In this document: piece after piece, positions 1 to 64,000 of the stretch | Layout of the letters: the number at the start of each line of letters is the position of its first letter | Position numbering within the stretch: the stretch's first letter is position 1 | IMG/VR virus record: IMGVR_UViG_3300032038_000006 | Source of the DNA: a virus | Taxonomy: Duplodnaviria; Heunggongvirae; Uroviricota; Caudoviricetes | DNA length: 64,000 bases | Strand: one strand, 5' to 3' | Made by a program: the position numbers and the translations under genes | The notes under the pieces: generated by a model | Seen by the model: only the letters and a program-made list of their open reading frames with translations | Databases searched by the model: none | What the model was told of the DNA's origin: nothing

Positions 1-161
1 CCTACGAAAGGTCGTGGGCCCAATATTAGAGGTAAATTAAAGGGACATTTCCATTAAAATGGAAAGCCCCTATTAAAATTTCCTTTGGTTTTATTTTGAG
101 TGCCTGCGCACGCTTCGTCCCAAAAGTCAAATATTTAATTATTAATTAAGGAGGTAATCTA

Positions 162-968
162 ATGGTTAGACACTTATATACTATCGAACGTTAGTCCATA
201 TATTAGACTACTCGAGAGATGGTGGCAACTGAAGACTATATTAATATTAATAATATTAATATAGATAATTAGAATAAAGTAGGTACTAAAATTACTAATA
301 ATAAGAATACCGTGATTGTAATTACATTTATAGGTACTTTAGTATTGGAGTCCATCAAAGAATTTCAGACCCGCTTACAATAGATAGTCAACGAGAAAGG
401 CTTAAGTTGTAAATATAAATATAATAATAAATTATATTTGTGTCTGGCTTAGCCGCGAGATAATGAAGGCGTGTTTAAGCAGTGCGGCGTTATCTGGCAC
501 CAGTACTCAATGCCGTAGTTGTATAGAGATACTGAGATTGTAGAGCTGAAGAGCGACCCTGATACTGACTGGAATTTCGCTGATAAGAAGTGGCAGGACC
601 TCTGGTATGAGAAGGTAGAATGGTTGTTAATGAGAAGAAAGCCCGTCCATGTTGCGTTCTTCCTTGGTTTCGTTCTCACTTATACTTAGTTCCAGTATGA
701 GAAGGACCCAAGTTGCTATGACTATCGCAGCTCATATGAGTTTATAAGTTGCTGCCGCGGCATCGAATGTTTGGGTACTGTCAATAACTTGACATCTCAC
801 GCATTTTATAAGTATGTAAAGCCTGCGCTCGAAGGCAAGCCACAGTACGGCGTTCTCGATAATACCTACTCAATGTGGGATGGTTCGCAGCTCACACGCG
901 CATATTACGCATATATTATTCCATTTTGGGATAAATACTTTACAAAGAAAGGGGAAAGCGACGCATAA
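162..968 (+). CDS. Hypothetical protein, 268 aa, TAG-recoded
   Basis: AAGGAGGT RBS then ATG162. Frame is open to TAA968 except for 7 in-frame TAG. The track ORF 771..968 is its C-terminal fragment (same frame). Followed by a terminator. Confidence 0.8.
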
Positions 969-989
969 GCGCCGCTTTTCTCTTTTTTT
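946..989 (+). terminator. Rho-independent terminator after the 162..968 gene
   Basis: GAAAGCG...CGCTTTTC stem followed by a T-tract. Confidence 0.6.
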
Positions 990-1002
990 ATCTAAAAAAT
1001 AC

Positions 1003-1031
1003 TTGACTTTTTTTATAAAATGTGGTATAAT
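1003..1031 (+). promoter_or_regulatory. sigmaA-type promoter with no downstream ORF
   Basis: TTGACT(1003)-N17-TATAAT(1026) with extended -10 TG; reads into the AGCTC repeat region. Confidence 0.6.
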
Positions 1032-1134
1032 TAAGTGAGTATATATTTTTTTTTAAAAAATTTAACTATTTTTGCTATGTAATTGTTAAAAATTTTAACA
1101 AAACGCCCGGTCCACTCTCCGAGAGAGGCAAGTC

Positions 1135-1302
1135 GCAGCTCACCAGTAGTTAAAAAATTTAACTAAATGCCGCGGCCCAGCTCACTACAGTGCATAACCC
1201 AGCTCACAGGCGCGTAAAGGCGCAGCTCGCCCGGAGTCGCAGCTCACCCAGCTCGCCCGGATGCAGCTCACGAGCAAACGCAGCTCACAGACGCAGCTCA
1301 CA
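1135..1302. repeat. Cluster of ~9 short (G/C)CAGCTC(A/G)C repeats
   Basis: gcagctcac/ccagctcac/gcagctcgc recur every 10-45 bp in a GC-rich non-coding patch. Confidence 0.85.
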
Positions 1303-1516
1303 CGGACGTTTAACGCAGAGAGCGGCGAGGCGCCTTGTCGGTCCATGCCGCGAAGGGGCGATGAGGGGAGAACACTGTTAATAAAGTATGAATAAGTTAA
1401 ATCATTTAACTTGGCCCGGGTCGAACTTCGCCACTTCACAGTACTAAAGTCCTTCCGGTCCAAAATGGCCCGGGTCATGTTAGCGGAGACTAACTGGATA
1501 ATAAAAAAATGGACGT

Positions 1517-1921
1517 TTAGCACGTCCATTCTACGAGATAATCCGCTATGGGATAGTCTTTGTAATATTCGTTAATAAATTCGCCTATTGGGTCATCGTA
1601 AATTGTTTTACTTATTCCCACGAACTCCGCAAGATTGAAGTATTTGTTATCGCCATAAACCTCAATTGTAAAAAGGTCTAACCCAACGAAAAAACTATCA
1701 AGAAATTCGCTGTCAACTAACTTCTGTTTATCATTGAGATACTCGCGCAAATCATCGCCATTTACGTCTTTTCTGTCTTTGTTGTGGTATTCGGCAGTTT
1801 CACCGATTAGGTCTGATTTCTTGAAAGCGGAGAACTCCCACAACCTATCGTAAAACTCGCCCCATTTATCTGACGGAAGCCTGATACCTCTGATAATTGT
1901 TATAAAACTTGAATAACTCAT
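1517..1921 (-). CDS. Hypothetical protein, 134 aa
   Basis: ORF with ATGA overlap to upstream ORF; TAA stop inside terminator hairpin. Confidence 0.75.
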   Translation of the reverse strand: MSYSSFITIIRGIRLPSDKWGEFYDRLWEFSAFKKSDLIGETAEYHNKDRKDVNGDDLREYLNDKQKLVDSEFLDSFFVGLDLFTIEVYGDNKYFNLAEFVGISKTIYDDPIGEFINEYYKDYPIADYLVEWTC

Positions 1922-2082
1922 TCTTCCTCGTCTTCCTCATCGTCAATAATTTCCTCGCCGTCAGTGCACCAATATCCTTCTCTATCAGCAATTTCCATTG
2001 CTTTTTCCTGTGCTTCATCAAAATTGTCCGCTTCAATCTCGCCTTCCCATTCAAGTGATACTTTTACATAATACTGTGCCAT
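1918..2082 (-). CDS. Small acidic hypothetical protein, 54 aa (MAQYYVKVSLEWEG...DEEDEEE)
   Basis: Directly downstream of promoter and RBS; TGA overlaps ATG1921. Confidence 0.7.
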   Translation of the reverse strand: MAQYYVKVSLEWEGEIEADNFDEAQEKAMEIADREGYWCTDGEEIIDDEEDEEE

Positions 2083-2114
2083 ATTTAAGCACCCCTTTCC
2101 TTTACTGTAATTAT

Positions 2115-2143
2115 ATTATAGCATATTTGTGCTGCCCTGTCAA
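2115..2143 (-). promoter_or_regulatory. Representative cassette promoter (about 30 similar copies between 2.1 and 17.7 kb)
   Basis: Minus strand TTGACA(2143-2138)-N17-TATAAT(2120-2115), extended -10 TG, then conserved leader ATAATTACAGTAAAGGA / ATATATAGTAAAGGA. Same layout recurs upstream of nearly every small ORF/RNA. Confidence 0.9.
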
Positions 2144-2236
2144 TAGTTTTTTGTTAGTATATGCTAACGTCGGCCCGGGGCGCTTTCGCACCCTAAAGTG
2201 CGAAAGTCTTTTTATGATTTGTCGGTATCGTACATA

Positions 2237-2449
2237 TTAAGCCCCCTTTCTTATTACACAGTAAGATATTTCGAGTTTGCCGTCTGGAGTGGGATAGCCA
2301 AGGAAATCATAAAATTCCTTTTTAGCGGCGATTACAGCAGTATCGCTGTTCTTTGCCTTTACTCTGTAAATCTGAGATTTAGGTCTGCCGCCCTCGTCAA
2401 ATATGAATGTCAGTCTTACCTCATAGAGTTTAGTGAACATATAACTCAT
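2237..2449 (-). CDS. Hypothetical protein, 70 aa
   Basis: Promoter plus AAGGAG RBS place the start at ATG2449, not the longer track start. Confidence 0.7.
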   Translation of the reverse strand: MSYMFTKLYEVRLTFIFDEGGRPKSQIYRVKAKNSDTAVIAAKKEFYDFLGYPTPDGKLEISYCVIRKGA

Positions 2450-2700
2450 CTCCTTTACTATATATATTATACCATAGAATATTATAGTTGTCAACACTTT
2501 TTTGCTAGGAGACGCTAACACCCCGGTCAAAAATTTTTTTCAGTTAAAAGTTTTATATGGCGGGAGGTATTGAGTTTAAAGGCGGAAAGTTACTATTTCA
2601 ACCTCTCGTTAATCATCAAACGCATTATATTGAATCGCACTGGATTTTCAATAAACTCAATCAATTCGCCCCGAGCGGAGTTAGTTAAAAAATTTGTGGT

Positions 2701-2889
2701 CTACTCAAGGTAGACCACAAGGAACTCACCGTCATAGTCAAATGACTGAACGAAAAGCGCAGTACCAAGTATGCCGTAAAAGCGTATAGGTGCTACACGT
2801 ATTACCTCGCCAGTACGTGCGATAACTGCAACTATGGTGCAAGAGTAACCGCACATACGGAGATATGCAAGAAGCCATTGAAGCCGCAT
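2701..2889 (-). CDS. Hypothetical protein, 62 aa if TAG is stop here
   Basis: Promoter plus AAGGGG RBS; ends in TAG embedded in a 9-bp hairpin GTGGTCTAC/GTAGACCAC. Confidence 0.6.
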   Translation of the reverse strand: MRLQWLLAYLRMCGYSCTIVAVIARTGEVIRVAPIRFYGILGTALFVQSFDYDGEFLVVYLE

Positions 2890-3022
2890 TTCACGTTCCC
2901 CCTTTCTATTATTATTATAATATAGATGTGCCGCCCTGTCAATAGTTTTTTGTTAGCAAGGACTAACTCGGCCCGGGGCGGCATTAAATGTTTTAACTAA
3001 TTAGGGTAAAAGAAAAAGCGGA

Positions 3023-3412
3023 TTACTCCGCCTTTTCCTTTTCTGCCTTTTTCTTGGCTCTTGCCGCCTTGTCACGCTCTGCCTTTGCGGCGGCGTTTGC
3101 CTTTTCCTCTGCCTTTTTCTTGGCGTTGGCTTCGAGTGTTCTCTGCCATTCTTCGGCAACCTTGTAACCGTCAAAATAAGGCTTGTCGTTCTTGCCCCAT
3201 TTGTGTGCCTGTATGGACTTTGCTATTGGATAGGGGAACTCTAACCACATCATAGCACCGTCAAGGGGAGATTTGCCGATAGGAACGAGGAAACCCTTTT
3301 CATCAGGATAGCAAGCACCATACTGCTCATTAAGGAGCTGTTCAAGTACCTTTATACCCTCTGCCTTATTCGCCTTTTCAACGCTTGCTCTTGTAACTTT
3401 AGTCTCAGCCAT
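3023..3412 (-). CDS. Hypothetical protein, 129 aa, Lys/Ala-rich C-terminus
   Basis: Promoter, RBS, TAA, terminator. Confidence 0.8.
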   Translation of the reverse strand: MAETKVTRASVEKANKAEGIKVLEQLLNEQYGACYPDEKGFLVPIGKSPLDGAMMWLEFPYPIAKSIQAHKWGKNDKPYFDGYKVAEEWQRTLEANAKKKAEEKANAAAKAERDKAARAKKKAEKEKAE

Positions 3413-3578
3413 ACTTATGACCACCTTTCCTTTACTGTACTTATATTATACCATACCTTATGGCGAAAGTCAATATGGCAAAATGACGAAAGTAATCAAC
3501 CTCATCGCTATATTTTTGTGCAAATCGCTGGGCGTCCGGGCCGCACTTCACTACGTTAAAGCGAGAAAGGGCGGTCAC

Positions 3579-4028
3579 TTACGCAACCGCCTTTAATACT
3601 CCGAGTATATCCGTTACATCATAAGCACCAACGCCCCATTTTATGCGGTTTGGCTGTTCATCATCAAACAGAATACCGCTTGATATTTCGTGCTTTGGTG
3701 TGCCGTAAGGTACAATATACACATTGTTGAATTTTACTGACTTTAGGTGTTTTGCTAACCAATTTAACTTAGCAACCTTTACACGCTCGTTATATTCAGC
3801 AGTACCACTTTTTGAAGTCCAAGAGATTATGTTAATTATATAACCTTTTCTCTGTAAAGCGTTCAAACGTCTTGCAAGTGCTGACATATTAATAAGGGGC
3901 TTTGCTATGTCATAGGGGCGAGTATCACCGTTGATTAAGTCATTTAACCAGCCGTCCACTCCGTAGAGGTCTGCGATAGTTCCATCAAGGTCAAAATTTA
4001 TAATTTTGGGAAGATTTGCATTTGTCAT
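3579..4028 (-). CDS. HAD-superfamily hydrolase (5'-nucleotidase-like), 149 aa
   Basis: N-terminal FDLDGT (DxDxT) motif and C-terminal ILFDD motif. Confidence 0.8.
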   Translation of the reverse strand: MTNANLPKIINFDLDGTIADLYGVDGWLNDLINGDTRPYDIAKPLINMSALARRLNALQRKGYIINIISWTSKSGTAEYNERVKVAKLNWLAKHLKSVKFNNVYIVPYGTPKHEISSGILFDDEQPNRIKWGVGAYDVTDILGVLKAVA

Positions 4029-4123
4029 ATATACAACCGCCTTTCTTTATTTCCTTTACTATATATAGTATATCACATTCTATTACTATTGTCAAGTATT
4101 TTTAAAAAAATTTTTCATTTAAC

Positions 4124-4639
4124 TTAATCGCCCGGGTTAGCATATTCCCAATGCATACCATTACAATGAGTTGCAATACCTCTTACACATTCAGAAATAT
4201 GAGTATGAGGACATCCCGTTTGACGTTCTGCTTCTCTCATACTGTCATAAATGATTCCTGTCTCAATGCACTTTACTTTGTGCCCTCTTGACTAACTATA
4301 TTTTTTCGCTCGATTGCCATAGTTCAAATTTTCCTGATGAGTACACCACTATAAATTATCTAACCAATTATGCGTGATATCTTCATCAATATGATTTACA
4401 TCCATTGTTTCCATATTTTCAATAGGATTAAAAGTTTCCATAACCAATCTATGAATACGGAACATTTTAGATTTACCGTCTTTTGATAGTGTTACAAATA
4501 AATACCCATTACTTGAAACGCTATGTTTTAACAATCTATCCTATTTACATTTCGGACTACCAGCAAGTCTTTTCACATTTCCCTAATCACTGACTTGATA
4601 ATATCCTTCATATCCTTTAACGTCTTTCCAATTTTCCAT
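4124..4639 (-). CDS. NUMOD4-HNH homing endonuclease, 171 aa, TAG-recoded
   Basis: MENWKDVKGYEGLYQVSD*GNV (NUMOD4), IHRLV...VNHIDED...DNL*WCT (HNH), KVKCIETGIIYDSMREAERQTG (NUMOD1-like). 4 in-frame TAG; TAA at 4124-4126; GAGGTG RBS. Confidence 0.88.
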
Positions 4640-4822
4640 TTATATCACCTCTTTAAATTTGGCACTATTTGTACCTTCATTAATAAAGTAAATTTTTGTA
4701 CCATTTAATATAATAAATTAGGACCAATTTTAAAATGAAATGTTAGCACCACCTAACGGCGCCCGGGTCAGTTAGCAGACACTAACTTGACTGGAGAGAG
4801 AACCGCCCCGAAGGGCGGCACC

Positions 4823-5017
4823 TTATCTACAATAAACTATTTCTTTACGGTCGTGGAAAATTACAACGCTTGACGACTTAATATCACCAAGAGCAACCGC
4901 CTTTGCTGTTGTGATGTATTCACTCTCACGATTAGGGGAAATGCAAGGCGGCATTACCGTAACGGTATAATCGGGGAACTGCTCGGCGAAACGCTTGTTT
5001 ACTGTGTATATACTCAT
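4823..5017 (-). CDS. Hypothetical protein, 64 aa
   Basis: Promoter, RBS, ATG5017. Confidence 0.65.
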   Translation of the reverse strand: MSIYTVNKRFAEQFPDYTVTVMPPCISPNRESEYITTAKAVALGDIKSSSVVIFHDRKEIVYCR

Positions 5018-5119
5018 TTTCCTCAACTCCTTTACTATATATATTATATCATAGTCTACAAAAGATGTCAAGTTTTTTTTGTTAGGAGAAACTAACATCG
5101 CCCGGGCCGCTTCACCGCA

Positions 5120-5281
5120 TTAAAGCGATGAAGGGTCAATATTTAACTGATTTAATATATCTTCTTGATATATAGTATAAACTTTATTTAATACGTCTGG
5201 CGGGCAACAGTAAAGAGCATACAAGAAATATAAAAGAGTTTCGGCATCTGGAAGTCCTATACATACTTTTCGTTCATTCAT
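5120..5281 (-). CDS. Hypothetical protein, 53 aa
   Basis: AAAGGGGG RBS; stop lies in the junction hairpin. Confidence 0.45.
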   Translation of the reverse strand: MNERKVCIGLPDAETLLYFLYALYCCPPDVLNKVYTIYQEDILNQLNIDPSSL

Positions 5282-5308
5282 TTAATTAATCCCCCTTTGG
5301 GGCGGCAT

Positions 5309-5974
5309 TTAAGCCGCCTTTGGTGTGTAATATGTTCTAACTATTTTCTTATGATAAGAGAACAGATATAGTAAAATTATTAACTCGCACCATACGTCCT
5401 CTAAAGCCGTATGCTTTTCGTTAAATAATTCATCGTGTGTAATATATCTGTAAAGAATTTCAGCGGTAAGCCTAACACGATTATTTTTTGTTAAATAGCC
5501 GTTATCCTCGCAGTATTTTCTATATGCTGGCGATTTGCCTAAAATCTGCTGAGCCATACGCAAAGTACACCATATTTCTATACCCCAAGGAATAACACGA
5601 CCATAACCGCCAACCGCCTTATTTGTGTTATTTAAAGCGTTATTGTCAAACCTTGCATTGTGGGCAATTACCGCACGAATAGGGTACTTTTTAAGAAGTT
5701 TACGGATAGTATAAAATGCTGTTCTCCAACGCACCATTTTACGAACGCCGTTTTTCAAATCTTCTTCATACTGAGGAAGTTTGTCTGCATAATAGGCGGT
5801 TTTCATTAGTTCTTTCATACCAACGTATACATCATAGATAACGAAATTATACGTTTCGTATATATTGCCCTGCCTGTCTACAACTGCCATACCTAAATCA
5901 TAAACGAACGGATTTTCTAAATCTCCGCACGTTTCAGTATCGAGTTGTAAGTAAAAATGTTTACGTCTACCCAT
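5309..5974 (-). CDS. DEDDh 3'-5' exonuclease (DnaQ-like), 221 aa
   Basis: ExoI LDTET, ExoII HNARFD, ExoIII HTALED motifs. Confidence 0.88.
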   Translation of the reverse strand: MGRRKHFYLQLDTETCGDLENPFVYDLGMAVVDRQGNIYETYNFVIYDVYVGMKELMKTAYYADKLPQYEEDLKNGVRKMVRWRTAFYTIRKLLKKYPIRAVIAHNARFDNNALNNTNKAVGGYGRVIPWGIEIWCTLRMAQQILGKSPAYRKYCEDNGYLTKNNRVRLTAEILYRYITHDELFNEKHTALEDVWCELIILLYLFSYHKKIVRTYYTPKAA

Positions 5975-6138
5975 TTGGTATCAAGTCCTTTCCTTTACTG
6001 TAATTATATTATACCACACTTTGCATATCTTGTCAACACTTTTTTGTTAGCATAGACTAACTCGGCCCGGGCCGCGGTTAAAAGATTTAACTAATTGGGG
6101 CAAAAGAAATGACCGCCGAAGCGGTCAAATCTTTTTAC

Positions 6139-6576
6139 TTAGTCGGCGATGTCCTCGCCGTCCTCGTCCTCGGCGATGTCCTCGCCGTCCTCGTCCTCGT
6201 CCTCGGCGGTTACAAGAGTGTAACCCTTTACAGTGCCCTTGCCCTTGACCTTTACGTCAGAAACAGTGATAGCACCGCTGTCGGCAAGCTGCTTTGCAAG
6301 AGCCGAAATCTTCTGTGTGGACACATTCAGAGCAGTTGCAAGGTCAGAAGCCTTCTTGGTTGTGCCGTCAGCAAGAGCCGCAAGGATAGCGGACTTGAAG
6401 CCGTCATTCTCAGCCTTGTGTGCAAGTGCGGACTTGGACACCTTACGCTGTGCGTTCTTCTTGTCAAGGGCAGTGATACGAGCCTTTGCGAAGTCTGTGA
6501 ACTCAGTGCCGAAATCGCCCTTTACGATTGCTGTAAGGAACTCACGCTCAGTCTTGAAAGTAACAGTAGTAGCCAT
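6139..6576 (-). CDS. Winged-helix HTH DNA-binding protein, paralogue 1, acidic tail
   Basis: ASDLATALNVSTQKISALAKQL HTH plus KGKGTVKGY wing; near-identical blocks in 7478..7885 and 9885..10277. Confidence 0.8.
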   Translation of the reverse strand: MATTVTFKTEREFLTAIVKGDFGTEFTDFAKARITALDKKNAQRKVSKSALAHKAENDGFKSAILAALADGTTKKASDLATALNVSTQKISALAKQLADSGAITVSDVKVKGKGTVKGYTLVTAEDEDEDGEDIAEDEDGEDIAD

Positions 6577-6720
6577 AGTATGCTCCATTTCTCCCACACT
6601 TAGGTAGTGGACACCATAGATTAGATTTTTCGGAGTGGAGTATCTCTCTCACTCTCTGTAATTATTATATCACATTTTCTGTGATTTGTCAAGGGGTTTT
6701 CAATTATTTTTATTTTTTAA

Positions 6721-6788
6721 CTGAAAGCCTGTTCGTCAACAGTGGGGAACAAGAGCCGTAGTTCTCGTTTCGTTCTCCCCTTGACTAC
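6721..6788 (-). ncRNA. Candidate small structured RNA, copy 1
   Basis: Own promoter, no ORF; hairpins CGAGA-ACTACGGC-TCTTG and CTGTT-GACG-AACAG; paralogue at 8193..8258. Confidence 0.55.
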
Positions 6789-6931
6789 ATTTATATTATA
6801 CCATATAATATGGTATTTGTCTACTGGCAAAATGCACAAACCTCATTAACAATATGATTAAGTTTTTGTGCAAATCGCCGGCGGCCCGGGCCGCTTCACT
6901 GCATTAAAGCAATGAAGCGATAGAGTTTATC

Positions 6932-7171
6932 TTAATCAATCCCCATTTCTTTTAATCTTTTAACTTGCTTTTCATTGTGGCGGTCAAAAATTCGATATGA
7001 AACAGAAAAACTACATCTATCGTCTGCTTCAATCACAAGGGCGGCATAACTATTATTTTCAATATATCCTTCATATCCCATATATCCAGTAAAAACGGCT
7101 ACATAACGTGGTTTAGAAAGGTTAGGATAAAAAGGTTTCAAGGGGTTTTTGTAAGTATTTTTACGTTTCAT
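6932..7171 (-). CDS. Hypothetical protein, 79 aa
   Basis: AAGGGGTGA RBS, ATG7171. Confidence 0.7.
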   Translation of the reverse strand: MKRKNTYKNPLKPFYPNLSKPRYVAVFTGYMGYEGYIENNSYAALVIEADDRCSFSVSYRIFDRHNEKQVKRLKEMGID

Positions 7172-7182
7172 TGAATCACCCC

Positions 7183-7320
7183 TTACGCATAAGCCTTGCA
7201 AGCAAGGTGGACGGACTGACGGAGTTTTTTCTTTGCAGTTCTCTTAAACTCCTTTTTGGTCATATAGTCGAGCACCCACTTGCCCATATCATTTCTCTTG
7301 TATGCATTGCTCTTAGTCAT
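7183..7320 (-). CDS. Small basic protein, 45 aa (MTKSNAYKRNDMGKW...LACKAYA), paralogue A
   Basis: Promoter plus AAGGAAAGGCGGTCATC leader; paralogue at 13507..13644; absent from the ORF track (<60 aa). Confidence 0.75.
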   Translation of the reverse strand: MTKSNAYKRNDMGKWVLDYMTKKEFKRTAKKKLRQSVHLACKAYA

Positions 7321-7477
7321 ATTGATGACCGCCTTTCCCTTAACTCTATATATATTATAGCATAAATGTGCCGCCTTGTCAATAGTTTTTTGTTAAGTAA
7401 TGCTAACGGCCCGGGCCGCGATTAAAAGATTCAACTAAATGGGGCAAAAGAAATGACCGCCGAAGCGGTCAAATCTT

Positions 7478-7885
7478 TTACTCTGCGGAAGTCTCCGCAG
7501 GAGCCTCAGCAGGAGCCTCAGCAGGGGCGGCGAGGGCGTAACCCTTCACCTTGCCCTTACCCTTGATAGATACATCAGTCGCAACGATGTCTCCAGACTC
7601 CACAAGCTGACGAGCCAGTGCAGAAATCTTCTGAGTAGACACGCCAACAGCGGCAGCGAGGTCGGAAGCGGTAGTGAACTTGTCGGCAACGAGAGCCGCA
7701 AGGATAGCGGACTTGAAGCCGTCATTCTCAGCCTTGTGTGCAAGTGCGGACTTGGACACCTTGCGGTCTGCATTCTTCTTGTCAAGGGCGGCGATTCTGC
7801 CCTTTGCGAACTCCACGAACTCAGGCTTGAACTCACCGTTTACGATTGCAGTAAGGAACTCACGCTCAGTCTTGAAAGTAGCCAT
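7478..7885 (-). CDS. Winged-helix HTH DNA-binding protein, paralogue 2, (APAE)n tail
   Basis: TFKTEREFL...KVSKSALAHKAENDGFKSAIL...STQKISALARQL. Confidence 0.8.
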   Translation of the reverse strand: MATFKTEREFLTAIVNGEFKPEFVEFAKGRIAALDKKNADRKVSKSALAHKAENDGFKSAILAALVADKFTTASDLAAAVGVSTQKISALARQLVESGDIVATDVSIKGKGKVKGYALAAPAEAPAEAPAETSAE

Positions 7886-8041
7886 AGTATTCTCCATTTC
7901 TCCAACACTCAGGTAGTTGGCAACGCTTAGATTAGATTTATCAGTAGGGGTCTTTCCCTTACCTTCTGTAATTATTATACCACATTTTTTGTGGCTTGTC
8001 AAGTAGTTTTGAGAAAATTTTTCTTTTTAACTAATTGACGT

Positions 8042-8115
8042 TGGTGCGCCTACGGGGATTTGAACCCCGACTGATTGATTAAAAGTCAACTGTGCTACCC
8101 TTACACCACAGGCGC
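8042..8115 (-). tRNA. tRNA-Lys(TTT)
   Basis: Acceptor GCGCCTG/TAGGCGC, anticodon arm GTTGA-CTTTTAA-TCAAT, T-loop GTTCAAATC, encoded CCA, own promoter. Confidence 0.92.
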
Positions 8116-8192
8116 TTTCCTTATCTTCTATATATATTATATCATATTTTAGAAGATTTGTCAAGGGGTTTTCAATTATTTTTATTTTTTAA

Positions 8193-8258
8193 CTGAAAGC
8201 CTATTCTTGATAGGTTTGGAGCAAGAGCCGTAGTTCTCGCAACCTCTCCCCTTGACTA
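8193..8258 (-). ncRNA. Candidate small structured RNA, copy 2
   Basis: Same promoter context; invariant GAGAACTACGGCTCTTG and GGCTTTCAG; second hairpin CCTAT-CAAGA-ATAGG covaries with copy 1. Confidence 0.55.
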
Positions 8259-8404
8259 TATATATTATACCATATAATATGGTATTTGTCTACTGGCAAA
8301 ATGCACAAACCTTATTAACATTCTCGACCTCTTTTTGTGCAAATCGCCGGCGACCCGGGCACCAGTTAAAACTTTTAACTTTATATGACGGAAAAGGGCG
8401 GCGA

Positions 8405-8752
8405 TTACTCGCCGCCCTCGTCCTTTGCGTAATGCTCTGTAATATCGTCAAATGATACGGCAATACGCTTTCCGCTTGTATTCCAAGTACGAACCTTTGT
8501 GCCAGTCTCGACAAGAATATCAACAGTAAATCCGTCCTTGTTCTCAATCTCATCAACCTTAGCAACGACAGTATTCTTTGAGAACTTTGCTCCGTCCTCT
8601 GTGTAGAAATCCTCGTCAATGTGAGCCACGTTATCAACACCGAACTCGTTTACAAGTGCATTGTAGATTATAGCGTTAATGTGGTCACGAATAAGGTTCT
8701 GCTTAGAACGCTCATTTGTACACTCTGAAAAATCAAATCTCATTGACTTCAT
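8405..8752 (-). CDS. Hypothetical protein, 115 aa
   Basis: Promoter, AAGGAG RBS, TAA in terminator. Confidence 0.8.
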   Translation of the reverse strand: MKSMRFDFSECTNERSKQNLIRDHINAIIYNALVNEFGVDNVAHIDEDFYTEDGAKFSKNTVVAKVDEIENKDGFTVDILVETGTKVRTWNTSGKRIAVSFDDITEHYAKDEGGE

Positions 8753-8822
8753 CTCCTTTACTATATATATTATATCACATTAGGGGCAATTTGTCAACCC
8801 CTATGCGATATAATTTTTTCTT

Positions 8823-9032
8823 TTAACCCTCGAAGTCAGGAGTGATAACCGCCACAAGGTGTGTTATTTCCTTATGATTGTAAAAAGAATAACAATGAAC
8901 GTCACATTCTCCGTCAGTGTCCGCTTCTCTTTCCGCCCATATGTTCGCCGCCTCTTTCATTGATACACCTGCGGCAAGCAGTTCGTCGCCCTCGTATTCG
9001 TCAAATACATTAACAAGTATAGTATCTCTCAT
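8823..9032 (-). CDS. Hypothetical acidic protein, 69 aa
   Basis: Promoter, RBS, ATG9032. Confidence 0.7.
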   Translation of the reverse strand: MRDTILVNVFDEYEGDELLAAGVSMKEAANIWAEREADTDGECDVHCYSFYNHKEITHLVAVITPDFEG

Positions 9033-9184
9033 AAGAGCACCGCCTTTCTTAATTTCTATATATATTATAGCATATATTTTTAGAGTTGTCAACCCTTTTT
9101 TGTTAGGGGAGACTAACTCGGCCCGGGTCAGTTAGCACTGACTAACACTTAACAACAAGAAAGGGGCATAAGCCCCTTTTGTTA

Positions 9185-9679
9185 TTAGATATAATCATAG
9201 TCATCAATATTGTTAAATTTTGTATTGAAATACTGTGGGATTACGTTTTCATTTTTAAGTCCATTTGCCTTAATATATTCAAGTGCTTCTGCTTTATAAG
9301 CAGTTGAAAACATAACATAACTGTCATTACCGAAACCGTCAACTATTCGTTGTATAGTGTAATAGTCTGCATCGTCTGGAATTTCGTATTCCTCTTTAAA
9401 ATATTCAAAGACAATTTCTTTGTCCTCATCATCTTCGTCGTCTTCGCAAGCAGAGAAAATTTCGCTCCACTCACACATTACATCAGAAAAATTATCAGCA
9501 TTAACTTTTACGTTGTCGCCGTCTTTGTAAGTGTGAATAATATCTTCCATTGAAGCGAATAACTCTCTCTGCTGTTCCTCATTAAGCTGTGGGAGAATTT
9601 CGTCGAAATCCTCTTTATCCTCGATAGTAGCGATAACATCACCATTGACTGCATAAAGACAAATAAGGTTTTTTAACAT
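9185..9679 (-). CDS. Hypothetical acidic protein, 164 aa
   Basis: ORF with promoter, AAAGGA RBS and terminator. Confidence 0.8.
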   Translation of the reverse strand: MLKNLICLYAVNGDVIATIEDKEDFDEILPQLNEEQQRELFASMEDIIHTYKDGDNVKVNADNFSDVMCEWSEIFSACEDDEDDEDKEIVFEYFKEEYEIPDDADYYTIQRIVDGFGNDSYVMFSTAYKAEALEYIKANGLKNENVIPQYFNTKFNNIDDYDYI

Positions 9680-9884
9680 ATTACCAATCCTTTCACTTTA
9701 GAACTCATGTCCTTTACTGTAATTATATTATACCACGTTTAATAGTATTTGTCAACTACTTTTTGTTAGTACAATCTAACCGCGGCCCGGGCCGCCCGTT
9801 AAAAGATTTAACTAATTAGGGTATGCGGTCGGCGTGGACTATTGCCCACGCCTCGACTTAGTTATTTGTTTTTACTGAGGGCGA

Positions 9885-10277
9885 TTACTCGCCCTCTCCC
9901 TCTCCCTCAGTTGTAGGGAGAGCGTAACCCTTTACCTTGCCTTTGTTAGGAATTTTAACCTCAGAAGCAACTATCTGCTTGCTGTCAACAAGCTGTTTAG
10001 CAAGTGCGGAAATCTTCTGAGTAGATACGCCGAGTTTGTCAGCGAGTGTTGCGGCGACCCACACCTTGCCGTCAGCGAGTGCGGCGAGAATTGCGTTCTT
10101 GAAGTCCTCGTTCTCTGCCTTATGAGCGAGAGCAGACTTAGAAACTTTTCTCTGCTCGTTCTTTTTGTCGAGAGCGGCAATTTTGCCCTTTGCGAACTCT
10201 GTGATAGCGTCTGAAACCTCTGCCTTGATAACAGCGTTAAGGAACTCTCTCTCAGTCTTGAATGTTACGTTTGCCAT
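9885..10277 (-). CDS. Winged-helix HTH DNA-binding protein, paralogue 3
   Basis: TFKTEREFL...KVSKSALAHKAENEDFK...STQKISALAKQL...KGKVKGY. Confidence 0.8.
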   Translation of the reverse strand: MANVTFKTEREFLNAVIKAEVSDAITEFAKGKIAALDKKNEQRKVSKSALAHKAENEDFKNAILAALADGKVWVAATLADKLGVSTQKISALAKQLVDSKQIVASEVKIPNKGKVKGYALPTTEGEGEGE

Positions 10278-10422
10278 AGTTTACCTCTTTCTCTCATACT
10301 TAGGTAGTGAGCACCTTAGTCGTGGTGTTGACCTTTCCTTTACTATATATATTATATCATAGTTTAGGAAGTTTGTCAAGACCTTTTTTAATATTTTTTT
10401 GTTTTAACCAATTGCTTGGTTA

Positions 10423-10496
10423 TGGCGGGGAGTGAGAGAGTTGAACTCTCGTTCTCTGATTAACAGTCAGGCGTTCTACCGTTGGACTAACTCCCC
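10423..10496 (-). tRNA. tRNA-Asn(GTT)
   Basis: Acceptor GGGGAGT/ACTCCCC, anticodon arm CCTGA-CTGTTAA-TCAGA, GTTCAA T-loop, encoded CCA. Confidence 0.92.
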
Positions 10497-10579
10497 TTGA
10501 CTACATTTATATTATATCATACTCGGAGCGATTTGTCAACCCCTTTCGATATAATTTTTTTATTTAACTTTGAGTTAAG

Positions 10580-10654
10580 TGGTGGAGGGGCGAGCGGTTT
10601 CTCACCGCCCCTACATCACGGTTATGAGCCGAGTGTCCTTAACTGAACCCCTCC
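10580..10654 (-). ncRNA. Degenerate tRNA(CAT)-like RNA
   Basis: Perfect 7-bp acceptor GGAGGGG/CCCCTCC plus ACCA, CTCATAA anticodon loop, but non-canonical T-loop (TGAGAAA) and weak D-arm; own promoter. Confidence 0.6.
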
Positions 10655-10808
10655 CTTAACTCTATATATATTATACCACATCAACACCGATTTGTCTACT
10701 GGCAAAATGCACAATGTTCATCAACAATACTGTTATGTTTTTGTGCAAATCGCCGGCGGCCCGGGCCAGTTAGCCTTAACTAATATTCAGATATTAAAAA
10801 GGGCAATC

Positions 10809-11078
10809 TCAACGGATTGCCCCTGGCGACATTCTTTCCTTAAAATCTTCTAATACTTCTATTCGTTTATTTTTTACTGCGAGTTTTTGTGAGCAAACAT
10901 TGCCGCACTTCTGAATTAACATAGTTATGATTATTTCAAAAGCTGTATCTGGACAAGTATTGCAAATATCTTTTGAAGTAGTGACGAGACCGTTAACGCA
11001 ATCATTGCAAACGATTAAGTCAAGATTACCCACTGACTTATCAATGGATGTGCGCTTTCCGCAAAAAGTACATTTCAT
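10809..11078 (-). CDS. Putative C4 zinc-binding protein, 89 aa
   Basis: CTFC...CNDC plus further Cys pairs. Confidence 0.7.
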   Translation of the reverse strand: MKCTFCGKRTSIDKSVGNLDLIVCNDCVNGLVTTSKDICNTCPDTAFEIIITMLIQKCGNVCSQKLAVKNKRIEVLEDFKERMSPGAIR

Positions 11079-11281
11079 TTAATTTCTCCTTTCATATCAT
11101 AATTGTACCAGAAAATGAAATCTTCTGGAGCAACATTAAAAGCCTTGCATATATTCTCAAATATGGTTTTATTGCCAGATGCAAGATACTGTTCGTATGA
11201 ACTGTAAAAGCTGAAAAATTCGCCCTCGTCCATTTCGCCTATGCGGTCACTGATTTTATCAAATCTCTCTTTGTCAGTCAT
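11075..11281 (-). CDS. Hypothetical protein, 68 aa
   Basis: First ORF after promoter; overlaps next start. Confidence 0.75.
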   Translation of the reverse strand: MTDKERFDKISDRIGEMDEGEFFSFYSSYEQYLASGNKTIFENICKAFNVAPEDFIFWYNYDMKGEIK

Positions 11282-11403
11282 TGTATCAACTCCTTTACTA
11301 TATATATTATACCACGATACAATATAAATGTCAACCCTTTTTTTGTTAGTACGTCCTAACTCGCCCCGGGCCGCTTCACCGCATTAAAGCGGCGAAGCAT
11401 TTA

Positions 11404-11757
11404 TTAAATCTTTTTACATTCAGTCAATCCTTCATTTTCAAAGCAGTCAAAATAAGGATAGATACCCTGATTTGCGGCAATTTCAAGCAATTCGCCCGCA
11501 CTTTCATACGCATCTGTGTCCATTATTGCGTCAAAGACTATATCTCTAAAATCAGAACCATAGTCAAAACTCGGCTCTGCATTTGTTTTGATTTTTCTTT
11601 TAACTACAACGCCGTCAAGTCTCAGAATTGCATTAACCTTAAAAGTTAATTCGTATTCTGTACCAAGTCCGTTTTCATAGTTTTCGCACTCTGTTCTGCT
11701 GTCAAAAATCTTTCCGTCCTCTGCCATATACTTTGTAACTTCTTTCATTTTTCTCAA
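11404..11757 (-). CDS. Hypothetical protein, 117 aa
   Basis: ORF with RBS; N-terminal KYMAEDGKIFDSRTECENYE. Confidence 0.75.
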   Translation of the reverse strand: MRKMKEVTKYMAEDGKIFDSRTECENYENGLGTEYELTFKVNAILRLDGVVVKRKIKTNAEPSFDYGSDFRDIVFDAIMDTDAYESAGELLEIAANQGIYPYFDCFENEGLTECKKI

Positions 11758-11766
11758 TTCCTTTCG

Positions 11767-11982
11767 TTAAATAAAATTCTTAATTGTCATAAACAGATTA
11801 AGTGTTAAGAAAATGCCATTGATTAACGCACCGCTGAGGACCTTATTCTTCATACTGTCCACAAGTCCAATACTGGACGACAGAACGAAACAAGGAGCGG
11901 AAAAAGGCGAACCTGCGCCACATAGAGCGGCGGCAATCGCACAAAGGAAAACCGTTACATAATCAATTCTTCTAAGTTTCAT
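11767..11982 (-). CDS. Small membrane protein, 71 aa
   Basis: Two to three hydrophobic segments; GAGGT RBS. Confidence 0.7.
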   Translation of the reverse strand: MKLRRIDYVTVFLCAIAAALCGAGSPFSAPCFVLSSSIGLVDSMKNKVLSGALINGIFLTLNLFMTIKNFI

Positions 11983-12116
11983 TTACCTCATCTCCTTTAC
12001 TATATATATTATATCACATAATAAAGGAAATGTCAACTACTTTTTGTTAGGGGCGACTAACTTCGCCCGGGCCGCAGTTAAAATATTTAATTAAATACCA
12101 AAAAAGAGGGCGGCGA

Positions 12117-12257
12117 TTAGCCGCCCTTTACCCTTGTTATGCCGCCTTTTTTCGCTGTTTTCTCGGCGGCTTTGTCCTCGTCAAATGCCTTGCGAGCCTG
12201 TGCCCTCTCGTGGAGAATTTTACAGAGAGTAATAAACTCTTCACGATTTAACATCAT
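12117..12257 (-). CDS. Small hypothetical protein, 46 aa
   Basis: AAAAGGG RBS; open to TAA in terminator. Confidence 0.45.
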   Translation of the reverse strand: MMLNREEFITLCKILHERAQARKAFDEDKAAEKTAKKGGITRVKGG

Positions 12258-12289
12258 TGTTCTGCCCTTTTTAGTTTTAAATTTTACGC

Positions 12290-12439
12290 TCATTCAGTAC
12301 CCCTCATTTCTTCTTTTCTTCTCTTGTATTCGTTTGGACTTTTGCCCTTGCGTGTTACTGGATTGATATTCCAAGTATTACGTTTTGACTTGTAATACTC
12401 TTTTTGCTTTTTCTTTGACTGTTTAGCAAGTGGTATCAC
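12290..12439 (-). CDS. Small basic protein, 49 aa (MIPLAKQSKKKQKEYYKSKRNTWNINPVTRK...)
   Basis: GTG start with GAGGGAG RBS, overlapping the upstream stop. Confidence 0.65.
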   Translation of the reverse strand: MIPLAKQSKKKQKEYYKSKRNTWNINPVTRKGKSPNEYKRRKEEMRGTE

Positions 12440-12639
12440 GAAAAATCATCTCCCTCTCTCAATTTCTCTTTGAAACGCTTTTTGAACTCGACTAAGTTTG
12501 CGATTTCCTTTATGTCCTTAAAGTAAATCTTTTTGTCATTAGCGAAGTAGATTACATTGTTTTCGATACGCTGTACACAGAAATCACCATTTCCGTTTTT
12601 GAGAATTTCCAGTATTTCAATTATATCTGAGAGCCACAT
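12436..12639 (-). CDS. Hypothetical protein, 67 aa
   Basis: Promoter plus AAGGAG RBS put the start at ATG12639. Confidence 0.7.
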   Translation of the reverse strand: MWLSDIIEILEILKNGNGDFCVQRIENNVIYFANDKKIYFKDIKEIANLVEFKKRFKEKLREGDDFS

Positions 12640-12713
12640 AAACTCAACTCCTTTACTATATATATTATACCATATCGGATAATAAATGTCAAGGGGTTTG
12701 AGAAAGTTTTTTA

Positions 12714-12863
12714 TTAAACTTTCTCTATCCAGTAGTGACGTGCAACAACGCTGTTCATATTCCCATAGATAAAAGCGTTCATATAGTCGCAAGCCTCAAA
12801 GTAGTCGTTAAAAGTCTTAACAACCTCACATTTGCCGTTTACGTCAGTTATGATATTAAACAT
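12714..12863 (-). CDS. Hypothetical protein, 49 aa
   Basis: Promoter, AAGGAG RBS, TAA. Confidence 0.65.
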   Translation of the reverse strand: MFNIITDVNGKCEVVKTFNDYFEACDYMNAFIYGNMNSVVARHYWIEKV

Positions 12864-12964
12864 ATAATCAACTCCTTTACTATATATATTATATCACGTT
12901 TCAATAATAAAGTCAATAGGAGTTGTTAGTATCTACAAACTCGCGCCCGGGCCGCTTCGCCACT

Positions 12965-13261
12965 TTAACGTGACGAAGTCATTTTGATTTTATATTTTGC
13001 TCTGTATTGTCTTATCTTTTTACTTTCTGGAGTGTTTGAAATATGTGGGCGAGTTTTAAGTATATCGTGTATTGTCATTATATTTAACTGTCGATTTGCT
13101 CGACAATGCTGATAATTTGGGCAGTTTGGCTCTGCATAGATATATTCACCACATTCAAAGTGAAAATCTAATCGCCGCATTTCTCTGATTAACTGTAATG
13201 TCGGCATTTTTTCATATACTTTCCTGTCAATGATTTCGTTAAAACACCAAACTTTTTTCAT
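12965..13261 (-). CDS. Hypothetical protein, 98 aa
   Basis: ORF abutting the upstream gene. Confidence 0.7.
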   Translation of the reverse strand: MKKVWCFNEIIDRKVYEKMPTLQLIREMRRLDFHFECGEYIYAEPNCPNYQHCRANRQLNIMTIHDILKTRPHISNTPESKKIRQYRAKYKIKMTSSR

Positions 13262-13492
13262 TTAGTCATTTCCTTTCTCAATATAAAAATAGTGCATATC
13301 TTCATCTGCCAGTATTTCTTCATACCTATGATTTATATGCGTATTGCGGAAGATACGCCAACAACGCCACAGCGGACGAGCCCACAGGTGCTTGAAGTCA
13401 AAACCGTCACGATACAGGACACAGAAGTTTTTAATTGACTTATGATTTATCCAGTTGTAGATAGCCATATAAGGTTTATAACGAATATTCAT
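13262..13492 (-). CDS. Hypothetical protein, 76 aa
   Basis: AAAGGAG RBS, ATG13492. Confidence 0.7.
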   Translation of the reverse strand: MNIRYKPYMAIYNWINHKSIKNFCVLYRDGFDFKHLWARPLWRCWRIFRNTHINHRYEEILADEDMHYFYIEKGND

Positions 13493-13506
13493 AAACTCAG
13501 CTCCTT

Positions 13507-13644
13507 TCAAGCGTAGCTCTTGCAGGACAGACGAGCCTGCTGACGAGCTTTTCTGCGTGCCTTACGAATGAGGGCAGACTTGCCGAGGAAGTCGCCTGCG
13601 TACTTGCCGAATGTATTCTTCTTGTAAGCGTTACCCTTAGTCAT
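13507..13644 (-). CDS. Small basic protein, 45 aa (MTKGNAYKKNTFGKY...LSCKSYA), paralogue B
   Basis: Same length, leader and terminal motifs as 7183..7320. Confidence 0.75.
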   Translation of the reverse strand: MTKGNAYKKNTFGKYAGDFLGKSALIRKARRKARQQARLSCKSYA

Positions 13645-13761
13645 ACCGATGACCGCCTTTCCTTTACCTTATGTATATATTATACCACTTGCGGCGGCAT
13701 TTGTCAACCCCTTTTTGTTAGCACGTGCTAACTCGCCCCGGGCCAGTTAGTATTGACTAAC

Positions 13762-14003
13762 AAGGGGATATGAAAATAAGGGTGCATAGTTTTTGCGGGG
13801 CTGTTCCTATCACTCACAAAGGGGTGACCCTATACACTCTTATCCAAGTACATCACAACAGACTAACAGCTGATTCTGCTCTTGACGGAGGGTATGTGTC
13901 TCCGACACAATTACGGATTTTAGTTGGCGAATGTGCTTATTCCAACGACCAGTAAGGTTAGACCTGACCTTAATAAGGAGATTGCCTTGTTCCCTTACCT
14001 TCT
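13762..14003 (-). ncRNA. Candidate ~240-nt multi-hairpin non-coding RNA
   Basis: Consensus promoter (-10 at 14010-14015), no credible minus-strand ORF; stems TAAGGT/ACCTTA, GTTGG/CCAAC, TGTGTC/GACACA, GAGTGTATAG/CTATGCACCC. Confidence 0.6.
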
Positions 14004-14269
14004 ATATATATTATACCATAGTGTAACAGAAATGTCAACACCTTTTTGTTAGCACATACTAACGCGCGCCCGGTCCACTTCCACACTTTATTGTGCTAAA
14101 GTGCTCTCGGGTCAAGTGACCCGGGATGCGTTAGTATGTACTAACAACCTAATGGGAGAAAAGGCGATTAGGAAATCGCCGTTAAAAATATTACAAAATC
14201 CTCTACCCACATTGGACAGAGTGGATGGTTAATAATTTTAATAATTAAATCTTTCATCTCAATCTCTCC

Positions 14270-14431
14270 TTATTCGATTTGCTCAAATTGTTGAACCTTT
14301 TGACATTTCCAACACCGCATTGTTTTAACGTGTCCGATTTTGGTGCGGCGGCTCGATTTTTTGGGAGCAGTCGAAACCGCTCCACATTCTGGACATTTGA
14401 ACCACCTCATTGTTATACTTTGCTTTTTCAT
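14270..14431 (-). CDS. Zinc-ribbon protein resembling ribosomal protein bL33, 53 aa
   Basis: FKCPECG...TAPKKSSRR...KTMRCWKCQKVQQFEQ; CxxC-X26-CxxC in a basic 53-aa protein. Confidence 0.6.
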   Translation of the reverse strand: MKKQSITMRWFKCPECGAVSTAPKKSSRRTKIGHVKTMRCWKCQKVQQFEQIE

Positions 14432-14447
14432 TTAATCAAATCCTTTC

Positions 14448-14600
14448 CTATTTAATTACATAAACTTTTGCATTTGGTGTAAATGCTATTAACTCACCAT
14501 TGGAAGAAACGGCGAAGTTTTCGTCAACTTTTTTAAAAATATGCCAAGAGTTGAACTGTGAAAACCAAGTGCCTATTTTGATATTGCCGAAAAAATCCAT
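14448..14600 (-). CDS. Hypothetical protein, 50 aa (ends in TAG; TGA 4 codons later)
   Basis: Fills the gap between two genes; TAG directly precedes the RBS of the next gene. Confidence 0.5.
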   Translation of the reverse strand: MDFFGNIKIGTWFSQFNSWHIFKKVDENFAVSSNGELIAFTPNAKVYVIK

Positions 14601-14616
14601 TGTATCACAACCTTTG

Positions 14617-14775
14617 TTAAAACATTAAGCGGAAGAAATTCCACTTTGCAAAGTCTCCATAATTCGGATTGCAAATATCATTATGTATGTTCACATCAAT
14701 AAAACTTGCAATCATATAAACGGCGAACAGGACACTAATGAGGAGCAGGACATTTGACCATTTTATCCTTTTCAT
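14617..14775 (-). CDS. Small membrane protein, 52 aa
   Basis: One hydrophobic helix; promoter upstream. Confidence 0.65.
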   Translation of the reverse strand: MKRIKWSNVLLLISVLFAVYMIASFIDVNIHNDICNPNYGDFAKWNFFRLMF

Positions 14776-14894
14776 ACAGGTCACAACCTTTCTTTTCTTT
14801 TGTTCTATAAATATTATATCATATTGTAGCTTAAAAGTCAAGCTTTTTATAGATATTTTCTTCTTTTAACTAAATCCCCGGAGGGGAGCAGGGC

Positions 14895-15356
14895 TCATAC
14901 GCCCTGCTTTATCAGTGTGCTCTCTGTGCAAATTGTAGCTTTCTCGAACTTGATTGAGTAAGCTGTTCCGTCCTCTGTTGTGAGGTCAGCTCCCTTGAAG
15001 AATGGAACGTTGTCCTTTTCCCATTCCTGACCAGCTCTCTCGGTGATGATTCTCTCGAAGTCCTCACCTTTGTTGTAGCTTGAACAAGCGTGGAAACCGT
15101 CAAACCATTCCTTTGAGCAAATCAGCTCAGCCTGTCCGCTCTCAACAAGAGCTTCTTTCTCAGCTTTTGTGGGCTGATATCTCAGGCAATAGCCACCGCC
15201 GTTTTTGGAGCTTGCACGGTCGAGCTTAATTCCGAAGCTCAGACCAATGGTCTTAGCTGCATAGATATTGCCCTTGTAGGCAAAACCCATAACATAGTTG
15301 TGAGTAAAAGCGATTGAGTTGTAACGTGCGATAAGATTGATTAACATAGCGTTCAT
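14895..15356 (-). CDS. Hypothetical protein, possible PD-(D/E)XK fold, 153 aa; paralogue of 18674..19549
   Basis: YNKGEDFE...DNVPFFKGADLTTEDGTAYSIKFEKATIC. Confidence 0.7.
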   Translation of the reverse strand: MNAMLINLIARYNSIAFTHNYVMGFAYKGNIYAAKTIGLSFGIKLDRASSKNGGGYCLRYQPTKAEKEALVESGQAELICSKEWFDGFHACSSYNKGEDFERIITERAGQEWEKDNVPFFKGADLTTEDGTAYSIKFEKATICTESTLIKQGV

Positions 15357-15931
15357 TAAGAACACCGTCCTTTCCTTAACTTCTATATATATTATACCAT
15401 ATAAAACCGGAGTTGTCAACCCCTTTTCAAAAAAAAATTTGAAAAGTTGTTAGCATATGCTAACACGTCTCGGGTCGATTCTCGATTTGTTAGTATAGAC
15501 TAACACGTGGTCGCACTCCCCTCTTACTCTCTGCCTTCCGGATTTTCTATATATATTATACCATACAAATATTGATTTGTCAATACCTTTTTAAAAAGTT
15601 TTTTATTTAACTGTTAGCATAGACTAACACGTTCTACACTTTGATACTTTAACTCGCTAAAGCGGCGGCACGGTCCATCGCATCTACCCTTTAAACTTCT
15701 ACACTTTAAACCGCTAAAGCGCCCGGTCCATAATGGACCGACCGTGTTAGTATATACTAACACATGGTTTCACTCCCCCATTATATTATATCATATCCAG
15801 TCGAATTTGTCAACACCCTTTTGTTAGTATATACTAACAAGTGCTACTAACTTTTTTTTAAAATACTATTGACATTTCCGGTATGATATGATATAATATA
15901 ATTACAGTAAAGGAAAGGACGGTTGAACCGT

Positions 15932-16225
15932 ATGAAAAAGAATAGAATTGATTGGGCAGACGTTGGAATGATTATCGCTGAAATACTTTTCGCACTCTTT
16001 ATGGTTGCTTTAATGATTGGAATAGTTTTAATCGCTAAGCACTCCGCAGACCACACAAGACTTGAAAATGGTGTTGCAATCTCTGCACACGTTCTTGAAA
16101 CTCCTGACGGTAATCAGTGGGAAGTGAGAGACACTCTCGCAATCGGTCACGAATATGAAGTATATTTAAACGATAATGATACACCTGATAATGTGTTAGA
16201 TGATTATATCACTTGTGTTAAATGA
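15932..16225 (+). CDS. Membrane-anchored hypothetical protein, 97 aa
   Basis: First gene of the right (+) arm; promoter at ~15868-15897; N-terminal TM segment. Confidence 0.75.
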   Translation: MKKNRIDWADVGMIIAEILFALFMVALMIGIVLIAKHSADHTRLENGVAISAHVLETPDGNQWEVRDTLAIGHEYEVYLNDNDTPDNVLDDYITCVK

Positions 16226-16298
16226 AAAAATTTTCAAAAACCTATTGACAAACTGAATAGAATGTAGTATAATAAGTATAGTAAAGGAGTTGTTTTAA

Positions 16299-16502
16299 AT
16301 GTTAGTTAAAGTTCTCGTTATCATTTATTCACTGGTGTTTATCTTTGGTGTATGCGTTCCGGTTGTTATCGGCAGAAAAGCATACAATAAAGGTAACTAT
16401 GGTTTAAAGAATACTTGCGTTGAAATTGCAGAAGTTTTCTTTAAAATATTTTACAAAAGCCTGATTGCTATTCTCATTGCATTTATTATCTATATCGTTT
16501 GA
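16299..16502 (+). CDS. Small two-TM membrane protein, 67 aa
   Basis: Promoter plus AAGGAG RBS; ends TGA TAG TAG TAA. Confidence 0.75.
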   Translation: MLVKVLVIIYSLVFIFGVCVPVVIGRKAYNKGNYGLKNTCVEIAEVFFKIFYKSLIAILIAFIIYIV

Positions 16503-16884
16503 TAGTAGTAAATAATTTAACTAAAGGGCGGCAACGCCCTTTTCTTTTATACTTTACACTTTAGAACTTTAAAGTGCTAAAGTGCTCGGGTCGATATTTT
16601 TTCTCGGGGCGGCACCACTATGACCCGTGTTAAATTTTTAACAAAGGCGGGTCTTTTAAGAGGGGCGACCCGAGACGTGTTAGCGGGTACTAACAAAAGC
16701 GGTAAGAAAATTTTAAAAAGGGTATTGACATTTTCGTTCCCGTGTGGTATAATATAATTACAGTAAAGGAAAGGAATGATACTGATGATGAAAACATTCG
16801 TTGATAGACTTATAAACAGATACGGTTTTGAACACTGGAGCGTTAAGTTTTTCGCACGCTTCGTAAAGTAAAGGAAGTGATTAA

Positions 16885-17085
16885 ATGAAACTCAATAGAA
16901 AATATATCCCCTCTGCACTCTGCACATATTACGACCACTGTGCAAAGTGGGAAAAGATTTACTGTGAGAAATACGCACATAATCCTGACAGATACAGAGA
17001 TGATTATTTCTTTTACAGAAAAGAGCGTTACGCTGCACATCGTAAAATGAATAAACTTTTCTGGAAGAACTTCGGCAAAATTTAA
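16885..17085 (+). CDS. Hypothetical basic protein, 66 aa
   Basis: AAGGAAGTG RBS. Confidence 0.7.
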   Translation: MKLNRKYIPSALCTYYDHCAKWEKIYCEKYAHNPDRYRDDYFFYRKERYAAHRKMNKLFWKNFGKI

Positions 17086-17280
17086 TAATTTAACTTAAGC
17101 GGTTGGGTAACGTTGGCAATAGTTGGCGTGAAGACCGCTTCACTTCTGCACTTCACACTTTAGAACTTTAAAGCGCTAAAGTGCGTCTCGGGTCGGGTCG
17201 TTAGTCTATACTAACAAAAAGGTGTTGACATTTACTGTGTGATGTGATATAATATAATTACAGTAAAGGAGTTGATTAGA

Positions 17281-17595
17281 ATGAAAGATATTAAATATTC
17301 ATCAATGAGAGCAAGATACAACCGTTATTGTAAAGTCGTTGACTTTTTCTCTTGGTATGGTGCAACGTGGTTGTTCGTTGCATTTCCTGCCGCAATCGGT
17401 GGCGGTATGTTTGAAGCGGGCATACACAATATTTTTTCAATCGGTTGTGTAGTATTAGCAATTTTAATGTTCATTTACACATTTATCGGCGGTTGCCTTA
17501 TCGGTGATAAAGTTTCTTTTGAAGAATTTGCTGAATGTAAGTCTTATGAAGATACAGAAAAAGCAATTCGCAAAAATCAGAAATGGTTAAGTTAA
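17281..17595 (+). CDS. Two-TM membrane protein, 104 aa
   Basis: Promoter plus AAGGAG RBS; two hydrophobic segments. Confidence 0.75.
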   Translation: MKDIKYSSMRARYNRYCKVVDFFSWYGATWLFVAFPAAIGGGMFEAGIHNIFSIGCVVLAILMFIYTFIGGCLIGDKVSFEEFAECKSYEDTEKAIRKNQKWLS

Positions 17596-17677
17596 ATAAA
17601 AAAAATATTAAAAATCTCTTGACAAACCGGAGAAAACGTGATATAATAATAATAGAAAAAGGAAAGGAAGTGTCAGT

Positions 17678-17878
17678 ATGAGAGACTACACTGAATTTGT
17701 AAGAATGGCAAAGGAAAGCAAAAACCTTGATGAACTGAAAGCAAAAGTCCTTGAAAGCGGTTCTGGTGCATACTTTAGCGAAAGCGGAGAACTGATGACT
17801 GGTGTAGAAGATTATTTCGGTTTTGTTACATTTTCTGCCGAAATGACCGAAAACGGTATCAAATGTACAATGTATTAA
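17678..17878 (+). CDS. Hypothetical protein, 66 aa
   Basis: Promoter, RBS, terminator TCGCCTGC/GCAGGCGA. Confidence 0.75.
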   Translation: MRDYTEFVRMAKESKNLDELKAKVLESGSGAYFSESGELMTGVEDYFGFVTFSAEMTENGIKCTMY

Positions 17879-18220
17879 CAAAGTCGCCTGCGAGGAGCAG
17901 GCGATTTTTTTATTTTTTTAACTTTAACGCTTTAAAGCGCTAAAGCGCGGCCCGGGTCGAGCTCAGCTCAAACGTAGCTCAAACGCGCATTTTAAAAAAG
18001 GCGAATTTTTCATTTTTTGAAAAATTGCCTTTTTCTTAGACTTTCCTTGGTCGATTTTTGGGATTTTTCCGATTTGTTCAATCTTTTACTAAAATCCTGT
18101 TTTTGCCCGATTTTTCGGCTTTTCTACTCTCTTATTATACCATTTTTTGCCCGATTTTTCAAGGAAAAACGTATATTTTAAAATGTTTTAACAACGCTAT
18201 TGTTAGTAATAGCTAACGCT

Positions 18221-18283
18221 CGCAAATGGCTATTTTTCGGGCTTTTTCAGGCTTTTATATAGTCCGAAAAATAGCCATTTGCG
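18221..18283. repeat. 23-bp inverted repeat (1 mismatch)
   Basis: CGCAAATGGCTATTTTTCGGGCT ... AGTCCGAAAAATAGCCATTTGCG. Confidence 0.9.
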
Positions 18284-18569
18284 GAGCAGGCTATACTTTA
18301 CCACTTTACAGCAATAAAGTGCAGACGGCACGGGTCAGATTTGTGTTGTCGCTTTAAAGCACTAAAGTATGACATATCTTTAACAAAGTTTGACAAAATA
18401 TTAACAAAGTGCTTTAGTTCGCTAAAATCGCAATATTTGGTCAATATCTGTATATTACTATCTGTAATACCTATACAGTCAGTATATGTATTTATGTATA
18501 TAGTGCATAAATATATATGTTGGTATTTGTGCATTATAACAAAGTTTTTTATTATTTTCAAATATTGAC

Positions 18570-18598
18570 TTGACAACGAATTGAAAAGCCTTTATAAT
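18570..18598 (+). promoter_or_regulatory. Consensus sigmaA promoter
   Basis: TTGACA-N17-TATAAT. Confidence 0.8.
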
Positions 18599-18673
18599 AC
18601 AAATATGCTTTTCAATAGCGAAAAGCTAAAACAAATTTATCGTTGCTTAAAGCAACAGAAAGAAGTTGATTTT

Positions 18674-19549
18674 ATGGAAACTTTAAAAACTATGGTTATT
18701 GCTACAATTGCTACACTTACAAATACAAACACAAAAAACATTATTGTTGATAATGTTGTCAATGATGTTTTTGACCGTTTCAGCGTTGATATGAACACCG
18801 CAAAAATTATCACTGGTTTATCAATGTATCACATTACAAGTTCAACAGATAATTATTATATCGTTGCTGAAAATACAAAAGAAGTAAAGACAAAATGTTA
18901 TCACTTTTTTGATTTACTTGAATTTGACTGTTTTAATATTACAACATCGTCAACAAATGAAACTTCTATCAGATTAAAAGTATCAAATGAACTGAAAAAA
19001 GATATATTTGAAAATGGTATGTTATTATCAGATATTGACCGAAAAAACGAATATAAGAAGATGTTTAATTATAATAACGGTCAAGTAAGTGAATGGCTTG
19101 TAAAAGATAAATTTTGTTGTGCATATCAGCGTGATAATTTACCGTATTATTATTATGGTGATATGGAAGTCGGCGGAAATACATATCAAATCAAATCACA
19201 TAAAGCTACATTTTGCACATTATCTCAATTACAGAGATATATAAACAGATACGGTTTAAAGAAGTATTACTCTTATGATATGACCGTAACAAACAACACT
19301 GAAATAGTTGATATTGACTTTATCGCTGAAAAGTGCTTTAATATTGATATGTATGACAAAATAGGCACAAAAGAAGAACGTTGGTACATTTGTTCTAATG
19401 ATGATATAAAGAATAAACTTCTGTTAATGGCTGATAGAATGTTTAGGGAAAATAGTTGTGTTGACTATTGGAATTTAACAGAAATAGCAAATAATAACGG
19501 TTTAAGACCTTTACATTTAATAGCATATCTTTTTGATGAAATGGACTAA
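18674..19549 (+). CDS. Hypothetical protein, possible PD-(D/E)XK fold (~291 aa; start uncertain, 18581-18674)
   Basis: YNNGQVSE...DNLPYYYYGDMEVGGNTYQIKSHKATFC aligns with the 14895..15356 product; no in-frame TAG; very AT-rich. Confidence 0.75.
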   Translation: METLKTMVIATIATLTNTNTKNIIVDNVVNDVFDRFSVDMNTAKIITGLSMYHITSSTDNYYIVAENTKEVKTKCYHFFDLLEFDCFNITTSSTNETSIRLKVSNELKKDIFENGMLLSDIDRKNEYKKMFNYNNGQVSEWLVKDKFCCAYQRDNLPYYYYGDMEVGGNTYQIKSHKATFCTLSQLQRYINRYGLKKYYSYDMTVTNNTEIVDIDFIAEKCFNIDMYDKIGTKEERWYICSNDDIKNKLLLMADRMFRENSCVDYWNLTEIANNNGLRPLHLIAYLFDEMD

Positions 19550-19557
19550 TAAAACAA

Positions 19558-19590
19558 TAAACGACTTGTAATTATTACAAGTCGTTTTTT
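19558..19590 (+). terminator. Rho-independent terminator
   Basis: AAACGACTTGTAA/TTACAAGTCGTTT plus T-tract. Confidence 0.8.
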
Positions 19591-19607
19591 TATTACTTCT
19601 AAAATGT

Positions 19608-19692
19608 TTTTAAATGCCGTTTTTTGACGTTGTAATATAATCATAGTATAATTACATTGGTTTTATTATAACGTCAAAAACGGCATTTAAAA
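19608..19692. repeat. ~30-bp imperfect inverted repeat
   Basis: TTTTAAATGCCGTTTTTTGACGTTGTAATA ... TATTATAACGTCAAAAACGGCATTTAAAA (1 mismatch, 1 bulge). Confidence 0.9.
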
Positions 19693-19821
19693 CGCTATAC
19701 GGCTATAACATAAAAATTGACGGCGGGACAATTCCAGACGCTTAAAAGTTAAATCATTTACCGGGGGGTCTATTTCTTGAGAAATCCCCAGTGAATCGCA
19801 GAAAAAGGGTACCCTGGCAAC

Positions 19822-19908
19822 AAAAATTCAAGGGTCAATTTTTTCAGCCACCCGACAGAGCGATATATAGAAAAATTTCAAGGGTCATTTTTTCAGCCCC
19901 GACAGAGC
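19822..19908. repeat. ~39-bp imperfect direct repeat x2
   Basis: AAAAATT(T)CAAGGGTCA(A)TTTTTTCAGCC(A)CCGACAGAGC at 19822 and 19871. Confidence 0.9.
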
Positions 19909-19925
19909 AACTTATACCTGAAATC

Positions 19926-19954
19926 TTGACTTTTGAATCCGAATTTGTTATACT
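19926..19954 (+). promoter_or_regulatory. sigmaA-type promoter at the start of the recoded operon
   Basis: TTGACT-N17-TATACT. Confidence 0.6.
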
Positions 19955-20058
19955 TATTATAGGGGTTGAGAATAGGAACTTTTCCTATTAACTCTTTTAA
20001 CTAAAACTTAAAATAGACTCCGTGTCTATAATATTATAAAATGTGGAGGGAGAACTAA

Positions 20059-21246
20059 ATGGCAAAGTTTACATTAGATTTTGACATCCCTACTTCAAAG
20101 GGTCGTCTAAACGCCATTAAAGACATTGATTTAGCTTCTCTTACCAAGACAGAATTAGAAACCATTAGCAACTATGTCCTTTATGGAAAAGATGAAGATG
20201 GAAAGTCTGTGGTAGATAGAAAAGAAGTTTAGATTAAGACTAAATTTTCTTCGTATTAGAAGGACAGATTTGTATCATTAGATGAGATGATGGAGAGTCC
20301 GACTTTTGATGAAGGGATTTTACAGAAGAATAGAACTATTTATAAGAAGATTAAACCTACGATTGATAAGGAGAAGGCTAAGGACGTTCCGGGAATGATT
20401 GAGCTTTGGGCTTCCATTGATAAGATGGCCGCAGATTTAGAGGCTTTAAAGACTAAGAAAGACCAAACTCCAGAAGACCGCAAGCGCATTTACTATATGA
20501 ACCATCATTTGATTGCGCTTAGGAAATAGCAATATTATTTAATGGATAGTGTGTTCCCGACAACTCTTATATAGAAAAATAAGGCAGAATATCATCCTCA
20601 TCCTACTGAGGACCAAATGAACTATCCTATCTTGCCGCGAGGGGTAATGTTATAGGAAGATGATAAAATGTTTATGTACCCAAGGCTTGCTAAAAATCTT
20701 GACACCGCGGCCACAAGGATTTATACAGATAAGGATATTAAGGATATGAGAGATAGGGGGAAGCCTTTCTTTGATTTTAGAAATGCTGACCACCTATACC
20801 AGTTAATTTAGCACTATGCGGAGATTGAGGCTTTCGTAGAGGAGATGCCGGATTCTCCATTACATAATCTTTTATGGACGCTGGATTTTTATATTAAGAA
20901 AGCAAACCTTTCAGAATAGCAAATGTTGATTATTAGGGATAAGAAATTGAGATGCCCGAATAAGGAAATTGCAAAGCACCTAATGGATGAGCTTGGGATT
21001 TACCATTAGGAGAATTACATTAGTACGATTTGGAATAAGTGTTGTTAGCTTATTGCAGATGCGGTTGAACTTAATTATGATGAGTATTTGTGCAGAAATT
21101 ATGATAAAGCTTGGAAAGTATGTTCTCGTTGCAAAATAGAATTGTTGAGAGACCCCAGAAACTTTGTTAAGAAGGCAAAGGCTTCAGATGGTCTGACAGG
21201 AAGATGTAAAAAATGTGACAAAGAACTTAGATAGATGAATAAGTGA
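20059..21246 (+). CDS. Putative regulator: sigma-region-4-like HTH plus C-terminal C4 zinc finger, 395 aa, TAG-recoded
   Basis: GGAGGG RBS; open to TGA apart from TAGs; LSE*QMLIIRDKKLRCPNKEIAKHL (HTH-like) and CSRC...CKKC. Confidence 0.7.
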
Positions 21247-21283
21247 GGTGCCGCCTCGCAGAAATTTAATGGAGGAAGGAGTA

Positions 21284-21670
21284 ATGTTTAAGAAAAAAGA
21301 GAAAGAAGTATCACTGGATAAGTACAGTGTTGGCTTACTCGAAAATTTCAGAGAGCTATAGTATACGGATATTATTGGTATAGGTAATATACTTGGAGTT
21401 AAAGAAGAGGATAACTTTGATGATTATATAACTGCTATTATTGGTGTTTATATGGAAATGCCAAAGAGCAAGCGTAAGGCTATGTTAAAGTTGACTAAAG
21501 ACATCGTTAAGGCTAATAAGGAAATGATGGCTGACCCTAACTTCTACAAGGTGCCGCCAGAGGAATTGGCAAAGCAAGTTGTTGAAGCTACAAAGAACTA
21601 TCACGAGAAGAAGGTCGAAGACTCCAGTTTCTTATCTATGGTGAAGAAGAAGTACCCACCGGGGGTATGA
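21284..21670 (+). CDS. Hypothetical protein, 128 aa (1 in-frame TAG)
   Basis: GGAGG/AAGGAG RBS at ATG21284; track ORF 21452..21670 is in frame. Confidence 0.75.
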
Positions 21671-21775
21671 AACTGAAAACGTATATATAAGGTACCCTAT
21701 ATAATTTCATAGGGTACCTCATTTTGCTATAAATTTCTGAGGCCGCGGCCACAGATTTTTAGGAGGTGAGTTAAA

Positions 21776-22714
21776 ATGGCACTCAAGAAATGCCAGCGCT
21801 GTGGTGAAGAATTAAGTACCGGCGCTTATATTGCAGTTAACTCAATAGTACACGGAGGAAGTCTCCCGATTTGTCGTCATTGTTTGGCGAAACAAATAGA
21901 TAAAGCTTATAGTGAAGGAAATGGATGGAACGTGGTGGATAAGATATGCCAATGGGCTGACGTACCTTTTGTCCCAGAACATTGGGAGAAAATGTATGAA
22001 GGACATGGCCGCGATGCCATCGGAGTTTACATTTCGACTTTCAGAGGTAAGCCATATGATACACTTGATTGGAAGTAGTACAATGATGTGTATTTATAGA
22101 TAAAAGAGGAAAATCGAGTATTAGATGCTCTACCAGAAGTCCGTGAAGGATTAAGACGTCGCTTAAGACAGAAGTGGGGTCAATAGTATGACGATGAGTC
22201 ATTAGAGTATCTGGAAAACTTACATTAGGGTCTTCTAAGTTCATAGAATATCGTTGGTGCATTGAATGAAGACCAAGCACTTAAGCTATGTAAGATTTCT
22301 CTTATTATTGAGGAAAAGATGCGTAGTGGAATGGAATTTGATAAGGACTTGAAAGCATATGATTAGCTTTCTAAATTAGCAAACTTAACATCAAAGGTAG
22401 TTAAAGATGCGAATGAGTTTAACTCTATTGGTGAGGTTTGTGCGTTCTTGGAGAAGAAAGGCTTTAAGGTTAAGTATTACGATGGAGCAGTTCGTGATGA
22501 AGCAGACTTTACAGCTAAGGATATTAAATACTGGTTACAATCATTATATGTTAATGAGACTGGTATTGCAGAAGAAATTGAACAAAGAATTGAGAACTTA
22601 AAGGTTACTGCTCAAATGACCGGCGGTTAGTTCAACGAGAAAGAGTTTAGAGATTATTTATCAGATGGTCTTACTAAGATTGAAGATGAAGACTTTAAAC
22701 TTGACTTGGAGTGA
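21776..22714 (+). CDS. Zn-finger protein preceding terminase (possible small terminase subunit), 312 aa, TAG-recoded
   Basis: CQRC...CRHC N-terminus; AGGAGGT RBS; TGA overlaps the terL 5' end. Confidence 0.7.
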
Positions 22715-22719
22715 TTGTA

Positions 22720-23346
22720 ATGGTAGAAATAGAAGAGAAGGACAATTATCTGAATATACCATTACCTGGCGCTATACTTAATACTATTCACTATGTTGTT
22801 GGTAAGGCTTCTCAGGAATTTACCAGAGAGGGTATCGTACTTGAAAAGGGCGCGGTTTTGAGTGAGAGACGTATCGAAAACAATCTCACTTTATATCAGT
22901 AGTATATAAGTCTTTGGACCGTATATCCAGACCTTTACTTAAAACTTATTACGCCAACAACTTCTAAGTTTAAATTAAAGTTTTTCCAAATCATATTCCT
23001 TAGAGCTTGTTTACGTTATGGTCGTGTTCTTACCATAGCACCTCGTGCCGCCGGTAAGAGTTTTATATGTATCTTAGCTCTCTACTTAATTTGTATGTTT
23101 AGACCTGGTTCTCACGTATTCCAGTGTGCTCCTGGTAAAGCACAAGGTGCGAAGATTGCAAACCAGAAGATACATTAGCTTTGGGATTTGTTGCCGCTGC
23201 TTAAAGAAGAAATCCTTGGCGATGGTAACTTTGGTAATGACTATGTTAAATTATCATTTAGAAATGGTTCAATTCTTGACGTTATCAGTCCTTTGAACTC
23301 TGCCCGTGGTAACCGTGCAACTGTCGGTATCCTTGACGAGTTCCGT
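22720..23346 (+). CDS. terL: Terminase large subunit, exon 1 (ATPase domain)
   Basis: Walker A APRAAGKS and Walker B VGILDEFR after TAG read-through. Confidence 0.9.
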
Positions 23347-24521
23347 CGAAAATTAAAATCGAGGATGCCGAAAAAGTTGAATTTCGCATTATAAAAATTC
23401 ACCTTATTAATGAGAGGTGATAGAAATGATTGGATACATTTATCAAATCATAAATAATGAAACACAGTAGAGATATATCGGTAAAACGATAGACATTCAA
23501 AGGAGAAAACGAGAACATACTGAGAAGTTAAGGTAGAATAAACACATAAATAAAAAGCTTCAAAATGCTTGGAACGCCTACGGAGAAGATGCTTTTAGTT
23601 TTGTTTATAAAAAGTATGAAATTGATAATGAAGACGAGTTAGATGAATTGGAAATAAATGCTATTAATGAGTATGACTCATACACTAATGGATATAATTT
23701 AACCACTGGTGGAGATGGCGGAAATACGCGAGGAAAGTTATCTTATGAAGATTACTGTATTATTTATTTAGGTTGTCAATGGAAGGGAATGACAGAGAAG
23801 ATAGGAAAAATGTTCAACATTGATTCTTCAACTGTCTCTGCAATTCTTAGAGAAAAAGCCTATATAAATTATAAACAGTTAGCAGATGAACTTTCAGAAG
23901 ATAATAAAAAATATTATCAAGATGTATTTCGTACCATGTTTGCAATAACAAAAGCTCCTGATGAAAATAGAGTACCAACTCATTTAACTTCAGAAGAATA
24001 TTTCTATTGCTTATGCATTGCAACAACTTATAGTCGCGGTGTAGAATAGGCATTAGCAAATTTCTTCGGTAAACATAAATCATTTTTAACTAATGGCATT
24101 AAAGGTAAAACTAAAGGTAAAGCATATGAAGCATTGCAAAAATATTTGCATACTGATTTAGAAGAAGTATGGCAAATAGGCGAATAGAAGTTTAATGAAT
24201 GGCATTTGCAAGAAATGTCAAAAAGTAAATTGAATATTGAGCATCAAGGTCGGTGGCGGAACTAAAATGGGTTAAATTGCGGGAACCTTTCCTTAGAGCC
24301 AATACAGCTACAACGTAGTTTGAAAAGACAAACGTGAAAGCGGTAACGTAGAAGTGAAACCATAAAAATGTATTGGATTGGAGAACCGAGAGTGCAAGTC
24401 TCTCAGACGCAGCGAAATCTCCTCAGCGTAAAGACGGTGGAGAACGTTCAACGACTATAATCCCACTTTGATTGTATAGTCTACTCCCCTAATAAATATC
24501 GGGAAACCGAGGGTATCAAGG
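23347..24521 (+). mobile_element. Group I intron (IA-like core) in terL
   Basis: Exon ends in U (..DEFR), intron ends in G before GAC CAT GAT, restoring DEFR/DHD. Core elements AAATTGCGGGAA (24274), GTTCAACGACTATA (24446), TGTATAGTCT (24473); P7 GACTA/TAGTC. Boundaries +/- a few nt. Confidence 0.88.
23426..24265 (+). CDS. Intron-encoded GIY-YIG homing endonuclease, 279 aa, TAG-recoded
   Basis: GYIYQIINNETQ*RYIGKT...H...LE...YNLTTGG; 4 in-frame TAG; GAGGTG RBS. Confidence 0.9.
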
Positions 24522-25730
24522 GACCATGATGCTAATAACGTTAATGAAATCATCTTACCATTCCTTAACATTGAGCGTCCAATGGTTAACCAAGATAAGA
24601 ATGAAAATGAGCCTCAACAGGTTCAGCTTTGGATTTCATCTGCGTCAGATAAAAACACATTTGCATATGATAAAACTATCGAGTTAATGGAACTTGCAAT
24701 CCTCCAGCCTGAGAAGGTATTCTGCTGGGGATTTGATTATCGTGTTCCAGTTTATACAGGACTATTATCTAAAGACTTCTTGAATGAAATGTAGATGTCC
24801 AGCACTTTCAGTGAGCAAGGTTTTGCGAAAGAGTATATGAGCCGATTTGTAGGAAGCTCTGACGATGCTTGGTTCGACTACGAGAAACTGCTTACTCATA
24901 GACGAATAGTTAATCCCGAGACTCATGAAATTGTTAGAAGTGATATTGAAAGTTTCTACATATTATCAGTGGATGTAGCGAGAAAAGGATGTCAAACTGC
25001 CTGCACTGTTTTAAAAGTGTTCCCAGGCGGCGAGAAATATACTTGCAATATTGTTAATGTATATGTTCTTGGTAAGACTGAAGACGAAAAGGTTTTCGAC
25101 CGTCAGGTTATAGAACTTAAACGTCTTATTAAACGTTTTAACCCAAGAGAAGTTGTACTTGATATTAACGGTATTGGTGTTGGTTTCGCAGACTTTATGA
25201 TAAAAGAATCTTTAGACCCAGTTACCGGTGAAGTCCTGCCAGCTTATGGTTTTATTCCCGACCACGATTTCGGATACGAAGATATACAGCCGAGAAACTG
25301 TCCAAAGATAATATACGGAATTAAGGCAACTGGTTAGATTAACAGCGATATGCATACTGCATTATATGCTAAGGTCTACTCTGGATGTGTTAATTTCTTA
25401 ATCTCTGAACGTAAAGCAAGAGATAAGATTAATGCAACTGCCGTTGGAAGAAAGATGACTCCAGAACAGAAAATCGCTCGTTTAATGCCACACGAAATGA
25501 CATCACAATTAATTGATGAAATTGTTAATCTTAGAACAAAACCTACTGGTATCAATAACCAGATTAAGGTTGAGTTAATAAATTAGCGTATGACCAAGGA
25601 TAAATTCTCCGCACTTGAAATGGGAATTTATCGTATGGTAGAAATCGAGAATGAGGAGATTTCCCACCGTCGTAATAGAGGACTTGGTAGAAAACTCACA
25701 TTCTTTAAGAGTGGAGGTAGAAAACGTTGA
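24522..25730 (+). CDS. terL: Terminase large subunit, exon 2 (nuclease domain)
   Basis: WISSA motif C, LSVDVAR and KDKFSA nuclease motifs; track fragments 24582, 24795 and 25350 are in one frame separated only by TAG. Confidence 0.9.
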
Positions 25731-27274
25731 ACGCACAAGTAAATGCTGTTTATACAGATGCCTTGAAATAGGCGAGAGCTGAACGTCTTGATACCTTCAA
25801 GAAGGCACTTAAAGGTATGATAGCAACGTCTGAGGCGGCATATCAGAAGGCTACTGGTAAGTTCATTAAAACTCGACGTGACAGAATGTATTCTAAGGAT
25901 GATATAAAGCGAATCGTTCAAGAGGGTAATCCAATTGAACGTGCCGCCCTATCAGAATATTTCTTTGCTACCAATGGACTTTATAAGCGTATCATTCTTC
26001 ATTACGCAACATTCTTGACATACTCATGGATACTTGTTCCATATGAGAAATCACGTACTCGTGATAATTCTGAGATAACAGATAAGAAAGTTATTTCAAC
26101 TTATTATGATGCCGCCGATTTCTGCACTAACTTCCAAATAGAAAGAAAGTGTACGTTATTTGCTAAAGATATTTTAGTAAAGGGCGGATATTATGGACTA
26201 CTTCATGATGATGGCGAAAACGTAGTAATTTAGGATTTACCTTTTGATTATTGTCGTAGCCGCTTCAAGAATGCTTAGGACGTAGATATTGTTGAGTTCA
26301 GTATGGCGTTTTTTGATAACATTCGAGATGACGCTTTGCGTGAGGAAATACTTAACACATATCCACGTTATATTAGCAAAGCTTATAAGAAGTATAAGCA
26401 TCACAATGGTGATAAATGGATATTCCTTCCTGCAAAGGATGGCATTTATTTCTGCTATTTTGAGGAACGCCCGTTCTTCTTGGATTTAATTCCTCTTCTT
26501 GATGACTTAGACGATTATAAGGACATTGATAAAGAGCGTAATATGTAGGCTTTGAAACGTATTCTTGTTCAGTAGGTGCCGCTTGATGGTATGAAACTTG
26601 TATTCGAGCCAGATGAAGCAGAAGAGATGCACGAAGGTGTTCTCGATATGATGACTAATAACCCTGACGTTGATGTTTTAACAACATATAACAAAGTTAG
26701 TTTATTAGACATGAGTGCTACTGATGATGAGAAAACAGAAATAACTGACATTTAGGACCTTATATATTCATCTGCCGGCTTGTCAAAGGAATTATTCTTT
26801 GCAACAACTGAGGCAGGACTTAAATACTCTATTAATAATGACCTTGCGATGATAATGATTTTAGGTCAACGTTTTGCACACTTCTTTACAGTTTTGCTTA
26901 ACTATAAGTTTGAGAATAAGAAAGTTAGATTTAGACTTGTCATTCTTCCTTTGAGCTATTACAATAGTGATGATTATACATCACACGCTAAGGAATTGGC
27001 TGCATTTGGTTATCCATTCTTAACGCCAGTTGCTTCAACTGGATTAGACCAGACCAATCTTGTAGCTCTTAAAGCTCTTGAGAATGGACCTCTTAATCTT
27101 GATGAAGTTCTTAAACCTCTTCAGTCTGCTTATACTCAGTCTGGTAAAGCTCAGGGACAGCCGATAAGTGACGGAAAAGAGCCAGCTTCCACACCGTCAG
27201 CTAAAACTGACTCCGGCGGCAAGTAGGAGTAGAAAAAAGAGGATAACAATAAAAAAGAGGAGGGCGATGATTAA
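25727..27274 (+). CDS. Portal protein, 515 aa, TAG-recoded
   Basis: Position after terL; TTG start with GGAGGT RBS overlapping the terL TGA; TAA overlaps next ATG. Confidence 0.8.
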
Positions 27275-28791
27275 TGAGTAACATAAATCATTCTGACTTC
27301 TCAAATCCACCTTGTACTTTAGACGTAACAGTCTACGGTGCGCCAGAAAAATATAACGATGTCTTATCTAAAAGCAGAGTACGAATTTTTTATAAGGGTA
27401 TGAATAGAAATCGTACTTTTATATCAGAGGATTTTGCGAATTAGCTTATAGCATCTTTACCATATACTCCAGTTAAGGGAATCTTTGATAAAGACTCCCT
27501 TGACTTCGAGGACCACGGTGAAGATAATTCTGATGGACGTATCTATGGAATCGTCCCTGAAAATCCAAACTTCGCTTGGGAAGACTTCGAAGATGAAGAT
27601 GGTGTCACTCGTTCATATGCGTCTTGTGACGTTCTTCTATTCACTGGTATTTATGCCGAAGCTCATTTAATTCCTGGAAAGCCCCAGTCAATGGAGATTT
27701 TCAGAAAGAACTTAAAGGGTGAATGGCGTTTGAGCGAAGAAGACGGAAGACCATATTATTACTTTATATCAGGTGGACTCTGTGGTTTATAGACCTTGGG
27801 AGAAGATGTTGAGCCTTGTTTTGAGAGTTCTGCTTTCTACTCCAAACTTACAGAAGAACAGCTTATTGAAGTAATGACTGCTTACGTCAGAAACTTTACT
27901 AAGAAGAAGGAGGAGAGTAAGAAAATGGATAAGTCACTTTTCAGATTATCTGATAATGAAAAGGCAGACATTTTGTTTGACCTTGTAAATCCTAACTTCA
28001 ACGAAGCTGGCAACTGGGAAATCAGTGCTTTTATCGTTGACGTTTATGATGACTATGCTCTTTGCCGCAGCAAGGAAGGCTTTATGAGAGCATACTACAC
28101 TAAGGACGGCGACAATGTAACTCTTGGTGATACTGTATCAGTTAAGATTACTGACGTTACTGAAGCTGAGTTCACAGCTCTTGAAGCTATGAAGGCAGTT
28201 GGTAATGGTTCATTCGAAGCTGCTAATACTGCTTACACTGAGGCTACTGAAAAGGTTGCTTCTCTTGAAACAGCTGCAACTGAGTTCGAGACTGAGAAGA
28301 CTTCTCTTAATGAGAAAATTACAGCTCTTGAAACAGCAGCAAGTGAGTTTGAGTCAACTAAGACTACTCTTGAGGCTTCAATTGCTGAGAAGGATACTGC
28401 TATTGCAGATTTCAACTCAAAGATTGAAACAATGGAGGCTGAAAAAGTTGAATTAAACAATAAAATTAACGACATTACAAATGAGAACACAGCATTGGTC
28501 GAGTTCAAGAAGAATGTTGAAACTGACCAGAAGAACGCTATTCTTGCTAAGTATGAGGAATATCTCAGCGATGACGCTATCACAAACTTTAAGAACTCTA
28601 TGAATGACCTCTCTGTAGACGAGTTCAAGAAGGACGTATGCACAGCAGCTGTTGAGAATGACCCATCAATCTTCTCAAATAGAAAGAACGAGCCAGATAA
28701 GTTCTACAAGGGAGATAATGCAAGTGGCAAGGTCGTAGAGACCGGTGCTCTCGCACTATTAAATAAAAGATTGAATGGAGGTAATAAGTAA
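27274..28791 (+). CDS. Prohead protease-scaffold fusion, 505 aa, TAG-recoded
   Basis: N-terminal protease-like domain (KPQSMEI, GLCGL*TLGEDVEPCF) plus long coiled-coil C-terminus; TAATG overlaps at both ends. Confidence 0.75.
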
Positions 28792-29546
28792 TGGCACTTC
28801 ATGAATTTGATTGTAAAGGTTACGGTCAGATTGAGCCATCACAGGTTTGGTTCAACCGCGCAGGTATGGTTGAAGCACAGTGTGAACTCAATCCTGCACA
28901 GTTTGCTTCTCACTTCCCAGTTCTTCCTACTGAGGCTGCTCAGGGAAAAATTGTTGCTGAGAACGGCGCATTTTTAATGTGCGATAAAGAAAGAAAGCTT
29001 GCTTGCATTCCTTCAAAGAAGTTAGCTGACTTCGGCTATGTTGCTGGTATTAACTACTCAACTGAGAAGAATTATAACCAGTTCACTCCTGGTCGTAGAA
29101 ACTTCTACATGGTTGCTGGCGAATATCTCCCAAGAATCGGTTTCACCGAGCCTGGTATGAGAATTTGCACAAACGCAATTGTTTGGGATGACCAGGCAGA
29201 CTTTATGAAGGCTCCTTATGTTGCTGCAGGTGCAGATATTACAGACTCTAAGGTTATGTATAATGCAGTTAAGGCTTATATCGCTGCAGTAAGAGCAGCA
29301 GCAGAAACTCCTGCTGTAGATGGCGATGATGAGAGACCTGCTCTTGACCCAATTTACGCTGTTCTTTATGATACAGCAGATTATGGTAACCTTGTAAATA
29401 GAGGTAAGCTTGTATTTACTACAAAGGCTAACGCTATTTCAAAGGGTATCGGTGGCATTTACGCAATCGTTACAGAAGCATACAACAACGCTGATACAAC
29501 ACTTAGCTTCAAGCTTAAGTTTGTAAATAAGCCAGCTACAGTTTAA
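28791..29546 (+). CDS. Putative head decoration/minor capsid protein, 251 aa
   Basis: Between scaffold and MCP; high-expression codon usage; no TAG. Confidence 0.65.
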   Translation: MALHEFDCKGYGQIEPSQVWFNRAGMVEAQCELNPAQFASHFPVLPTEAAQGKIVAENGAFLMCDKERKLACIPSKKLADFGYVAGINYSTEKNYNQFTPGRRNFYMVAGEYLPRIGFTEPGMRICTNAIVWDDQADFMKAPYVAAGADITDSKVMYNAVKAYIAAVRAAAETPAVDGDDERPALDPIYAVLYDTADYGNLVNRGKLVFTTKANAISKGIGGIYAIVTEAYNNADTTLSFKLKFVNKPATV

Positions 29547-29564
29547 TTAGAAGGAGGGGATAAA

Positions 29565-30701
29565 ATGACTGATATCAAAGGAATAAAGGATTTGGTTGTT
29601 CACTCTTTCTATGGAACAAGCCCAGACCCTACTAAGTTTAGTAATAAGGACATTAAGGCTACTCTTAGTGAAGAAATTCACAAGATAGCAAACGACTATA
29701 ATTCATACAGAAGAAATAAGCTCGACCTTTTCGAGATTATGCAGGAAGCATATACTGAGATTCTTCCTAAGCAGGTTGAACAGTTCATCGGTTCTTTCGC
29801 AGAAGTTAAGACTGTTCCACTCAACCAGAAGGCTGTATTCGTAATCAACACTGGCCGTAAACGTGCTAAGCAGTTCATTACAGCAGTTGCTCTTTCTGGT
29901 GTTTATGAGAGCTTCAGACTTGATAAGAACACATTCGAGCTTGGTGGACGTGCAATCGGTGGTGCTGCTTACATTGACTTCGAGAGATATCTTTGTGGCG
30001 ACGAGGACATCGCAGAGTCTACTAATCTTCTTCTTGAAGGCCTCCAGGAAGCTGTTTACGGCGAAATCCAGAGAGCTCTTCTTGCAGCAGTTAATGCTGA
30101 CAATAGACCTGCTAAGAACAAGTACATCGGTGCTGGTTTCGATGCAGACGCAATGGCTTCACTTTGTGCAGTAGCTTCAGCTTACAGCGCAAGCGGTTCT
30201 GTTGTAATTTATGCTACACCTGAGTTCGTTGCTGAAATGGGTCCTGATGCAATCGGTATGCCTGTATATGGTAATGCTCTTCAGGGTACTATGGCTGCTG
30301 GCCAGTACGGCGGATATGCAACTCCTGTTTACAATCCTCGTAACATTGAGGAAATCGCTGCTTACGGCAGAATCCGTACATTCCGTGGTAACCCAATCGT
30401 TGAAATTCCTCAGTCTTATACTGATGAAACTAACGAAGTTACAATCGCTAACCCATCAACAGCTTACATCTTCCCTGTTGGAGATACAAAGCCTGTAAAG
30501 GTTGTATTCGAGGGTAACACTCAGCTTGATGATTGGCAGCACAGAGACCGTAGCTTCGAGATTGAAGTTTACCAGAGAGTCGGTGTTGCAATTCTTACTA
30601 ACTACAACTGGTGTGTATATGTTAACCTTAATCTTGCTGACCCTGAGAAGTATCCTACTAAGTATGCTCTCAACCCAGCAGAACTCACACCTACTATTTG
30701 A
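29565..30701 (+). CDS. Major capsid protein, 378 aa
   Basis: Size, position and strong codon bias; followed by terminator; no TAG. Confidence 0.8.
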   Translation: MTDIKGIKDLVVHSFYGTSPDPTKFSNKDIKATLSEEIHKIANDYNSYRRNKLDLFEIMQEAYTEILPKQVEQFIGSFAEVKTVPLNQKAVFVINTGRKRAKQFITAVALSGVYESFRLDKNTFELGGRAIGGAAYIDFERYLCGDEDIAESTNLLLEGLQEAVYGEIQRALLAAVNADNRPAKNKYIGAGFDADAMASLCAVASAYSASGSVVIYATPEFVAEMGPDAIGMPVYGNALQGTMAAGQYGGYATPVYNPRNIEEIAAYGRIRTFRGNPIVEIPQSYTDETNEVTIANPSTAYIFPVGDTKPVKVVFEGNTQLDDWQHRDRSFEIEVYQRVGVAILTNYNWCVYVNLNLADPEKYPTKYALNPAELTPTI

Positions 30702-30748
30702 TTTAAGTTAAGTAGGAAAAAAATAAAATTAGGTAAAATACCATGAGA

Positions 30749-30781
30749 ACGGTGAGTGAGTTCGGCTCACTCGCCGTTTTT
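30749..30781 (+). terminator. Rho-independent terminator after MCP
   Basis: CGGTGAGTGAG/CTCACTCGCCG plus T-tract. Confidence 0.8.
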
Positions 30782-30803
30782 GAGTTTAAAGGAGGAATTA
30801 ATA

Positions 30804-31322
30804 ATGGAAAGAATGGTAAAAGTAACTAATATGGTAGATTCACAGGTAGGTATTACAGACCTTTCTGTAGGTATCAAACGCCGTTGGCAGAAGAGAGGAC
30901 AGTCATTGCCCATTCCTTTTGAGCAGCTTCAGATATTACTTTATAATGATGGCGTTGCAAATATGTTTAGACAGGGTATGCTTTATATCGACAATATGAA
31001 GGATAAGCAGGACCTCGGTCTTGAGCCTATGGAAGCAACAGAACCTACAAATATCATCGCACTTAGTGAGACTCAGATGAGAGAGCTTTTGAACAATAAG
31101 CCTATTGCAGTTTTCAAAGCTGAAGTAGCTAAGTTACCCGATGCTCAGATAGATAATCTTATTGATTTTGCAATTTCAAATAAAATTGTCAATGTTGATA
31201 AGTGTGCAATCTTAAAGGAAGTTACTGGCCGTGATATTCTCAAGGCTATAAGAACACAGGAAGAAATCGCTGCAGAAGACGCTGCAGAGAAGAAAGCCGC
31301 AGCTGAGGGAAGAAGAATCTAA
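30804..31322 (+). CDS. Virion-module hypothetical protein, 172 aa
   Basis: AAGGAGG RBS at ATG30804. Confidence 0.8.
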   Translation: MERMVKVTNMVDSQVGITDLSVGIKRRWQKRGQSLPIPFEQLQILLYNDGVANMFRQGMLYIDNMKDKQDLGLEPMEATEPTNIIALSETQMRELLNNKPIAVFKAEVAKLPDAQIDNLIDFAISNKIVNVDKCAILKEVTGRDILKAIRTQEEIAAEDAAEKKAAAEGRRI

Positions 31323-31339
31323 TTTAAAAGGTGATGTAA

Positions 31340-31816
31340 ATGGTAACATTACAGGAAGTCTACGATAACTTCCTCGGTCGTATATCAGACGATGAATGGT
31401 CTGACTGCAACATTACAGAAGAGGATTTAAAGTGGATGACTGCCGACTGGCACGCTATTTTAAATTAGGCTATTCCATATTTTAAATTTCCTCGTTGTAG
31501 TCTAAGAGTAGACGATATAACTCAAACATTTGCAGACCCCAAGATGTCAGATGATGAAGTTAATATACTTGCTGTATATATGAAGTTACAGTGGGTAAAA
31601 CGTAGCATCGACACCTGGGAGAATATAAAAACTCAATATGATGAACATGAATTTTCCCAAGCCCATTTGCTCAATTAGTTTATTAAGCTAAAGGCCCAAG
31701 CTGAAGAAGAAGCTAAGGACCTTGAAGCTATTTACTATCGTGCTCCTTCTAAGGCACCATTTAAGTATGGTCGCCTTGCTGGTGGAGGACGTAATAGGAG
31801 AAGTAGACGTGGCTAA
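31340..31816 (+). CDS. Putative head-tail adaptor, 158 aa, TAG-recoded
   Basis: Position; alpha-helical gp6/gp15-like pattern; 2 in-frame TAG; missed by the track. Confidence 0.65.
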
Positions 31817-32081
31817 TATAGATGATGTAAGAGAAGCCTATAGAGACAAGATGAAAAAGAAACTCTATGGGCTTCTTCGCGAAAGAGAGAAAAATGGGGA
31901 ATGGAAAAAGTTCTTAGATAGTATTCTTATTGAGTTAATGGGATATGAAGACTGTAATAAGACAATTGATTATTACACTCTTTATTATAAATTATCCGCC
32001 TGCCGTTATTTATCTTTCGAGTATTATCGAAAGACACTCTTTGAGTGCATGAACTTATTTGATAGGATTGATGTTCAATGA
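31809..32081 (+). CDS. Hypothetical protein, 90 aa
   Basis: GTG start overlapping the upstream gene; ATGA overlap downstream. Confidence 0.7.
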   Translation: MANIDDVREAYRDKMKKKLYGLLREREKNGEWKKFLDSILIELMGYEDCNKTIDYYTLYYKLSACRYLSFEYYRKTLFECMNLFDRIDVQ

Positions 32082-32809
32082 GTTACTTTACAGATGTGTA
32101 TTTGAGAAGAATTAATCACGGCGGCTTCACACGTCAGGACAGAATTAAAACTCGAAAGGAAGTAGAGTTTGATAGATTGTTCCTGAAATAGACTGAATAT
32201 TTGGTTACGCTCTATCAAGTTAATGATGAACCTGTTGATGTATAGGCGTCTTTGTAGCCTAATAAATGGAATGAAAGTAACTTGATAGGTAATCTTTTAA
32301 TGTCCACTTCTGCCGCGCCACTAAAAACTGGGGACATTTTATATATAAAATAGAAGATTAAAGATAAGGAATGGGATAAGATTTGGATAATAATTTATAA
32401 AGAAGATAATCTTACTAAAGGACATTAGTCTTACAAGGTTATATGTCTTGACACCGAAATTAATTTGATTGATGAATATGGTACAACACGTTATTCAGCA
32501 CCAGCTAAGTATGTTAATAATGCACAGTCTTTAATGTAGGATACTACTATTAAGAATGCGAATGAGCTTGGTTATAATGAGCCATTCTCAACTAACATTA
32601 TTATTACTTAGGACAATCCAGAGCTTTAGAAAGGTTCATATTTTAATTATATGAATAGAGGCTGGCAGATTGTTGGTAAGAATAATTATGCTGTTCCAAA
32701 TGTGGCATATCTTTATATCAGTGAGAGATTGGTTAAAGAAAATGAGCCGCTTTCATCTGAAAATATTCTTGTCGGTGAAGATGATAACTTCTTCTTGAAT
32801 GGAGTGTGA
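32078..32809 (+). CDS. Putative head-closure/neck protein, 243 aa, TAG-recoded
   Basis: ATGA coupling; open to TGA apart from TAGs; missed by the track. Confidence 0.65.
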
Positions 32810-32813
32810 TTTA

Positions 32814-33329
32814 ATGGAATCTACTGTTAAATACGGACAAGAAATTGGTAAGAATTTAATAAAGATTGGCAAGAAACTTATGAAAGACCAGACTCTTTTA
32901 AAGTTACTTGTTAATACAGGAAGAGACCCATTGAATCCAGCTGTATATCCTAATGAAATTGACGGTTTAAAGTTGATGAATAAGAATATTCGTTTTGTGC
33001 CGCTTTTGACTTTGAAAGAGATTAAAGACGGTAGTCAGAATACTGAATCAAAGCTCGTCATTTTCTTCGATGAAGGCTCCATTAATGGTTTAAATTCAGA
33101 CAACGAAAACTTGTCTTTGGTTATAAATGTATATTGCCCCTTTGATGAGTGGCTAATTACGGGAGATAATTTGCGCCCCTTCGCAATAATGAGTTAGATA
33201 AGATAGACTATACAGGACAGACGTATAAACGGTTTAGGAGAAATCAAATATCTTGGTTTTTCTGTCGCTTCATTGACTGAAGAGATGGGATGCTATAGTA
33301 TGAGGTTCGCTATTAATGCTTTCAGCTAA
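32814..33329 (+). CDS. Putative tail terminator/completion protein, 171 aa, TAG-recoded
   Basis: Position; beta-rich C-terminus. Confidence 0.6.
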
Positions 33330-34074
33330 TTAGATTGAAGAGGTCAAGGAACAGGCTTTCTGCAAAGTTCCTTCCTCTTTTTATGATAAATAGTACATTT
33401 GTAAAGTCTATCCTTACTCAATTAAAGAAATTGTTGAAATGGGCACAACAACTTACAATAAGCGTCTCGGTTTACTTCTATTGACCGCTGACGATATTGC
33501 AACTATAATTAAAGAAAAAACAGGTACAGAACCGACAGAGACAATTCATCCTTTGGAATATTTATTACAAAGCGCGGCATATGATGATATGTTTTTGTTA
33601 GAACTGAAGAATACCTTTTCTACATTTATAAAGGAGGAAGTATTATTACTTCCGAAAATCAATTCAGTGTTAGTTGGTGGTCCTTCTGCAAGTAAGGAGA
33701 AGCGCCTCATAACTCTTGATAATTTTAGCGATTTTCAAGATATATTGAGATTACAGAATCGTCGAGAAGTTCCAGAGCCGCCGCCAGCAGATGAGACACC
33801 CGGATAGCGCAAAATGCGCCTATTGAGAGAAAAAGTTGCTGCCGTTAAAAAGAAATAGGCTTAGAAAAAAGGTGAAGGGCAAACTTTAGTCGAGCTTATG
33901 GAAATAGCGAGCACTTTTGGAATTGATAGAAATGAATCTCTATATGCTTTTTATAGCTTGGTCCGCAGACATCAAATGCGTGAGAAATGGCAGCAAGACC
34001 TTCAAATGATTTGTGCTGGTGCGGATAGCAAAAAGCTGAAAACAAAATATTGGGGTGAAAATCCCGACGATTAA
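33316..34074 (+). CDS. Tail-module hypothetical protein (possible assembly chaperone), 252 aa, TAG-recoded
   Basis: Overlaps upstream stop; TAA adjacent to the RBS of the next gene. Confidence 0.65.
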
Positions 34075-34086
34075 GGAGGTTAAAGA

Positions 34087-37026
34087 ATGGCTAATACTCA
34101 GAACCTTTTTGAGAAGTATGGTATTAAGGAAGTTGCTGATGTAACTTTCTACCGTATTGAAAAGAAAGAAGAGACATTCGAGTCTCAGAGAACTATTACA
34201 GCCGCTTCTGTTTTAAAAGGCGCTCTTGAGCTTCGTACAGTTTACCCAGTAAATGAAGAAGGCGTAGGCGACGAGGACGGCTTTGAGGCATATGTATTTA
34301 CTGATGCTGACCTCATTGAAGGAACAAACTACGATTGTGATGATTCTGAAGTTATTACAGCTAAACTTGTTGCTTATTACAATGAAGCAAATGACGTTGT
34401 AAGTGCTGCTCACGTTGGTGAGAGAGAAGACGTATCTACAATTCTTGGCGATAATGCTGAAGCAATTGTTAAAGCTGCTCTTGAAGGAAAAGCTCCTCTT
34501 GCTGAAATTACTTCAAATTCTGTAATTTATGGAAATGAAGATGAGTTTGTAGGTGTTGAGCTTACTAAGGTTGATAGTACTGACCCTAAGAACCCTGTAA
34601 CTTCTACTCTTGTAGTTGATGCAAATACAGACCTTTCTGCAATCATCACTGCTGATGTTAAGGTATATGGTCCTTTTGGTGTAGGTATTCCGACATTCAT
34701 ATTTAAGAGAGATAAGGATACTGGTATTCCAGTTGGAAATGATGTAATTGAAGAGAACTTCAAACAGCTCGCAAATCCAAGTGTTGTTCTTTCTCAGGTT
34801 AAGTATGAAAATGGTTATACTTCAGCTAAGGGTACAATCAGTACTGAGATTACTCTTGAGTTCAGTGAGGACCTTACAACTGGTGTTTACAACACAAATG
34901 CTACAACTGCTGATGTAAGCAGATATCCTGGAGTAGGAACTCACGAGTTCACTTACCCACAGCAGGTTGCTATGTTGTTCGCTAAGAACCAGAACCTTAT
35001 TGCTAAGACTGGTGTAAGATATGTATTCGAGAATGCAGACACAATGTTCGGTGATTTCGACTTTAATGACCAGTTCGCTGGTGCTCCTAAGTCAGCTGAA
35101 AGAATCGTAGTTGTTGGTCTTGCTGGAAAGTTCGATGAAGGCTCATACGATTTGGATGAGATTAAGGAAGCTTTTGCAAAGCTTACAGATGCAATCGAAG
35201 CTAAGGCTTACGATGTAACATACACAGACTATGCTGAGCTTGTAGTTGAAGATGAGATGGGTTACTACAATCCTGCTTTCTTGGGTAATAACTACACAAG
35301 AGTAAACGGCAATGGTAGAATCCAGTTCTTCGCAGATGCAGCAGCTTATATTGCAGCAGTTGGTGCAGATAACTATGATGCAGCTATCGCAGGCGCAGTA
35401 ATGTGGGGCGATGACAAGCACTACAGCATTAATGATGCTATCGACGCTCTTCGTCAGAAGAGACTTGTTCTTGATACTGCTTCAGAGCTTGGTGCCGGCG
35501 GCCTTGCAGGTGTATTCGGTGGTTATAAGGTAAGTTCTAAGGACACTGGTGTTGTTGAGCCAGCTCCTGGTACAGAAGATACTGATACAGCTGAGAACCT
35601 TTACGGTTACACTGTTAATGGTACTGCTGTAAAGCACGCTTATAACAACGAAGATATTAAGACACAGTATCCTCTTGACCAGGTTGTTACTGCTCTTAAT
35701 GAAATCGGTATGCTTGATGGTACTCTTGGCAAGGAAGTAAGAGTAGACTACACTGGTGGTAAGACTTCTAATAGAGCTATTTACGTTAAGGTAAATGGTG
35801 CTATGGATACTGCTGCAAGTGCTTATATGTACTTACTTCACAACAAGAACTTCAACAGACTTGCTCTTGATAAGGACGGAATCTTCAAGTTCAACGATAA
35901 GAAGGGTAATACACTTTACTACCAGGATAAGATTTTCAAGGGCGTAGAGTGGCTTGCACTTGTAATTATCGGTAACAAGGGACTTATCTTCGTAGTTAAC
36001 CGTCACGGCAACAAGAACGTTACAAGAACTGCTTGGATGGTTAATGACGGTGGTTACGTCGACAACAGAAAGGCAGAACTCCTTGTTAAGAATGGTTTAA
36101 TCCACACAACTGTAATTACAGCTAACAATGAAACATTTGAAGCTACTTGCACTGTTGGTGGACTTAAGATACATAAGACACAGAAGAAGGCTAACCGCTA
36201 TGTTCCAGTTCTCTTCCTTGATACTCTTAAGGTATCTACTATCGAGCAGACAGCTCAGGAAGTTTATGCAACTGGTGGTAAGGGTAATGCAAACCTTATC
36301 GGTTGGGACTATGGTAAGGAAATCACACTTAACATTACTGATGCTCTCTTCACTCCAGCTTCTATGGCAGCTATCTATGGTAGCTACGAGGGCAACGACT
36401 TCCGTAAGGGCGTCAAGGAGACAAAGAAGATTGACAGAATGGAGAAGTGCACTGCTAAGAGAAGCTTCATCGTACCTGCTGGTAACTTGAATGGAACTCC
36501 TTCTGAGGCAGACAACACAGCACAGGCTGTTTACTATGACCCAGCTACTATGGAGCCTTATGCAGATGGTACTCCAATTGCAGAAGGTGAAATCTTCTAC
36601 AAGTGGACTCGTTCAGTTGCTTACGAGGGCGATAGTCTTGGTAACACAATTGAAATCTCTGCTGATAAGTTCCCTGGCACTTACAAGGTTGTCGGTGACA
36701 CATTCGTAAGAAGTAAGGAAACTGGTGAGGATGAGAGATTCCAGTTCGTAATCCCACAGGCTAAGATGAACTCTGAGCACACAATCACTCTTGAAGCAGA
36801 GGGTGACCCAACAGTATTCGAAATGAGCCTTAAGGTTCTTCGTCCTGAAGATGGCGTAATGGTTAAGTTTATCCAGTACAATGTTGTAGAGAACGAAGAG
36901 GAGAACGATGGTTCTACTATGGTTAAGGATACTGAGAACCTCAACCTTCTTGATGATGCTGAACTCTTCAAAGTAAGCGCTGACGGCGTTGACGAAGAAG
37001 ATGCAATCGGTGCAACAGAATATTAA
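34087..37026 (+). CDS. Putative major tail (tube) protein, paralogue 1, 979 aa with a large insertion
   Basis: Core motifs YGIKEVADVTFY / VPVLFLDTLKVSTIE / GGKGNANLIGWD / DRMEKC / FPGTYKVVGDT / EAEGDPT; high-expression codon bias; no TAG; terminator follows. Confidence 0.7.
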   Translation: MANTQNLFEKYGIKEVADVTFYRIEKKEETFESQRTITAASVLKGALELRTVYPVNEEGVGDEDGFEAYVFTDADLIEGTNYDCDDSEVITAKLVAYYNEANDVVSAAHVGEREDVSTILGDNAEAIVKAALEGKAPLAEITSNSVIYGNEDEFVGVELTKVDSTDPKNPVTSTLVVDANTDLSAIITADVKVYGPFGVGIPTFIFKRDKDTGIPVGNDVIEENFKQLANPSVVLSQVKYENGYTSAKGTISTEITLEFSEDLTTGVYNTNATTADVSRYPGVGTHEFTYPQQVAMLFAKNQNLIAKTGVRYVFENADTMFGDFDFNDQFAGAPKSAERIVVVGLAGKFDEGSYDLDEIKEAFAKLTDAIEAKAYDVTYTDYAELVVEDEMGYYNPAFLGNNYTRVNGNGRIQFFADAAAYIAAVGADNYDAAIAGAVMWGDDKHYSINDAIDALRQKRLVLDTASELGAGGLAGVFGGYKVSSKDTGVVEPAPGTEDTDTAENLYGYTVNGTAVKHAYNNEDIKTQYPLDQVVTALNEIGMLDGTLGKEVRVDYTGGKTSNRAIYVKVNGAMDTAASAYMYLLHNKNFNRLALDKDGIFKFNDKKGNTLYYQDKIFKGVEWLALVIIGNKGLIFVVNRHGNKNVTRTAWMVNDGGYVDNRKAELLVKNGLIHTTVITANNETFEATCTVGGLKIHKTQKKANRYVPVLFLDTLKVSTIEQTAQEVYATGGKGNANLIGWDYGKEITLNITDALFTPASMAAIYGSYEGNDFRKGVKETKKIDRMEKCTAKRSFIVPAGNLNGTPSEADNTAQAVYYDPATMEPYADGTPIAEGEIFYKWTRSVAYEGDSLGNTIEISADKFPGTYKVVGDTFVRSKETGEDERFQFVIPQAKMNSEHTITLEAEGDPTVFEMSLKVLRPEDGVMVKFIQYNVVENEEENDGSTMVKDTENLNLLDDAELFKVSADGVDEEDAIGATEY

Positions 37027-37046
37027 TAACATATTAAGCTAAGAAA

Positions 37047-37082
37047 TTGGCTATTGAATTAAATAGTTCAATAGCCAATTTT
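37047..37082 (+). terminator. Rho-independent terminator after tail paralogue 1
   Basis: ATTGGCTATTGAA/TTCAATAGCCAAT plus T-tract. Confidence 0.8.
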
Positions 37083-37113
37083 TCTTAGGATAAAATAAGC
37101 GAGGTGAATATGT

Positions 37114-38913
37114 GTGAATATATTTGACCAGTATGGTATAAAGGAAGTCGCTGACGTTACCTTGTACAGTATTCATAAGAAGAAAGATGGTAGCGGCGAT
37201 GTATATTATGTACCCGCACTTTATCTTGATACTTTGAAAATTTCCACAGCTGAGAAGACTGCGGAAAATGTATGGGCACAGGGTGGTAAAGGAAATGCTC
37301 GCTTGATTAACTGGGACTTTGGCAAGCAGATTAACGTTACCCTTGAGGATGCTCTCTGTACACCTGCATCATTAGGATTATGTTGGAATGGTACATTAAG
37401 CGCAGACTGGAAAGATGCTCAGCTTGATTATGATACAGATATTTGTTATTGCAAGAACCCATTAACAAAGATTTCAAGAATGGAAAAGTGCATTTTCCCA
37501 GGCATGAACAATGAAAGAAGTACAATTTCTCATTTACTTCCTAAGCTTTCAGAAGATGAGGTTGACCCAAGTCTTGACCTTCTTATGCGTTCATCAGTAA
37601 TTGATGGTGCAGAAATTAGAGGTCACGGCATTGTTCAAGGACACGTATATGGCTGGAGAATAGCTATTGAAACAAGAGTTAAGTCAATTGCAGTTGTTCC
37701 AGATAAGTTCTTTGATATTAAAGGTCGTTCTTATCCTATTGACCAGTTTAAGAAGATTTCAGTTTCAAGTCTTCCAGACTACATCAATTATAAGGACGCT
37801 ATTATATATAAGATTAATAGCAAGTCTGATTTGAAAGCTCCAAAGGCAGAAATCATTTTCGATGATGCTATGGAGGGCGGCGTAACAGCTCACGTTGAGC
37901 CAGACAAGAAGAGTGCTATTACAGAGACTACTGAACCTAATGTTCTTGTAAAGTCTTATCCATATAAGTAGAACAGAACATTTGCTTCGTTGTTTGGTAA
38001 GGATGCTGAAGATAAGCCATTCATTGAAGACCAGCTTGGAAGCATTTATAACATTGGCGATGAGCCAATCGAAATCTGCGAAGCTGATTATCTTGCTATT
38101 ATCGTAGATAGTAATGATGATTACTATGCATTACTTGGTGTAGCTACTACTGTAGACGAAGGAGACCTTGATGATGCTGTAACTTGGACACAGCCTAAGA
38201 CTCCTGTCAACGTTTACCAGTTTAAGAATATAGATATGTGGTTGAGATTTGATAGTATCAATGCTCTTGCTTATTTCTTAATAACAAAGTATGAGGATGA
38301 TATAAAGAAGATAACTCCTGTTACTATTGACCCAACTACTATGGTATATGGTTCTGATGAGCCAGGCGACGACCCAGAGCCAGACCCAAAAGAAGATGAA
38401 TGGGCAGTAAATCAGAACATTACAGAAGTTACAGAAAACACAGATGGCGAGTCAAGAAAAGCTGAAGGAAAACTTTGGGCTTATATTAACCCAAGAACAA
38501 TGCAGCCTTATGCTGATGACTATTGGTTCCATCAGGGCGAGCCATTCTATGTAAAGTCTCTTACAATGGCTCCAAAGGGTAAGAGAATTAAAGGCAATAA
38601 GATTACTATACGTGCCGACCAGTGGCCTGGTATGTATATGATGGTAGGAGAAACTTATATCCGCTCTCGCGACACAGGTGAAGACGAGCGTATGCAGATT
38701 AAGTTCCCATTATGTAAAGTCCGTTCAGACCATACGCTTACATTGTAGGCAGATGGCGACCCAACTACTTTTAATTTGAACTTAGAAGTAGCTAAGCCAA
38801 AGAGCGGAATTATGATGGAGCTTACAGCTTATGAAATAGCTGAAAAAATGCTTGAAGGAGAGAATGGTTGCTTCTATGCAGTAGATGGCTCAACCGAAGT
38901 GTTGAGCGAGTAA
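37114..38913 (+). CDS. Tail-tube paralogue 2, 599 aa, TAG-recoded
   Basis: Same core motifs; track fragments 37114 and 37990 are in frame. Confidence 0.75.
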
Positions 38914-38931
38914 TAAAAGGAGGCGAGACAG

Positions 38932-41496
38932 GTGGCTAATATATTTGAACAATATGGTATTAAAGAAGTTGCTGATGTAACTATCTATGCTATTGAACTT
39001 GACAAATATGATAACGAGGTTTATATTCCGGTTATGTACCTCGACACCTTAAAAGTCTCTACATTAGAACAGACAGCAGAAGAAACCTCCGCCAGAGGCG
39101 GCAAGGGCAATCCTGAATTGATTACTTGGGACTATGGGAAAGAAATTTCCCTTAGTCTCGAGGATGCCCTCTATACTCCTGCAAGTCAGAGCCTAATGTG
39201 GGGCGGAAAGTTCGGAATAAAGAAGCCTAAAGTATAGGGCTTATGGAATCCTTTGGTTTATCCAAAAGATGAATATGGAAGAATTACATATCTTGAGAAG
39301 AAAGTCCTTCCGAATTATACAAATGGATACTTCACTTATGCAGATGGTACTCCTATTCGTGAGTTACCAAATTCTACTTTCCTATATTATGGTAGAGAAA
39401 ATGATACTGTTGTTTGTATCCATTCTGCAAGTTCTATAACTCCATATATAACTGCGATTACTCTTGCAATGGAATAGTCCGTTCTTCACAATGCATTAAC
39501 AGGAGAAGAGATTGAGGTAAAAACCGATGAGCTTACAGCAATGCAAGAGAATTTGGAAAACCTCGTTTTTGGTAGAGCGGCACAGGGTGCTTACTTTGTA
39601 GTTGATGAACACGGTATCCCTCAAAATCCTGAGATTCCTGCTACAGATTTAGGCGAAGTTACAGAATATGCTCCATCAACAGTTGTTTCATTTATTTGTC
39701 CTTGTGATGGCTCTATAAAGACAGTTCAGTTCGTGCCGGCAGAGGCAGAATATAAGTATGAGTCTCTTGACGGTTTTGCGGCAGGATATAAATGTCCAAA
39801 GGGCTATGAAACTGGTGAGAGAGAATCAGCAGAAGATACTGAAGCTACTCTTGTTAAAACTTACTACTGGAATATTGGAGAAAATTCAATCGTAGCAGGT
39901 TTGACAAAAGCTAAGCAGGACCATCCTTTAACTTATAAAGGAAGACCTGAAAGAGCAGAAATGGCAATCGACAATTATGGAGATTTCAATTTCAGTACTT
40001 TTAATATGCAGGTTCTTAACGGTGTTGAGGGCGATGGTATCATTACTCTTGATGATACTGCCTCAGACCAGTTCTGTATTTATACTCCAATTCCTAAATG
40101 TGATGGTATTATCGGAGATAGCGCAACAGCTTGTGGAAGTTCAGTTGCAGCTTATGGTTATGAGTGGAATAAGGTAGATATGAAGATGGTTTCATTTGAA
40201 GGAGATTAGGACATCTATTATCTTGAAAATGCAAATCTTCGTTATCGCGTTCCTCGTAATAGTACACAGAAGGAAATTATGATAGGCCGCCAGGGCTTCT
40301 ATGAAACAGTATATGATGCAGATTCTGAGCCACAGTGGATAAAAGCAAATGATGAAGAAATTGTTAACATTATGGAACTTACTCGTCAGAATATATAGAG
40401 ACAGAGTTACGGTTACTTTGTAAATCCATATGATGCAGCAATTGATTTCTTTATGAATGTTGAACTTAATCTTCCAGTTCAGAATAACAAGTCAATTAAG
40501 CGTTTTGTAAGAGTTCCTCTTGGACGTTTTTATATTATAGCTGACTGGAACTTCGGTGGAGATACTCCATATGACCTTATTCATCCTATTTAGAGTGGAA
40601 TGGAAAACGTACCAGTTCTTGATAGAATGGAGAAGTGCAAAGCAACTCAGACATTCGCTATTGATGCTAATAAGAATCTTGCAATGGCTAATTACCGTTA
40701 TATGCAGGAATATGCTGAAGCACCACTTACAGTATTTATTGACCCTAAGACAATGAAGCCTTATGAGCCAAATGCTGGCAGTTTCACTCGTCAGAGTGGT
40801 GATGTTATTACAGGTAATCTTCGTATTATAAAACAGTACGAAATTTATTATAAATGGACTCGTACAATAGCTCCTCCTTATACAACTCTTGGACATCGTA
40901 TTATTGTCGATGCCGAGCACTTCCCAGGCACATATCGTATCGTTGGTGAGACATATTGCCGTAGTCGTGATGATGGTAAGGATTAGAGATATTAGTTTGA
41001 GATTCCTCTTGCAAAGCTTTCACCTGAGACAAATCTTACTCTTTAGGCTGACGGTGACCCAACTACATTCCCAATGAAGTTTAAGGTATTGCGCCGCGAC
41101 GACGGAGTTATGATGAAGTTAACTCAGTACAATGTAGATTGCAACAGTTATGATGGCTACACAAGTGGTAGTACAAAAGTAGTTCCTACTGATGTTATCG
41201 AAGATAACACATATGATACTATTTACAGTTCTACTAAGGAAGCTGCAATTCGTCTTGTTAAACCTCCAACAATTACAAGAGAACTTACTGAGGAAGAGCT
41301 CGGTGGACAGGTTGAAATTACTGAGGATATCAATGCAGTACTTGATACATCTGCTACAGCTATAGCTGAAACATATAATACTCAGACTCTTGAAGTTGTT
41401 GATAGATAGGTTGTTAGAACTGAGAACACAGAATAGCTTGACAATGATGAATATACTGTTACAGTAGAAAATCTTGATGAGGAGGTGGGTGAATGA
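38932..41496 (+). CDS. Tail-tube paralogue 3, 854 aa, TAG-recoded
   Basis: Same core motifs; fragments 38932/39253/39541/40600/41074 share a frame; TGA overlaps ATG41493. Confidence 0.75.
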
Positions 41497-42956
41497 ATCT
41501 TTTTAAGCAGTACGGAATAAAAGAGGTCGCTGATGTAGTATTTTATAGTATTACTAAAGTAGGCGATGAAGAGTTCTACACTCCCGTCCTCGTTCTCGAT
41601 ACTTTAAAGGTTTCCACAATTGAGAAATCAGCAGAGAAAGTTGAGGCTAAAGGTGGTAAAGGTAATAAGAAGTTAATCACTTGGAACTTTGGTAAAGAGT
41701 TGACATTAAATCTTACAGATGCTTTATTTAGTCCAGCTTCAATGAGTTTAATCTGGGGCGGCAAGTTAAATGCTAAACTTACAGATTATACTTCTGCTAT
41801 TGTTAAATGTAATATGGCTAATAAATATGGTAGCCTTAATTATTCTACAAAAGCTTATCCATCACCTGCTCTTACAGATGATGAATGGGAGTTTATCTTT
41901 AAGGCGGCGCAAGAAACAGAAGTTCCTTCTGGTGCTGATAATGACCATGACACTGTTTACTTCATTGAAAATCCAACTGGTGATGAACCTTGGGTAGAAG
42001 AAAATAGAACAGAGTTAAGAAGACGCTATTTCAATAGAACTTGGGTAACTGAGTATACATAGGAATAGATGACTACTTCAAAGCCATTTACAACTGATGA
42101 TTATAATTCAGTAAAAAGCTTCACAACAGCTACAACATAGGATGAGTGGTTCCGTTCACAGGCCGCCATGCCAGAAATTGTTTTAGCGAAGATATTCTCT
42201 TATATCAATGAGTTGAAGAAGCTCGGTACTATTGAAACTGAAATCTATGACACAGAAGTTGTTGATAGAATGGAAAAATGTATTGTTAAAAATAGAGATG
42301 GTCTTACAATTAGTACAGCAGAACAGAAAAAGAACTTGCTTAAGTATTATCGTAATGACCAGACAACCAGCTATGTAATTTATTACGATGCTAAGACAAT
42401 GCTTCCATTACTTGCTGTTACTGACGAAGGATTTATCAGTGGATGGGATAGTGCAGACAACCCTGGTATATATGATAAGGACTTTAATAGAGTTACAGAC
42501 AACGACTTATTTAGAATTAAGCAGGGAACTGTTTATTATAAGTGGAGCCGCACTGTTAAAAGAAAGGTTGGCGACGATGATGGTATTCTCGGAAAGACAT
42601 TTGTAATTGATGCAGAGACCTTCCCAGATACATATAAAATCGTTGGAGAAACTTATATTCGTGAGCAGAAAACTGGCAAAGACCAGCGTTATCAATTTAT
42701 TATCCATAGAGCTCAGGTTTCTTCAGATACCAGTATCACACTTGAAGCAGAGGGCGACCCTACTACATTTGAAATGAAGATTGATGTTCTTACTCCTCCA
42801 AATGACATTCAAATGGAGCTTAAATAGATTGATGTAGATGAAGATTTCATCCACGGCGGTACTCGTATCGTTCCTCAGAAATCTCGCTACACATATACTC
42901 CAACAGATGTTCCTAAGAAGAAGACCGTCGGCTTTTCAAATGATGAACTATATTGA
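41493..42956 (+). CDS. Tail-tube paralogue 4, 487 aa, TAG-recoded
   Basis: Same core motifs; terminator GAGACGAC/GTCGTCTC follows. Confidence 0.75.
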
Positions 42957-43047
42957 TATTATGAGACGACTTCGGTCGTCTCTTTTCTTTATATACATCT
43001 CTATGAAAATCTACTTGTTATAAGAAAATGAAAAGGAGGTATGTCCA

Positions 43048-43950
43048 ATGGATAATTTTGTTGGAATGAAAGAGCTTTATGATGTCTCTTTAAGACTCAA
43101 CTCTCCTTTAGAGATAGGTGGAAAGAAGTATGATATAAATGAAACTGTATTAAGTTTTAAAACCGCTGAGATTGCTTAGATAAATGAGATAAAACGAGAA
43201 GTATCTGCTCGTGGCGGCTATCATAATCCAGCCCTTGTAAATTGGGAAGTTGATAAAGAAATGAACTTTGCAATAAGTCATGGTGTTCTTTCACCAAAGA
43301 GTTGGGCATTACTTAGTAATTCAAAATTGAAAGAGCCAGTATATAAATCTGTTTAGTATAATTAGGAATTATAGGCAATTGAAGAAGGAGATTATTGCTA
43401 TGTGGATTTAAAATATTGTCCAAATAGTTGCGATTGTAAACTTGGTGCACAGCCAAATCCTTGCTTTGAACCTTTGCCTATGGGTAGAAAACCAGAGTTA
43501 ATGCTTAAACCATTGCCTCCTTCTAAGACTAAGTGGATATTTATATACGATACGGAAACTGGTTAGAGAATTAGAGATTTTGAAATATATCAAAATCGTA
43601 TATTCTTTAAATAGTCTGTGAGAAAGGTTGAGGTAGATTATACCTTTGATTATGAAGATAAGATTAGGACGTTAGAAGTAGGTAATAGGCTTCTAAATGG
43701 TTTTCTCCGTTTGCAGGGGAAAATGAGTGTAAAGGATGAAAAGAGTGGCGAAGTAACCACTGCGATATTGGAGATGCCAAAGATTAAATTATCTTCGAGT
43801 TTATCAATAAGATTAGGAAAGAACTACAATTAGTCTACAGTTAGTGACTTCTTCTTTACTGGTTATCCAGATGAAAGTAGAAGAAGAGAAGACCAGACTA
43901 TTGCCTATGTTACTTTCTTAGATAAAGAATTAACTGGAGATTATATTTAA
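43048..43950 (+). CDS. Divergent tail-tube paralogue 5, 300 aa, TAG-recoded
   Basis: GMKELYDVSL / SARGGYHNPALVNWEVDKEMNFAISHGVLSP / LNGFLRLQGKMSVKDEKSGE...MPKIKLSS match the paralogue core. Confidence 0.65.
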
Positions 43951-43994
43951 GAGGGCGGCGCGAGTTGTCCTCTTTTTGTTTGTGAGGTGAGAGA

Positions 43995-45902
43995 ATGGAT
44001 AATATTGTTAATGGCTCTAAGCCTTCTATTATTCAATATACAAAAATGGGCAGAAAAGATAATATTGAATTAAATGCAGAGGAATCTTTCTTTTGGTCTG
44101 AAGAGTATAGACAATTTGCTACATAGGCTTATAATCTTTTGAATTAGCCTTATTATACAAAAAAAGATAAGTTAATTGCTGCGTTAGAAGATAAACTTTA
44201 GAGTTTATATATTACTGCAATTGGAAGAGAACAACAGTTTCTTACAGCAATTAAAGCTGAGAAAATTAAATCTGCTCCAGCTCACGTTAGCTCTCCAGAG
44301 AATGATGCTTATGCAAAAGAGTTTAATAAAGTAGTGAAAAAGAAATTATATAGTGATAAAAATGATTTAAGGGCATTATTTCAAGATTATGAATATGCTA
44401 CTTATTTATCTCATTCAAGCAATACTTTTAGTTTACACGCATCTGCACAAGTAAAAGGACGAAAAGTAAATACTGCTACTTATGAATTAGCAAATTTATT
44501 TTTGACTGAAAAAGGAAAATCTATGATTGAAAAAGGACCTCAAAGAAGTGCCTTTTTAGAGACAAGAAAGTTGACTAATAGAGATGAATATAATAAATGG
44601 CTTGTGTAGTTTGAAAAGTATATGAATGATTATATAGGAGAGGGGATAGGAACCGCGGCATTACAGTCTCCAGAGTTTGTTGAAGGCGTTTATAATAATA
44701 TAGGTTCAATTTTTGAATAGGAGGCTAATGCTCTTTTTAATGGAACGAGAAGGGACATATATTTTAACGCTCGTACCAATGGAACTAAAAAAGGTGTATC
44801 TGAGTAGACAGAGAGAGAGTTAAAAAATATTTTAAAAAGAGTTATGAGTATTGCTGCAAAAACAAGTGGGGTTGATATTAAATTTGATACTCCAATAGGA
44901 CCCCTTTCTTTATCAAGCGATGTAACTGTTAATAATGGTATCTACGCCGCATAGGTTAATGCGAAATTATGGACCGATGACGGAACTATGATTTCGCCAG
45001 AATAGATGGTGGATATATTATATGATGTTTTATACACTACCGCAATAAGTTTTGCAAATAGCCATAATGATTATGATTAGAAAACTATTGAAAGAGATTT
45101 AATAAATAATAAATCTATTATAAGAGATATTATATTAACAGATATAAATAAAAATGAGAATGAACAGACACGAACATCAGAAGATGTTAGAAAGATAATT
45201 GCCCGTTGGGGATATGCACAAACAAGAGGTATTCTTGGAGAACTTGCTGCCGCAATTGCTGTTGTTTCAAAAATTAAAGGAAGTTCTGCTTCAGTTACTG
45301 GTAGTGATGAAACAGAAGCCGGCGAAGTTGCAATGGACGTTGTCGTTTAGATTGCTGGTAAAAAGTTTGGATTCCAAGTAAAGAATTTTAAGAGTCTAAA
45401 AAAACAAAGCGGTTTTTATAGAACTGACTTTGACATTTCTAACAAGAATATTATGTAGAAATATGTAGGAAATGCTGCTGATACATATTATTGGTTATTT
45501 ACAAATGAAAAAATGTTAGAGAAAGACGGCGCGGATGGAGGTCTTGGATGGACTACTCCAATTAAATTTAAACACGCTATTGAGATGTCATTATATGATT
45601 ATTCAGATAATTTTTTAAGAATATCAGCTGGAGATACTGATGATTTTACTCGTAGCGATGCTTTCTTTTTAAAGAATTTAATTATTCCAAGTTCTTATTT
45701 ATATTATTTACTTATAAAAACAGTAAGAAATGCTAAATCTCCTTAGAGATTTGACTTTCAAAGAAATACTTAGAATAATAAATTTAATACGCTTGAAGAA
45801 AACGTTCCCTTTAAAGCAACTTCTGTTTAGTCATTGGTTAGTGGTTTAAATGGAAGAATTGAATTTAAAGGAATAAACTTTAATTTAGATAAATTTGAAT
45901 GA
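43995..45902 (+). CDS. Hypothetical protein with a PD-(D/E)XK-like motif, 635 aa, TAG-recoded
   Basis: GAGGTG RBS; RGILGE...MDVVV*IAGKKFGFQVKN. Confidence 0.65.
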
Positions 45903-45922
45903 CAAAAGAAGAGGTGAATTAA

Positions 45923-48900
45923 ATGGGTTCAACTACAATTAGATTGAGAAGTGAACTTGATGTATCTGGGATACTTAATTCCATAAAACAAGTTCGTTCA
46001 GAGCTTGCCAAACAAGGCGATTCTCCCTTAATAGGTAATTTAGATAGGGAGATAGCTAAAATACAGAATTTGGGCGCAACAATTAAAGCCCAGATGGAAA
46101 GAGGATTCTCCTCTTCAAAAGAGCTTTCAGCTTTTGAAAGCAATATGAATAAGCTTGAGCTTGATGTAAGAAAAGTTGGGTAGAGCTTTGACAGTATAAA
46201 TGCAGATAATTTAAAGAGAATTATTAAAGATGTAGATAATTAGGTTGCATCACTCCGTCAAAAAGCAACAGATTTATCTAAGAGTCTTAAATTAGCTTTA
46301 AATGTTGAAACTTCAAGCATGGGAACTACTGCCAAGAATCTTGTTGCTGAAATAACTAAGATGGCGCAGGAAGGAAAATCTTATGAAGAAGTACAAAAAA
46401 GAATATTGTCTGTTTATGAAAAATAGGTAAAAGAAGAAGAAAAGAAAACTGCTGAGATGGAGAAATAGCTTAATTTAGCAAAAGGTCAAGAAGTTAAGGT
46501 AGAAAAAAGCGGTTTTTAGAGACAGCGCTTTACTACATCAGACGGTAGTCAAAAACTTGATGATACTTAGTTAAAAGCTGTTAATACAGCATATGAAAAT
46601 GCTATTAAAGGTGCACCATCTGCAAAAAAGGCTTAGAAAGCTTTTGGCGAAGAATTAGAAAGATTAGGTATTAAGGCAAAGAATGTTGAAGGTATTATGA
46701 ATCGAGTTTCAGAAGCCTTCTTAAATTATCGTAATGCCGTAAATAAAAGTAATAAAAATATAGACTCTTTAAATAATAAACTTGAAAGATAGAGAGCAAA
46801 TACAGCAGAAGTTGAAACAGAAAGTCGTCTTATGGTTGAAGCACTTGATAGAACAAGAAGCGAATATAATAATGTTACTATCGCGGCCAATGATGCAAAT
46901 AAAGCAGAAGCCGAAGGAGAAAAAACTAAAGAAAGAGCGATTGAAGCTTCTAAGAGACAGGCGGCAGAAAATGCAAAAGTAACAGCAACTTTGAACGATT
47001 AGATGAATTAGGAAAAGAAAAATGTAAGGGTAACTGATGAATAGAGATAGGCTCTTGATAAGTTGGATTAGAAATTTGACCGTATTAGTAATACTATCGC
47101 TCGTTATGCTTCTTTTACTTTTGTATTTAGAACAATTCGTAGATTAATTAGTGAAACTTTTGCTGATGTTGAAAAACTTGATAAAGCTTTCGCTTCAATT
47201 GCGATGGTAACTAATAAGAGCGTAAGTGATTTGTGGTCAAGTTATGACCAGTATGTTGCTATTGCAAATAAACTTGGACAATCTACTGAGTCTGCAATTA
47301 AGGCTTCAGCTTTATTCTACCAGCAAGGTCTTGAGACTGCAGATGCATTGAAATTGACAGAAGATACTATGAAATTGGCAACACTTGCCGGAGCAGATTT
47401 TGAAACTGCTACTCAGCAGATGACTGCTGCCCTTCGTGGTTTCCATATGGAAATGGATTAGGGCGCTCATATTACTGATGTTTACTCAGAACTTGCTGCT
47501 CACGCTGCTGCTGATGTTAATGGTATTGCATATGCGATGAGTAAAACTGCTTCTATCGCGGCAAATGCTGGTATGAGTTTCGAGACAACATCTGCACTTT
47601 TAGCATAGATGATTGAAACTACTCAGGAAGCTCCTGAGAATATCGGTACTGCGATGAAAACAATTATCGCAAGATTTACTGAGTTAAAGAAGAATGTTAG
47701 TGCCACAGAGTCAGAATTTGAAGACCTTGATTATAATAAGGTTGATACTGCGTTAAAAACAGTTGGTATTAATATTAAAGATGCTACTGGACAGTTTAGA
47801 AATCTTGATGATGTATTTCTTGAATTAAGCTCTAAGTGGGATACTCTTGATAGAAATAGCCAACGTTATATTGCAACTATTGCCGCTGGTTCTCGTCAGC
47901 AATCACGTTTCATCGCTATGATGGAAAATTATGAAAGAACTATGCAATTAGTTAATATAGCACAAGATTCTGCCGGACGTTCAAATATTTAGTTCTCTAA
48001 ATATGCAGACACAGTTGAATATCGTGTTAATAAATTAAAAAATACTTGGGAAGCTTTTAGAGTAAGTTTAGGTAAAAGTGAAACATTTAAAAAGTTACTT
48101 GATTTAGCTAATAATTTATTAGTTGTATTTACAGATTTAACTGCTACATTACCAAAATTTACTATGACTTTAATTACAGTAATGACTACTGTAAAAGCCT
48201 TGAAATTACTTGTTTCTACATTAAAAGCGGGAACAAGTGAATTTGCAAAAGGTTATATGCAGGCCACAGGTAAATCTCCTGCATAGAACATGGGTTAGCA
48301 AATAACAGCGGGTGGTGTTCAAGCCGCAAATTCTATGAGAAGAGGTATTATAGAAGGAGGTTTGCAAGCTGCCGCAGAAATTCGCGGAGCCTTAGCTGGT
48401 TTTGGCGGAGCCACAACAACTGACATCACTTTGTCTTCTTCTGTTGAATAGGCTGCAGCAACATTTGCGACTGAAACAGATTAGGCTGCAAGTTATTTTT
48501 CAACCGCAGTAAATGATGCCGCTTCTACATTCACTATAAGTGTAACAGATGCCGCTGCGACAGAAGAAGCTGGCGCATGGACAGAAGTTGCTACTGAAGA
48601 AGCTGGTGCTGCAACAGAAGTCGCTACTGAGGGAGCTGGGGCCGTAGCAGTAAATGCTGAGAATCTTGCTGCAACTCAAACAGAAAATGCATTAAGACTT
48701 CACGAAACTGAAGTAGAATGTCAAATGAGATTGGCGGCAGCGTAGGGAGAGTCATTATCAAGAACTGGTACATCATTTGCAAGTAAAGCTGGTGGTTTTG
48801 TAGGTAAAGTTCTTCCTGCAATTATGGCTGTTGCAACAATAGCGACTGTAGCTATGGGATTCAATTCTACAAGAGCTGCGAAAAAAGAAGAACGTGAGAA

Positions 48901-51900
48901 AGAACGCAGAGAAATTTATGAATTAGCTACAACAAATATGAAGGAAAAATAGTCTTATAGTATGGCTCCATATAATAAAGCCCAGAACGATTTAACTTCA
49001 TTAGAAGATGCAGTTGATGCTATTAATACATTAAGTAATAGGACTTATTTGAGTGCAAAAGAGCAAGAAAGATTAACTACAGCAACTGAGCTAATGAATA
49101 ATTAGTACCCTGATTTAATAGATAGTTTTGATGAAAATACAGGGAAGATGGTTCTTCTTACAAAGAAAACAGATGAAGCCATAAAAATGCAGAAAGATGC
49201 CGTTACGGCACAAAAAGCTATTGCAGCGGGACGAATGGGGTCAGCTAAAGCTAATACTATAGGTGCTGTAGGTGAACAGTGGGGAGGCCAAAAAGTTGTA
49301 GGAGATAGTTCTATACAAAGAGGCTTCAATGATTTTGGTAATAACAAGAATGCTTAGAATGGTGTAATTGCAGGATTAGCAGTCACAGGTGGCGTAATAG
49401 GCGGAGTAAAACTTGGCTCAGTTATTGGTGGAGCTATTGGTTCTGTTATCCCAGGTCTTGGAACTGCAATAGGTGCAGGAATTGGTGCGGCGGCCGGAGC
49501 TTTAATCGGAATTGGAGTAAGTGCATGGGCGCGCTCATATGCTGAAAGCCATACGGACATGACTGAAACTCTTAATATGTTTAGCAAACTTAGTGACGAA
49601 GCTTAGAGAAATATCTATGAAGAATTAAGTAGATAGACAGGAAAACAAATAGATTCACAGGAAAAACTTGAAGATTGGCTTGAAAAAAGCGCCTCAAAAT
49701 AGGAGCAATTTATAGGAATAGTTCAAGATGTATTAGAAGGTATGCGCCAAGAAGCTGTTAAAGAAGAGCGTCATAATGCAACAATTGTATATTTAGCAAA
49801 TGAAAAATATGGAAAAAATGAAGAGTCAATTAGTGAGACATTCTTAAGAGGTTTCCATGATTAGAGTACAACTAACTATGAATTAAAAGAAACCGATTTT
49901 GAAAAAGCATATTCAACATCAGATATAGAAGATAGAAATTCTAAAAAATTAACTAAAGTAATTAAAAAAACTGATGGCGGATATGACCCGATGGGCAAAG
50001 AAAAAAGAGAAGAATATGAAGCTATGCATACTGCATTAGAAAACGCCCTCGGAGAAGATAATCAATTTATTAAATGGGATTTATTATCAGATGAAGTGAA
50101 AGGTGCTCTTGCTCAATGGGGATATACATAGGATTAGTATGCTAAACTTGAGGGTCAAAAAATTAAAGACGCTTACGGCTCAATTAATGAAAATTTCTAT
50201 AATAAAATTGTTGGAGACAGATTGATTAATACATCTAAAGAATTAAAAGAAAATTTGGATAAAATAGTAGACTCTGATTATTGGCCTGCAATTTAGGAAT
50301 TAACTGATATAAATAAGTTGGCTTCTGAATATACACCAGAAGAAATTCGTAAAAAATATGACGAAGTCTCTGAATAGCTTAGCGGAATTGTAGATAATTA
50401 TTCTAAGTACGGATTTAATAGTGCAGAGGCAGCTGAAGATTTTGTAGAATAGCTTAGACAGGGTATTTACGGTAAGGATTCTGAAGGAAATAATATTACA
50501 GATGGAGCATCTGAAATATTTGATACATATGATGCTGCAAAATAGCTATTAAAAGATATTGGATTCTCTGATGCTATAACTGAAGGTATGAACGCAGAAG
50601 CTCTAATGGCATTAAATGCTGTTGGAGAAACTATTATGGACTCAGAAAATGCTGGAGTTATAGTTTATGCCTTAAATAAATTAATGAGCGATATTCCTGG
50701 AAATCTCGACAAGAAAACTGCCGCAGCAGTTAAAAATTATATTGCCGAGCAGTTAACTCCAGATAACTTTGATGTGACGCGTTGGAATGAGTACATTGAG
50801 CATTTAGCTTTATTAACTGGCGATGCAGAATACGCAAAAAATATAGTAAGTTCATTATATAATGAATGGAATAGCTACGATTTACTTTCTCCAATAAAAG
50901 ATATAGAGTCTTATAATGAAGCTCTTAAAAAAGTTATTGAAACTATGAAAGATGCTTAGAGTGCTTTTGGAGATATGCTTTCTGCTTATAAGAGCAGTAT
51001 TGGCAAAAATGGCATGACTGTTGATGACATAGATAAATTAGTGGATGGCGGTTATGGTTCAGCTATTAATGAAAATGGAACTGTTAATTTAGAGAAAGCA
51101 TTAGAGACATATAGAGGTAAAATTAGCTCATAGCTTGACGAAGCAAAAGCAATAAGAGAATCATTAAAAGATGATACATTAACTGCTGAACAAAGAATTG
51201 AAAAAGAATAGGCTTATAGCGCAGCCATTGCTGCGGCGTAGGCTATGGAAAAACACGCAGCTCAAGACTTAATAGATATGGAAAAAGAACTATCTAAAGA
51301 AAGAGCAGAAGCAGAAGAAAAGTATAATAAAGCATTAAGAGATGAATAGAAACAATTAAGAGATATTGCTAAAGCAGAAAAAGAAGTTCAGGCGGCGTAT
51401 CACGGGTCTTCAACTTGGAATACTTCTTTAGGCCCAATGTATAATTATGAAACTACTTTAAATCAAATTACTAATGCTTAGGAACTTTATAATTTAGAAT
51501 TAAAAGATACTACTGATTTATTAAGTAGAATAAATGTATTAAACAATAAAAATGCAACGGCTCATGATAAAGAAGTACTGCTCGGAGCTAAATCCAAGGT
51601 TATTACTGAAGCCATGAATGACAATGAAAACTGGCTTAATCAGTATTCAGATTTTTGGTATAAAAATAATGGTCGTTATTTATTCAATTATTCTTATGCT
51701 AATAGCTCTGATATGCCAGATAAAATGAGAGATGAAATTGCGAGACGTTTAGGTGAATAGAACAGTTATGCAGAATAGAATGAAGCAATTTTAAAAGAAA
51801 AGAAATAGTTTGATTAGGATATGCTTGCAGAATAGAAAGAATATCTAAATAAATATAATAGTTTACTTAAAGAAGGAGCAAATATTCTTAAAGAAAACGC

Positions 51901-53530
51901 ACAAGAAGAAGTAGATACATTAAAAGAAAAATATGAAAGCATGAAAGAAGCTGATGATGAATATTACGATGCATTGTCTGAAGCAATTGATAAAGAAAGA
52001 AAACTCCGTGATATGGCTAATGCAGAAGAAGACCTCGCTGAAAAAGAGAAAAAATTATCTTTATTACAACGAGACACTTCTGGAGCAAATGCAAAAGAGA
52101 CTTCATAGTTGCAAGAAGAAATAGAAAAAGATAGACAGGACAATTTAGATAAGCAAGTCGATATGCTACTTGAAGAAATGAAAAAAGCAGCAGAAGATAG
52201 AGCTAAAGAAAGAGAAGCATTAACTGAAAATACAGAGGCTATAATTGAATCAACAGAATGGACTAAATTAATGAAAGAACAAATGAGTTCTTGGACCAGT
52301 GAAGACGACGCTGTAGCTTGGCTTTACGCTAATAAAAAGATAGATGATATTACTGATGAAGAGATTGAGCAAATAACTAATGAATGGAAAGAAAAATATG
52401 CTGATGGTTTATCTTATTTAGCATAGTTTAATGAAAATTATACTGGATATATATAGGCAACAGATTAGGAGATATAGGCAGCTTCTTAGAATATTCAAAA
52501 TGATTTAATTAATGCAAGTAATAATACAACCCAAAAAGTTAAAGAAGATATAGAAGAAGCTCAACTTTCTGCTGATAATGCGCTTGCTGATGCAAAAGAT
52601 GCTTATGCTGAATTAACCAGAAATATTGCTGATTATAAAGAATCTTTATTAGATGCTAATACTGCATGGGATAATTACTATAAAACTCATAAAGAAGGAG
52701 CATAGAAATATGCAACAGATTTAGCAGACTGGTATGAAAAAGAATTGGCAAGAATCGCTAAAGAAAAAGCAGATACTCTTTATTCAGAGACAGAAGACTT
52801 AGGAAAACATTATACAGAATCTTATAATAAAGCTCCAACTGGTATGGAAAAAAGTGCTATTACTTATGCAGCCGAAGAAAAAGGATATGTATGGAGCGAA
52901 GATAAGAATGGATTCATATATAATCCAACAAGAGCCTCTTAGATTGAAGCTTCAAGAAGATATGTTGCACCAAAGACAAAGACAGAAGAGCTTTAGGAAT
53001 TATGGAATTAGCTTGATACATAGTCAGACCCTTCTCAAGATATGGGAGTGCCTGTTTATCAGATTGCTTGGAACGCTCAATACAGATATACAAAAGATGA
53101 AAGCGTTGCAAAAATGTGGAAAGAAAATGGAGCATCAGTACAGTATGACCCAAATCCAATGGCTTAGGGAACTGGCAGCGGCTATGGATATAATTGGTAG
53201 AAATATGCAACTGGTGGACTTGTTCCATATACAGGTATAGCTCAGGTAGATGGTACCCCATCTCGACCAGAAGCCTTCTTATCCGCAGAAGATACAGAAC
53301 GTTTCTTGACTGCGGCACAATTATTTGCAATGTCACCACTTCTTAATTCTGCATCCGCTCAAAATGCCGTTTCTTCATCTATTGGAGATACTTCTATAGA
53401 AATCAACATTAATGTGGAAAGTATTTCAGATGATTATGATGTTGACCGCTTAGTAAAGCGTGTTGAGGAAGATATTGCTGAGGCTGCACAGCCTACAGGA
53501 ACAGCAGTCATTTTAAACAAAAGAGTCTAA
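45923..53530 (+). CDS. Tail tape-measure protein, ~2535 aa, heavily TAG-recoded
   Basis: Seven track fragments (47204, 47609, 49148, 50588, 52109, 52745, 53306) are in frame with ATG45923; TMP-type segment MIETTQEAPENIGTAMKTIIARF...LSSKWDTLDRNSQRYIATIAAGSRQ; long helical composition. Not every codon was checked. Confidence 0.88.
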
Positions 53531-53585
53531 AGGTTATGGGGATAAGAAATTATCCCCATAATGCCTATTTTAATGAGGTGAGAAA

Positions 53586-56123
53586 ATGGCAAAAATGAGA
53601 GATTTTGAGGGATTCCGTTTTGGAAATATTCATTCCTCAGACTTGGATTTAGTTGTAGTTAGTTCAAGTAATCGCTATGACAAAAATCTTCTCCCTCCTC
53701 CTAAAGATTATACCTTAGATGTACCAGGAGGGGATGGAAAATATTACTTTGGTTAGACATTTGAGACAAGAAGCTTTACAGTTAATGTTGCTTTTGATAA
53801 TGTAAGTGAGCCTACCTTCCGAAAGATAGCTCAATTGTTTGCTTGTGATAAATTATAGGATTTAGTATTTGATGAGCTTCCTTATAAGACTTATAGAGCA
53901 AAGATTAAGTCGAATCCAGACTTTAAGCACATTTGTTTTACAAATAGAGAAACTGGAGAAAGAGTTTACAAAGGAGAGGGCACTCTTTAGTTTATTTGCT
54001 ATTTCCCTTATGCCTTTGGTTTTAATAAATATGTTGTTAGGGCGGCAGACTACTATAAATGTATGATGCCAGAAGATATTATTACTAATAGTATCGAAGA
54101 AAATCCATATAAACGTCGCGGCCCTAAGAAGATGTTGCCTGGTCTTATCAAAGACCACTATAATGTTCGTCCTAATATGAACACTCCTTGGAAGGGTGGT
54201 TATCCAACCATAGAGCAGACTCAATGGGGAGAACTTTACTTTACTCCTCCTCCATCAACAGATAGACCGGTTATTCCACAAGATTGTTCTGACGCGCCAA
54301 ATAATGATAATAAACTTCTTATTGATGTTCGTGGATACTGGAAGAACATACCTGAATGGCAAGGAACTGCTAAACTTTTAACTACACCGACATTAGATTA
54401 TGACCAAGAGTTAATTTACTTGCCTTAGTATAGTAAGAAAGATTATTACAATATGGACATTGGTTCAGCTCATAACACAAATCTCATGGGAAGTAGAATA
54501 CTGGTTTATAACCCAGGAGACGTACCAGTTGAATTTGAACTTCGTATTGGCAATCTTATAAAGCAGTTTAGAGGTCGTGACCCTTATACATTTAGAATTT
54601 CTCGTCATAATGTATAGAGATTATTAATTGAAGATGCTGTTGATTGGACTGGATTAACAACATTTAGAGACGAAGATAATATACCTTATAAATATGGTAA
54701 TAGATATTTTACTATTACAGAAGGTGTTGATGATACAAAATTAGTTACTTCAACAGAAGTTGACGGATAGACTATTAATTTCTATGAGCCAGCATATCGT
54801 AATCTTAAAATGGCTCATCCTAATCATACTTATTTAATTGAACCTATTCCAAGAGAAAAGCTTGGACATTTTATTAGACTTTTTTATTGGTAGAGTTTGC
54901 AATTAAATAAAGACGACCCATATGTAAAACAGGTTATTGATTTTGAATAGGGTAAGGCTATGGCGGCGCGATATGAAGAGCTTTATAAAGGCTGTATCAC
55001 TGATGAAGAGAGATATGAGCTTTATTGGAAGACTCTTAAGGATGCTATTTTAAGTCGTTATTTAGCATTAGATGAAGCTCTTCAAGAAGCAAGAGCTCCA
55101 CTTCCAAGAATATTCAATGATGACTATACATATGAAGATTTCGTCTATGATTATATCTATAGTCCAGCAGAATATATACGTGTGAAAACTAATGATAATG
55201 CTAAATATGGTTAGTTTGACCTTAATATCAATAATTATCCTCAATATATTACAGGAGATTATTTTGATATAAATACAAAAGACTTTGATTAGTTTATACA
55301 AAACAAAGATGTCAAGCATTAGACTATTGAACCTCTATTCCTTGACACTGACCGTAGAATGTTGTATAATATAATTGAACCAAAATGGGAGAAAGACAAC
55401 GAAGAGCTTTATGATAACTTCTATGATTATAAACCTCATAAGAATATTCTTAATGAGAATATTGAAAAGGGTCATTGGTTTAAACTCCCTCCTGGATGGT
55501 CTTTGATTAATATAACTCCAGTAGTTGACGAAGATGTCTGGGGCGGCAAGAGATGGCTTGATGCCAGACCATTTGATTGGGGCTGGAGTGAAAACGCTAA
55601 TTATGAAGAAGTTCAAAAGAAGCGTTAGATATATAATACAATTTATACTGAATTAGTAAAACGCCATATTGAGAAATATTGTCCTGAGTATATAACAACA
55701 AATACTGATGAAGCATTTGTTAGAGATGACGAAGGACACGAGGGAGAACTTGTCTATGATAATGGACAATTTACCACAGATGAAATGGAATAGATAGAGC
55801 ATATCTTCCAATTACGCCGTTGGTACGAAGATTATCGTAGAGAAATGTTAGTTCTTGCAGATTTCAGTAAGGCCGCGGCCTCATTTGGAGACGATATTTA
55901 TAAGAAGCGTACAGAAGTAACTGAGGTTAAGTTCTTGCGTACTCTTGATGAATATTGGAGAAATAATTTCGGTACAAATCCAAATGAATATTTCCACGGA
56001 GAATTAAGTGAATGGTGGTGGTATGCTAATAACTATATCTGGGCAAACTTCCCTCCTATTTACTGGGGATACATTGATTTGCTCAATGATATATAGATTA
56101 AATATATCCCGCTATTTTATTAA
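53586..56123 (+). CDS. Distal tail protein (Dit)-like, enlarged, 845 aa, TAG-recoded
   Basis: GFRFGNIHSSDLGL...VPGGDGKYYFG...LVFDELPYKTY N-terminus; follows TMP. Confidence 0.75.
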
Positions 56124-56135
56124 GAGGTGATAAAG

Positions 56136-59100
56136 GTGAGTATTCATAAATATGAATATGAATTGAGTGTCTGGTCTGAGACACTTGCGGAAAATGGAAA
56201 TAAAGTCGAGCGTAAAGAATATATAATTGGCGCCCATGATATGTCTTATCTTGGGCGCGCCACTGGAATTAAGTTGGCGAGAAATATTAAGGGTACAAAT
56301 ACTTTAACATTCCAAATGCCAACAAAATTTTTCGACTCAGAAAAAGGTGAGTTCGTAAAAAATGAATATATAGAGGAGCTTTTTAATGAGAGAAAAGTTA
56401 AATTAAAATTTCAAAAATAGTGGTATGAGTTCTATATAAAGAGGATTTCAGAAAGCAAATAGTTTAAAGCTATTATGAAAACTTTTACTTGTGAGGACAG
56501 TTTTATTGATGAATTGTCTCGTACTGGATATGGAATTACTTTTGATACTGAATTACATAATAATGTTGATGAACTTGGTAATTTCAGTGAAATTATTATT
56601 GAAGACAGTATTTGGGACTACTGTCCAGACTTCAACTGGGGTGATTTTACTGAGTTTACTGAGTAGCGTTTTTATAAAATACCATTAGATTAGTTTGGTG
56701 GAAGTATAAGCGCATATCCGATAATTTTAACTGTAACTAAGGACGATTTATTATATGCAAATAACACTCCTAAGCCATACTTAGAAAAACGTTTGGCTGA
56801 TGAAGGTTTAGTTTGGGTTAATATGACTGCTGAAGAAAAAGAAAAATTTGTTAATAACGAGATTACTTTAACAAATATTTATACTCACGAAAAGAGACCT
56901 CTTGAATATGGAGACGATATGAGTAGAGTTGAAGAGATTTTCTGGGACCCATACAAGAGCGATAATGGTTCTTCTCTTTGGAGTGCGGCAGAAACATTAA
57001 GCGGAGGATATATTTATGTCCCTATATCTGATTTATCATATATTTACGGTTCAGCTATTAATGACCCATATAAAGCAACAGAGACTCCCGCTTATTATGG
57101 AACTGATGATAAGAAAGGATATGCTTTACAACCTTATTCTAATAACCCAAAAGATTTAATTCAATTCATTTATTTCCCTGAAAATGCTGACATAGAAATA
57201 GATGAGAGTGGAACGGTTGTAAATAATGATTACCATTATATTATGACTATAGATGCTTTTAGTAAATCAGCTGGACATAATACAATCCATTGGAGAGATG
57301 CTGATGACACTTATAGAGCAATCACTCCAGACACAAGTCTTATTGATAACTTCAATTGGAATCCAGTATATTATGAAGGATATTTAGATAAAATTGGAGA
57401 AACTGAAGTATTCAAGGCAAGAAAAATTTCTGTTACTGATAGAACAGAATATAACTTAGACAAAGAAAGTTATGTAACTGTTTATAATAATAGTTCAGAA
57501 GAATATAAAAATCTTTATTCAGAAAAAGAATTAGAAACCTTAGTTAAAAAAGGTTAGGATTTTAGAGTATGTTCTAATTTATAGACAAGACTTGTAATGC
57601 CTACTTTGGCTCGTAATCTTGTTTAGAACGGAACTAATATTTCTAAGACAGATGGCTGGGATTCTTTAACTTAGAAAAGTGAGACTTCTACCAATACAGG
57701 TCGTTTTGAAACCCTACTTGAATTTGATGTAAAAACAGCAGAGCAAAATATCACAGGATAGGAAGAAGACCAGGGTATTTCTGATTATTATTTAGAGATT
57801 CTTAGTCCAAAAGTCTTAAAAGGAAATAGCTTTGATTTAGAAGGAGAGAGCTATTCTGATTACTTATTAAACTTTGGTTTAATTGGTTAGGAAAAAATCA
57901 TTGAGAAAGATAAGATTTATGCTTTACGTATGTGTACAGGAATAAATTATCCATATAAAGGCGTAATTACTTGTCGAGGCCTTAATGGAACAGAGGTATA
58001 TACTATAGCAGAAACAGTAATTGTAGGAGACGTTACTGAAGAAAAAATTCGTGCGGCATATCAAGAAAATATTGATGGTGTTAAAAATATAATGGACGAA
58101 CATTACAAAGCCTATGTTGATACTGTTAAAAGCTATGGAGCTCAATTAATGGATGAGTCAGTTTTTGGTACTGTAGATTATAGCTCTGCATCAGAGCAGG
58201 ATTTTAAGGATTTGCTTAATACTATTATAACAACTCATGACCAAGGACTAACTAAGACTGAATAGTTGTATGCGGCAGTCGCCAACTCTCTTGACTATGG
58301 ATACCTAATAGCTTTATGGAGAAAAAAAGAAAACCCTAATAATCTTTCTGAGTCTGCTAATCCAATAACTGATACAATTGTATCACAAAAAGAGTCTATT
58401 GTCTTAGGTGTTGGAGACAAAGGAGATTATAACCTTTTAAATCAAACAACTATTAATTCATGGATTAAAGATATACTTAAAAATACAACTTATTTCATCA
58501 AGATGTATAATACTGATTTAGATAAAATTTTGATTGGATAGGGTTCAATTGATTTAAATGGTAACTATACATTAGATGGAAATAATAATCTAAGCGGAGA
58601 TTACATTTCTTTTTCTGATTTGTTTGATTCTGAAAATGAAATTGCATTTATAAATGAATTTTATGGAGAAGATGCTTTGACTAATGAAGATGTCCAAAAT
58701 AAAATTAGTAAAACTTATTATCATAATAAAGAAAATGGTAAATGGGAATGGGGCACTTCTGCTCAAGAGACTAATGTGCCAGATACATCATTCTTATTAT
58801 TCAAAGCCACAAAAACAATCGAAAATCCTTATATCGGTATTAAGGTTTCTTCTTCTCCATTATCTATAAACATAAAAGAATTAAAGGTTAAAAAATATGA
58901 TGACACAAGCTATAAGGGAGTAAAATTACAACTCTTTGCAAAAAGAGACGGACAGCCTTATTTAGTTGATGGTTTAAGTTTTATATGCTATAAATTAACT
59001 GAAAAGAATTTTGAAAAATCATTCTTAGAATCTCTTGGAACATTAGATGATGCAGGTAATTTAACTTTAAGAACAGACATCCAAAATGTAGCTTATTAGG

Positions 59101-59297
59101 ATTCATATTTAAAAGCAAATGCTTATATGGCTTGGAGCGGCAAGAGCTTAAGTGATAATAATTTGTATTTCACTAAAACCACATTAATGATTGAAAATAC
59201 CGCCGTAAATGAGAATAAATCCGACGCATTTGCATTATTTATTAGTGATGGTACTAATAAAACATTTTATGGCGCATTTCAATTAGTTAAGGGGTGA
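56136..59297 (+). CDS. Tail/baseplate protein (Tal-like N-terminal part with insertions), 1053 aa, TAG-recoded
   Basis: LARNIKGTNTLTFQMP...FYIKRISE...FTCED N-terminus; five track fragments in frame. Confidence 0.7.
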
Positions 59298-59301
59298 TTA
59301 A

Positions 59302-62300
59302 ATGTTAAAAAATCTTCATAAGGTAACTAATAGTTTAATTGAAGACACTCTTTCAGCCTGGGGTCCTTATAAAGGAGAGTGCGTACTATATAATAAAAGA
59401 GCTGGCGTATATCCATCAACTGGTAATGTAACTTCTTATCAATTTGCCTTTATGATTGTATCAAGAAACGGTTCAGAAGTTGGTAATGCGGCAAATTGTT
59501 TCTCTAATGAAAGTAATTACGGCTTCTTGCAAAAGAATGCTGGAGCTCCCACAGGCTATGCTTTATCAAGTAGATATGGAAGTGAAATAAGAGGTATTAC
59601 CCTAAGAAATGGAAATAAATTCGGCGGAGTATAGACAGTACCTGGAGCTTCAAATTATGGGAAGCAGGCAATAGCTTCAGAAATTGGAGCTGCAATTCCT
59701 CCAATGGCTTGGAACTCTACTGTAACTACTTACAATAATAAACATACTGTTTATTGCTATCTTAATGGAGTAAATGGCAATAATGGAATTTATTACTTGG
59801 ATAGCGTTATGGATTTACTTGACCCAAGTGAAAAGAGAGGAACATGGACTGGATTCTTTTACAAGGCAGGATATTACAAGAATGGTTATTTAGTTAATGA
59901 TGGTAGCTATATTATTATTTCTTGTAATAGTTCCAAGACAGACTTTGGTACTTCAAAAGGACCTTTTAAAAATCTTTCTGATGGTGCCGCGGTGCTTAGT
60001 GGTAACTCAGATTATTCATCTTACTCTGAAAAGAGATTTATCTTGTTATAGCTAACTGGTAATTCATATCCCTGCTACAAAACATTATGTGGTACTTTTG
60101 ATAACCCTGTTGATTATAATACTATCCGCAATTACTGCGGGGCAACTTCAGGCAGTTCGGGAACTGGAGGCAGCGCTGCAGCTTCAGTAATTGATTAGTT
60201 AACAGAAGAAAGTTATTTTGATGTTAATAACACTTTAAATAATGCTACTGGTGGAAAGGCTCAATCTTATATTAAAAATTTCCAAGATTATAAAATGGTA
60301 TTTATTGGAAATAGTGCATTAGCTTCTGAAATTAATGTGGATAAAAATAATCTTATAGTTTCAATAACTAAGGATACAATTCCTGCAGCTTCTGGCGGAC
60401 AGATTTCAGATAAATATATTAGTTTATATTACAATGCCAATAAAGATGAGAATTACACTGAAGCAAATTAGGATGGATTTTTCGGTTAGATAGACTCTTT
60501 TATAAATCCAGACCCTAATAATAGTTTATTAAATAAAAAGATTCCTGACTATAATCTTCCTTCAGAAAGAGAACATCTTAAAACCACTGTTATTGGAGTA
60601 GATAAACAAACCTTTAATGACTTTATGTCTTCGCCTTATTGGAATAAAGGGGAGTTTTCTCTTTCAGTGTTCTTCAACCATATTCCTTCATCTGCAAATA
60701 TTTATAGCTTAACTTAGTTTATGAATAAGACAGATAGAACAAAAAAACTCTTAATGTTCTTTGATGTAGGAAATAATTTAATATATAAACCTCAGGAAGA
60801 TATAGAAACTTTTATGAGTGACAATAGTAGTTATTTTACTAATATAAAGAAAACAAATTTTGAAATTTCATTAGAGTATAATTAGGAATCTGAGGCTCTT
60901 AACTTATATTCTTTGGAGTTATTTGAAGGATATACTCGTGGTAGAGATTTCATTTAGGAAGATTATACCACAGTAAGAGCAGAAGAATATTTAAAGTCCT
61001 CTATCAATGGAGGAACAAATAATAAAAGAAAGATGTCTATGGATGACAATTATTTCTTATACAAATATAGCGGAAGAGATTTTCAGTTAAATCCATATAA
61101 TGAAAGCGGTTCTAAGAATAATAAAGTTCTTCAATTAAGCGGGGGGTAGGATATATATTGCGTACTTGTTCACTCATCAGATTTATTACTTGAAAGTGAT
61201 GTTACTTTGGGTGAAGCTTATGGTATTTAGAATTACTTTATTCAAGCCATTCGTTATGATGCTAATTATAATATTGACAATGAAATTGCCGCGGAGAATA
61301 TGTATCATATCACTCCAGATTATCATTATGTTGATACATTTAAAGTAACTAACTATCTTGAAGCAATTTTAGATGACCCTACTGCTGGAGCAACAAAATA
61401 TACTGAAGACGACTTAGAGATTAAAACTGGTAATATTGATTTAACTCAATGTAAATATTTTAATCCATTAGAGGCATCTGCAGAAAATCATTGGTGTGAT
61501 TGTAGCTACGGCGGCAATGGATTTTAGTCTGAATGTTTATATGTCAAAATCGGTAAGTGTCCTTACAGATTTAAAACGGAAAAGCACCCAAGACGTATAA
61601 GAACACTATCAAAAGAGAAAAGTAATAGATTTAATTTAATACAAGAGTTAAGCAAAGTATTTGAAGTTTATCCTAATTTCTATATTGAGTTTAATGAGAA
61701 CGGAAAAGTTAAAACTGATGAAGATGGAAAGATGTTAAAACATATTTGCTTTATGACTGAAAAAGGAAACTTGTAGAAAATTGGATTTAGATATGAGAGA
61801 AATCTTTCTAATATTTCAAGAACGGTAGACTCTTCTTCTATTACTACAAAACTCTACGTTGAAAATATAGATTCTCAGCTTACTCCAACTGGCGTATGCT
61901 CAATTGAAACAGCCGAGGATTCTATCAGTAGAACAAATTACGTCATTGGATTCGATTATTACATAAAGAAAGGTATATTAAATGCTGAACAAGTTCAAAG
62001 AGACTTATATGGTATTTCTAAAAATGATATGGCATTTTTACCTACTATCGGATATTTCAATAAACGTTATGATGAACTTTCTAATTTAATCATTAATATG
62101 ACTGGAGAAAAGCTTACTGAACTTGCGGCAACTTTAAAAGTAAGTGTTACTGGTGTAGGTACAGCTCTTGAGGAAAGACAAAAAGTCGCTCAACAGATGT
62201 ATCAATTTAAGACAAAAGCTCAAAACAGAAATACTGATTATACTACTTCTGATACTTATAAAAACTATCTTGAAAAGTATAAGGCATAGGCAACTATTTT

Positions 62301-64000
62301 ATGGGGAGAAATAGAAAAACTATTCTTTACTGGTTCTAATGTAACCCTTATAAATAGAAAGAGAAATGAGACAACTGATGAATATGAATATGATTTTTAG
62401 CTATTTACAATACCAGAGACACAAACTATCGGTACTATATATCCAGACGGGAAATTTGAATAGATGAAATATCTCGCCAATGCTTTCTGCGAAAAATATT
62501 GTAAGGGAGAGCTCTTCTATCGTCTTATGATTCACGGATTTGAGGATGAAGACCTCGGAGATATAATTTATACTCCAGTATTTAATAGCTGGGAAGATTT
62601 CAAGAATAGTCTGCTTGAAGATTATCAGTATCCTGTTAATGGAAATGAAGGTCAATATAAAGGCTTATATGATTAGGTAAAGAGATGGAAAACAGAAAGA
62701 GCTACTTGGCTTAATAAAATAAACGCTATTGCAGATAAATTCTATAAAAAATACGAGCCATTTATTAAAGAAGGTACTTGGACAGATAGTAATTATCTTA
62801 CAGATAATGAATACTACTGGGCGGCGCAATCTGTACTTGAAGACGGAAGCAAACCTAAGATTACTTATAATATCTCAGTGGTTGATATAGCTCCATTACC
62901 TTGGTATACAGATGATTATACAGTTGGTCTTGGAGATACAACATTTATTGAAGATATTGACTTCTTCGGAATAAACAAAGTAACTGGACTTCCAAATAGA
63001 GAAAAGGTTATTATCAAGGGAATTACATTCTCATTAGATTAGCCTCAATAGAACTCTATTAGTATATCAACTTATTCTACTGCCTTTGAAGATTTGTTCG
63101 GTAGTATTAATGCCAGCGTTCAATCATTAACATTTAATGAGAACACATATAAGAGAGCAAGTAACTTTACTGCAACAAAATATGTAGAAAAAGAAGCTCT
63201 TTAGGGAACTCTTGATGAGGGCGACCTTATACTTATGAACGCAAATAATAATAATATTGAAATAAGCGAAGACGGCACAAAGGGTAGAAGTATTGATAAC
63301 AAATCAAATTGCTATGACTTAAGAGGAGAAGGTCTATTCTTCTCATAGGACGGCGGAGTAACATGGGATATTGGTGTTGGACCTTCTGGTATAAATGCTG
63401 ATTATATTAAATTTGGTTAGTTAGATGCTTCTAAAATTTAGATTGTCGATGGTTCATATATTTATTTCCTTTGGGATAAAAGTGGTATTAATGCTTACAG
63501 AAATCCAGCAACAAGTACTTCTGGTTTAGTTGATTTTGCGAGATTTAATAAATATGGTTTAAGTTTAATTGAAAATAATAATGTACGTTTAAGAGCTGGT
63601 TATGCTTATTCTAATAATAACAATAACGGTGATTATAGAGAAGAAAATGAATTGACTAATCAGCATATTGGTTTCTACCTTTATAATGATAAAGGTCAGC
63701 CTATATTTAAGACTGAAACTCGTTCTGACTATGATGATGTTAATTCTGATTACAGTGCTCGTTTAAGTCTTGCTGGTGAAATCTTTGCAACTAACAAAGT
63801 TCTTGCCGGAGAAAATGACGGTTCTATTATTTCTTCAAAAATTGTTTATAAGTATTATACAAGTTATGCAATAAGAACAGTTTCATTCGGACGCTTAGGT
63901 CCTTTATCTCAATCAATTATTTCTAATTTAATTGGACAAGATTGGTACATAGAAGATAGAGGAACAGAAGTTGTTGTTTATGTCAATATAGAACAATTCC
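59302..64000 (+). CDS. Large tail protein (Tal-like C-terminal part), >1566 aa, runs off the window, TAG-recoded
   Basis: NRFNLIQELSKVFE, GFRYERNLSNISRTVDS, FIKEGTWTDSNY, PKITYNISVVD motifs; the frame was open except for TAG wherever checked, including the last lines. Confidence 0.75.

Follow-up and report, generated by a model that had tools for sequence, protein, structure and literature searches.

The early region of this phage consists of small transcription units parted by a recurrent pair of palindromic motifs, and the question is what these motifs do. A first-pass annotation had proposed an integron-like system of gene cassettes; we followed this up for the complete window (the whole stretch of DNA that was analysed, 64 kb long) and for its relatives. 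The source genome is best explained as that of a lytic siphophage of roughly 180 kb with hosts in gut or rumen Clostridia, and TAG is a sense codon in it.

Layout of the array and its junctions

The units form one contiguous array of 16 kb within 1.4-18.2 kb of the window, the early region, with genes on the minus strand at 1.5-15.8 kb and on the plus strand at 15.9-17.9 kb. Promoters that match TTGACA-17-TATAAT perfectly (12/12) occur 28 times in 1-19 kb, and 27 of these lie at 2.1-17.7 kb, in agreement with the promoter-bearing units that had been annotated. Each of these ~27 sigma-A promoters drives a tRNA, a small RNA or between one and four tiny genes that contain no TAG. The duplicated and empty units described earlier were also recovered: three wHTH paralogues, two 45-aa paralogues and repeated small-RNA units on the one hand, and the promoter-less terminal junctions (1396-1494 and 17920-17956) on the other. 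A phage sigma factor gene follows the early block (20059-21243), and an I-HmuI-type HNH homing endonuclease gene (4127..4639, minus strand), which is intact only with TAG read as Gln, is bounded on one side by a core at 4131-4136, which its last codons overlap, and on the other by the box-core-box at 4742-4786.

The array region is best explained as an early module of the 'host-takeover' type. Modules of the host-takeover or pre-early kind, in which strong host promoters form arrays, include the terminal-redundancy module of SPO1 and the pre-early region of T5, and the likeness consists of a compact set of many small early genes with near-consensus host promoters and strong Shine-Dalgarno sequences that are read before the phage sigma-dependent genes. 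We know of no description of a conserved box and core between the units of SPO1 or T5.

The repeated element itself is real. The box, a 16-bp palindrome (GTTAG-N6-CTAAC), has 24 exact copies in the 64-kb window against 0.04 expected, all at 1479-18217, and four further copies with one arm mismatch. The GC-rich core, with consensus (c)GGCCCGGGCC(g), is present as CCCGGG in 20 copies against 2.05 expected, all at 1415-17956, next to about ten degenerate cores (CTCGGGTC, CCCGGTC, GACCCGAG); GTTAA-N5-TTAAC has seven copies in the window against 0.24 expected. Box and core are strictly intergenic. The annotated box pairs around a core (4742/4771, 9102/9131, 13717/13746), GTTAA boxes (6077, 9798) and hairpins (~5110, 6894, 11373, 12956) were found as described. 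The junctions are the following:

1396..1494, minus: promoter-less terminal junction, end of leftward arm; GTTAA box 1396-1410, core 1415-1420, hairpin-like stretch, core 1469-1474, box 1479-1494
1506-1532: terminator of the last leftward gene
2115..2207, minus: cassette; promoter 2115-2143, box 2153-2168, core 2174-2179, hairpin 2182-2207
2466..2528, minus: cassette; promoter 2466-2494, degenerate box GCTAG..CTAAC 2504-2519, degenerate core CCCCGGTC 2521-2528
2914..2997, minus: cassette; promoter 2914-2942, box 2952-2967, core 2972-2977, GTTAA-like box 2983-2997
3445..3575, minus: second cassette type; TTGACT promoter 3445-3473, TTTGCACAAAAA 3513-3524, degenerate core 3534-3542, hairpin
4742..4786, no strand: box-core-box; 4742-4757, 4762-4767, 4771-4786
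5043..5133, minus: cassette; promoter 5043-5071, box 5081-5096, core 5101-5106, hairpin ~5110-5133
6008..6091, minus: cassette; promoter 6008-6036, box 6046-6061, core 6066-6071, GTTAA box 6077-6091
6795..6917, minus: second cassette type, small-RNA cargo; TAGACA promoter 6795-6823, TTTGCACAAAAA 6863-6874, core 6885-6890, hairpin ~6894
7354..7435, minus: cassette; promoter 7354-7382, degenerate box 7392-7407, core 7410-7415, GTTAA-like box
8264..8379, minus: second cassette type; TAGACA promoter 8264-8292, TTTGCACAAAAA 8332-8343, core 8354-8359, GTTAA box 8365-8379
9064..9146, minus: cassette with box-core-box; promoter 9064-9092, box 9102-9117, core 9122-9127, box 9131-9146
9727..9812, minus: cassette; promoter 9727-9755, box 9765-9780, core 9786-9791, GTTAA box 9798-9812
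10670..10784, minus: second cassette type; TAGACA promoter 10670-10698, TTTGCACAAAAA 10738-10749, core 10760-10765, degenerate box 10769-10784
11306..11398, minus: cassette; promoter 11306-11334, box 11345-11360, core 11365-11370, hairpin ~11373 (-20 kcal/mol, z = -3.8)
12008..12091, minus: cassette; promoter 12008-12036, box 12046-12061, core 12066-12071, GTTAA-like box 12077-12091
12888..12979, minus: cassette; promoter 12888-12916, degenerate box 12925-12940, core 12946-12951, hairpin ~12956
13679..13761, minus: cassette with box-core-box; promoter 13679-13707, box 13717-13732, core 13737-13742, box 13746-13761
14010..14145, minus: cassette with compound junction; promoter 14010-14038, box 14048-14063, CCCGGTC 14069-14075, hairpin, CTCGGGTC 14106-14113, core 14120-14125, box 14130-14145
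15391..15897, no strand: divergent control region between the arms; five boxes (15449, 15489, 15613, 15746, 15823), degenerate cores 15469 and 15722, three tandem leftward promoters (-35 at 15419, 15583, 15813) and one rightward (15869)
16555..16753, plus: rightward-arm junction; hairpins, CTCGGGTC 16585-16592, GACCCGAG 16667-16674, box 16679-16694, promoter 16725-16753
17140..17253, plus: rightward-arm junction; hairpins, CTCGGGTCGGGTC from 17187, box 17200-17215, promoter 17225-17253
17920..17956, plus: promoter-less terminal junction of the rightward arm; hairpin, then core 17951-17956

Read along transcription, given the strands of the two arms, a junction opens with a 3' hairpin, a terminator or a second box and continues with core, box, A-tract and -35. 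The junction element forms the upstream end of a repeated promoter cassette of ~95 bp (GC core, box, A-tract, -35/-10, conserved leader, Shine-Dalgarno), and the repeat unit within the genome runs from the leader up to 2-6 nt beyond the core. The gap between box end and -35 is 9 nt in 11 of 12 cases; otherwise the spacing is loose (box-core 2-8 nt, core-promoter 20-80 nt, box on either side of the core), which speaks against one rigid complex. Box and core are both missing from about 15 consensus promoters of the window, and three junctions (1396-1494, 4742-4786 and 17920-17956) have no sigma-A promoter after them, so the element is more than a simple promoter operator.

The element-bearing phages form a large family, uncultured and from gut and rumen: in IMG/VR at least 120 stretches contain the composite of core and box, with as many as nine copies per locus, and in bacterial genomes it was found only as singletons. 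Mapping the motif over whole genomes, as had been proposed, placed all boxes of six large relatives (G003, G006-G010) within one early region of 13-18 kb, and 26 of the 28 CCCGGG copies of G003 lie inside its box-bearing region. Box and core are specific to one phage lineage and confined to the early region. The divergent control region of relatives carries core-less box arrays (24 boxes in 1.6 kb in G008), in the same place as the five boxes of the window, two of which are downstream of predicted start sites.

The entire cassette is repeated within the window at 72-85% identity, and common descent therefore accounts for part of the similarity. That box and core are nothing but functionless relics, spread by duplication of the promoter cassette, is nevertheless very improbable, as arms and core are near-invariant where the N6 centre, spacers and flanks are randomised, the same arms are kept across many divergent phages (those at least 120 stretches) whose promoter contexts and orders differ, and the element is limited to one genome region.

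Conservation of sequence, not structure

The conservation of box and core is that of DNA sequence and not of structure. Among the degenerate boxes beside a core 93 of 94 break the complementarity of the arms (the sole compensated copy being a GTTAA..TTAAC box), and the box-core-box folded as RNA is no better than shuffled sequence (z = -1.1). It is hardly credible, in view of both observations and of the placement of the element between terminators and promoters, that the box-core-box works as a structured RNA such as a processing site or stabiliser, even if the 5-bp arms might form small hairpins and read-through could transcribe the element. The CTTC..GAAG stem-loops, which had been annotated as protein-binding palindromes, behave differently: they covary, and where a pair departs from Watson-Crick, the sense strand has G.T (four of four cases). 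They are probably a separate part and RNA rather than protein-binding palindromes, and would represent the 3' hairpins of the upstream transcripts.

These hairpins end 1-3 nt ahead of the core without a U-run on the sense strand, which lends some weight to an insulator or roadblock terminator, where protein on core and box would block upstream read-through and serve termination instead of promoter control. In line with this, every core invariably follows a 3' hairpin, a terminator or a gene end, the 3' hairpin of the upstream unit often has no U-tract, the terminator-less 'GTTAAAA..' junctions (e.g. promoters 6692, 8002, 8164, 8797, 10379, 10539) carry no core, no promoter follows the terminal copies, and the distance from core to next promoter is variable in relatives. 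We consider it unlikely all the same: the repeat unit in the window ties the core more consistently to the promoter side than to the 3' side, a canonical intrinsic terminator is already present at many junctions, and the core-less box arrays of relatives do not fit a terminator role.

Unit exchange and breakpoints

Comparison with related genomes supports a cassette array in which relatives differ by units gained, lost, duplicated and replaced. A relative with 96% identity (L044) differs by whole-unit swaps and one tandem duplication joined at the core of the 13679-13761 cassette, where the junction identity is only ~8-10 bp (CCCGGGCC). The seven junctions of this comparison fall at the core (1), the -35 box (1), leader/RBS (3) and gene ends (2), and in three swaps the promoter with its own box and spacer sequences was retained and the downstream gene replaced. 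Across loci, the core accounts for 12 of the clean breakpoints (n = 119), the -35 box for 13 and leader/RBS-like sequence for 27; core, box, -35 or RBS patches together take 55 of them, and ~90% lie outside the core. The -35 box and the leader/RBS serve as junctions as frequently as the core does. Raw homology, on the other hand, ends 0-4 nt beyond the core in 34 of 433 cases, a very sharp peak that recurs in several lineages and marks the GC core as a sharp hot spot of homology breakpoints.

An unrecognised phage enzyme could cut or exchange strands at the core, with the palindromes as binding arms, and so mobilise promoter-gene cassettes. This pile-up speaks for it, as do two loci (L002, L046) that share one left block joined at the core to different right blocks, the short identity at the L044 duplication, the promoter-less elements at both array ends and the likeness of GTTAG/CTAAC to the GTTRRRY/RYYYAAC core sites of integrons (a resemblance only). 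We regard it as quite unlikely, because the share of clean breakpoints elsewhere, -35 box and leader included, is so large, box/core spacing and order vary, promoter, box and spacers stayed in place in the three L044 swaps, and homing-endonuclease homologues of relatives showed no linkage to cores. To our knowledge, recombinase core sites have a fixed geometry. Moreover, six-frame searches reading through stops recovered no tyrosine recombinase (PF00589; the control matched in 14 of 14 genomes) in the five element-bearing relatives that are at least 90% complete, and the same kind of search found no serine recombinase, resolvase or invertase (PF00239) in these five relatives.

Integron attC sites have the arrangement R''-L''..L'-R', measure 57-141 bp and act as a folded strand with conserved extrahelical bases, and integron cassettes are promoter-less, in one orientation and expressed from a common Pc promoter. 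The array shares with them small gene cassettes that are gained and lost and are parted by imperfect palindromes with GTTAG/CTAAC-like motifs. We rejected an integron identity (no IntI-type tyrosine recombinase in the five relatives) and an attC architecture (box-core-box of 45 bp without conserved bulged bases, box-core spacing of 2-8 nt, a fold equal to shuffled sequence, uncompensated arm variants); the cassettes lie on both strands in two divergent arms, each with its own consensus promoter in place of one Pc. A serine-recombinase or invertase-type site was rejected likewise, PF00239 being missing from the five relatives. Of the integron-like proposal the cassette array, its turnover and the core hot spot stand, whereas a dedicated site-specific system is unsupported because of the missing recombinase, the variable geometry, the few core junctions, the units' own promoters and the covarying hairpin.

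The parallel drawn earlier with T4-type phages holds by analogy. Their promoter-early stem-loop (PeSL) cassettes combine a terminator/stem-loop with early host-type promoter motifs that flank small variable early genes, and show insertions, deletions and replacements in close relatives, with junctions inside the repeated motif, which were attributed to homologous recombination (Arbiol et al. 2010, PMC2839356; Comeau et al. 2014, PMC4122927). Here, too, a composite of host-type early promoter and stem-loop/terminator is repeated between small variable ORFs, and indels and replacements have their junctions in the repeated motif (seven of seven against L044 at core, -35, leader/RBS or gene ends). 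In contrast to the PeSL cassettes as described there, this Firmicutes-type siphophage with TAG recoding, not a T4-type myovirus, has two extra conserved DNA motifs (the GC-rich palindromic core and the 16-bp palindromic box) and one contiguous 16-kb array instead of scattered hyperplastic regions. The relation is analogy and not homology, since the structural genes are siphovirus-like (2535-aa tape measure, Dit) and the closest phages are Phass-1 and large Bacillus and Enterococcus siphophages. Phass-1 (OQ749652), the nearest in GenBank with a portal ~30% identical, is with the 'code 15' phages another gut siphophage with TAG recoding, and its small early ORFs likewise stand in a block (Babkin et al. 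2023, PMC10607447); the element is absent there, with CCCGGG scattered at control level and one box, and that paper makes no mention of promoters, repeats or palindromes.

Candidate binders and the likeliest role

What is found is a many-copy, sequence-specific, non-structural DNA motif at or near promoters, as in an operator regulon. Dispersed operator regulons, in which one regulator reads all sites, include the 'stoperators' of cluster A mycobacteriophages, the C1 operators of P1 and the KorB OB sites of RK2 (TTTAGCSGCTAAA), and they resemble the array in having tens of short sequence-specific sites over many transcription units at variable promoter distance. The KorB half-site TTAGC resembles many boxes (GTTAGC..GCTAAC), but no ParB/KorB-like protein was found here; stoperators are asymmetric and oriented, unlike the palindromic box, and the GC core adjoining the box has no counterpart in the stoperator, P1 C1 or KorB systems. 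Within the early region, a multi-copy family of winged-helix proteins (6139-6576, 7478-7885, 9885-10277) is the sole DNA-binding family that can be recognised, and it is present in four of the six box-bearing relatives and missing from two; searches for HTH_3, HTH_17 and ParB found none.

We therefore favour, at slightly better than even confidence, box and core as operator- or insulator-like docking sites for dimeric protein(s) that double as short-homology recombination seams. The breakpoint peak at the core is sharper than a homology patch of 8-12 bp might give, which counts against this explanation. At least one dimeric DNA-binding protein, probably phage-encoded, would dock at box and core, and the bound protein(s) would act jointly on all early transcription units. 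Shut-off or repression would be the likeliest action, as promoters that already match the consensus need no activator; alternatively, the protein(s) would insulate neighbouring units. Core, -35 box and leader provide short stretches of identity at seams that are selectively neutral, so that homologous or microhomology recombination from seam to seam may duplicate, delete and exchange whole units in the way described for PeSL cassettes, and no dedicated recombinase would be needed for the shuffling of the early region in this phage family.

Architecture of the early-region junctions

The box-core repeat reported in the first-pass annotation was recovered by counting: the 64-kb window holds 24 copies of the box, the palindrome GTTAG-N6-CTAAC (range 1479-18217; 0.04 expected from shuffles), 20 copies of the core CCCGGG (range 1415-17956; 2.05 expected) and seven copies of GTTAA-N5-TTAAC (0.24 expected). 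Four further boxes appear when one arm mismatch is tolerated, and the remaining junctions carry about ten degenerate cores (CTCGGGTC, CCCGGTC, GACCCGAG). We consider it very improbable that the element is a functionless relic. A consensus scan of the first 19 kb yielded 28 promoters of the form TTGACA-17-TATAAT that are perfect at 12 of 12 positions, most of them with a TG extension; tRNA-Lys and tRNA-Asn each have their own promoter upstream, and these two tRNAs were the sole matches in an Rfam scan of 1-20 kb. Avoidance of CCCGGG outside the early region was considered and dropped: the window has no copy in its other 46 kb and the relative G003 has two in 168 kb, neither count being clearly below expectation.

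The elements of the geometry described earlier were all found, but its orientation had to be corrected: the genes at 1.5-15.8 kb lie on the minus strand and those at 15.9-17.9 kb on the plus strand. In the sense of transcription, a junction begins where the upstream unit ends, at an intrinsic terminator, a GC-rich hairpin or a second palindrome. Next come the core, the box and an A-tract, followed by the -35 and -10 boxes and by a stereotyped leader that carries a strong Shine-Dalgarno sequence. A role of the element in termination, as a roadblock or insulator at this unit boundary, appears unlikely to us. Within the window, the gap between box and -35 is exactly 9 nt in 11 of 12 cases. Self-comparison of the window revealed a repeat unit of ~95 bp (72-85% identity), comprising leader, promoter, A-tract and box, that terminates 2-6 nt past the core in about ten alignments; in other alignments the repeat extends by another 25-40 nt and takes in part of the hairpin or second box. 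Because the repeat unit stops just past the core, the core is the distal edge of the promoter cassette.

The geometry is loose outside the window. In the relatives, box and core are 2-8 nt apart and the next -35 lies 20-80 nt from the core. The box falls within the core-promoter interval in 104 contexts, beyond the core in 108 and on both sides in 22; the exact box is missing in 59% of core-promoter contexts. Other palindromes can stand in for the box beside the core, its further partners in the window being GTTAA-N5-TTAAC and TTTGCACAAAAA..TTGTGCA.

A second promoter class, with TAGACA or TTGACT as -35, was also observed; three of its four copies drive small RNAs. The -35 is preceded by an inverted repeat, TTTGCACAAAAA-N24-TTGTGCATTTTGCC, which may be a second type of operator. 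The copies are:
3445-3524, minus strand, second-class promoter
6795-6874, minus strand, second-class promoter
8264-8343, minus strand, second-class promoter
10670-10749, minus strand, second-class promoter

Distribution of the element and identity of the phage

At least 120 IMG/VR contig stretches contain the composite CCCGGG-N2-9-GTTAG-N6-CTAAC; among the matches listed, the contigs are mostly 80-186 kb long, with up to nine copies at some loci. Bacterial and archaeal genomes gave single matches only, mostly in high-GC actinomycetes and a few on short contigs of Clostridia MAGs, which we read as binned phage DNA. A host regulon was ruled out, since no clustered copies were present in 596 Gb of bacterial genomes. 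A genome-wide map of six large relatives, of which five are at least 90% complete and the sixth is 63% complete, placed all boxes within one region of 13-18 kb per genome, and in G003 this region includes 26 of the 28 CCCGGG copies. The nearest GenBank phage, Phass-1 (portal ~30% identical, followed by large Bacillus and Enterococcus siphophages), lacks the element in its genome, and the paper describing it (PMC10607447) mentions neither promoters, repeats nor palindromes; megablast of the region against GenBank phages gave no match, and the element itself was not found in the literature searched. The element is a trait of a phage family.

From 20 kb on, long ORFs appear only with TAG as a sense codon, and the genes encode: a sigma factor, the portal, five tail-tube-like paralogues, a 2535-aa tape measure protein, Dit and tail proteins. 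These genes, together with the TAG reading, identify the source as a large TAG-recoded siphophage, in which 1.4-18 kb is the early region, in the standard code. About 11 plus-strand copies of (G)CAGCTCAC lie just left of this region (1130-1310) and three AGCTCA copies, oriented alike, directly adjoin the last core on its right (17957-17985); these direct repeats bracket the 16.5-kb early block and could delimit a long terminal repeat or represent some other landmark of the genome. A TAGACA promoter precedes a small RNA unit (10566-10652, minus strand; start GGGAGGGG, end ..CCCCUCCACCA) that resembles a tRNA-like molecule, its extra arm being long and its loop reading CUCAUAA; it was called by neither ARAGORN nor Rfam, and a 96%-identical copy is found at a different position in L044, the locus of the closest relative, G001. 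A 153-aa early protein (14895-15356, minus strand), present at 42-50% identity in most relatives, shares a domain of ~60 aa with a 322-aa protein encoded after the early region (18581-19549, plus strand); neither matched a Pfam or PHROG family.

Cassette rearrangements and their breakpoints

L044 is 96% identical to the window over the shared blocks and differs from it at seven junctions. In its reverse complement (1-1264) a 643-bp three-gene unit is duplicated in tandem; the join is a CCCGGG core, at CCCGGGCC, with only ~8-10 bp of identity, and the promoter of the second copy is fused to a different upstream region within AAAGGGGTTGACAAAT, inside the -35 box. Three replacements (one small RNA, two genes) start directly after the conserved leader or RBS, leaving in place the promoter together with the box and spacer sequences that belong to it, and two of the seven junctions are at gene ends. 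Over all fetched loci, 34 of 433 raw alignment ends fall 0-4 nt past the core, in a very sharp peak.

Clean breakpoints in all fetched loci (n = 119; abrupt loss of similarity required, duplicates removed)
Core: 12
-35 box: 13
RBS-like patch or gene start: 27
Box: 3
Elsewhere, many at gene boundaries: 64

Together, the junction and breakpoint data show that cassette order is not conserved and that the core is a genuine seam. The proposed gain, loss and shuffling of cassettes was borne out to that extent, but with only 12 of the 119 clean breakpoints the core is one among several short conserved patches that serve as seams. Such a pattern is what short-homology recombination would leave behind once selection has retained the intact units, as has been proposed for the promoter-early stem-loop (PeSL) cassettes of T4-type phages (PMC2839356, PMC4122927).

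Nature of the element and candidate proteins

Arm changes in degenerate boxes beside a core break complementarity in 93 of 94 cases, the single compensated one being of the GTTAA..TTAAC type, and the RNA fold of box-core-box is no better than that of shuffled sequence (z = -1.1). These substitutions show that the box is read as DNA sequence, and an RNA element seems extremely improbable. The CTTC..TTAA..GAAG stem-loops are structures: their stems vary among copies with pairing retained, they fold at -20 kcal/mol (z = -3.8), and in four of four cases a non-Watson-Crick pair is G.T when read on the sense strand, a number that makes the strand evidence suggestive only. The best reading takes the stem-loops as 3' hairpins belonging to the upstream transcripts.

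Boxes also occur in arrays where the early arms diverge: five in the window (15.45-15.84 kb), of which two are located downstream of predicted start sites, and 24 without cores within 1.6 kb in the relative G008, adjoining two other palindrome families. The latter region (locus L122, 17300-19620) contains arrays of TTAGTTAGTCNTAACTAAC (24 copies), GAAAACGTTTTCG (several) and TTGTCAGACAA (many) enclosing one 99-aa ORF without known family; by its layout it looks like an origin or master control region. This ORF was rejected as a universal binder, since it belongs to no Pfam family and the window has no homologue of it.

The sequence-read box, the loose geometry, the interchangeable palindromes and the box arrays fit sequence-specific sites at which proteins would dock in a regulatory or architectural capacity, and are at odds with recombinase core sites, whose layout of arms plus spacer is fixed. 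The first-pass annotation had suggested a search for a tyrosine or serine recombinase; six-frame family searches, in which control genomes scored, detected neither family in the five relatives with a completeness of at least 90%. A dedicated system of some unrecognised family that recombines or nicks DNA is decidedly unlikely. Its more specific form, in which the GC core would be the crossover or nick site with the palindromes as arms and no recognisable integrase, and self-contained promoter-gene cassettes would move within and between members of a large family of recoded gut and rumen phages, we hold to be quite improbable; if true, it would amount to an integron counterpart in phages that relies on a new enzyme, and any dedicated enzyme acting at the core would imply a new kind of gene-cassette system. 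The integron-like analogy itself fails on every membership feature tested.

Various other proteins were considered. The core as target of a homing endonuclease was dropped, the homologues in relatives not adjoining cores; the gene in question is:
4127-4639, minus strand, HNH homing endonuclease of the I-HmuI type (NUMOD4, HNH_3 and NUMOD-like domains)
It sits inside one junction, its last codons overlapping half a box and the core, and is intact only when TAG is read as Gln (four in-frame TAG codons). It is a 'late-code' gene in an otherwise TAG-free early region and lies in an AT-rich insert that lacks a sigma-A promoter. A phage sigma promoter was considered because of GTTAG (SPO1 late -35 CGTTAGA) and rejected because the motif is palindromic and lacks a conserved -10 at a fixed distance. 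The TTAGC half-site prompted a ParB/KorB-like binder, which was ruled out as no such protein is present; family searches found neither ParB, HTH_3 nor HTH_17. The only recognisable DNA-binding proteins in the early region of the window are three paralogues (130-145 aa, acidic tails), each gene having its own promoter followed by a conserved untranslated leader of ~70-90 nt:
6139-6722, minus strand, weak MarR-like winged-helix protein
7478-8034, minus strand, weak MarR-like winged-helix protein
9885-10408, minus strand, weak MarR-like winged-helix protein
A profile of this family found 3-6 copies in four relatives and none in the box-bearing G007 and G009, so that it fails the phyletic test as box binder and is at best a lineage-specific candidate.

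On balance we lean towards core and box being predicted docking sites for proteins specific to the phage lineage, which would jointly control or insulate ~20-30 early units. In this reading the sites also serve as seams for recombination of the PeSL type. Since the promoters already match the consensus, the bound proteins would rather shut off the early transcription units. PeSLs, known from T4-like myoviruses of Gram-negative hosts, are likewise regulatory cassettes doubling as seams, whereas the present phages form an unrelated lineage. The element would mark every early transcription unit in a large family of 160-190 kb phages, none of them cultured, that infect gut and rumen Firmicutes. 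It provides a simple sequence signature for locating their early regions and points to a predicted regulator acting on ~20-30 promoters at once; it also extends to this lineage the idea that regulatory cassettes, as recombination seams, give rise to early-gene diversity.

Follow-up and report, generated by a model that had tools for sequence, protein, structure and literature searches.

In the late genes of this tailed phage the codon TAG appears to be read as sense and to be equivalent to glutamine, a reading to which the comparisons below lead us to assign a probability of about 0.93. The DNA analysed (the window, 64,000 nucleotides in all) comes from the middle of the ~181-kb genome (ENA contig k141_101128) of an uncultured tailed phage that uses code 15 and whose affinities lie with the SPbeta / Enterococcus EF1 / phAss-1 group.

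Reading frames and stop-codon use

Under table 11, and with 100 aa as the minimum ORF length counted towards coverage, the + strand of positions 20059-64000 breaks up into about 64 ORFs, which occupy 56% of it. When TAG is read through, the same strand is filled to 99.1% by 26 ORFs arranged head to tail, the longest being 2536, 1566 and 1058 aa, and the re-calling of genes with table 15 in place of table 11, as the original prediction had proposed, thus takes coverage from 56% to 99%. Read-through of TGA gives 62%. Read-through of TAA gives 91% and is unspecific, the unrelated left arm likewise reaching 91% with 150 short ORFs spread over both strands.

Frame 0 of the 26 late ORFs contains 199 TAG, 14 TAA and 11 TGA codons, and TAA and TGA occur there only as final stops, which bears out the claim that the late genes are interrupted by TAG alone; in the two remaining frames the counts are 259 and 200 for TAG, 411 and 871 for TAA, and 190 and 942 for TGA. 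At 37% of all Gln codons, TAG is the commonest Gln codon of the block. The four junctions at which a stop had been said to overlap the next start (TTGA at 25727, TAATG at 27272, and ATGA at 32078 and 41493) are all as described. Recoding does not extend over the whole late operon as had been supposed: it affects most of the late genes, and four genes are free of TAG.

Gene content of the window

The first recoded late gene encodes a putative sigma factor of 395 aa (20059-21246, +; phrog_5767, E 5.7e-19; Pfam gave no match), in which 10 TAG codons make up 62% of the Gln codons. It is followed by ORFs at 21248-21670 (+; one TAG) and 21776-22714 (+; seven TAG; phrog_3314) and then by terL, which is split. 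The N-terminal ATPase part (22711-23394, +; two TAG; phrog_15503, phrog_9 and phrog_38) has Walker A 'AAGKS' and Walker B 'ILDE' motifs in its translation, and the C-terminal nuclease part (24468-25730, +; four TAG; identified with PHROGs) lies in an ORF whose true exon begins near residue 18. Between them is a ~1.17-kb insertion with a GIY-YIG homing endonuclease gene (23417-24265, +; four TAG; phrog_7168, E 1e-25); an Rfam search of the insertion gave no match to a group I intron, and terL is unbroken in relatives L031 and L055. Next come the genes for the portal protein (25727-27274, +; 515 aa; eight TAG; phrog_2739, E 2.6e-60) and a head-associated protein (27274-28791, +; 505 aa; two TAG; phrog_3313), and then three TAG-free genes: 28791-29546 (+), a major-capsid-like gene at 29565-30701 (+), which we infer to be the capsid gene from its position and phrog_4088 alone, and 30756-31322 (+). 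Together these three use CAG 30 times for Gln, and CAA and TAG not at all.

Five small ORFs of the head-completion or neck region (31340-34074, +) contain 17 TAG codons, distributed as two, none, eight, two and five in those starting at 31340, 31722, 32078, 32799 and 33316 respectively. They precede a TAG-free gene for a 979-aa virion structural protein (34087-37026, +), the first of five phrog_2729 paralogues, with 20 CAG, no CAA and no TAG codons (P for zero TAG, 9e-5); the other four paralogues (37114-43950, +) have 2, 10, 4 and 7 TAG. The segments TL*ADGDPT (38740 and 41038) and TLEAEGDPT (36787 and 42738) that had been compared belong to these paralogues. The remainder of the block consists of a 635-aa ORF (43995-45902, +; 14 TAG), the tail tape measure protein (TMP) gene (45923-53530, +; 2535 aa; 58 TAG; phrog_4211, E 1.4e-43), the distal tail protein (Dit) gene (53586-56123, +; 845 aa; 14 TAG; Pfam Sipho_tail, E 4e-12; phrog_202) and genes for two large tail-tip or fibre-like proteins (56127-63999, +; weak YOMG_N and the minor tail protein family phrog_6211), the first of 1056 aa with 13 TAG and the second of more than 1566 aa with 22 TAG and open at the window end. 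Sipho_tail and the weak YOMG_N were the only Pfam matches among 20 late proteins. Among the gene names put forward in the original prediction, TerL, portal, TMP and Dit are thus supported by PHROGs or Pfam, and protease, neck and Tal are without any profile support.

To the left, positions 1185-19991 hold an early-gene region of 41 small ORFs (4101 codons) with no internal TAG as against 92 CAA or CAG codons; these ORFs were picked by ORF calling, and for the four that end in TAG the absence of internal TAG is true by construction. Since they have no internal TAG, the early ORFs read alike under the standard code and code 15. Their stops are TAA in 28 cases, TGA in nine and TAG in four, the ORFs apparently ending in TAG being those at 1185-1529, 2701-2889, 8290-8640 and 14448-14600. 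A back-up stop behind TAG was considered as a design rule for early genes and rejected, a second stop within three codons being found in just two of these four. Recoding is nonetheless seen outside the late block in two genes. One encodes an HNH/NUMOD4 homing endonuclease (4124-4639, -; four TAG; phrog_59, E 1e-44) and lies inside the TAG-free early block; the other is a 268-aa ORF (162-968, +; seven TAG) at the end of an upstream + strand block, for which PHROGs and Pfam family searches gave no match. The motifs said to be restored by read-through are accordingly present in the late block as regards Walker A/B and GIY-YIG, and the HNH gene, to which the DNL*WCT site belongs, sits outside the range of 20059-64000 to which it had been ascribed.

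Relatives with and without recoding

Megablast against GenBank phages gave no match to the window, and the comparisons were made with IMG/VR viral contigs, among which 45 recoded relatives have the same TAG pattern. Stops inside alignments with recoded relatives are TAG in 2043 of 2092 cases. Relatives with 96% capsid identity keep TAG at 114 of 137 sites, and in-frame stops in relatives at 88-89% capsid identity are matched in the window by Q (71 cases), TAG (40), K (11) and E (eight); TAG is exchanged reciprocally with CAA and CAG among the recoded relatives. Standard-code relatives are found at 84% capsid identity. The TAG share, taken over up to 45 recoded relatives, is ~2% for the capsid gene and the gene just before it (28791-29546) and 41-46% for the sigma factor, the ORF at 21776 and the TerL N-terminal part.

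Identity of the amino acid

Of the 199 TAG sites, 153 could be aligned to standard-code relatives (68 in genes of the head and neck, 85 in those of the tail). The residue profile at these sites equals that at the window's own CAA and CAG codons, with Q on top, so that the tabulation of homologue residues that had been suggested as a check gives a consistent answer. In the two closest standard-code relatives Q stands at 58% of TAG sites, compared with 62% at canonical Gln codons, and the log-likelihoods for this pair are -185 for Q, -337 for K and -346 for E; for the tail genes they are -478 for Q and -559 for E. Gln leads the runner-up by 152 log units in the closest pair, by 504 when all relatives are taken together and by 81 in the tail genes. 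Nine TAG columns with at least six relatives aligned are wholly Q, including sigma factor positions 287 and 317, position 157 of the ORF at 21776 and portal positions 169 and 184. Relatives mostly have Q at five of the eight portal columns (169, 184, 274, 283 and 343), and position 173 of the head-associated protein is Q in 14/14 relatives.

Relatives carry E at some TAG sites, such as position 545 of o37114 and position 705 of o38932, and judging from the alignments these are ordinary Q/E exchanges. Glu had been thought to fit some sites as well, and is rejected by the overall likelihood (-346 against -185 for Q, and -559 against -478 in the tail genes). In distant relatives K occurs at 19% of TAG sites versus 7% of canonical Q sites, an excess that we attribute to a one-step AAG to TAG mutation as its proposed cause.

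Suppressor tRNAs and decoding machinery

No tRNA(CUA) gene was found inside the 64-kb window. The 52 kb of the same contig to its left were also examined, and contain, 47 kb upstream, a tandem pair of tRNA(CUA) genes (L078 5493-5568 and 5572-5648), so that the proposed search of the rest of the genome for such a tRNA was successful. The two are 64% identical and score 53 bits against the Rfam tRNA model RF00005. Among 48 tRNAs the combination U1:A72 with A73 is restricted to both tRNA-Gln, both suppressors and one tRNA-Met; at pair 1:72 every tRNA for Glu or Lys has G:C or C:G. Likelihood, reciprocity and the acceptor end of the tRNAs all agree with Gln as the most likely residue, and for this phage the assignment comes from evolutionary comparison and acceptor-stem likeness.

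The recoded relatives G002, G003, G004 and L077, the last a 97%-identical sister contig, also have tRNA(CTA). ARAGORN, including a run at relaxed threshold that produced false positives, detected none in the complete standard-code relative G007 and none in the strongly recoded G005. The suggested search for RF2 or GlnRS was negative: release factor (PF00472) and Glu/GlnRS (PF00749) domains are missing from the five relatives searched, four complete and one partial, and among the genes called in the 25-90 kb part of the phage's own contig there is no Pfam match to a release factor or a Gln/Glu-tRNA synthetase. Rfam found no HDV-like or theta ribozymes (PMC10879173) near the suppressor tRNAs.

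Discussion

Several other explanations of the TAG codons can be weighed against the glutamine reading. That they are true stops, in a phage that is decayed, pseudogenised or mis-assembled or that makes its proteins in fragments, is suggested by the fragmentation of the genes under table 11, and is the least credible together with pyrrolysine, given that one stop codon of three interrupts the genes, 199 times and with no frameshifts, that the sites are largely still TAG in the relatives with 96% capsid identity, that the pattern is repeated in 45 independent contigs, and that a cognate tRNA is present in the genome. Pyrrolysine owes its consideration to the ARAGORN label 'Pyl', which is given to any tRNA with a CTA anticodon. 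A tRNA-Pyl is not known to have the D-loop GG and the GGTTCGA T-loop, and the phage tRNAs are ordinary cloverleaves with D-loop GG, T-loop GGTTCGA and 53 bits on the general tRNA model; the residues aligned to TAG, moreover, are Q rather than K.

Translation as Glu or Lys, or ambiguously through two dissimilar suppressor tRNAs charged differently, is improbable, if the least so of these alternatives. Gln and Lys charging is frequent in E. coli amber suppressors, the two phage tRNAs are indeed different, distant relatives show an excess of K at TAG sites, and E or K is the majority residue at some columns (E in 14/14 at o32799 position 133 and K in 10/10 at o24468 position 109). Against this the global likelihood is strongly for Q, in the closest relatives and in the tail genes, nine columns are Q throughout, and both suppressors share U1:A72 and A73 with tRNA-Gln and with no Glu or Lys tRNA. 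It is less probable still that the decoding is provided by the host, through a code of its own in which TAG is sense or through a host suppressor, and that the phage only matches it. Some recoded phages do infect recoded hosts, for example the code-25 phages (bioRxiv 10.1101/2021.08.26.457843), and G005 is recoded with no detected tRNA(CTA), but the present phage has two tRNA(CUA)s of its own and its relatives with 84% capsid identity are on the standard code. The 41 early ORFs shun sense TAG and about four of them end in it, which would be pointless if the host read TAG as sense; and phages of recoded hosts have the recoded codon in ~90% of their genes (10.1101/2021.08.26.457843), not in a single partition of the genome.

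With TAG taken as a glutamine codon, the phage fits the published code-15 model and adds no new principle: the effect is familiar from many studies of gut and rumen phages, and the recoding of TAG to Gln by phages with suppressor tRNAs became known in 2014-2022. Recoding of late genes with TAG has been described before (bioRxiv 10.1101/2021.08.26.457843; PMC10607447), and code 15 is proven by peptides for crAss-like phages (PMC9523058). The present phage has several traits in common with the code-15 crAss-like, Lak and 'gemstone' phages of Borges et al. (bioRxiv 10.1101/2021.08.26.457843): a concentration of in-frame TAG in the structural and late genes, early genes that suit the standard code, a phage-encoded tRNA-Sup(CUA), a code that differs between close relatives, and recoded homing-endonuclease genes. 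The lineage is different, being that of an SPbeta/EF1-like siphophage of ~181 kb, and the 'code-change module' of Lak, Agate and Jade (RF2 or an aaRS) was not found in relatives of this phage. A further comparison is with phAss-1 of the proposed Phassvirus and its wider group (Babkin et al. 2023, PMC10607447; NCBI 'Caudoviricetes code 15 clade'), which share with this phage a large siphovirus-type genome, a very long TMP, many tRNAs, two to three tRNA-Sup(CTA) genes unaccompanied by a dedicated synthetase, TAG codons in the genes for TerL, portal, TMP and tail fibre, and standard-code cousins such as Enterococcus phage EF1. Membership of Phassvirus, defined by ~80% or more nucleotide identity and synteny with phAss-1, BK046881 and BK025033, was considered and rejected: the phAss-1 genome is 136 kb rather than 181 kb, and the two phages do not belong to the same genus because their capsid proteins are 34.5% identical and megablast found no match in GenBank phages.

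On the model of Borges et al., the host's standard machinery would translate the early genes; the phage tRNA(CUA)s would then build up, be charged by host enzymes and outcompete RF1, and the TAG-rich late and homing-endonuclease genes would be translated full length, such that recoding may act as a translational timer or safety catch for virion assembly.

In E. coli supE, a tRNA-Gln(CUA) competes with RF1 and Gln is inserted at UAG. The phage resembles this classical suppression in setting a Gln-type CUA tRNA against RF1, and differs from it in that the suppressors are phage-encoded and the genome is dependent on them (199 sense TAG in 44 kb), not merely tolerant.

Suppression is probably incomplete, in which case the proteins of highest copy number would have been purged of TAG; the four TAG-free genes are probably the capsid gene and three others that encode abundant virion proteins. 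A more tentative extension, which we regard as doubtful, is that TAG has a dual role, as a stop in ~10% of early genes and as an inefficient late Gln codon whose share is tuned per gene as a dosage dial. Were this the case, the efficiency of suppression would govern the stoichiometry of virion components along with their timing, and the late sigma factor would be a feed-forward switch dependent on the tRNA.

In practical terms, the TMP gene falls into 59 pieces under table 11, and table 15 is therefore needed for this phage and its 45 recoded relatives. Clade-wide avoidance of TAG by the capsid gene and the other three TAG-free genes leads to the prediction that suppression is no more than partial, and a clade with both standard-code and recoded members at 84% capsid identity offers a natural series for the start and spread of codon reassignment.

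Reading frames and genes of the late block

Under the standard code (table 11), positions 20059-64000 (+) present a succession of short ORFs, which on reading through TAG become 26 contiguous ORFs, all on the plus strand and mostly abutting or overlapping, the longest being of 2536, 1566 and 1058 aa. The comparison of tables 15 and 11 proposed with the original prediction raises coverage by stop-to-stop ORFs of at least 100 aa from 56% (table 11) to 99.1% with TAG read through, and the junctions it had named (TTGA at 25727, TAATG at 27272, ATGA at 32078 and 41493) are correct. Reading through TGA gives 62% coverage of 20059-64000; reading through TAA gives 91% of the late block, but unspecifically, the left arm being likewise 91% covered by 150 short ORFs on both strands. 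Frame 0 of the 26 ORFs holds 199 TAG, 14 TAA and 11 TGA codons, the TAA and TGA being terminal stops, while all three stop codons are abundant in the remaining two frames. Neither chance nor decay can account for a frame-0 pattern confined to TAG.

Profile searches with PHROGs and Pfam identify, all on the plus strand, a putative sigma factor (20059), the terminase large subunit TerL in two parts (22711 and 24468) with a GIY-YIG endonuclease between them (23417), the portal (25727), a capsid-like gene (29565), five paralogous 'virion structural' genes (34087-43950), a tape measure protein of 2535 aa with 58 TAG codons (45923), the distal tail protein Dit (53586) and large tail-tip proteins from 56127 onwards. 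The names TerL, portal, tape measure protein and Dit proposed earlier are thereby supported, as are the Walker A and B motifs, found in the N-terminal TerL part, whereas 'protease', 'neck' and 'Tal' were not confirmed by any PHROGs or Pfam profile. The five tandem paralogues have a common phrog_2729 domain; the first (979 aa) is without TAG and the others have 2 to 10. An insertion of about 1.17 kb (23347-24519) splits terL and holds the TAG-recoded GIY-YIG ORF, and no Rfam model for a group I intron matches within it. In relatives terL is either uninterrupted (loci L031 and L055) or broken elsewhere, at residue 180 (L036, L058), at two sites (L037) or at residue 236 of the C-terminal part (L025).

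Identity of the inserted amino acid

Window ORFs were translated with X at TAG and aligned to standard-code relatives, the likelihoods using substitution profiles drawn from the same alignments. At 68 TAG sites in head and neck genes the two closest relatives have Q at 58%, E at 11% and K at 8%, and for CAA/CAG codons of the window the corresponding figures are Q 62%, K 7% and E 7%. Log-likelihoods for these genes are Q -185, K -337, H -341 and E -346 with the two closest relatives, and Q -1171, K -1675 and E -1811 with all 16; at 85 further sites in tail genes, compared with three standard-code relatives (G007, G009 and G011), they are Q -478 versus E -559. Tabulating residues opposite TAG thus favours Q in both gene sets. 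Glu had been allowed at some sites (TL*ADGDPT, DNL*WCT); these are real Q/E exchange columns, but Glu is rejected over all sites. Opposite in-frame stops of recoded relatives at 88-89% capsid identity, the window has Q 71 times, TAG 40, K 11 and E 8, and relatives at 96% capsid identity have TAG at 114 of 137 window TAG sites and Q at 17; TAG makes up 97.7% of in-frame stops in those recoded relatives. As judged by sequence comparison, these alignments establish Gln as the predicted reading of TAG in the late block.

Partition of TAG between early and late genes

TAG use is split between early and late genes. The 41 small early ORFs of the left arm (4101 codons) have 0 internal TAG versus 92 CAA/CAG, and end in TAA (28), TGA (9) or TAG (4). 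Those apparently ending in TAG (1185-1529, 2701-2889, 8290-8640 and 14448-14600, all on the minus strand) would gain 0, 36, 35 and 3 residues, respectively, after a code switch. Exceptions in the left arm are ORF 162-968, with seven TAG codons, and an HNH/NUMOD4 homing endonuclease gene at 4124-4639 (-), which has four amid an otherwise TAG-free early block; DNL*WCT, assigned to the late block by the original prediction, actually lies in this gene. Borges et al. (10.1101/2021.08.26.457843) describe a similar case, an early gene with a recoded intron endonuclease.

TAG is the commonest Gln codon of the late block (199, with 177 CAG and 158 CAA). Four late genes are free of it (28791, the capsid gene at 29565, 30756 and the 979-aa gene at 34087), their Gln codons being 50 CAG, 0 CAA and 0 TAG. 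Recoded relatives show this pattern too, with a TAG share of 2% in the capsid gene and the gene next upstream, as against 41-46% in the genes for the sigma factor and the ATPase part of TerL and in ORF 21776.

Suppressor tRNAs

The only tRNAs inside the window are tRNA-Lys and tRNA-Asn. An exact-protein look-up places the window at 77,944-141,943 of ENA contig ERZ27256903:k141_101128 (180,954 bp), 116 kb of which carries at least 48 tRNAs and one tmRNA. The suggested search for tRNA(CTA) yields two adjacent genes here, at 5493-5568 and 5572-5648 of contig piece L078 (about 30,958-31,113 of the record), so that the phage has its own tRNAs cognate to TAG. Each scores 53 bits on the Rfam tRNA model; they are only 64% identical to each other. 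Both have U1:A72 and discriminator A73, found beyond the suppressors in only two tRNA-Gln and one tRNA-Met among the 48 tRNAs; all five tRNA-Glu and all five tRNA-Lys have G:C or C:G at 1:72. The bacterial amidotransferase GatCAB tells tRNA-Gln from tRNA-Glu by U1:A72, and the acceptor ends would fit charging with Gln.

A tRNA(CTA) is also present in recoded relatives (G002, G003, G004 and L077). None was detected, relaxed threshold included, in the complete standard-code relative G007 or in the strongly recoded G005, which has about nine tRNAs in all; G005 (L011, L069) is the relative most heavily fragmented by TAG, with table-11 ORF coverage of 35%. The accompanying search for RF2 or GlnRS was negative, neither a release factor nor a Glu/Gln-tRNA synthetase turning up among four complete relatives and a partial one.

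The tmRNA (1940-2283 of contig piece L072), which lies roughly 16 kb to the left of the window, has the tag peptide ADYAIAA*. Within the tRNA cluster, downstream of the suppressors, a sub-threshold match to YrlA (Y RNA-like; L078 9472-9528) adjoins a DUF2828/VWA protein (10658-12121). In the TAG-recoded G002 (88% capsid identity), ARAGORN reports a candidate tRNA with anticodon TTA (L063 6198-6271, -) that would read TAA.

Relatives and significance

Among annotated phages, the closest are phAss-1 (NCBI 'Caudoviricetes code 15 clade'; capsid 34.5% identical), Enterococcus EF1-type phages and SPbeta-like Staphylococcus phages; no GenBank phage matches at the nucleotide level, and the phage is not a Phassvirus. 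IMG/VR viral contigs contain 61 related loci (capsid identity 46-96%), with complete genomes of 150-186 kb. Since 45 of the 61 are fragmented by TAG only and the other 16, among them L006 and L007 at 84% capsid identity, read intact with table 11, the genetic code varies within the clade, as Borges et al. report for other recoded lineages.

Every defining feature of a code-15 phage that we examined is present, and the frames, residue alignments and tRNA(CTA)s bear out the TAG-to-Gln reading. The recoding is real and was correctly interpreted, but it is ordinary: the phenomenon is well documented in phages (Borges et al.; PMC10607447), and PMC9523058 gives peptide proof of code 15.

We suggest that suppression may be incomplete, competing with host release factor RF1, which would explain the avoidance of TAG in the proteins probably needed in the highest copy numbers. 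Under the model published by Borges et al., early genes would be translated by host machinery, and host enzymes would charge the phage tRNA(CUA)s, which would then allow translation of late and homing-endonuclease genes; with late translation so dependent on tRNA(CUA), recoding may time late expression or guard against premature expression.

Follow-up and report, generated by a model that had tools for sequence, protein, structure and literature searches.

The window, by which is meant the whole stretch of 64,000 nucleotides of viral DNA analysed here, contains five tandem genes at 34087-43950. With TAG translated as glutamine, these genes encode proteins of 979, 599, 854, 487, and 300 aa (P1 to P5, respectively); copies 2-5 are fragmented in a table 11 translation. 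In non-recoded orthologues, glutamine stood opposite the TAG columns in 182 of 569 cases (56 for the runner-up residue), which supports the prediction that this phage lineage decodes TAG as glutamine. The array and its surroundings contain the following features.

34087..37026, + strand: P1, 979 aa, with a strong AAGGAGG ribosome-binding site, an ATG start, and a ~680-aa insert after strand 1
34168..36201, + strand: the P1 insert (~aa 28-705), no fold match
34354..34896, + strand: strain-variable cassette of P1 (aa 90-270), 56% identity to L002, against 98% for the remainder of the gene
37039..37088, + strand: terminator-like perfect 15-bp hairpin then TTTTTCTT, after P1 (dG -26 kcal/mol, z -7.7)
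37114..38913, + strand: P2, 599 aa, GTG start, 2 TAG codons
38932..41496, + strand: P3, 854 aa, GTG start, 10 TAG codons
41493..42956, + strand: P4, 487 aa, 4 TAG codons, its ATG overlapping the P3 stop (ATGA)
42963..42990, + strand: terminator-like hairpin GAGACGAC-TTCG-GTCGTCTC then a T-run, after P4
43048..43950, + strand: P5, 300 aa, divergent tube-fold paralogue, 7 TAG codons, without a large insert
43949..43984, + strand: terminator-like hairpin then a T-run, after P5
45923..53530, + strand: tape measure gene, 2535 aa, which anchors the position of the array

Large inserts are found in P1 to P4. The C-terminal part of the P1 insert (~aa 285-692, nt 34939-36162) is kept in all P1 orthologues at 46-68% identity. 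The P2 insert (~aa 125-434, nt 37486-38415) lies just past the RMEKC motif and is conserved across the P2 orthologues. The inserts of P3 and P4 are located between the PAS..WGG block and DRMEKC. The main insert of P3 spans ~aa 123-584 (nt 39298-40683) and contains a strain-variable cassette (aa 120-270, nt 39289-39741); P3 also has an acidic C-terminal extension (aa 737-854, nt 41140-41493). P4 contains a helical insert (~aa 98-280, nt 41784-42332) and a second one of 46 aa (aa 305-350). The original prediction had described different large inserts at set sites in P1 to P4; the mapped sites agree with it, and no BLAST similarity was detected between the inserts of different copies. It had also proposed a heteropolymeric or segmented tail whose copies display distinct accessory domains; such domains may be present in the inserts of P1 to P4, whereas P5 carries none. 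P1 was correctly described as the only TAG-free copy (0 TAG codons versus 2, 10, 4, and 7 in P2 to P5). However, it is not the only copy followed by a terminator, as had been claimed, because hairpins with a T-run are also located after P4 and P5. The hairpin after P1 is kept in L001, L002, and L012, and missing in L003 and L013. At the position after P4, a hairpin was found in every lineage checked, with differing sequences, and this is the sole one conserved in all. The ATGA overlap of P3 and P4 is present in the window and L001, whereas the other lineages have a gap of 23-357 nt.

Connector genes lie upstream of the array and the 2535-aa tape measure gene lies downstream; the array is located between them, and thus occupies the major-tail-protein slot. 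Gene order is alike in Lactococcus phage 949 and in Enterococcus phage VRE9_3, where phrog_4088, 3853, 6123, and 4051 precede the tail protein gene and a giant tape measure gene follows it, in agreement with the putative tail-tube identity proposed originally. The window also encodes Dit (845 aa) and connector/terminator-slot genes common to phage 949. By the usual tail-length rule of ~0.15 nm per tape measure residue, the 2535-aa protein would correspond to a tail of ~380 nm. The phage is large, non-contractile-tailed, and uncultured, and comes from gut or rumen. Host assignment failed: the matches to bacterial 'genomes' were contigs, several of 150-185 kb (phage size), in MAGs of several phyla.

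All five proteins matched the phrog_2729 profile, with E-values of 3.7e-45 (P1), 1.7e-31 (P2), 4.6e-38 (P3), 5.7e-42 (P4), and 9.6e-13 (P5). BLAST comparison of P1 and P3 gave colinear split matches: the first strand (20 aa, 80% identity, E 2e-5), a block of 61 aa (66%, E 1e-22), and one of 204 aa (40%, E 7e-39). Within the window, P5 matched the other copies at E 1e-7 to 3e-10. The core blocks share 35-66% identity among the copies, and the arm and hairpin blocks of P2 to P4 are 40-80% identical to those of P1. The profile matches, the colinear blocks, and the ORF coordinates and lengths all agree with five tandem paralogues sharing one split core, as predicted. Each paralogue aligned a single time to the core profile (259 positions), and thus has one core. 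The tube proteins of T5 (pb6) and P74-26 carry two tube domains fused in a chain; this tandem-domain (pseudo-hexameric) type was therefore rejected.

The core profile matched a solved SPR-type tail tube protein (E 1.5e-4). Foldseek search with the AlphaFold model of P4 (pLDDT 77) identified the SPR tail tube protein (8ygm, E 1e-9, TMt 0.69), and VIA identified JBD30 (Z 14.1, rmsd 2.7 over 161 residues) and YSD1 (Z 13.1). The AlphaFold model of P1 matched the same tube targets (E 5e-11); the alignment covers residues 9-932 and spans the insert, and the tube fold in this model is completed across the ~680-aa insert. Against the tube proteins of SPR, JBD30, YSD1, Douge, and Mystique, the P4 and P1 models gave Z 11-14. 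As modelled, P1 and P4 adopt the siphophage tail-tube fold, consisting of a β-sandwich, an N-terminal arm, and a long β-hairpin; P2, P3, and P5 are assigned to this fold by homology. The profile match and the two models thus bear out the claim that the core has a tail-tube fold. In Pfam, none of the proteins reached the gathering cut-off (27 bits) of PF25681 (Phage_TTP_17), and P4 was the sole match (14.2 bits, E 0.036). The structural matches of the tube fold include baseplate and neck chains.

No Pfam domains were found in the five proteins, and none at E <=0.001 in 44 insert-bearing relatives. P1, P2, and P3 had no informative match among PDB sequences, and the ESM Atlas gave no usable match. 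The single PDB match, of P3 residues 661-741 to a pilin (E 0.0085), was treated as chance; this region is tube core. Foldseek and VIA searches with the whole-protein models of P1 and P4 gave tube-core matches only, plus untrusted adhesin rows (prob <=0.13). Ig-like, Big, or FN3 decoration was recognised neither by Pfam nor in the whole-protein models, where the Foldseek rows for Ig-fold adhesins had prob <=0.13. The cassettes of P1 (aa 90-270) and P3 (aa 120-270) diverge sharply between near-identical phages, with saturated dS. The dS of the P1 cassette against L002 is 1.1, compared with 0.05 for the rest of the gene, which points to allele exchange by recombination. Lambda gpV, SPP1 gp17.1*, and T5 pb6 are tube subunits with accessory domains that aid cell-surface adhesion. 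These domains are C-terminal Ig-like or FN3 domains, whereas the present array has separate ancient genes with internal inserts. The strain-swapped cassettes of P1 and P3 would fit the expectation for cell-surface adhesion modules, and may be candidates for determinants of host adhesion located away from the tail tip. As none of the inserts could be matched to a known fold or domain, an adhesion role for them is proposed by analogy.

Among 56 related contigs, TAG-recoded or not, practically every complete locus has P1 to P5 in unchanged order. They show 1:1 orthology and fixed order in 13 + 43 related loci, down to ~40% identity. In the tree of cores, each copy forms a separate clade, and pairing of P1 with P2 or P3 with P4 was not recovered. 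P5 represents the oldest split. The dN/dS values are 0.03-0.2 across all five copies, which rules out pseudogenisation, and 0.03-0.1 for the cores, the most conserved parts. All five copies are old, ordered, intact, and under purifying selection, so they are not redundant. The array is not tied to TAG recoding either, since non-recoded relatives possess these five genes too. The copies share 76-80% identity in the N-terminal arm, although the third codon positions are near saturation. This rules out gene conversion as the source of the shared N-terminus; the arm is held alike by selection. The cultured relatives (949, VRE9_3, and others) have one tube gene; the simpler uncultured relatives have two, a bare tube protein and a copy-5 orthologue; this clade has five, with a sixth copy in one related locus. 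The original prediction had given one or two tube genes as typical. In the literature searched, no array exceeding two tube paralogues was described.

Codon usage was analysed as no more than a proxy for abundance. All 20 glutamine codons of P1 are CAG, and its 979 codons include no TAG, compared with ~15 expected from other late genes. In the window, TAG and CAA are both absent only from P1 and three capsid-slot genes. One TAG-free gene of 378 aa was assigned as a putative capsid protein by position and synteny only; sequence comparison did not confirm this identity. Pooled over 17 recoded lineages, the TAG rates of P1 to P5 are 1.1, 4.9, 11.9, 12.0, and 14.3 per 1000 codons, and P1 has the lowest rate in 16 of the 17. 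The CAG share of glutamine codons over 22 lineages, non-recoded ones included, is 0.72, 0.51, 0.27, 0.20, and 0.22 for P1 to P5. The codon index without glutamine is +0.25 for P1 (capsid-slot reference genes, +0.08 to +0.30), ~0 for P2 to P4, and -0.27 for P5 (tape measure gene, -0.28). By TAG content, glutamine codons, and bias, P1 ranks with the capsid-slot genes, P2 to P4 are intermediate, and P5 ranks with the low-copy tail genes. With codon bias as proxy, these results suggest that the five copies are made in unequal amounts. Equal amounts are disfavoured because the codon evidence splits P1, P2 to P4, and P5.

Judged from the genes alone, the balance tips towards a tube built in bulk from P1, with P2 to P4 as rarer co-assembling display subunits and P5 in a special ring. 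P1 would be the bulk tube subunit, made at the levels of a capsid protein, and its insert of ~75 kDa would coat the outside of the tube. P2, P3, and P4 might be less abundant subunits, each exposing a different outward domain. They are proposed to be able to enter the same hexameric lattice because the N-terminal arm and the long β-hairpin are retained. In YSD1, the N-terminus and the β-hairpin were deleted by the authors to test tube assembly, and the domain inserted in the tube fold sits on the outer surface (PMC7385642). The major tail protein of YSD1/Chi (6xgr; tube-fold match Z 12.5-13.1) is encoded by one gene and has a small Ig-like insert and a C-terminal Big_1 domain, whereas the inserts of the present array are up to 680 aa, without Pfam domains, and paralogue-specific. 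P5 might form one or few special rings, for example at one tube end, since it lacks an insert, split off first, and resembles the low-copy tail genes in codon usage. A special ring is not strictly required, because one subunit suffices for the long tails of the cultured relatives. Codon usage and TAG content, weak GTG/TTG starts (P2 and P3), and leaky terminators (P1, P4, and P5) may determine the subunit ratios.

A more ordered tube is possible, although doubtful. P1, together with P2 in some lineages, would form a coated shaft, P3 and P4 rarer rings with exchangeable adhesins, and P5 a terminal ring; such a tube would have arisen in steps, through sets of one, two, five, and then six genes, as the hetero-oligomeric rings of the proteasome did. 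A fixed-ratio heteromer seems unlikely. Its rings would be obligate hetero-hexamers with three-fold symmetry like that of T5 pb6, assembled for instance from three P1-P2 pairs along most of the tube and from three P3-P4 pairs within a special zone, and P5 would be the cap. P1 and P2 are almost purely CAG in L061-L068, and P3 and P4 are not; an ATGA overlap is present between P3 and P4 in the window and L001; and gene order and number are strictly kept. A natural heterohexamer is also found in the PDB, the Hcp2-Hcp3 ring of the Bacteroides fragilis T6SS (9vnd), a tube ring of two paralogues of the same fold superfamily. However, that ring belongs to a secretion system rather than a phage, and has two small insert-free subunits. 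Moreover, P2 is clearly less biased than P1 in the window, the P3-P4 overlap is not conserved, and the tree pairs neither P1 with P2 nor P3 with P4.

It is rather improbable that the tube consists of P1 only. P2 to P4 would then be anchoring rings elsewhere (collar, baseplate layers, or side-fibre mounts), and P5 an initiator or terminator, related to P1 as gp48, gp54, and gp3 of T4 are to gp19. In T4, these proteins place several tube-fold modules in one tail, which is contractile, and the similarity is at the fold level only. The fold is reused in Dit, hub, and terminator proteins, as the baseplate and neck chains among the structural matches illustrate; the codon bias of P2 to P5 is below that of P1; and the cultured relatives manage with one tube subunit. 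P5, with its tube-family homology and codon usage like low-copy genes, may be a candidate for a protein that caps or starts the tube. However, Dit and the connector/terminator-slot genes are already encoded in the window, and the arm and hairpin blocks of P2 to P4 are as much as 40-80% identical to P1. Initiator and terminator proteins are usually far less similar to their tube protein than P2 to P4 are to P1.

Evasion of host defences that sense tail tubes, with extra or masked subunits as alternatives or decoys, is very improbable. The closest solved structures include the SPR tail tube protein alone and an entry titled 'DSR2-SPR' (8ygc), and the inserts are fast-evolving and exchanged between strains; however, the cores, the presumed sensor target, are the most conserved parts, and every lineage keeps all copies in fixed order, unlike variable decoys. 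Redundant or decaying duplicates without a distinct role are hardly credible: tandem duplicates are frequent in large phage genomes, but the dN/dS of 0.03-0.2 in all five copies, the 1:1 orthology across lineages to ~40% identity, and the five intact genes in recoded and non-recoded relatives argue against them.

The bulk-P1 tube with rarer display subunits can be compared with other siphophage tails. Siphophage tail tubes are textbook homopolymers. The SPP1 tube contains two forms in an unequal ratio, the second arising from a frameshift within one gene. Phage 949 (gp136) and large Bacillus and Enterococcus siphophages have a single major tail protein of the same phrog_2729 family. In the 949-type phages, a single gene for a protein of 234-344 aa precedes the tape measure gene, in one place per record (70 records), whereas the present array has five copies, four of them bearing inserts of 160-680 aa. 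By structure and by profile, the core was matched best by the tail tube protein of Bacillus phage SPR (8ygm, 8xkn, 8k98, 9jgh), which shares ~10-20% identity and is a single protein of ~264 aa without large inserts. The NBD2 protein gp39 has yielded polytubes (PMC6466441). If the proposal is true, a tube with a conserved set of five subunits and inserts of as much as 75 kDa would alter the homopolymer picture, and the tail would be the first known among non-contractile phage tails to comprise five different tube subunits. Such a tube would also offer a natural scaffold on which several different domains could be displayed along a filament. The succession of one, two, five, and six copies offers a tractable example of a homomeric assembly turning heteromeric, and where recoded phages are uncultured, subunit ratios may be estimated cheaply from the TAG and codon gradient. 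The family is large, with 1958 representatives at the 50% identity level, and is frequent in viromes of gut and rumen, in which its genes currently appear as unnamed 'structural proteins'.

From 20059 onwards, the + strand of the window carries a late phage module, whose reading frames are open solely when TAG encodes an amino acid. Its genes are, in order, a sigma-like gene, the large terminase gene (interrupted by a GIY-YIG element), the portal, three TAG-free genes at the capsid position (capsid-slot genes), the connector-slot genes, the five tandem tail-tube paralogues (P1 to P5), a 635-aa gene, a 2535-aa tape measure, an 845-aa Dit, and further tail genes. At the window TAG columns, orthologues from relatives without TAG as a sense codon (non-recoded) have Gln in 182 of 569 cases, with 56 for the runner-up residue; this comparison independently supports the reading of TAG as Gln in the recoded phages. 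The 635-aa protein (43995-45902) is TAG-rich and occupies the usual tail assembly chaperone slot; PHROG and Pfam gave no match for it. The five paralogues are as follows.

34087-37026, + strand, P1, 979 aa
37114-38913, + strand, P2, 599 aa
38932-41496, + strand, P3, 854 aa
41493-42956, + strand, P4, 487 aa
43048-43950, + strand, P5, 300 aa

P1, P4, and P5 start with ATG, and P2 (37114) and P3 (38932) with GTG; P2 and P3 of the relatives nearly always have GTG or TTG starts. The P4 ATG overlaps the P3 stop (ATGA). P1 was originally noted as the only copy that is TAG-free and followed by a terminator. It does contain no TAG; hairpins with a T-run were found 3' of P4 and P5 as well as P1, so P1 is not alone in having a terminator.

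All five ORFs match the phrog_2729 family, and BLAST within the window recovers colinear segments, which confirms them as paralogues with one split core. P1 and P3 align at 80% identity over 20 aa in the first strand, 66% over 61 aa in the hairpin block, and 40% over 204 aa in the C-terminal half; the similarity of P5 to the other copies is weaker yet significant. The inserts, large blocks that interrupt the core, were placed with a 259-position core profile and lie after strand 1 in P1, and mid-fold in P2 (just after RMEKC), P3, and P4 (both before DRMEKC). A further, small insert is present in both P3 and P4, and P3 ends in an acidic tail of 118 aa. BLAST showed no relatedness between the inserts of different copies. 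Sequence searches, and structure searches with the whole P1 and P4 models, found no recognised fold or Pfam domain in any insert.

The phrog_2729 family (1958 representatives at 50% identity; 228-1183 aa) supplies the one major tail protein in phages of the Lactococcus 949-group and in large siphophages of Bacillus and Enterococcus, where the homologue has the identical gene slot and identical neighbouring families. The profile of the cores matches the solved SPR-type tail tube protein at E 1.5e-4. For P4, the AlphaFold model (pLDDT 77) matches the tube proteins of phages SPR (E 1e-9, TMt 0.69), JBD30 (Z 14.1, rmsd 2.7 over 161 residues), and YSD1 (Z 13.1). The P1 model (pLDDT 65) matches the same three proteins. 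Its alignments span residues 9 to 932, showing that strand 1 and the distal core build a single tube fold that encloses the insert. The tail-tube fold proposed for the core is thus upheld, and the condition set to refute it, a core that does not model as a tube, does not hold.

The five-paralogue array is real and conserved. The order P1-P2-P3-P4-P5 with 1:1 orthology was found in 13 IMG/VR loci (searched with P4) and 43 more (searched with the profile); copies missing among these loci fall at contig ends. The exceptions among related loci are one without detectable P5 and one with a sixth, P4-like gene (L057:7804-11925, with two P4-like genes of 727 and 689 aa). Many array-bearing relatives are non-recoded, and the array is therefore independent of recoding. 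In a tree of the cores, each copy forms its own clade, and core dN/dS is 0.03-0.1 in all five. Uncultured phages of a sister group carry two such genes, the first for a bare tube protein (240-300 aa) and the second a true P5 orthologue (1e-44 to 1e-68 with the P5 profile vs 1e-9 to 1e-16 with the general core). The copy-number comparison proposed earlier thus gives one tube gene in cultured relatives, two in the sister group, five in array loci, and six in one locus; the likely series is therefore from one gene to two, five, and six. Among stop-to-stop frames, P5 reaches 976 aa at L045:11344-14271 and P4 reaches 1238 aa at L070:10746-14459; both lengths reflect either far larger extensions or fusion to the following gene.

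Codon usage differs along the array. Pooled over 17 recoded lineages, TAG per 1000 codons is 1.1, 4.9, 11.9, 12.0, and 14.3 for P1 to P5, and P1 has the lowest density in 16 of the 17. The CAG share of Gln codons is 0.72, 0.51, 0.27, 0.20, and 0.22, respectively (22 lineages), and this gradient is also present in non-recoded lineages. A codon index excluding Gln, trained on capsid-slot genes vs low-copy tail genes, gave +0.25 for P1, about 0 for each of P2, P3, and P4, and -0.27 for P5 in the window (capsid-slot genes, +0.08 to +0.30; tape measure, -0.28). TAG is absent from just four late genes in the window, P1 and the three at the capsid position (28791-31322), and all their Gln codons are CAG, never CAA; Gln in the low-copy tail genes is mostly encoded by CAA and TAG. 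This is a sharp codon signature of what are presumably the most abundant virion proteins. Our reading of these values, and of the GTG or TTG starts of P2 and P3, is that P1 is far more abundant than P2-P4, and P2-P4 more than P5; in some lineages the amount of P2 approaches that of P1.

Between copies, conservation is highest in the N-terminal arm and hairpin blocks, which would fit co-assembly. Third codon positions there are close to saturation, so this likeness is attributed to selection, and gene conversion is ruled out. The authors of the YSD1 study probed tube assembly by deleting the arm and hairpin elements, and a domain that interrupts the YSD1 tube fold sits on the outside (PMC7385642). 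The P1 insert consists of a conserved ~400-aa module and a cassette (aa 90-270). Between phages that are 98% identical elsewhere, this cassette differs sharply, with saturated dS. A similar cassette lies in P3 (aa 120-270). The pattern fits exchangeable surface-binding modules. Decorated, two-form, and tandem-domain tube proteins are already known, as are hetero-hexameric Hcp rings; in our literature search, no publication described 4-6 separate tube paralogues arranged in an ordered array and carrying large internal inserts. The mechanism proposed for the array, a heteropolymeric or segmented tail displaying distinct domains, is an inference.

In several relatives, an element splits P1 near its 3' end (L046:5396-6196, also L047 and L054; L007:5744-6880; L008). 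Its 231-232 aa ORF contains NUMOD1 and I-HmuI-like domains, the mark of a homing endonuclease; a short ORF with the last P1 residues follows 3'. Rfam at the gathering score detected no group I intron at this element. Rfam group I introns were found 3' of the array, four in L055:16846-19751 and one in L007:18214-18400, at the expected location of the tape measure gene. Relatives in a bacterial genome collection (L075-L085) are on contigs binned into MAGs labelled Clostridia, Ruminococcus, Erysipelotrichaceae, Melainabacteria, Prevotella, and others; several contigs are of phage size (150-185 kb), and they look like mis-binned phage genomes.
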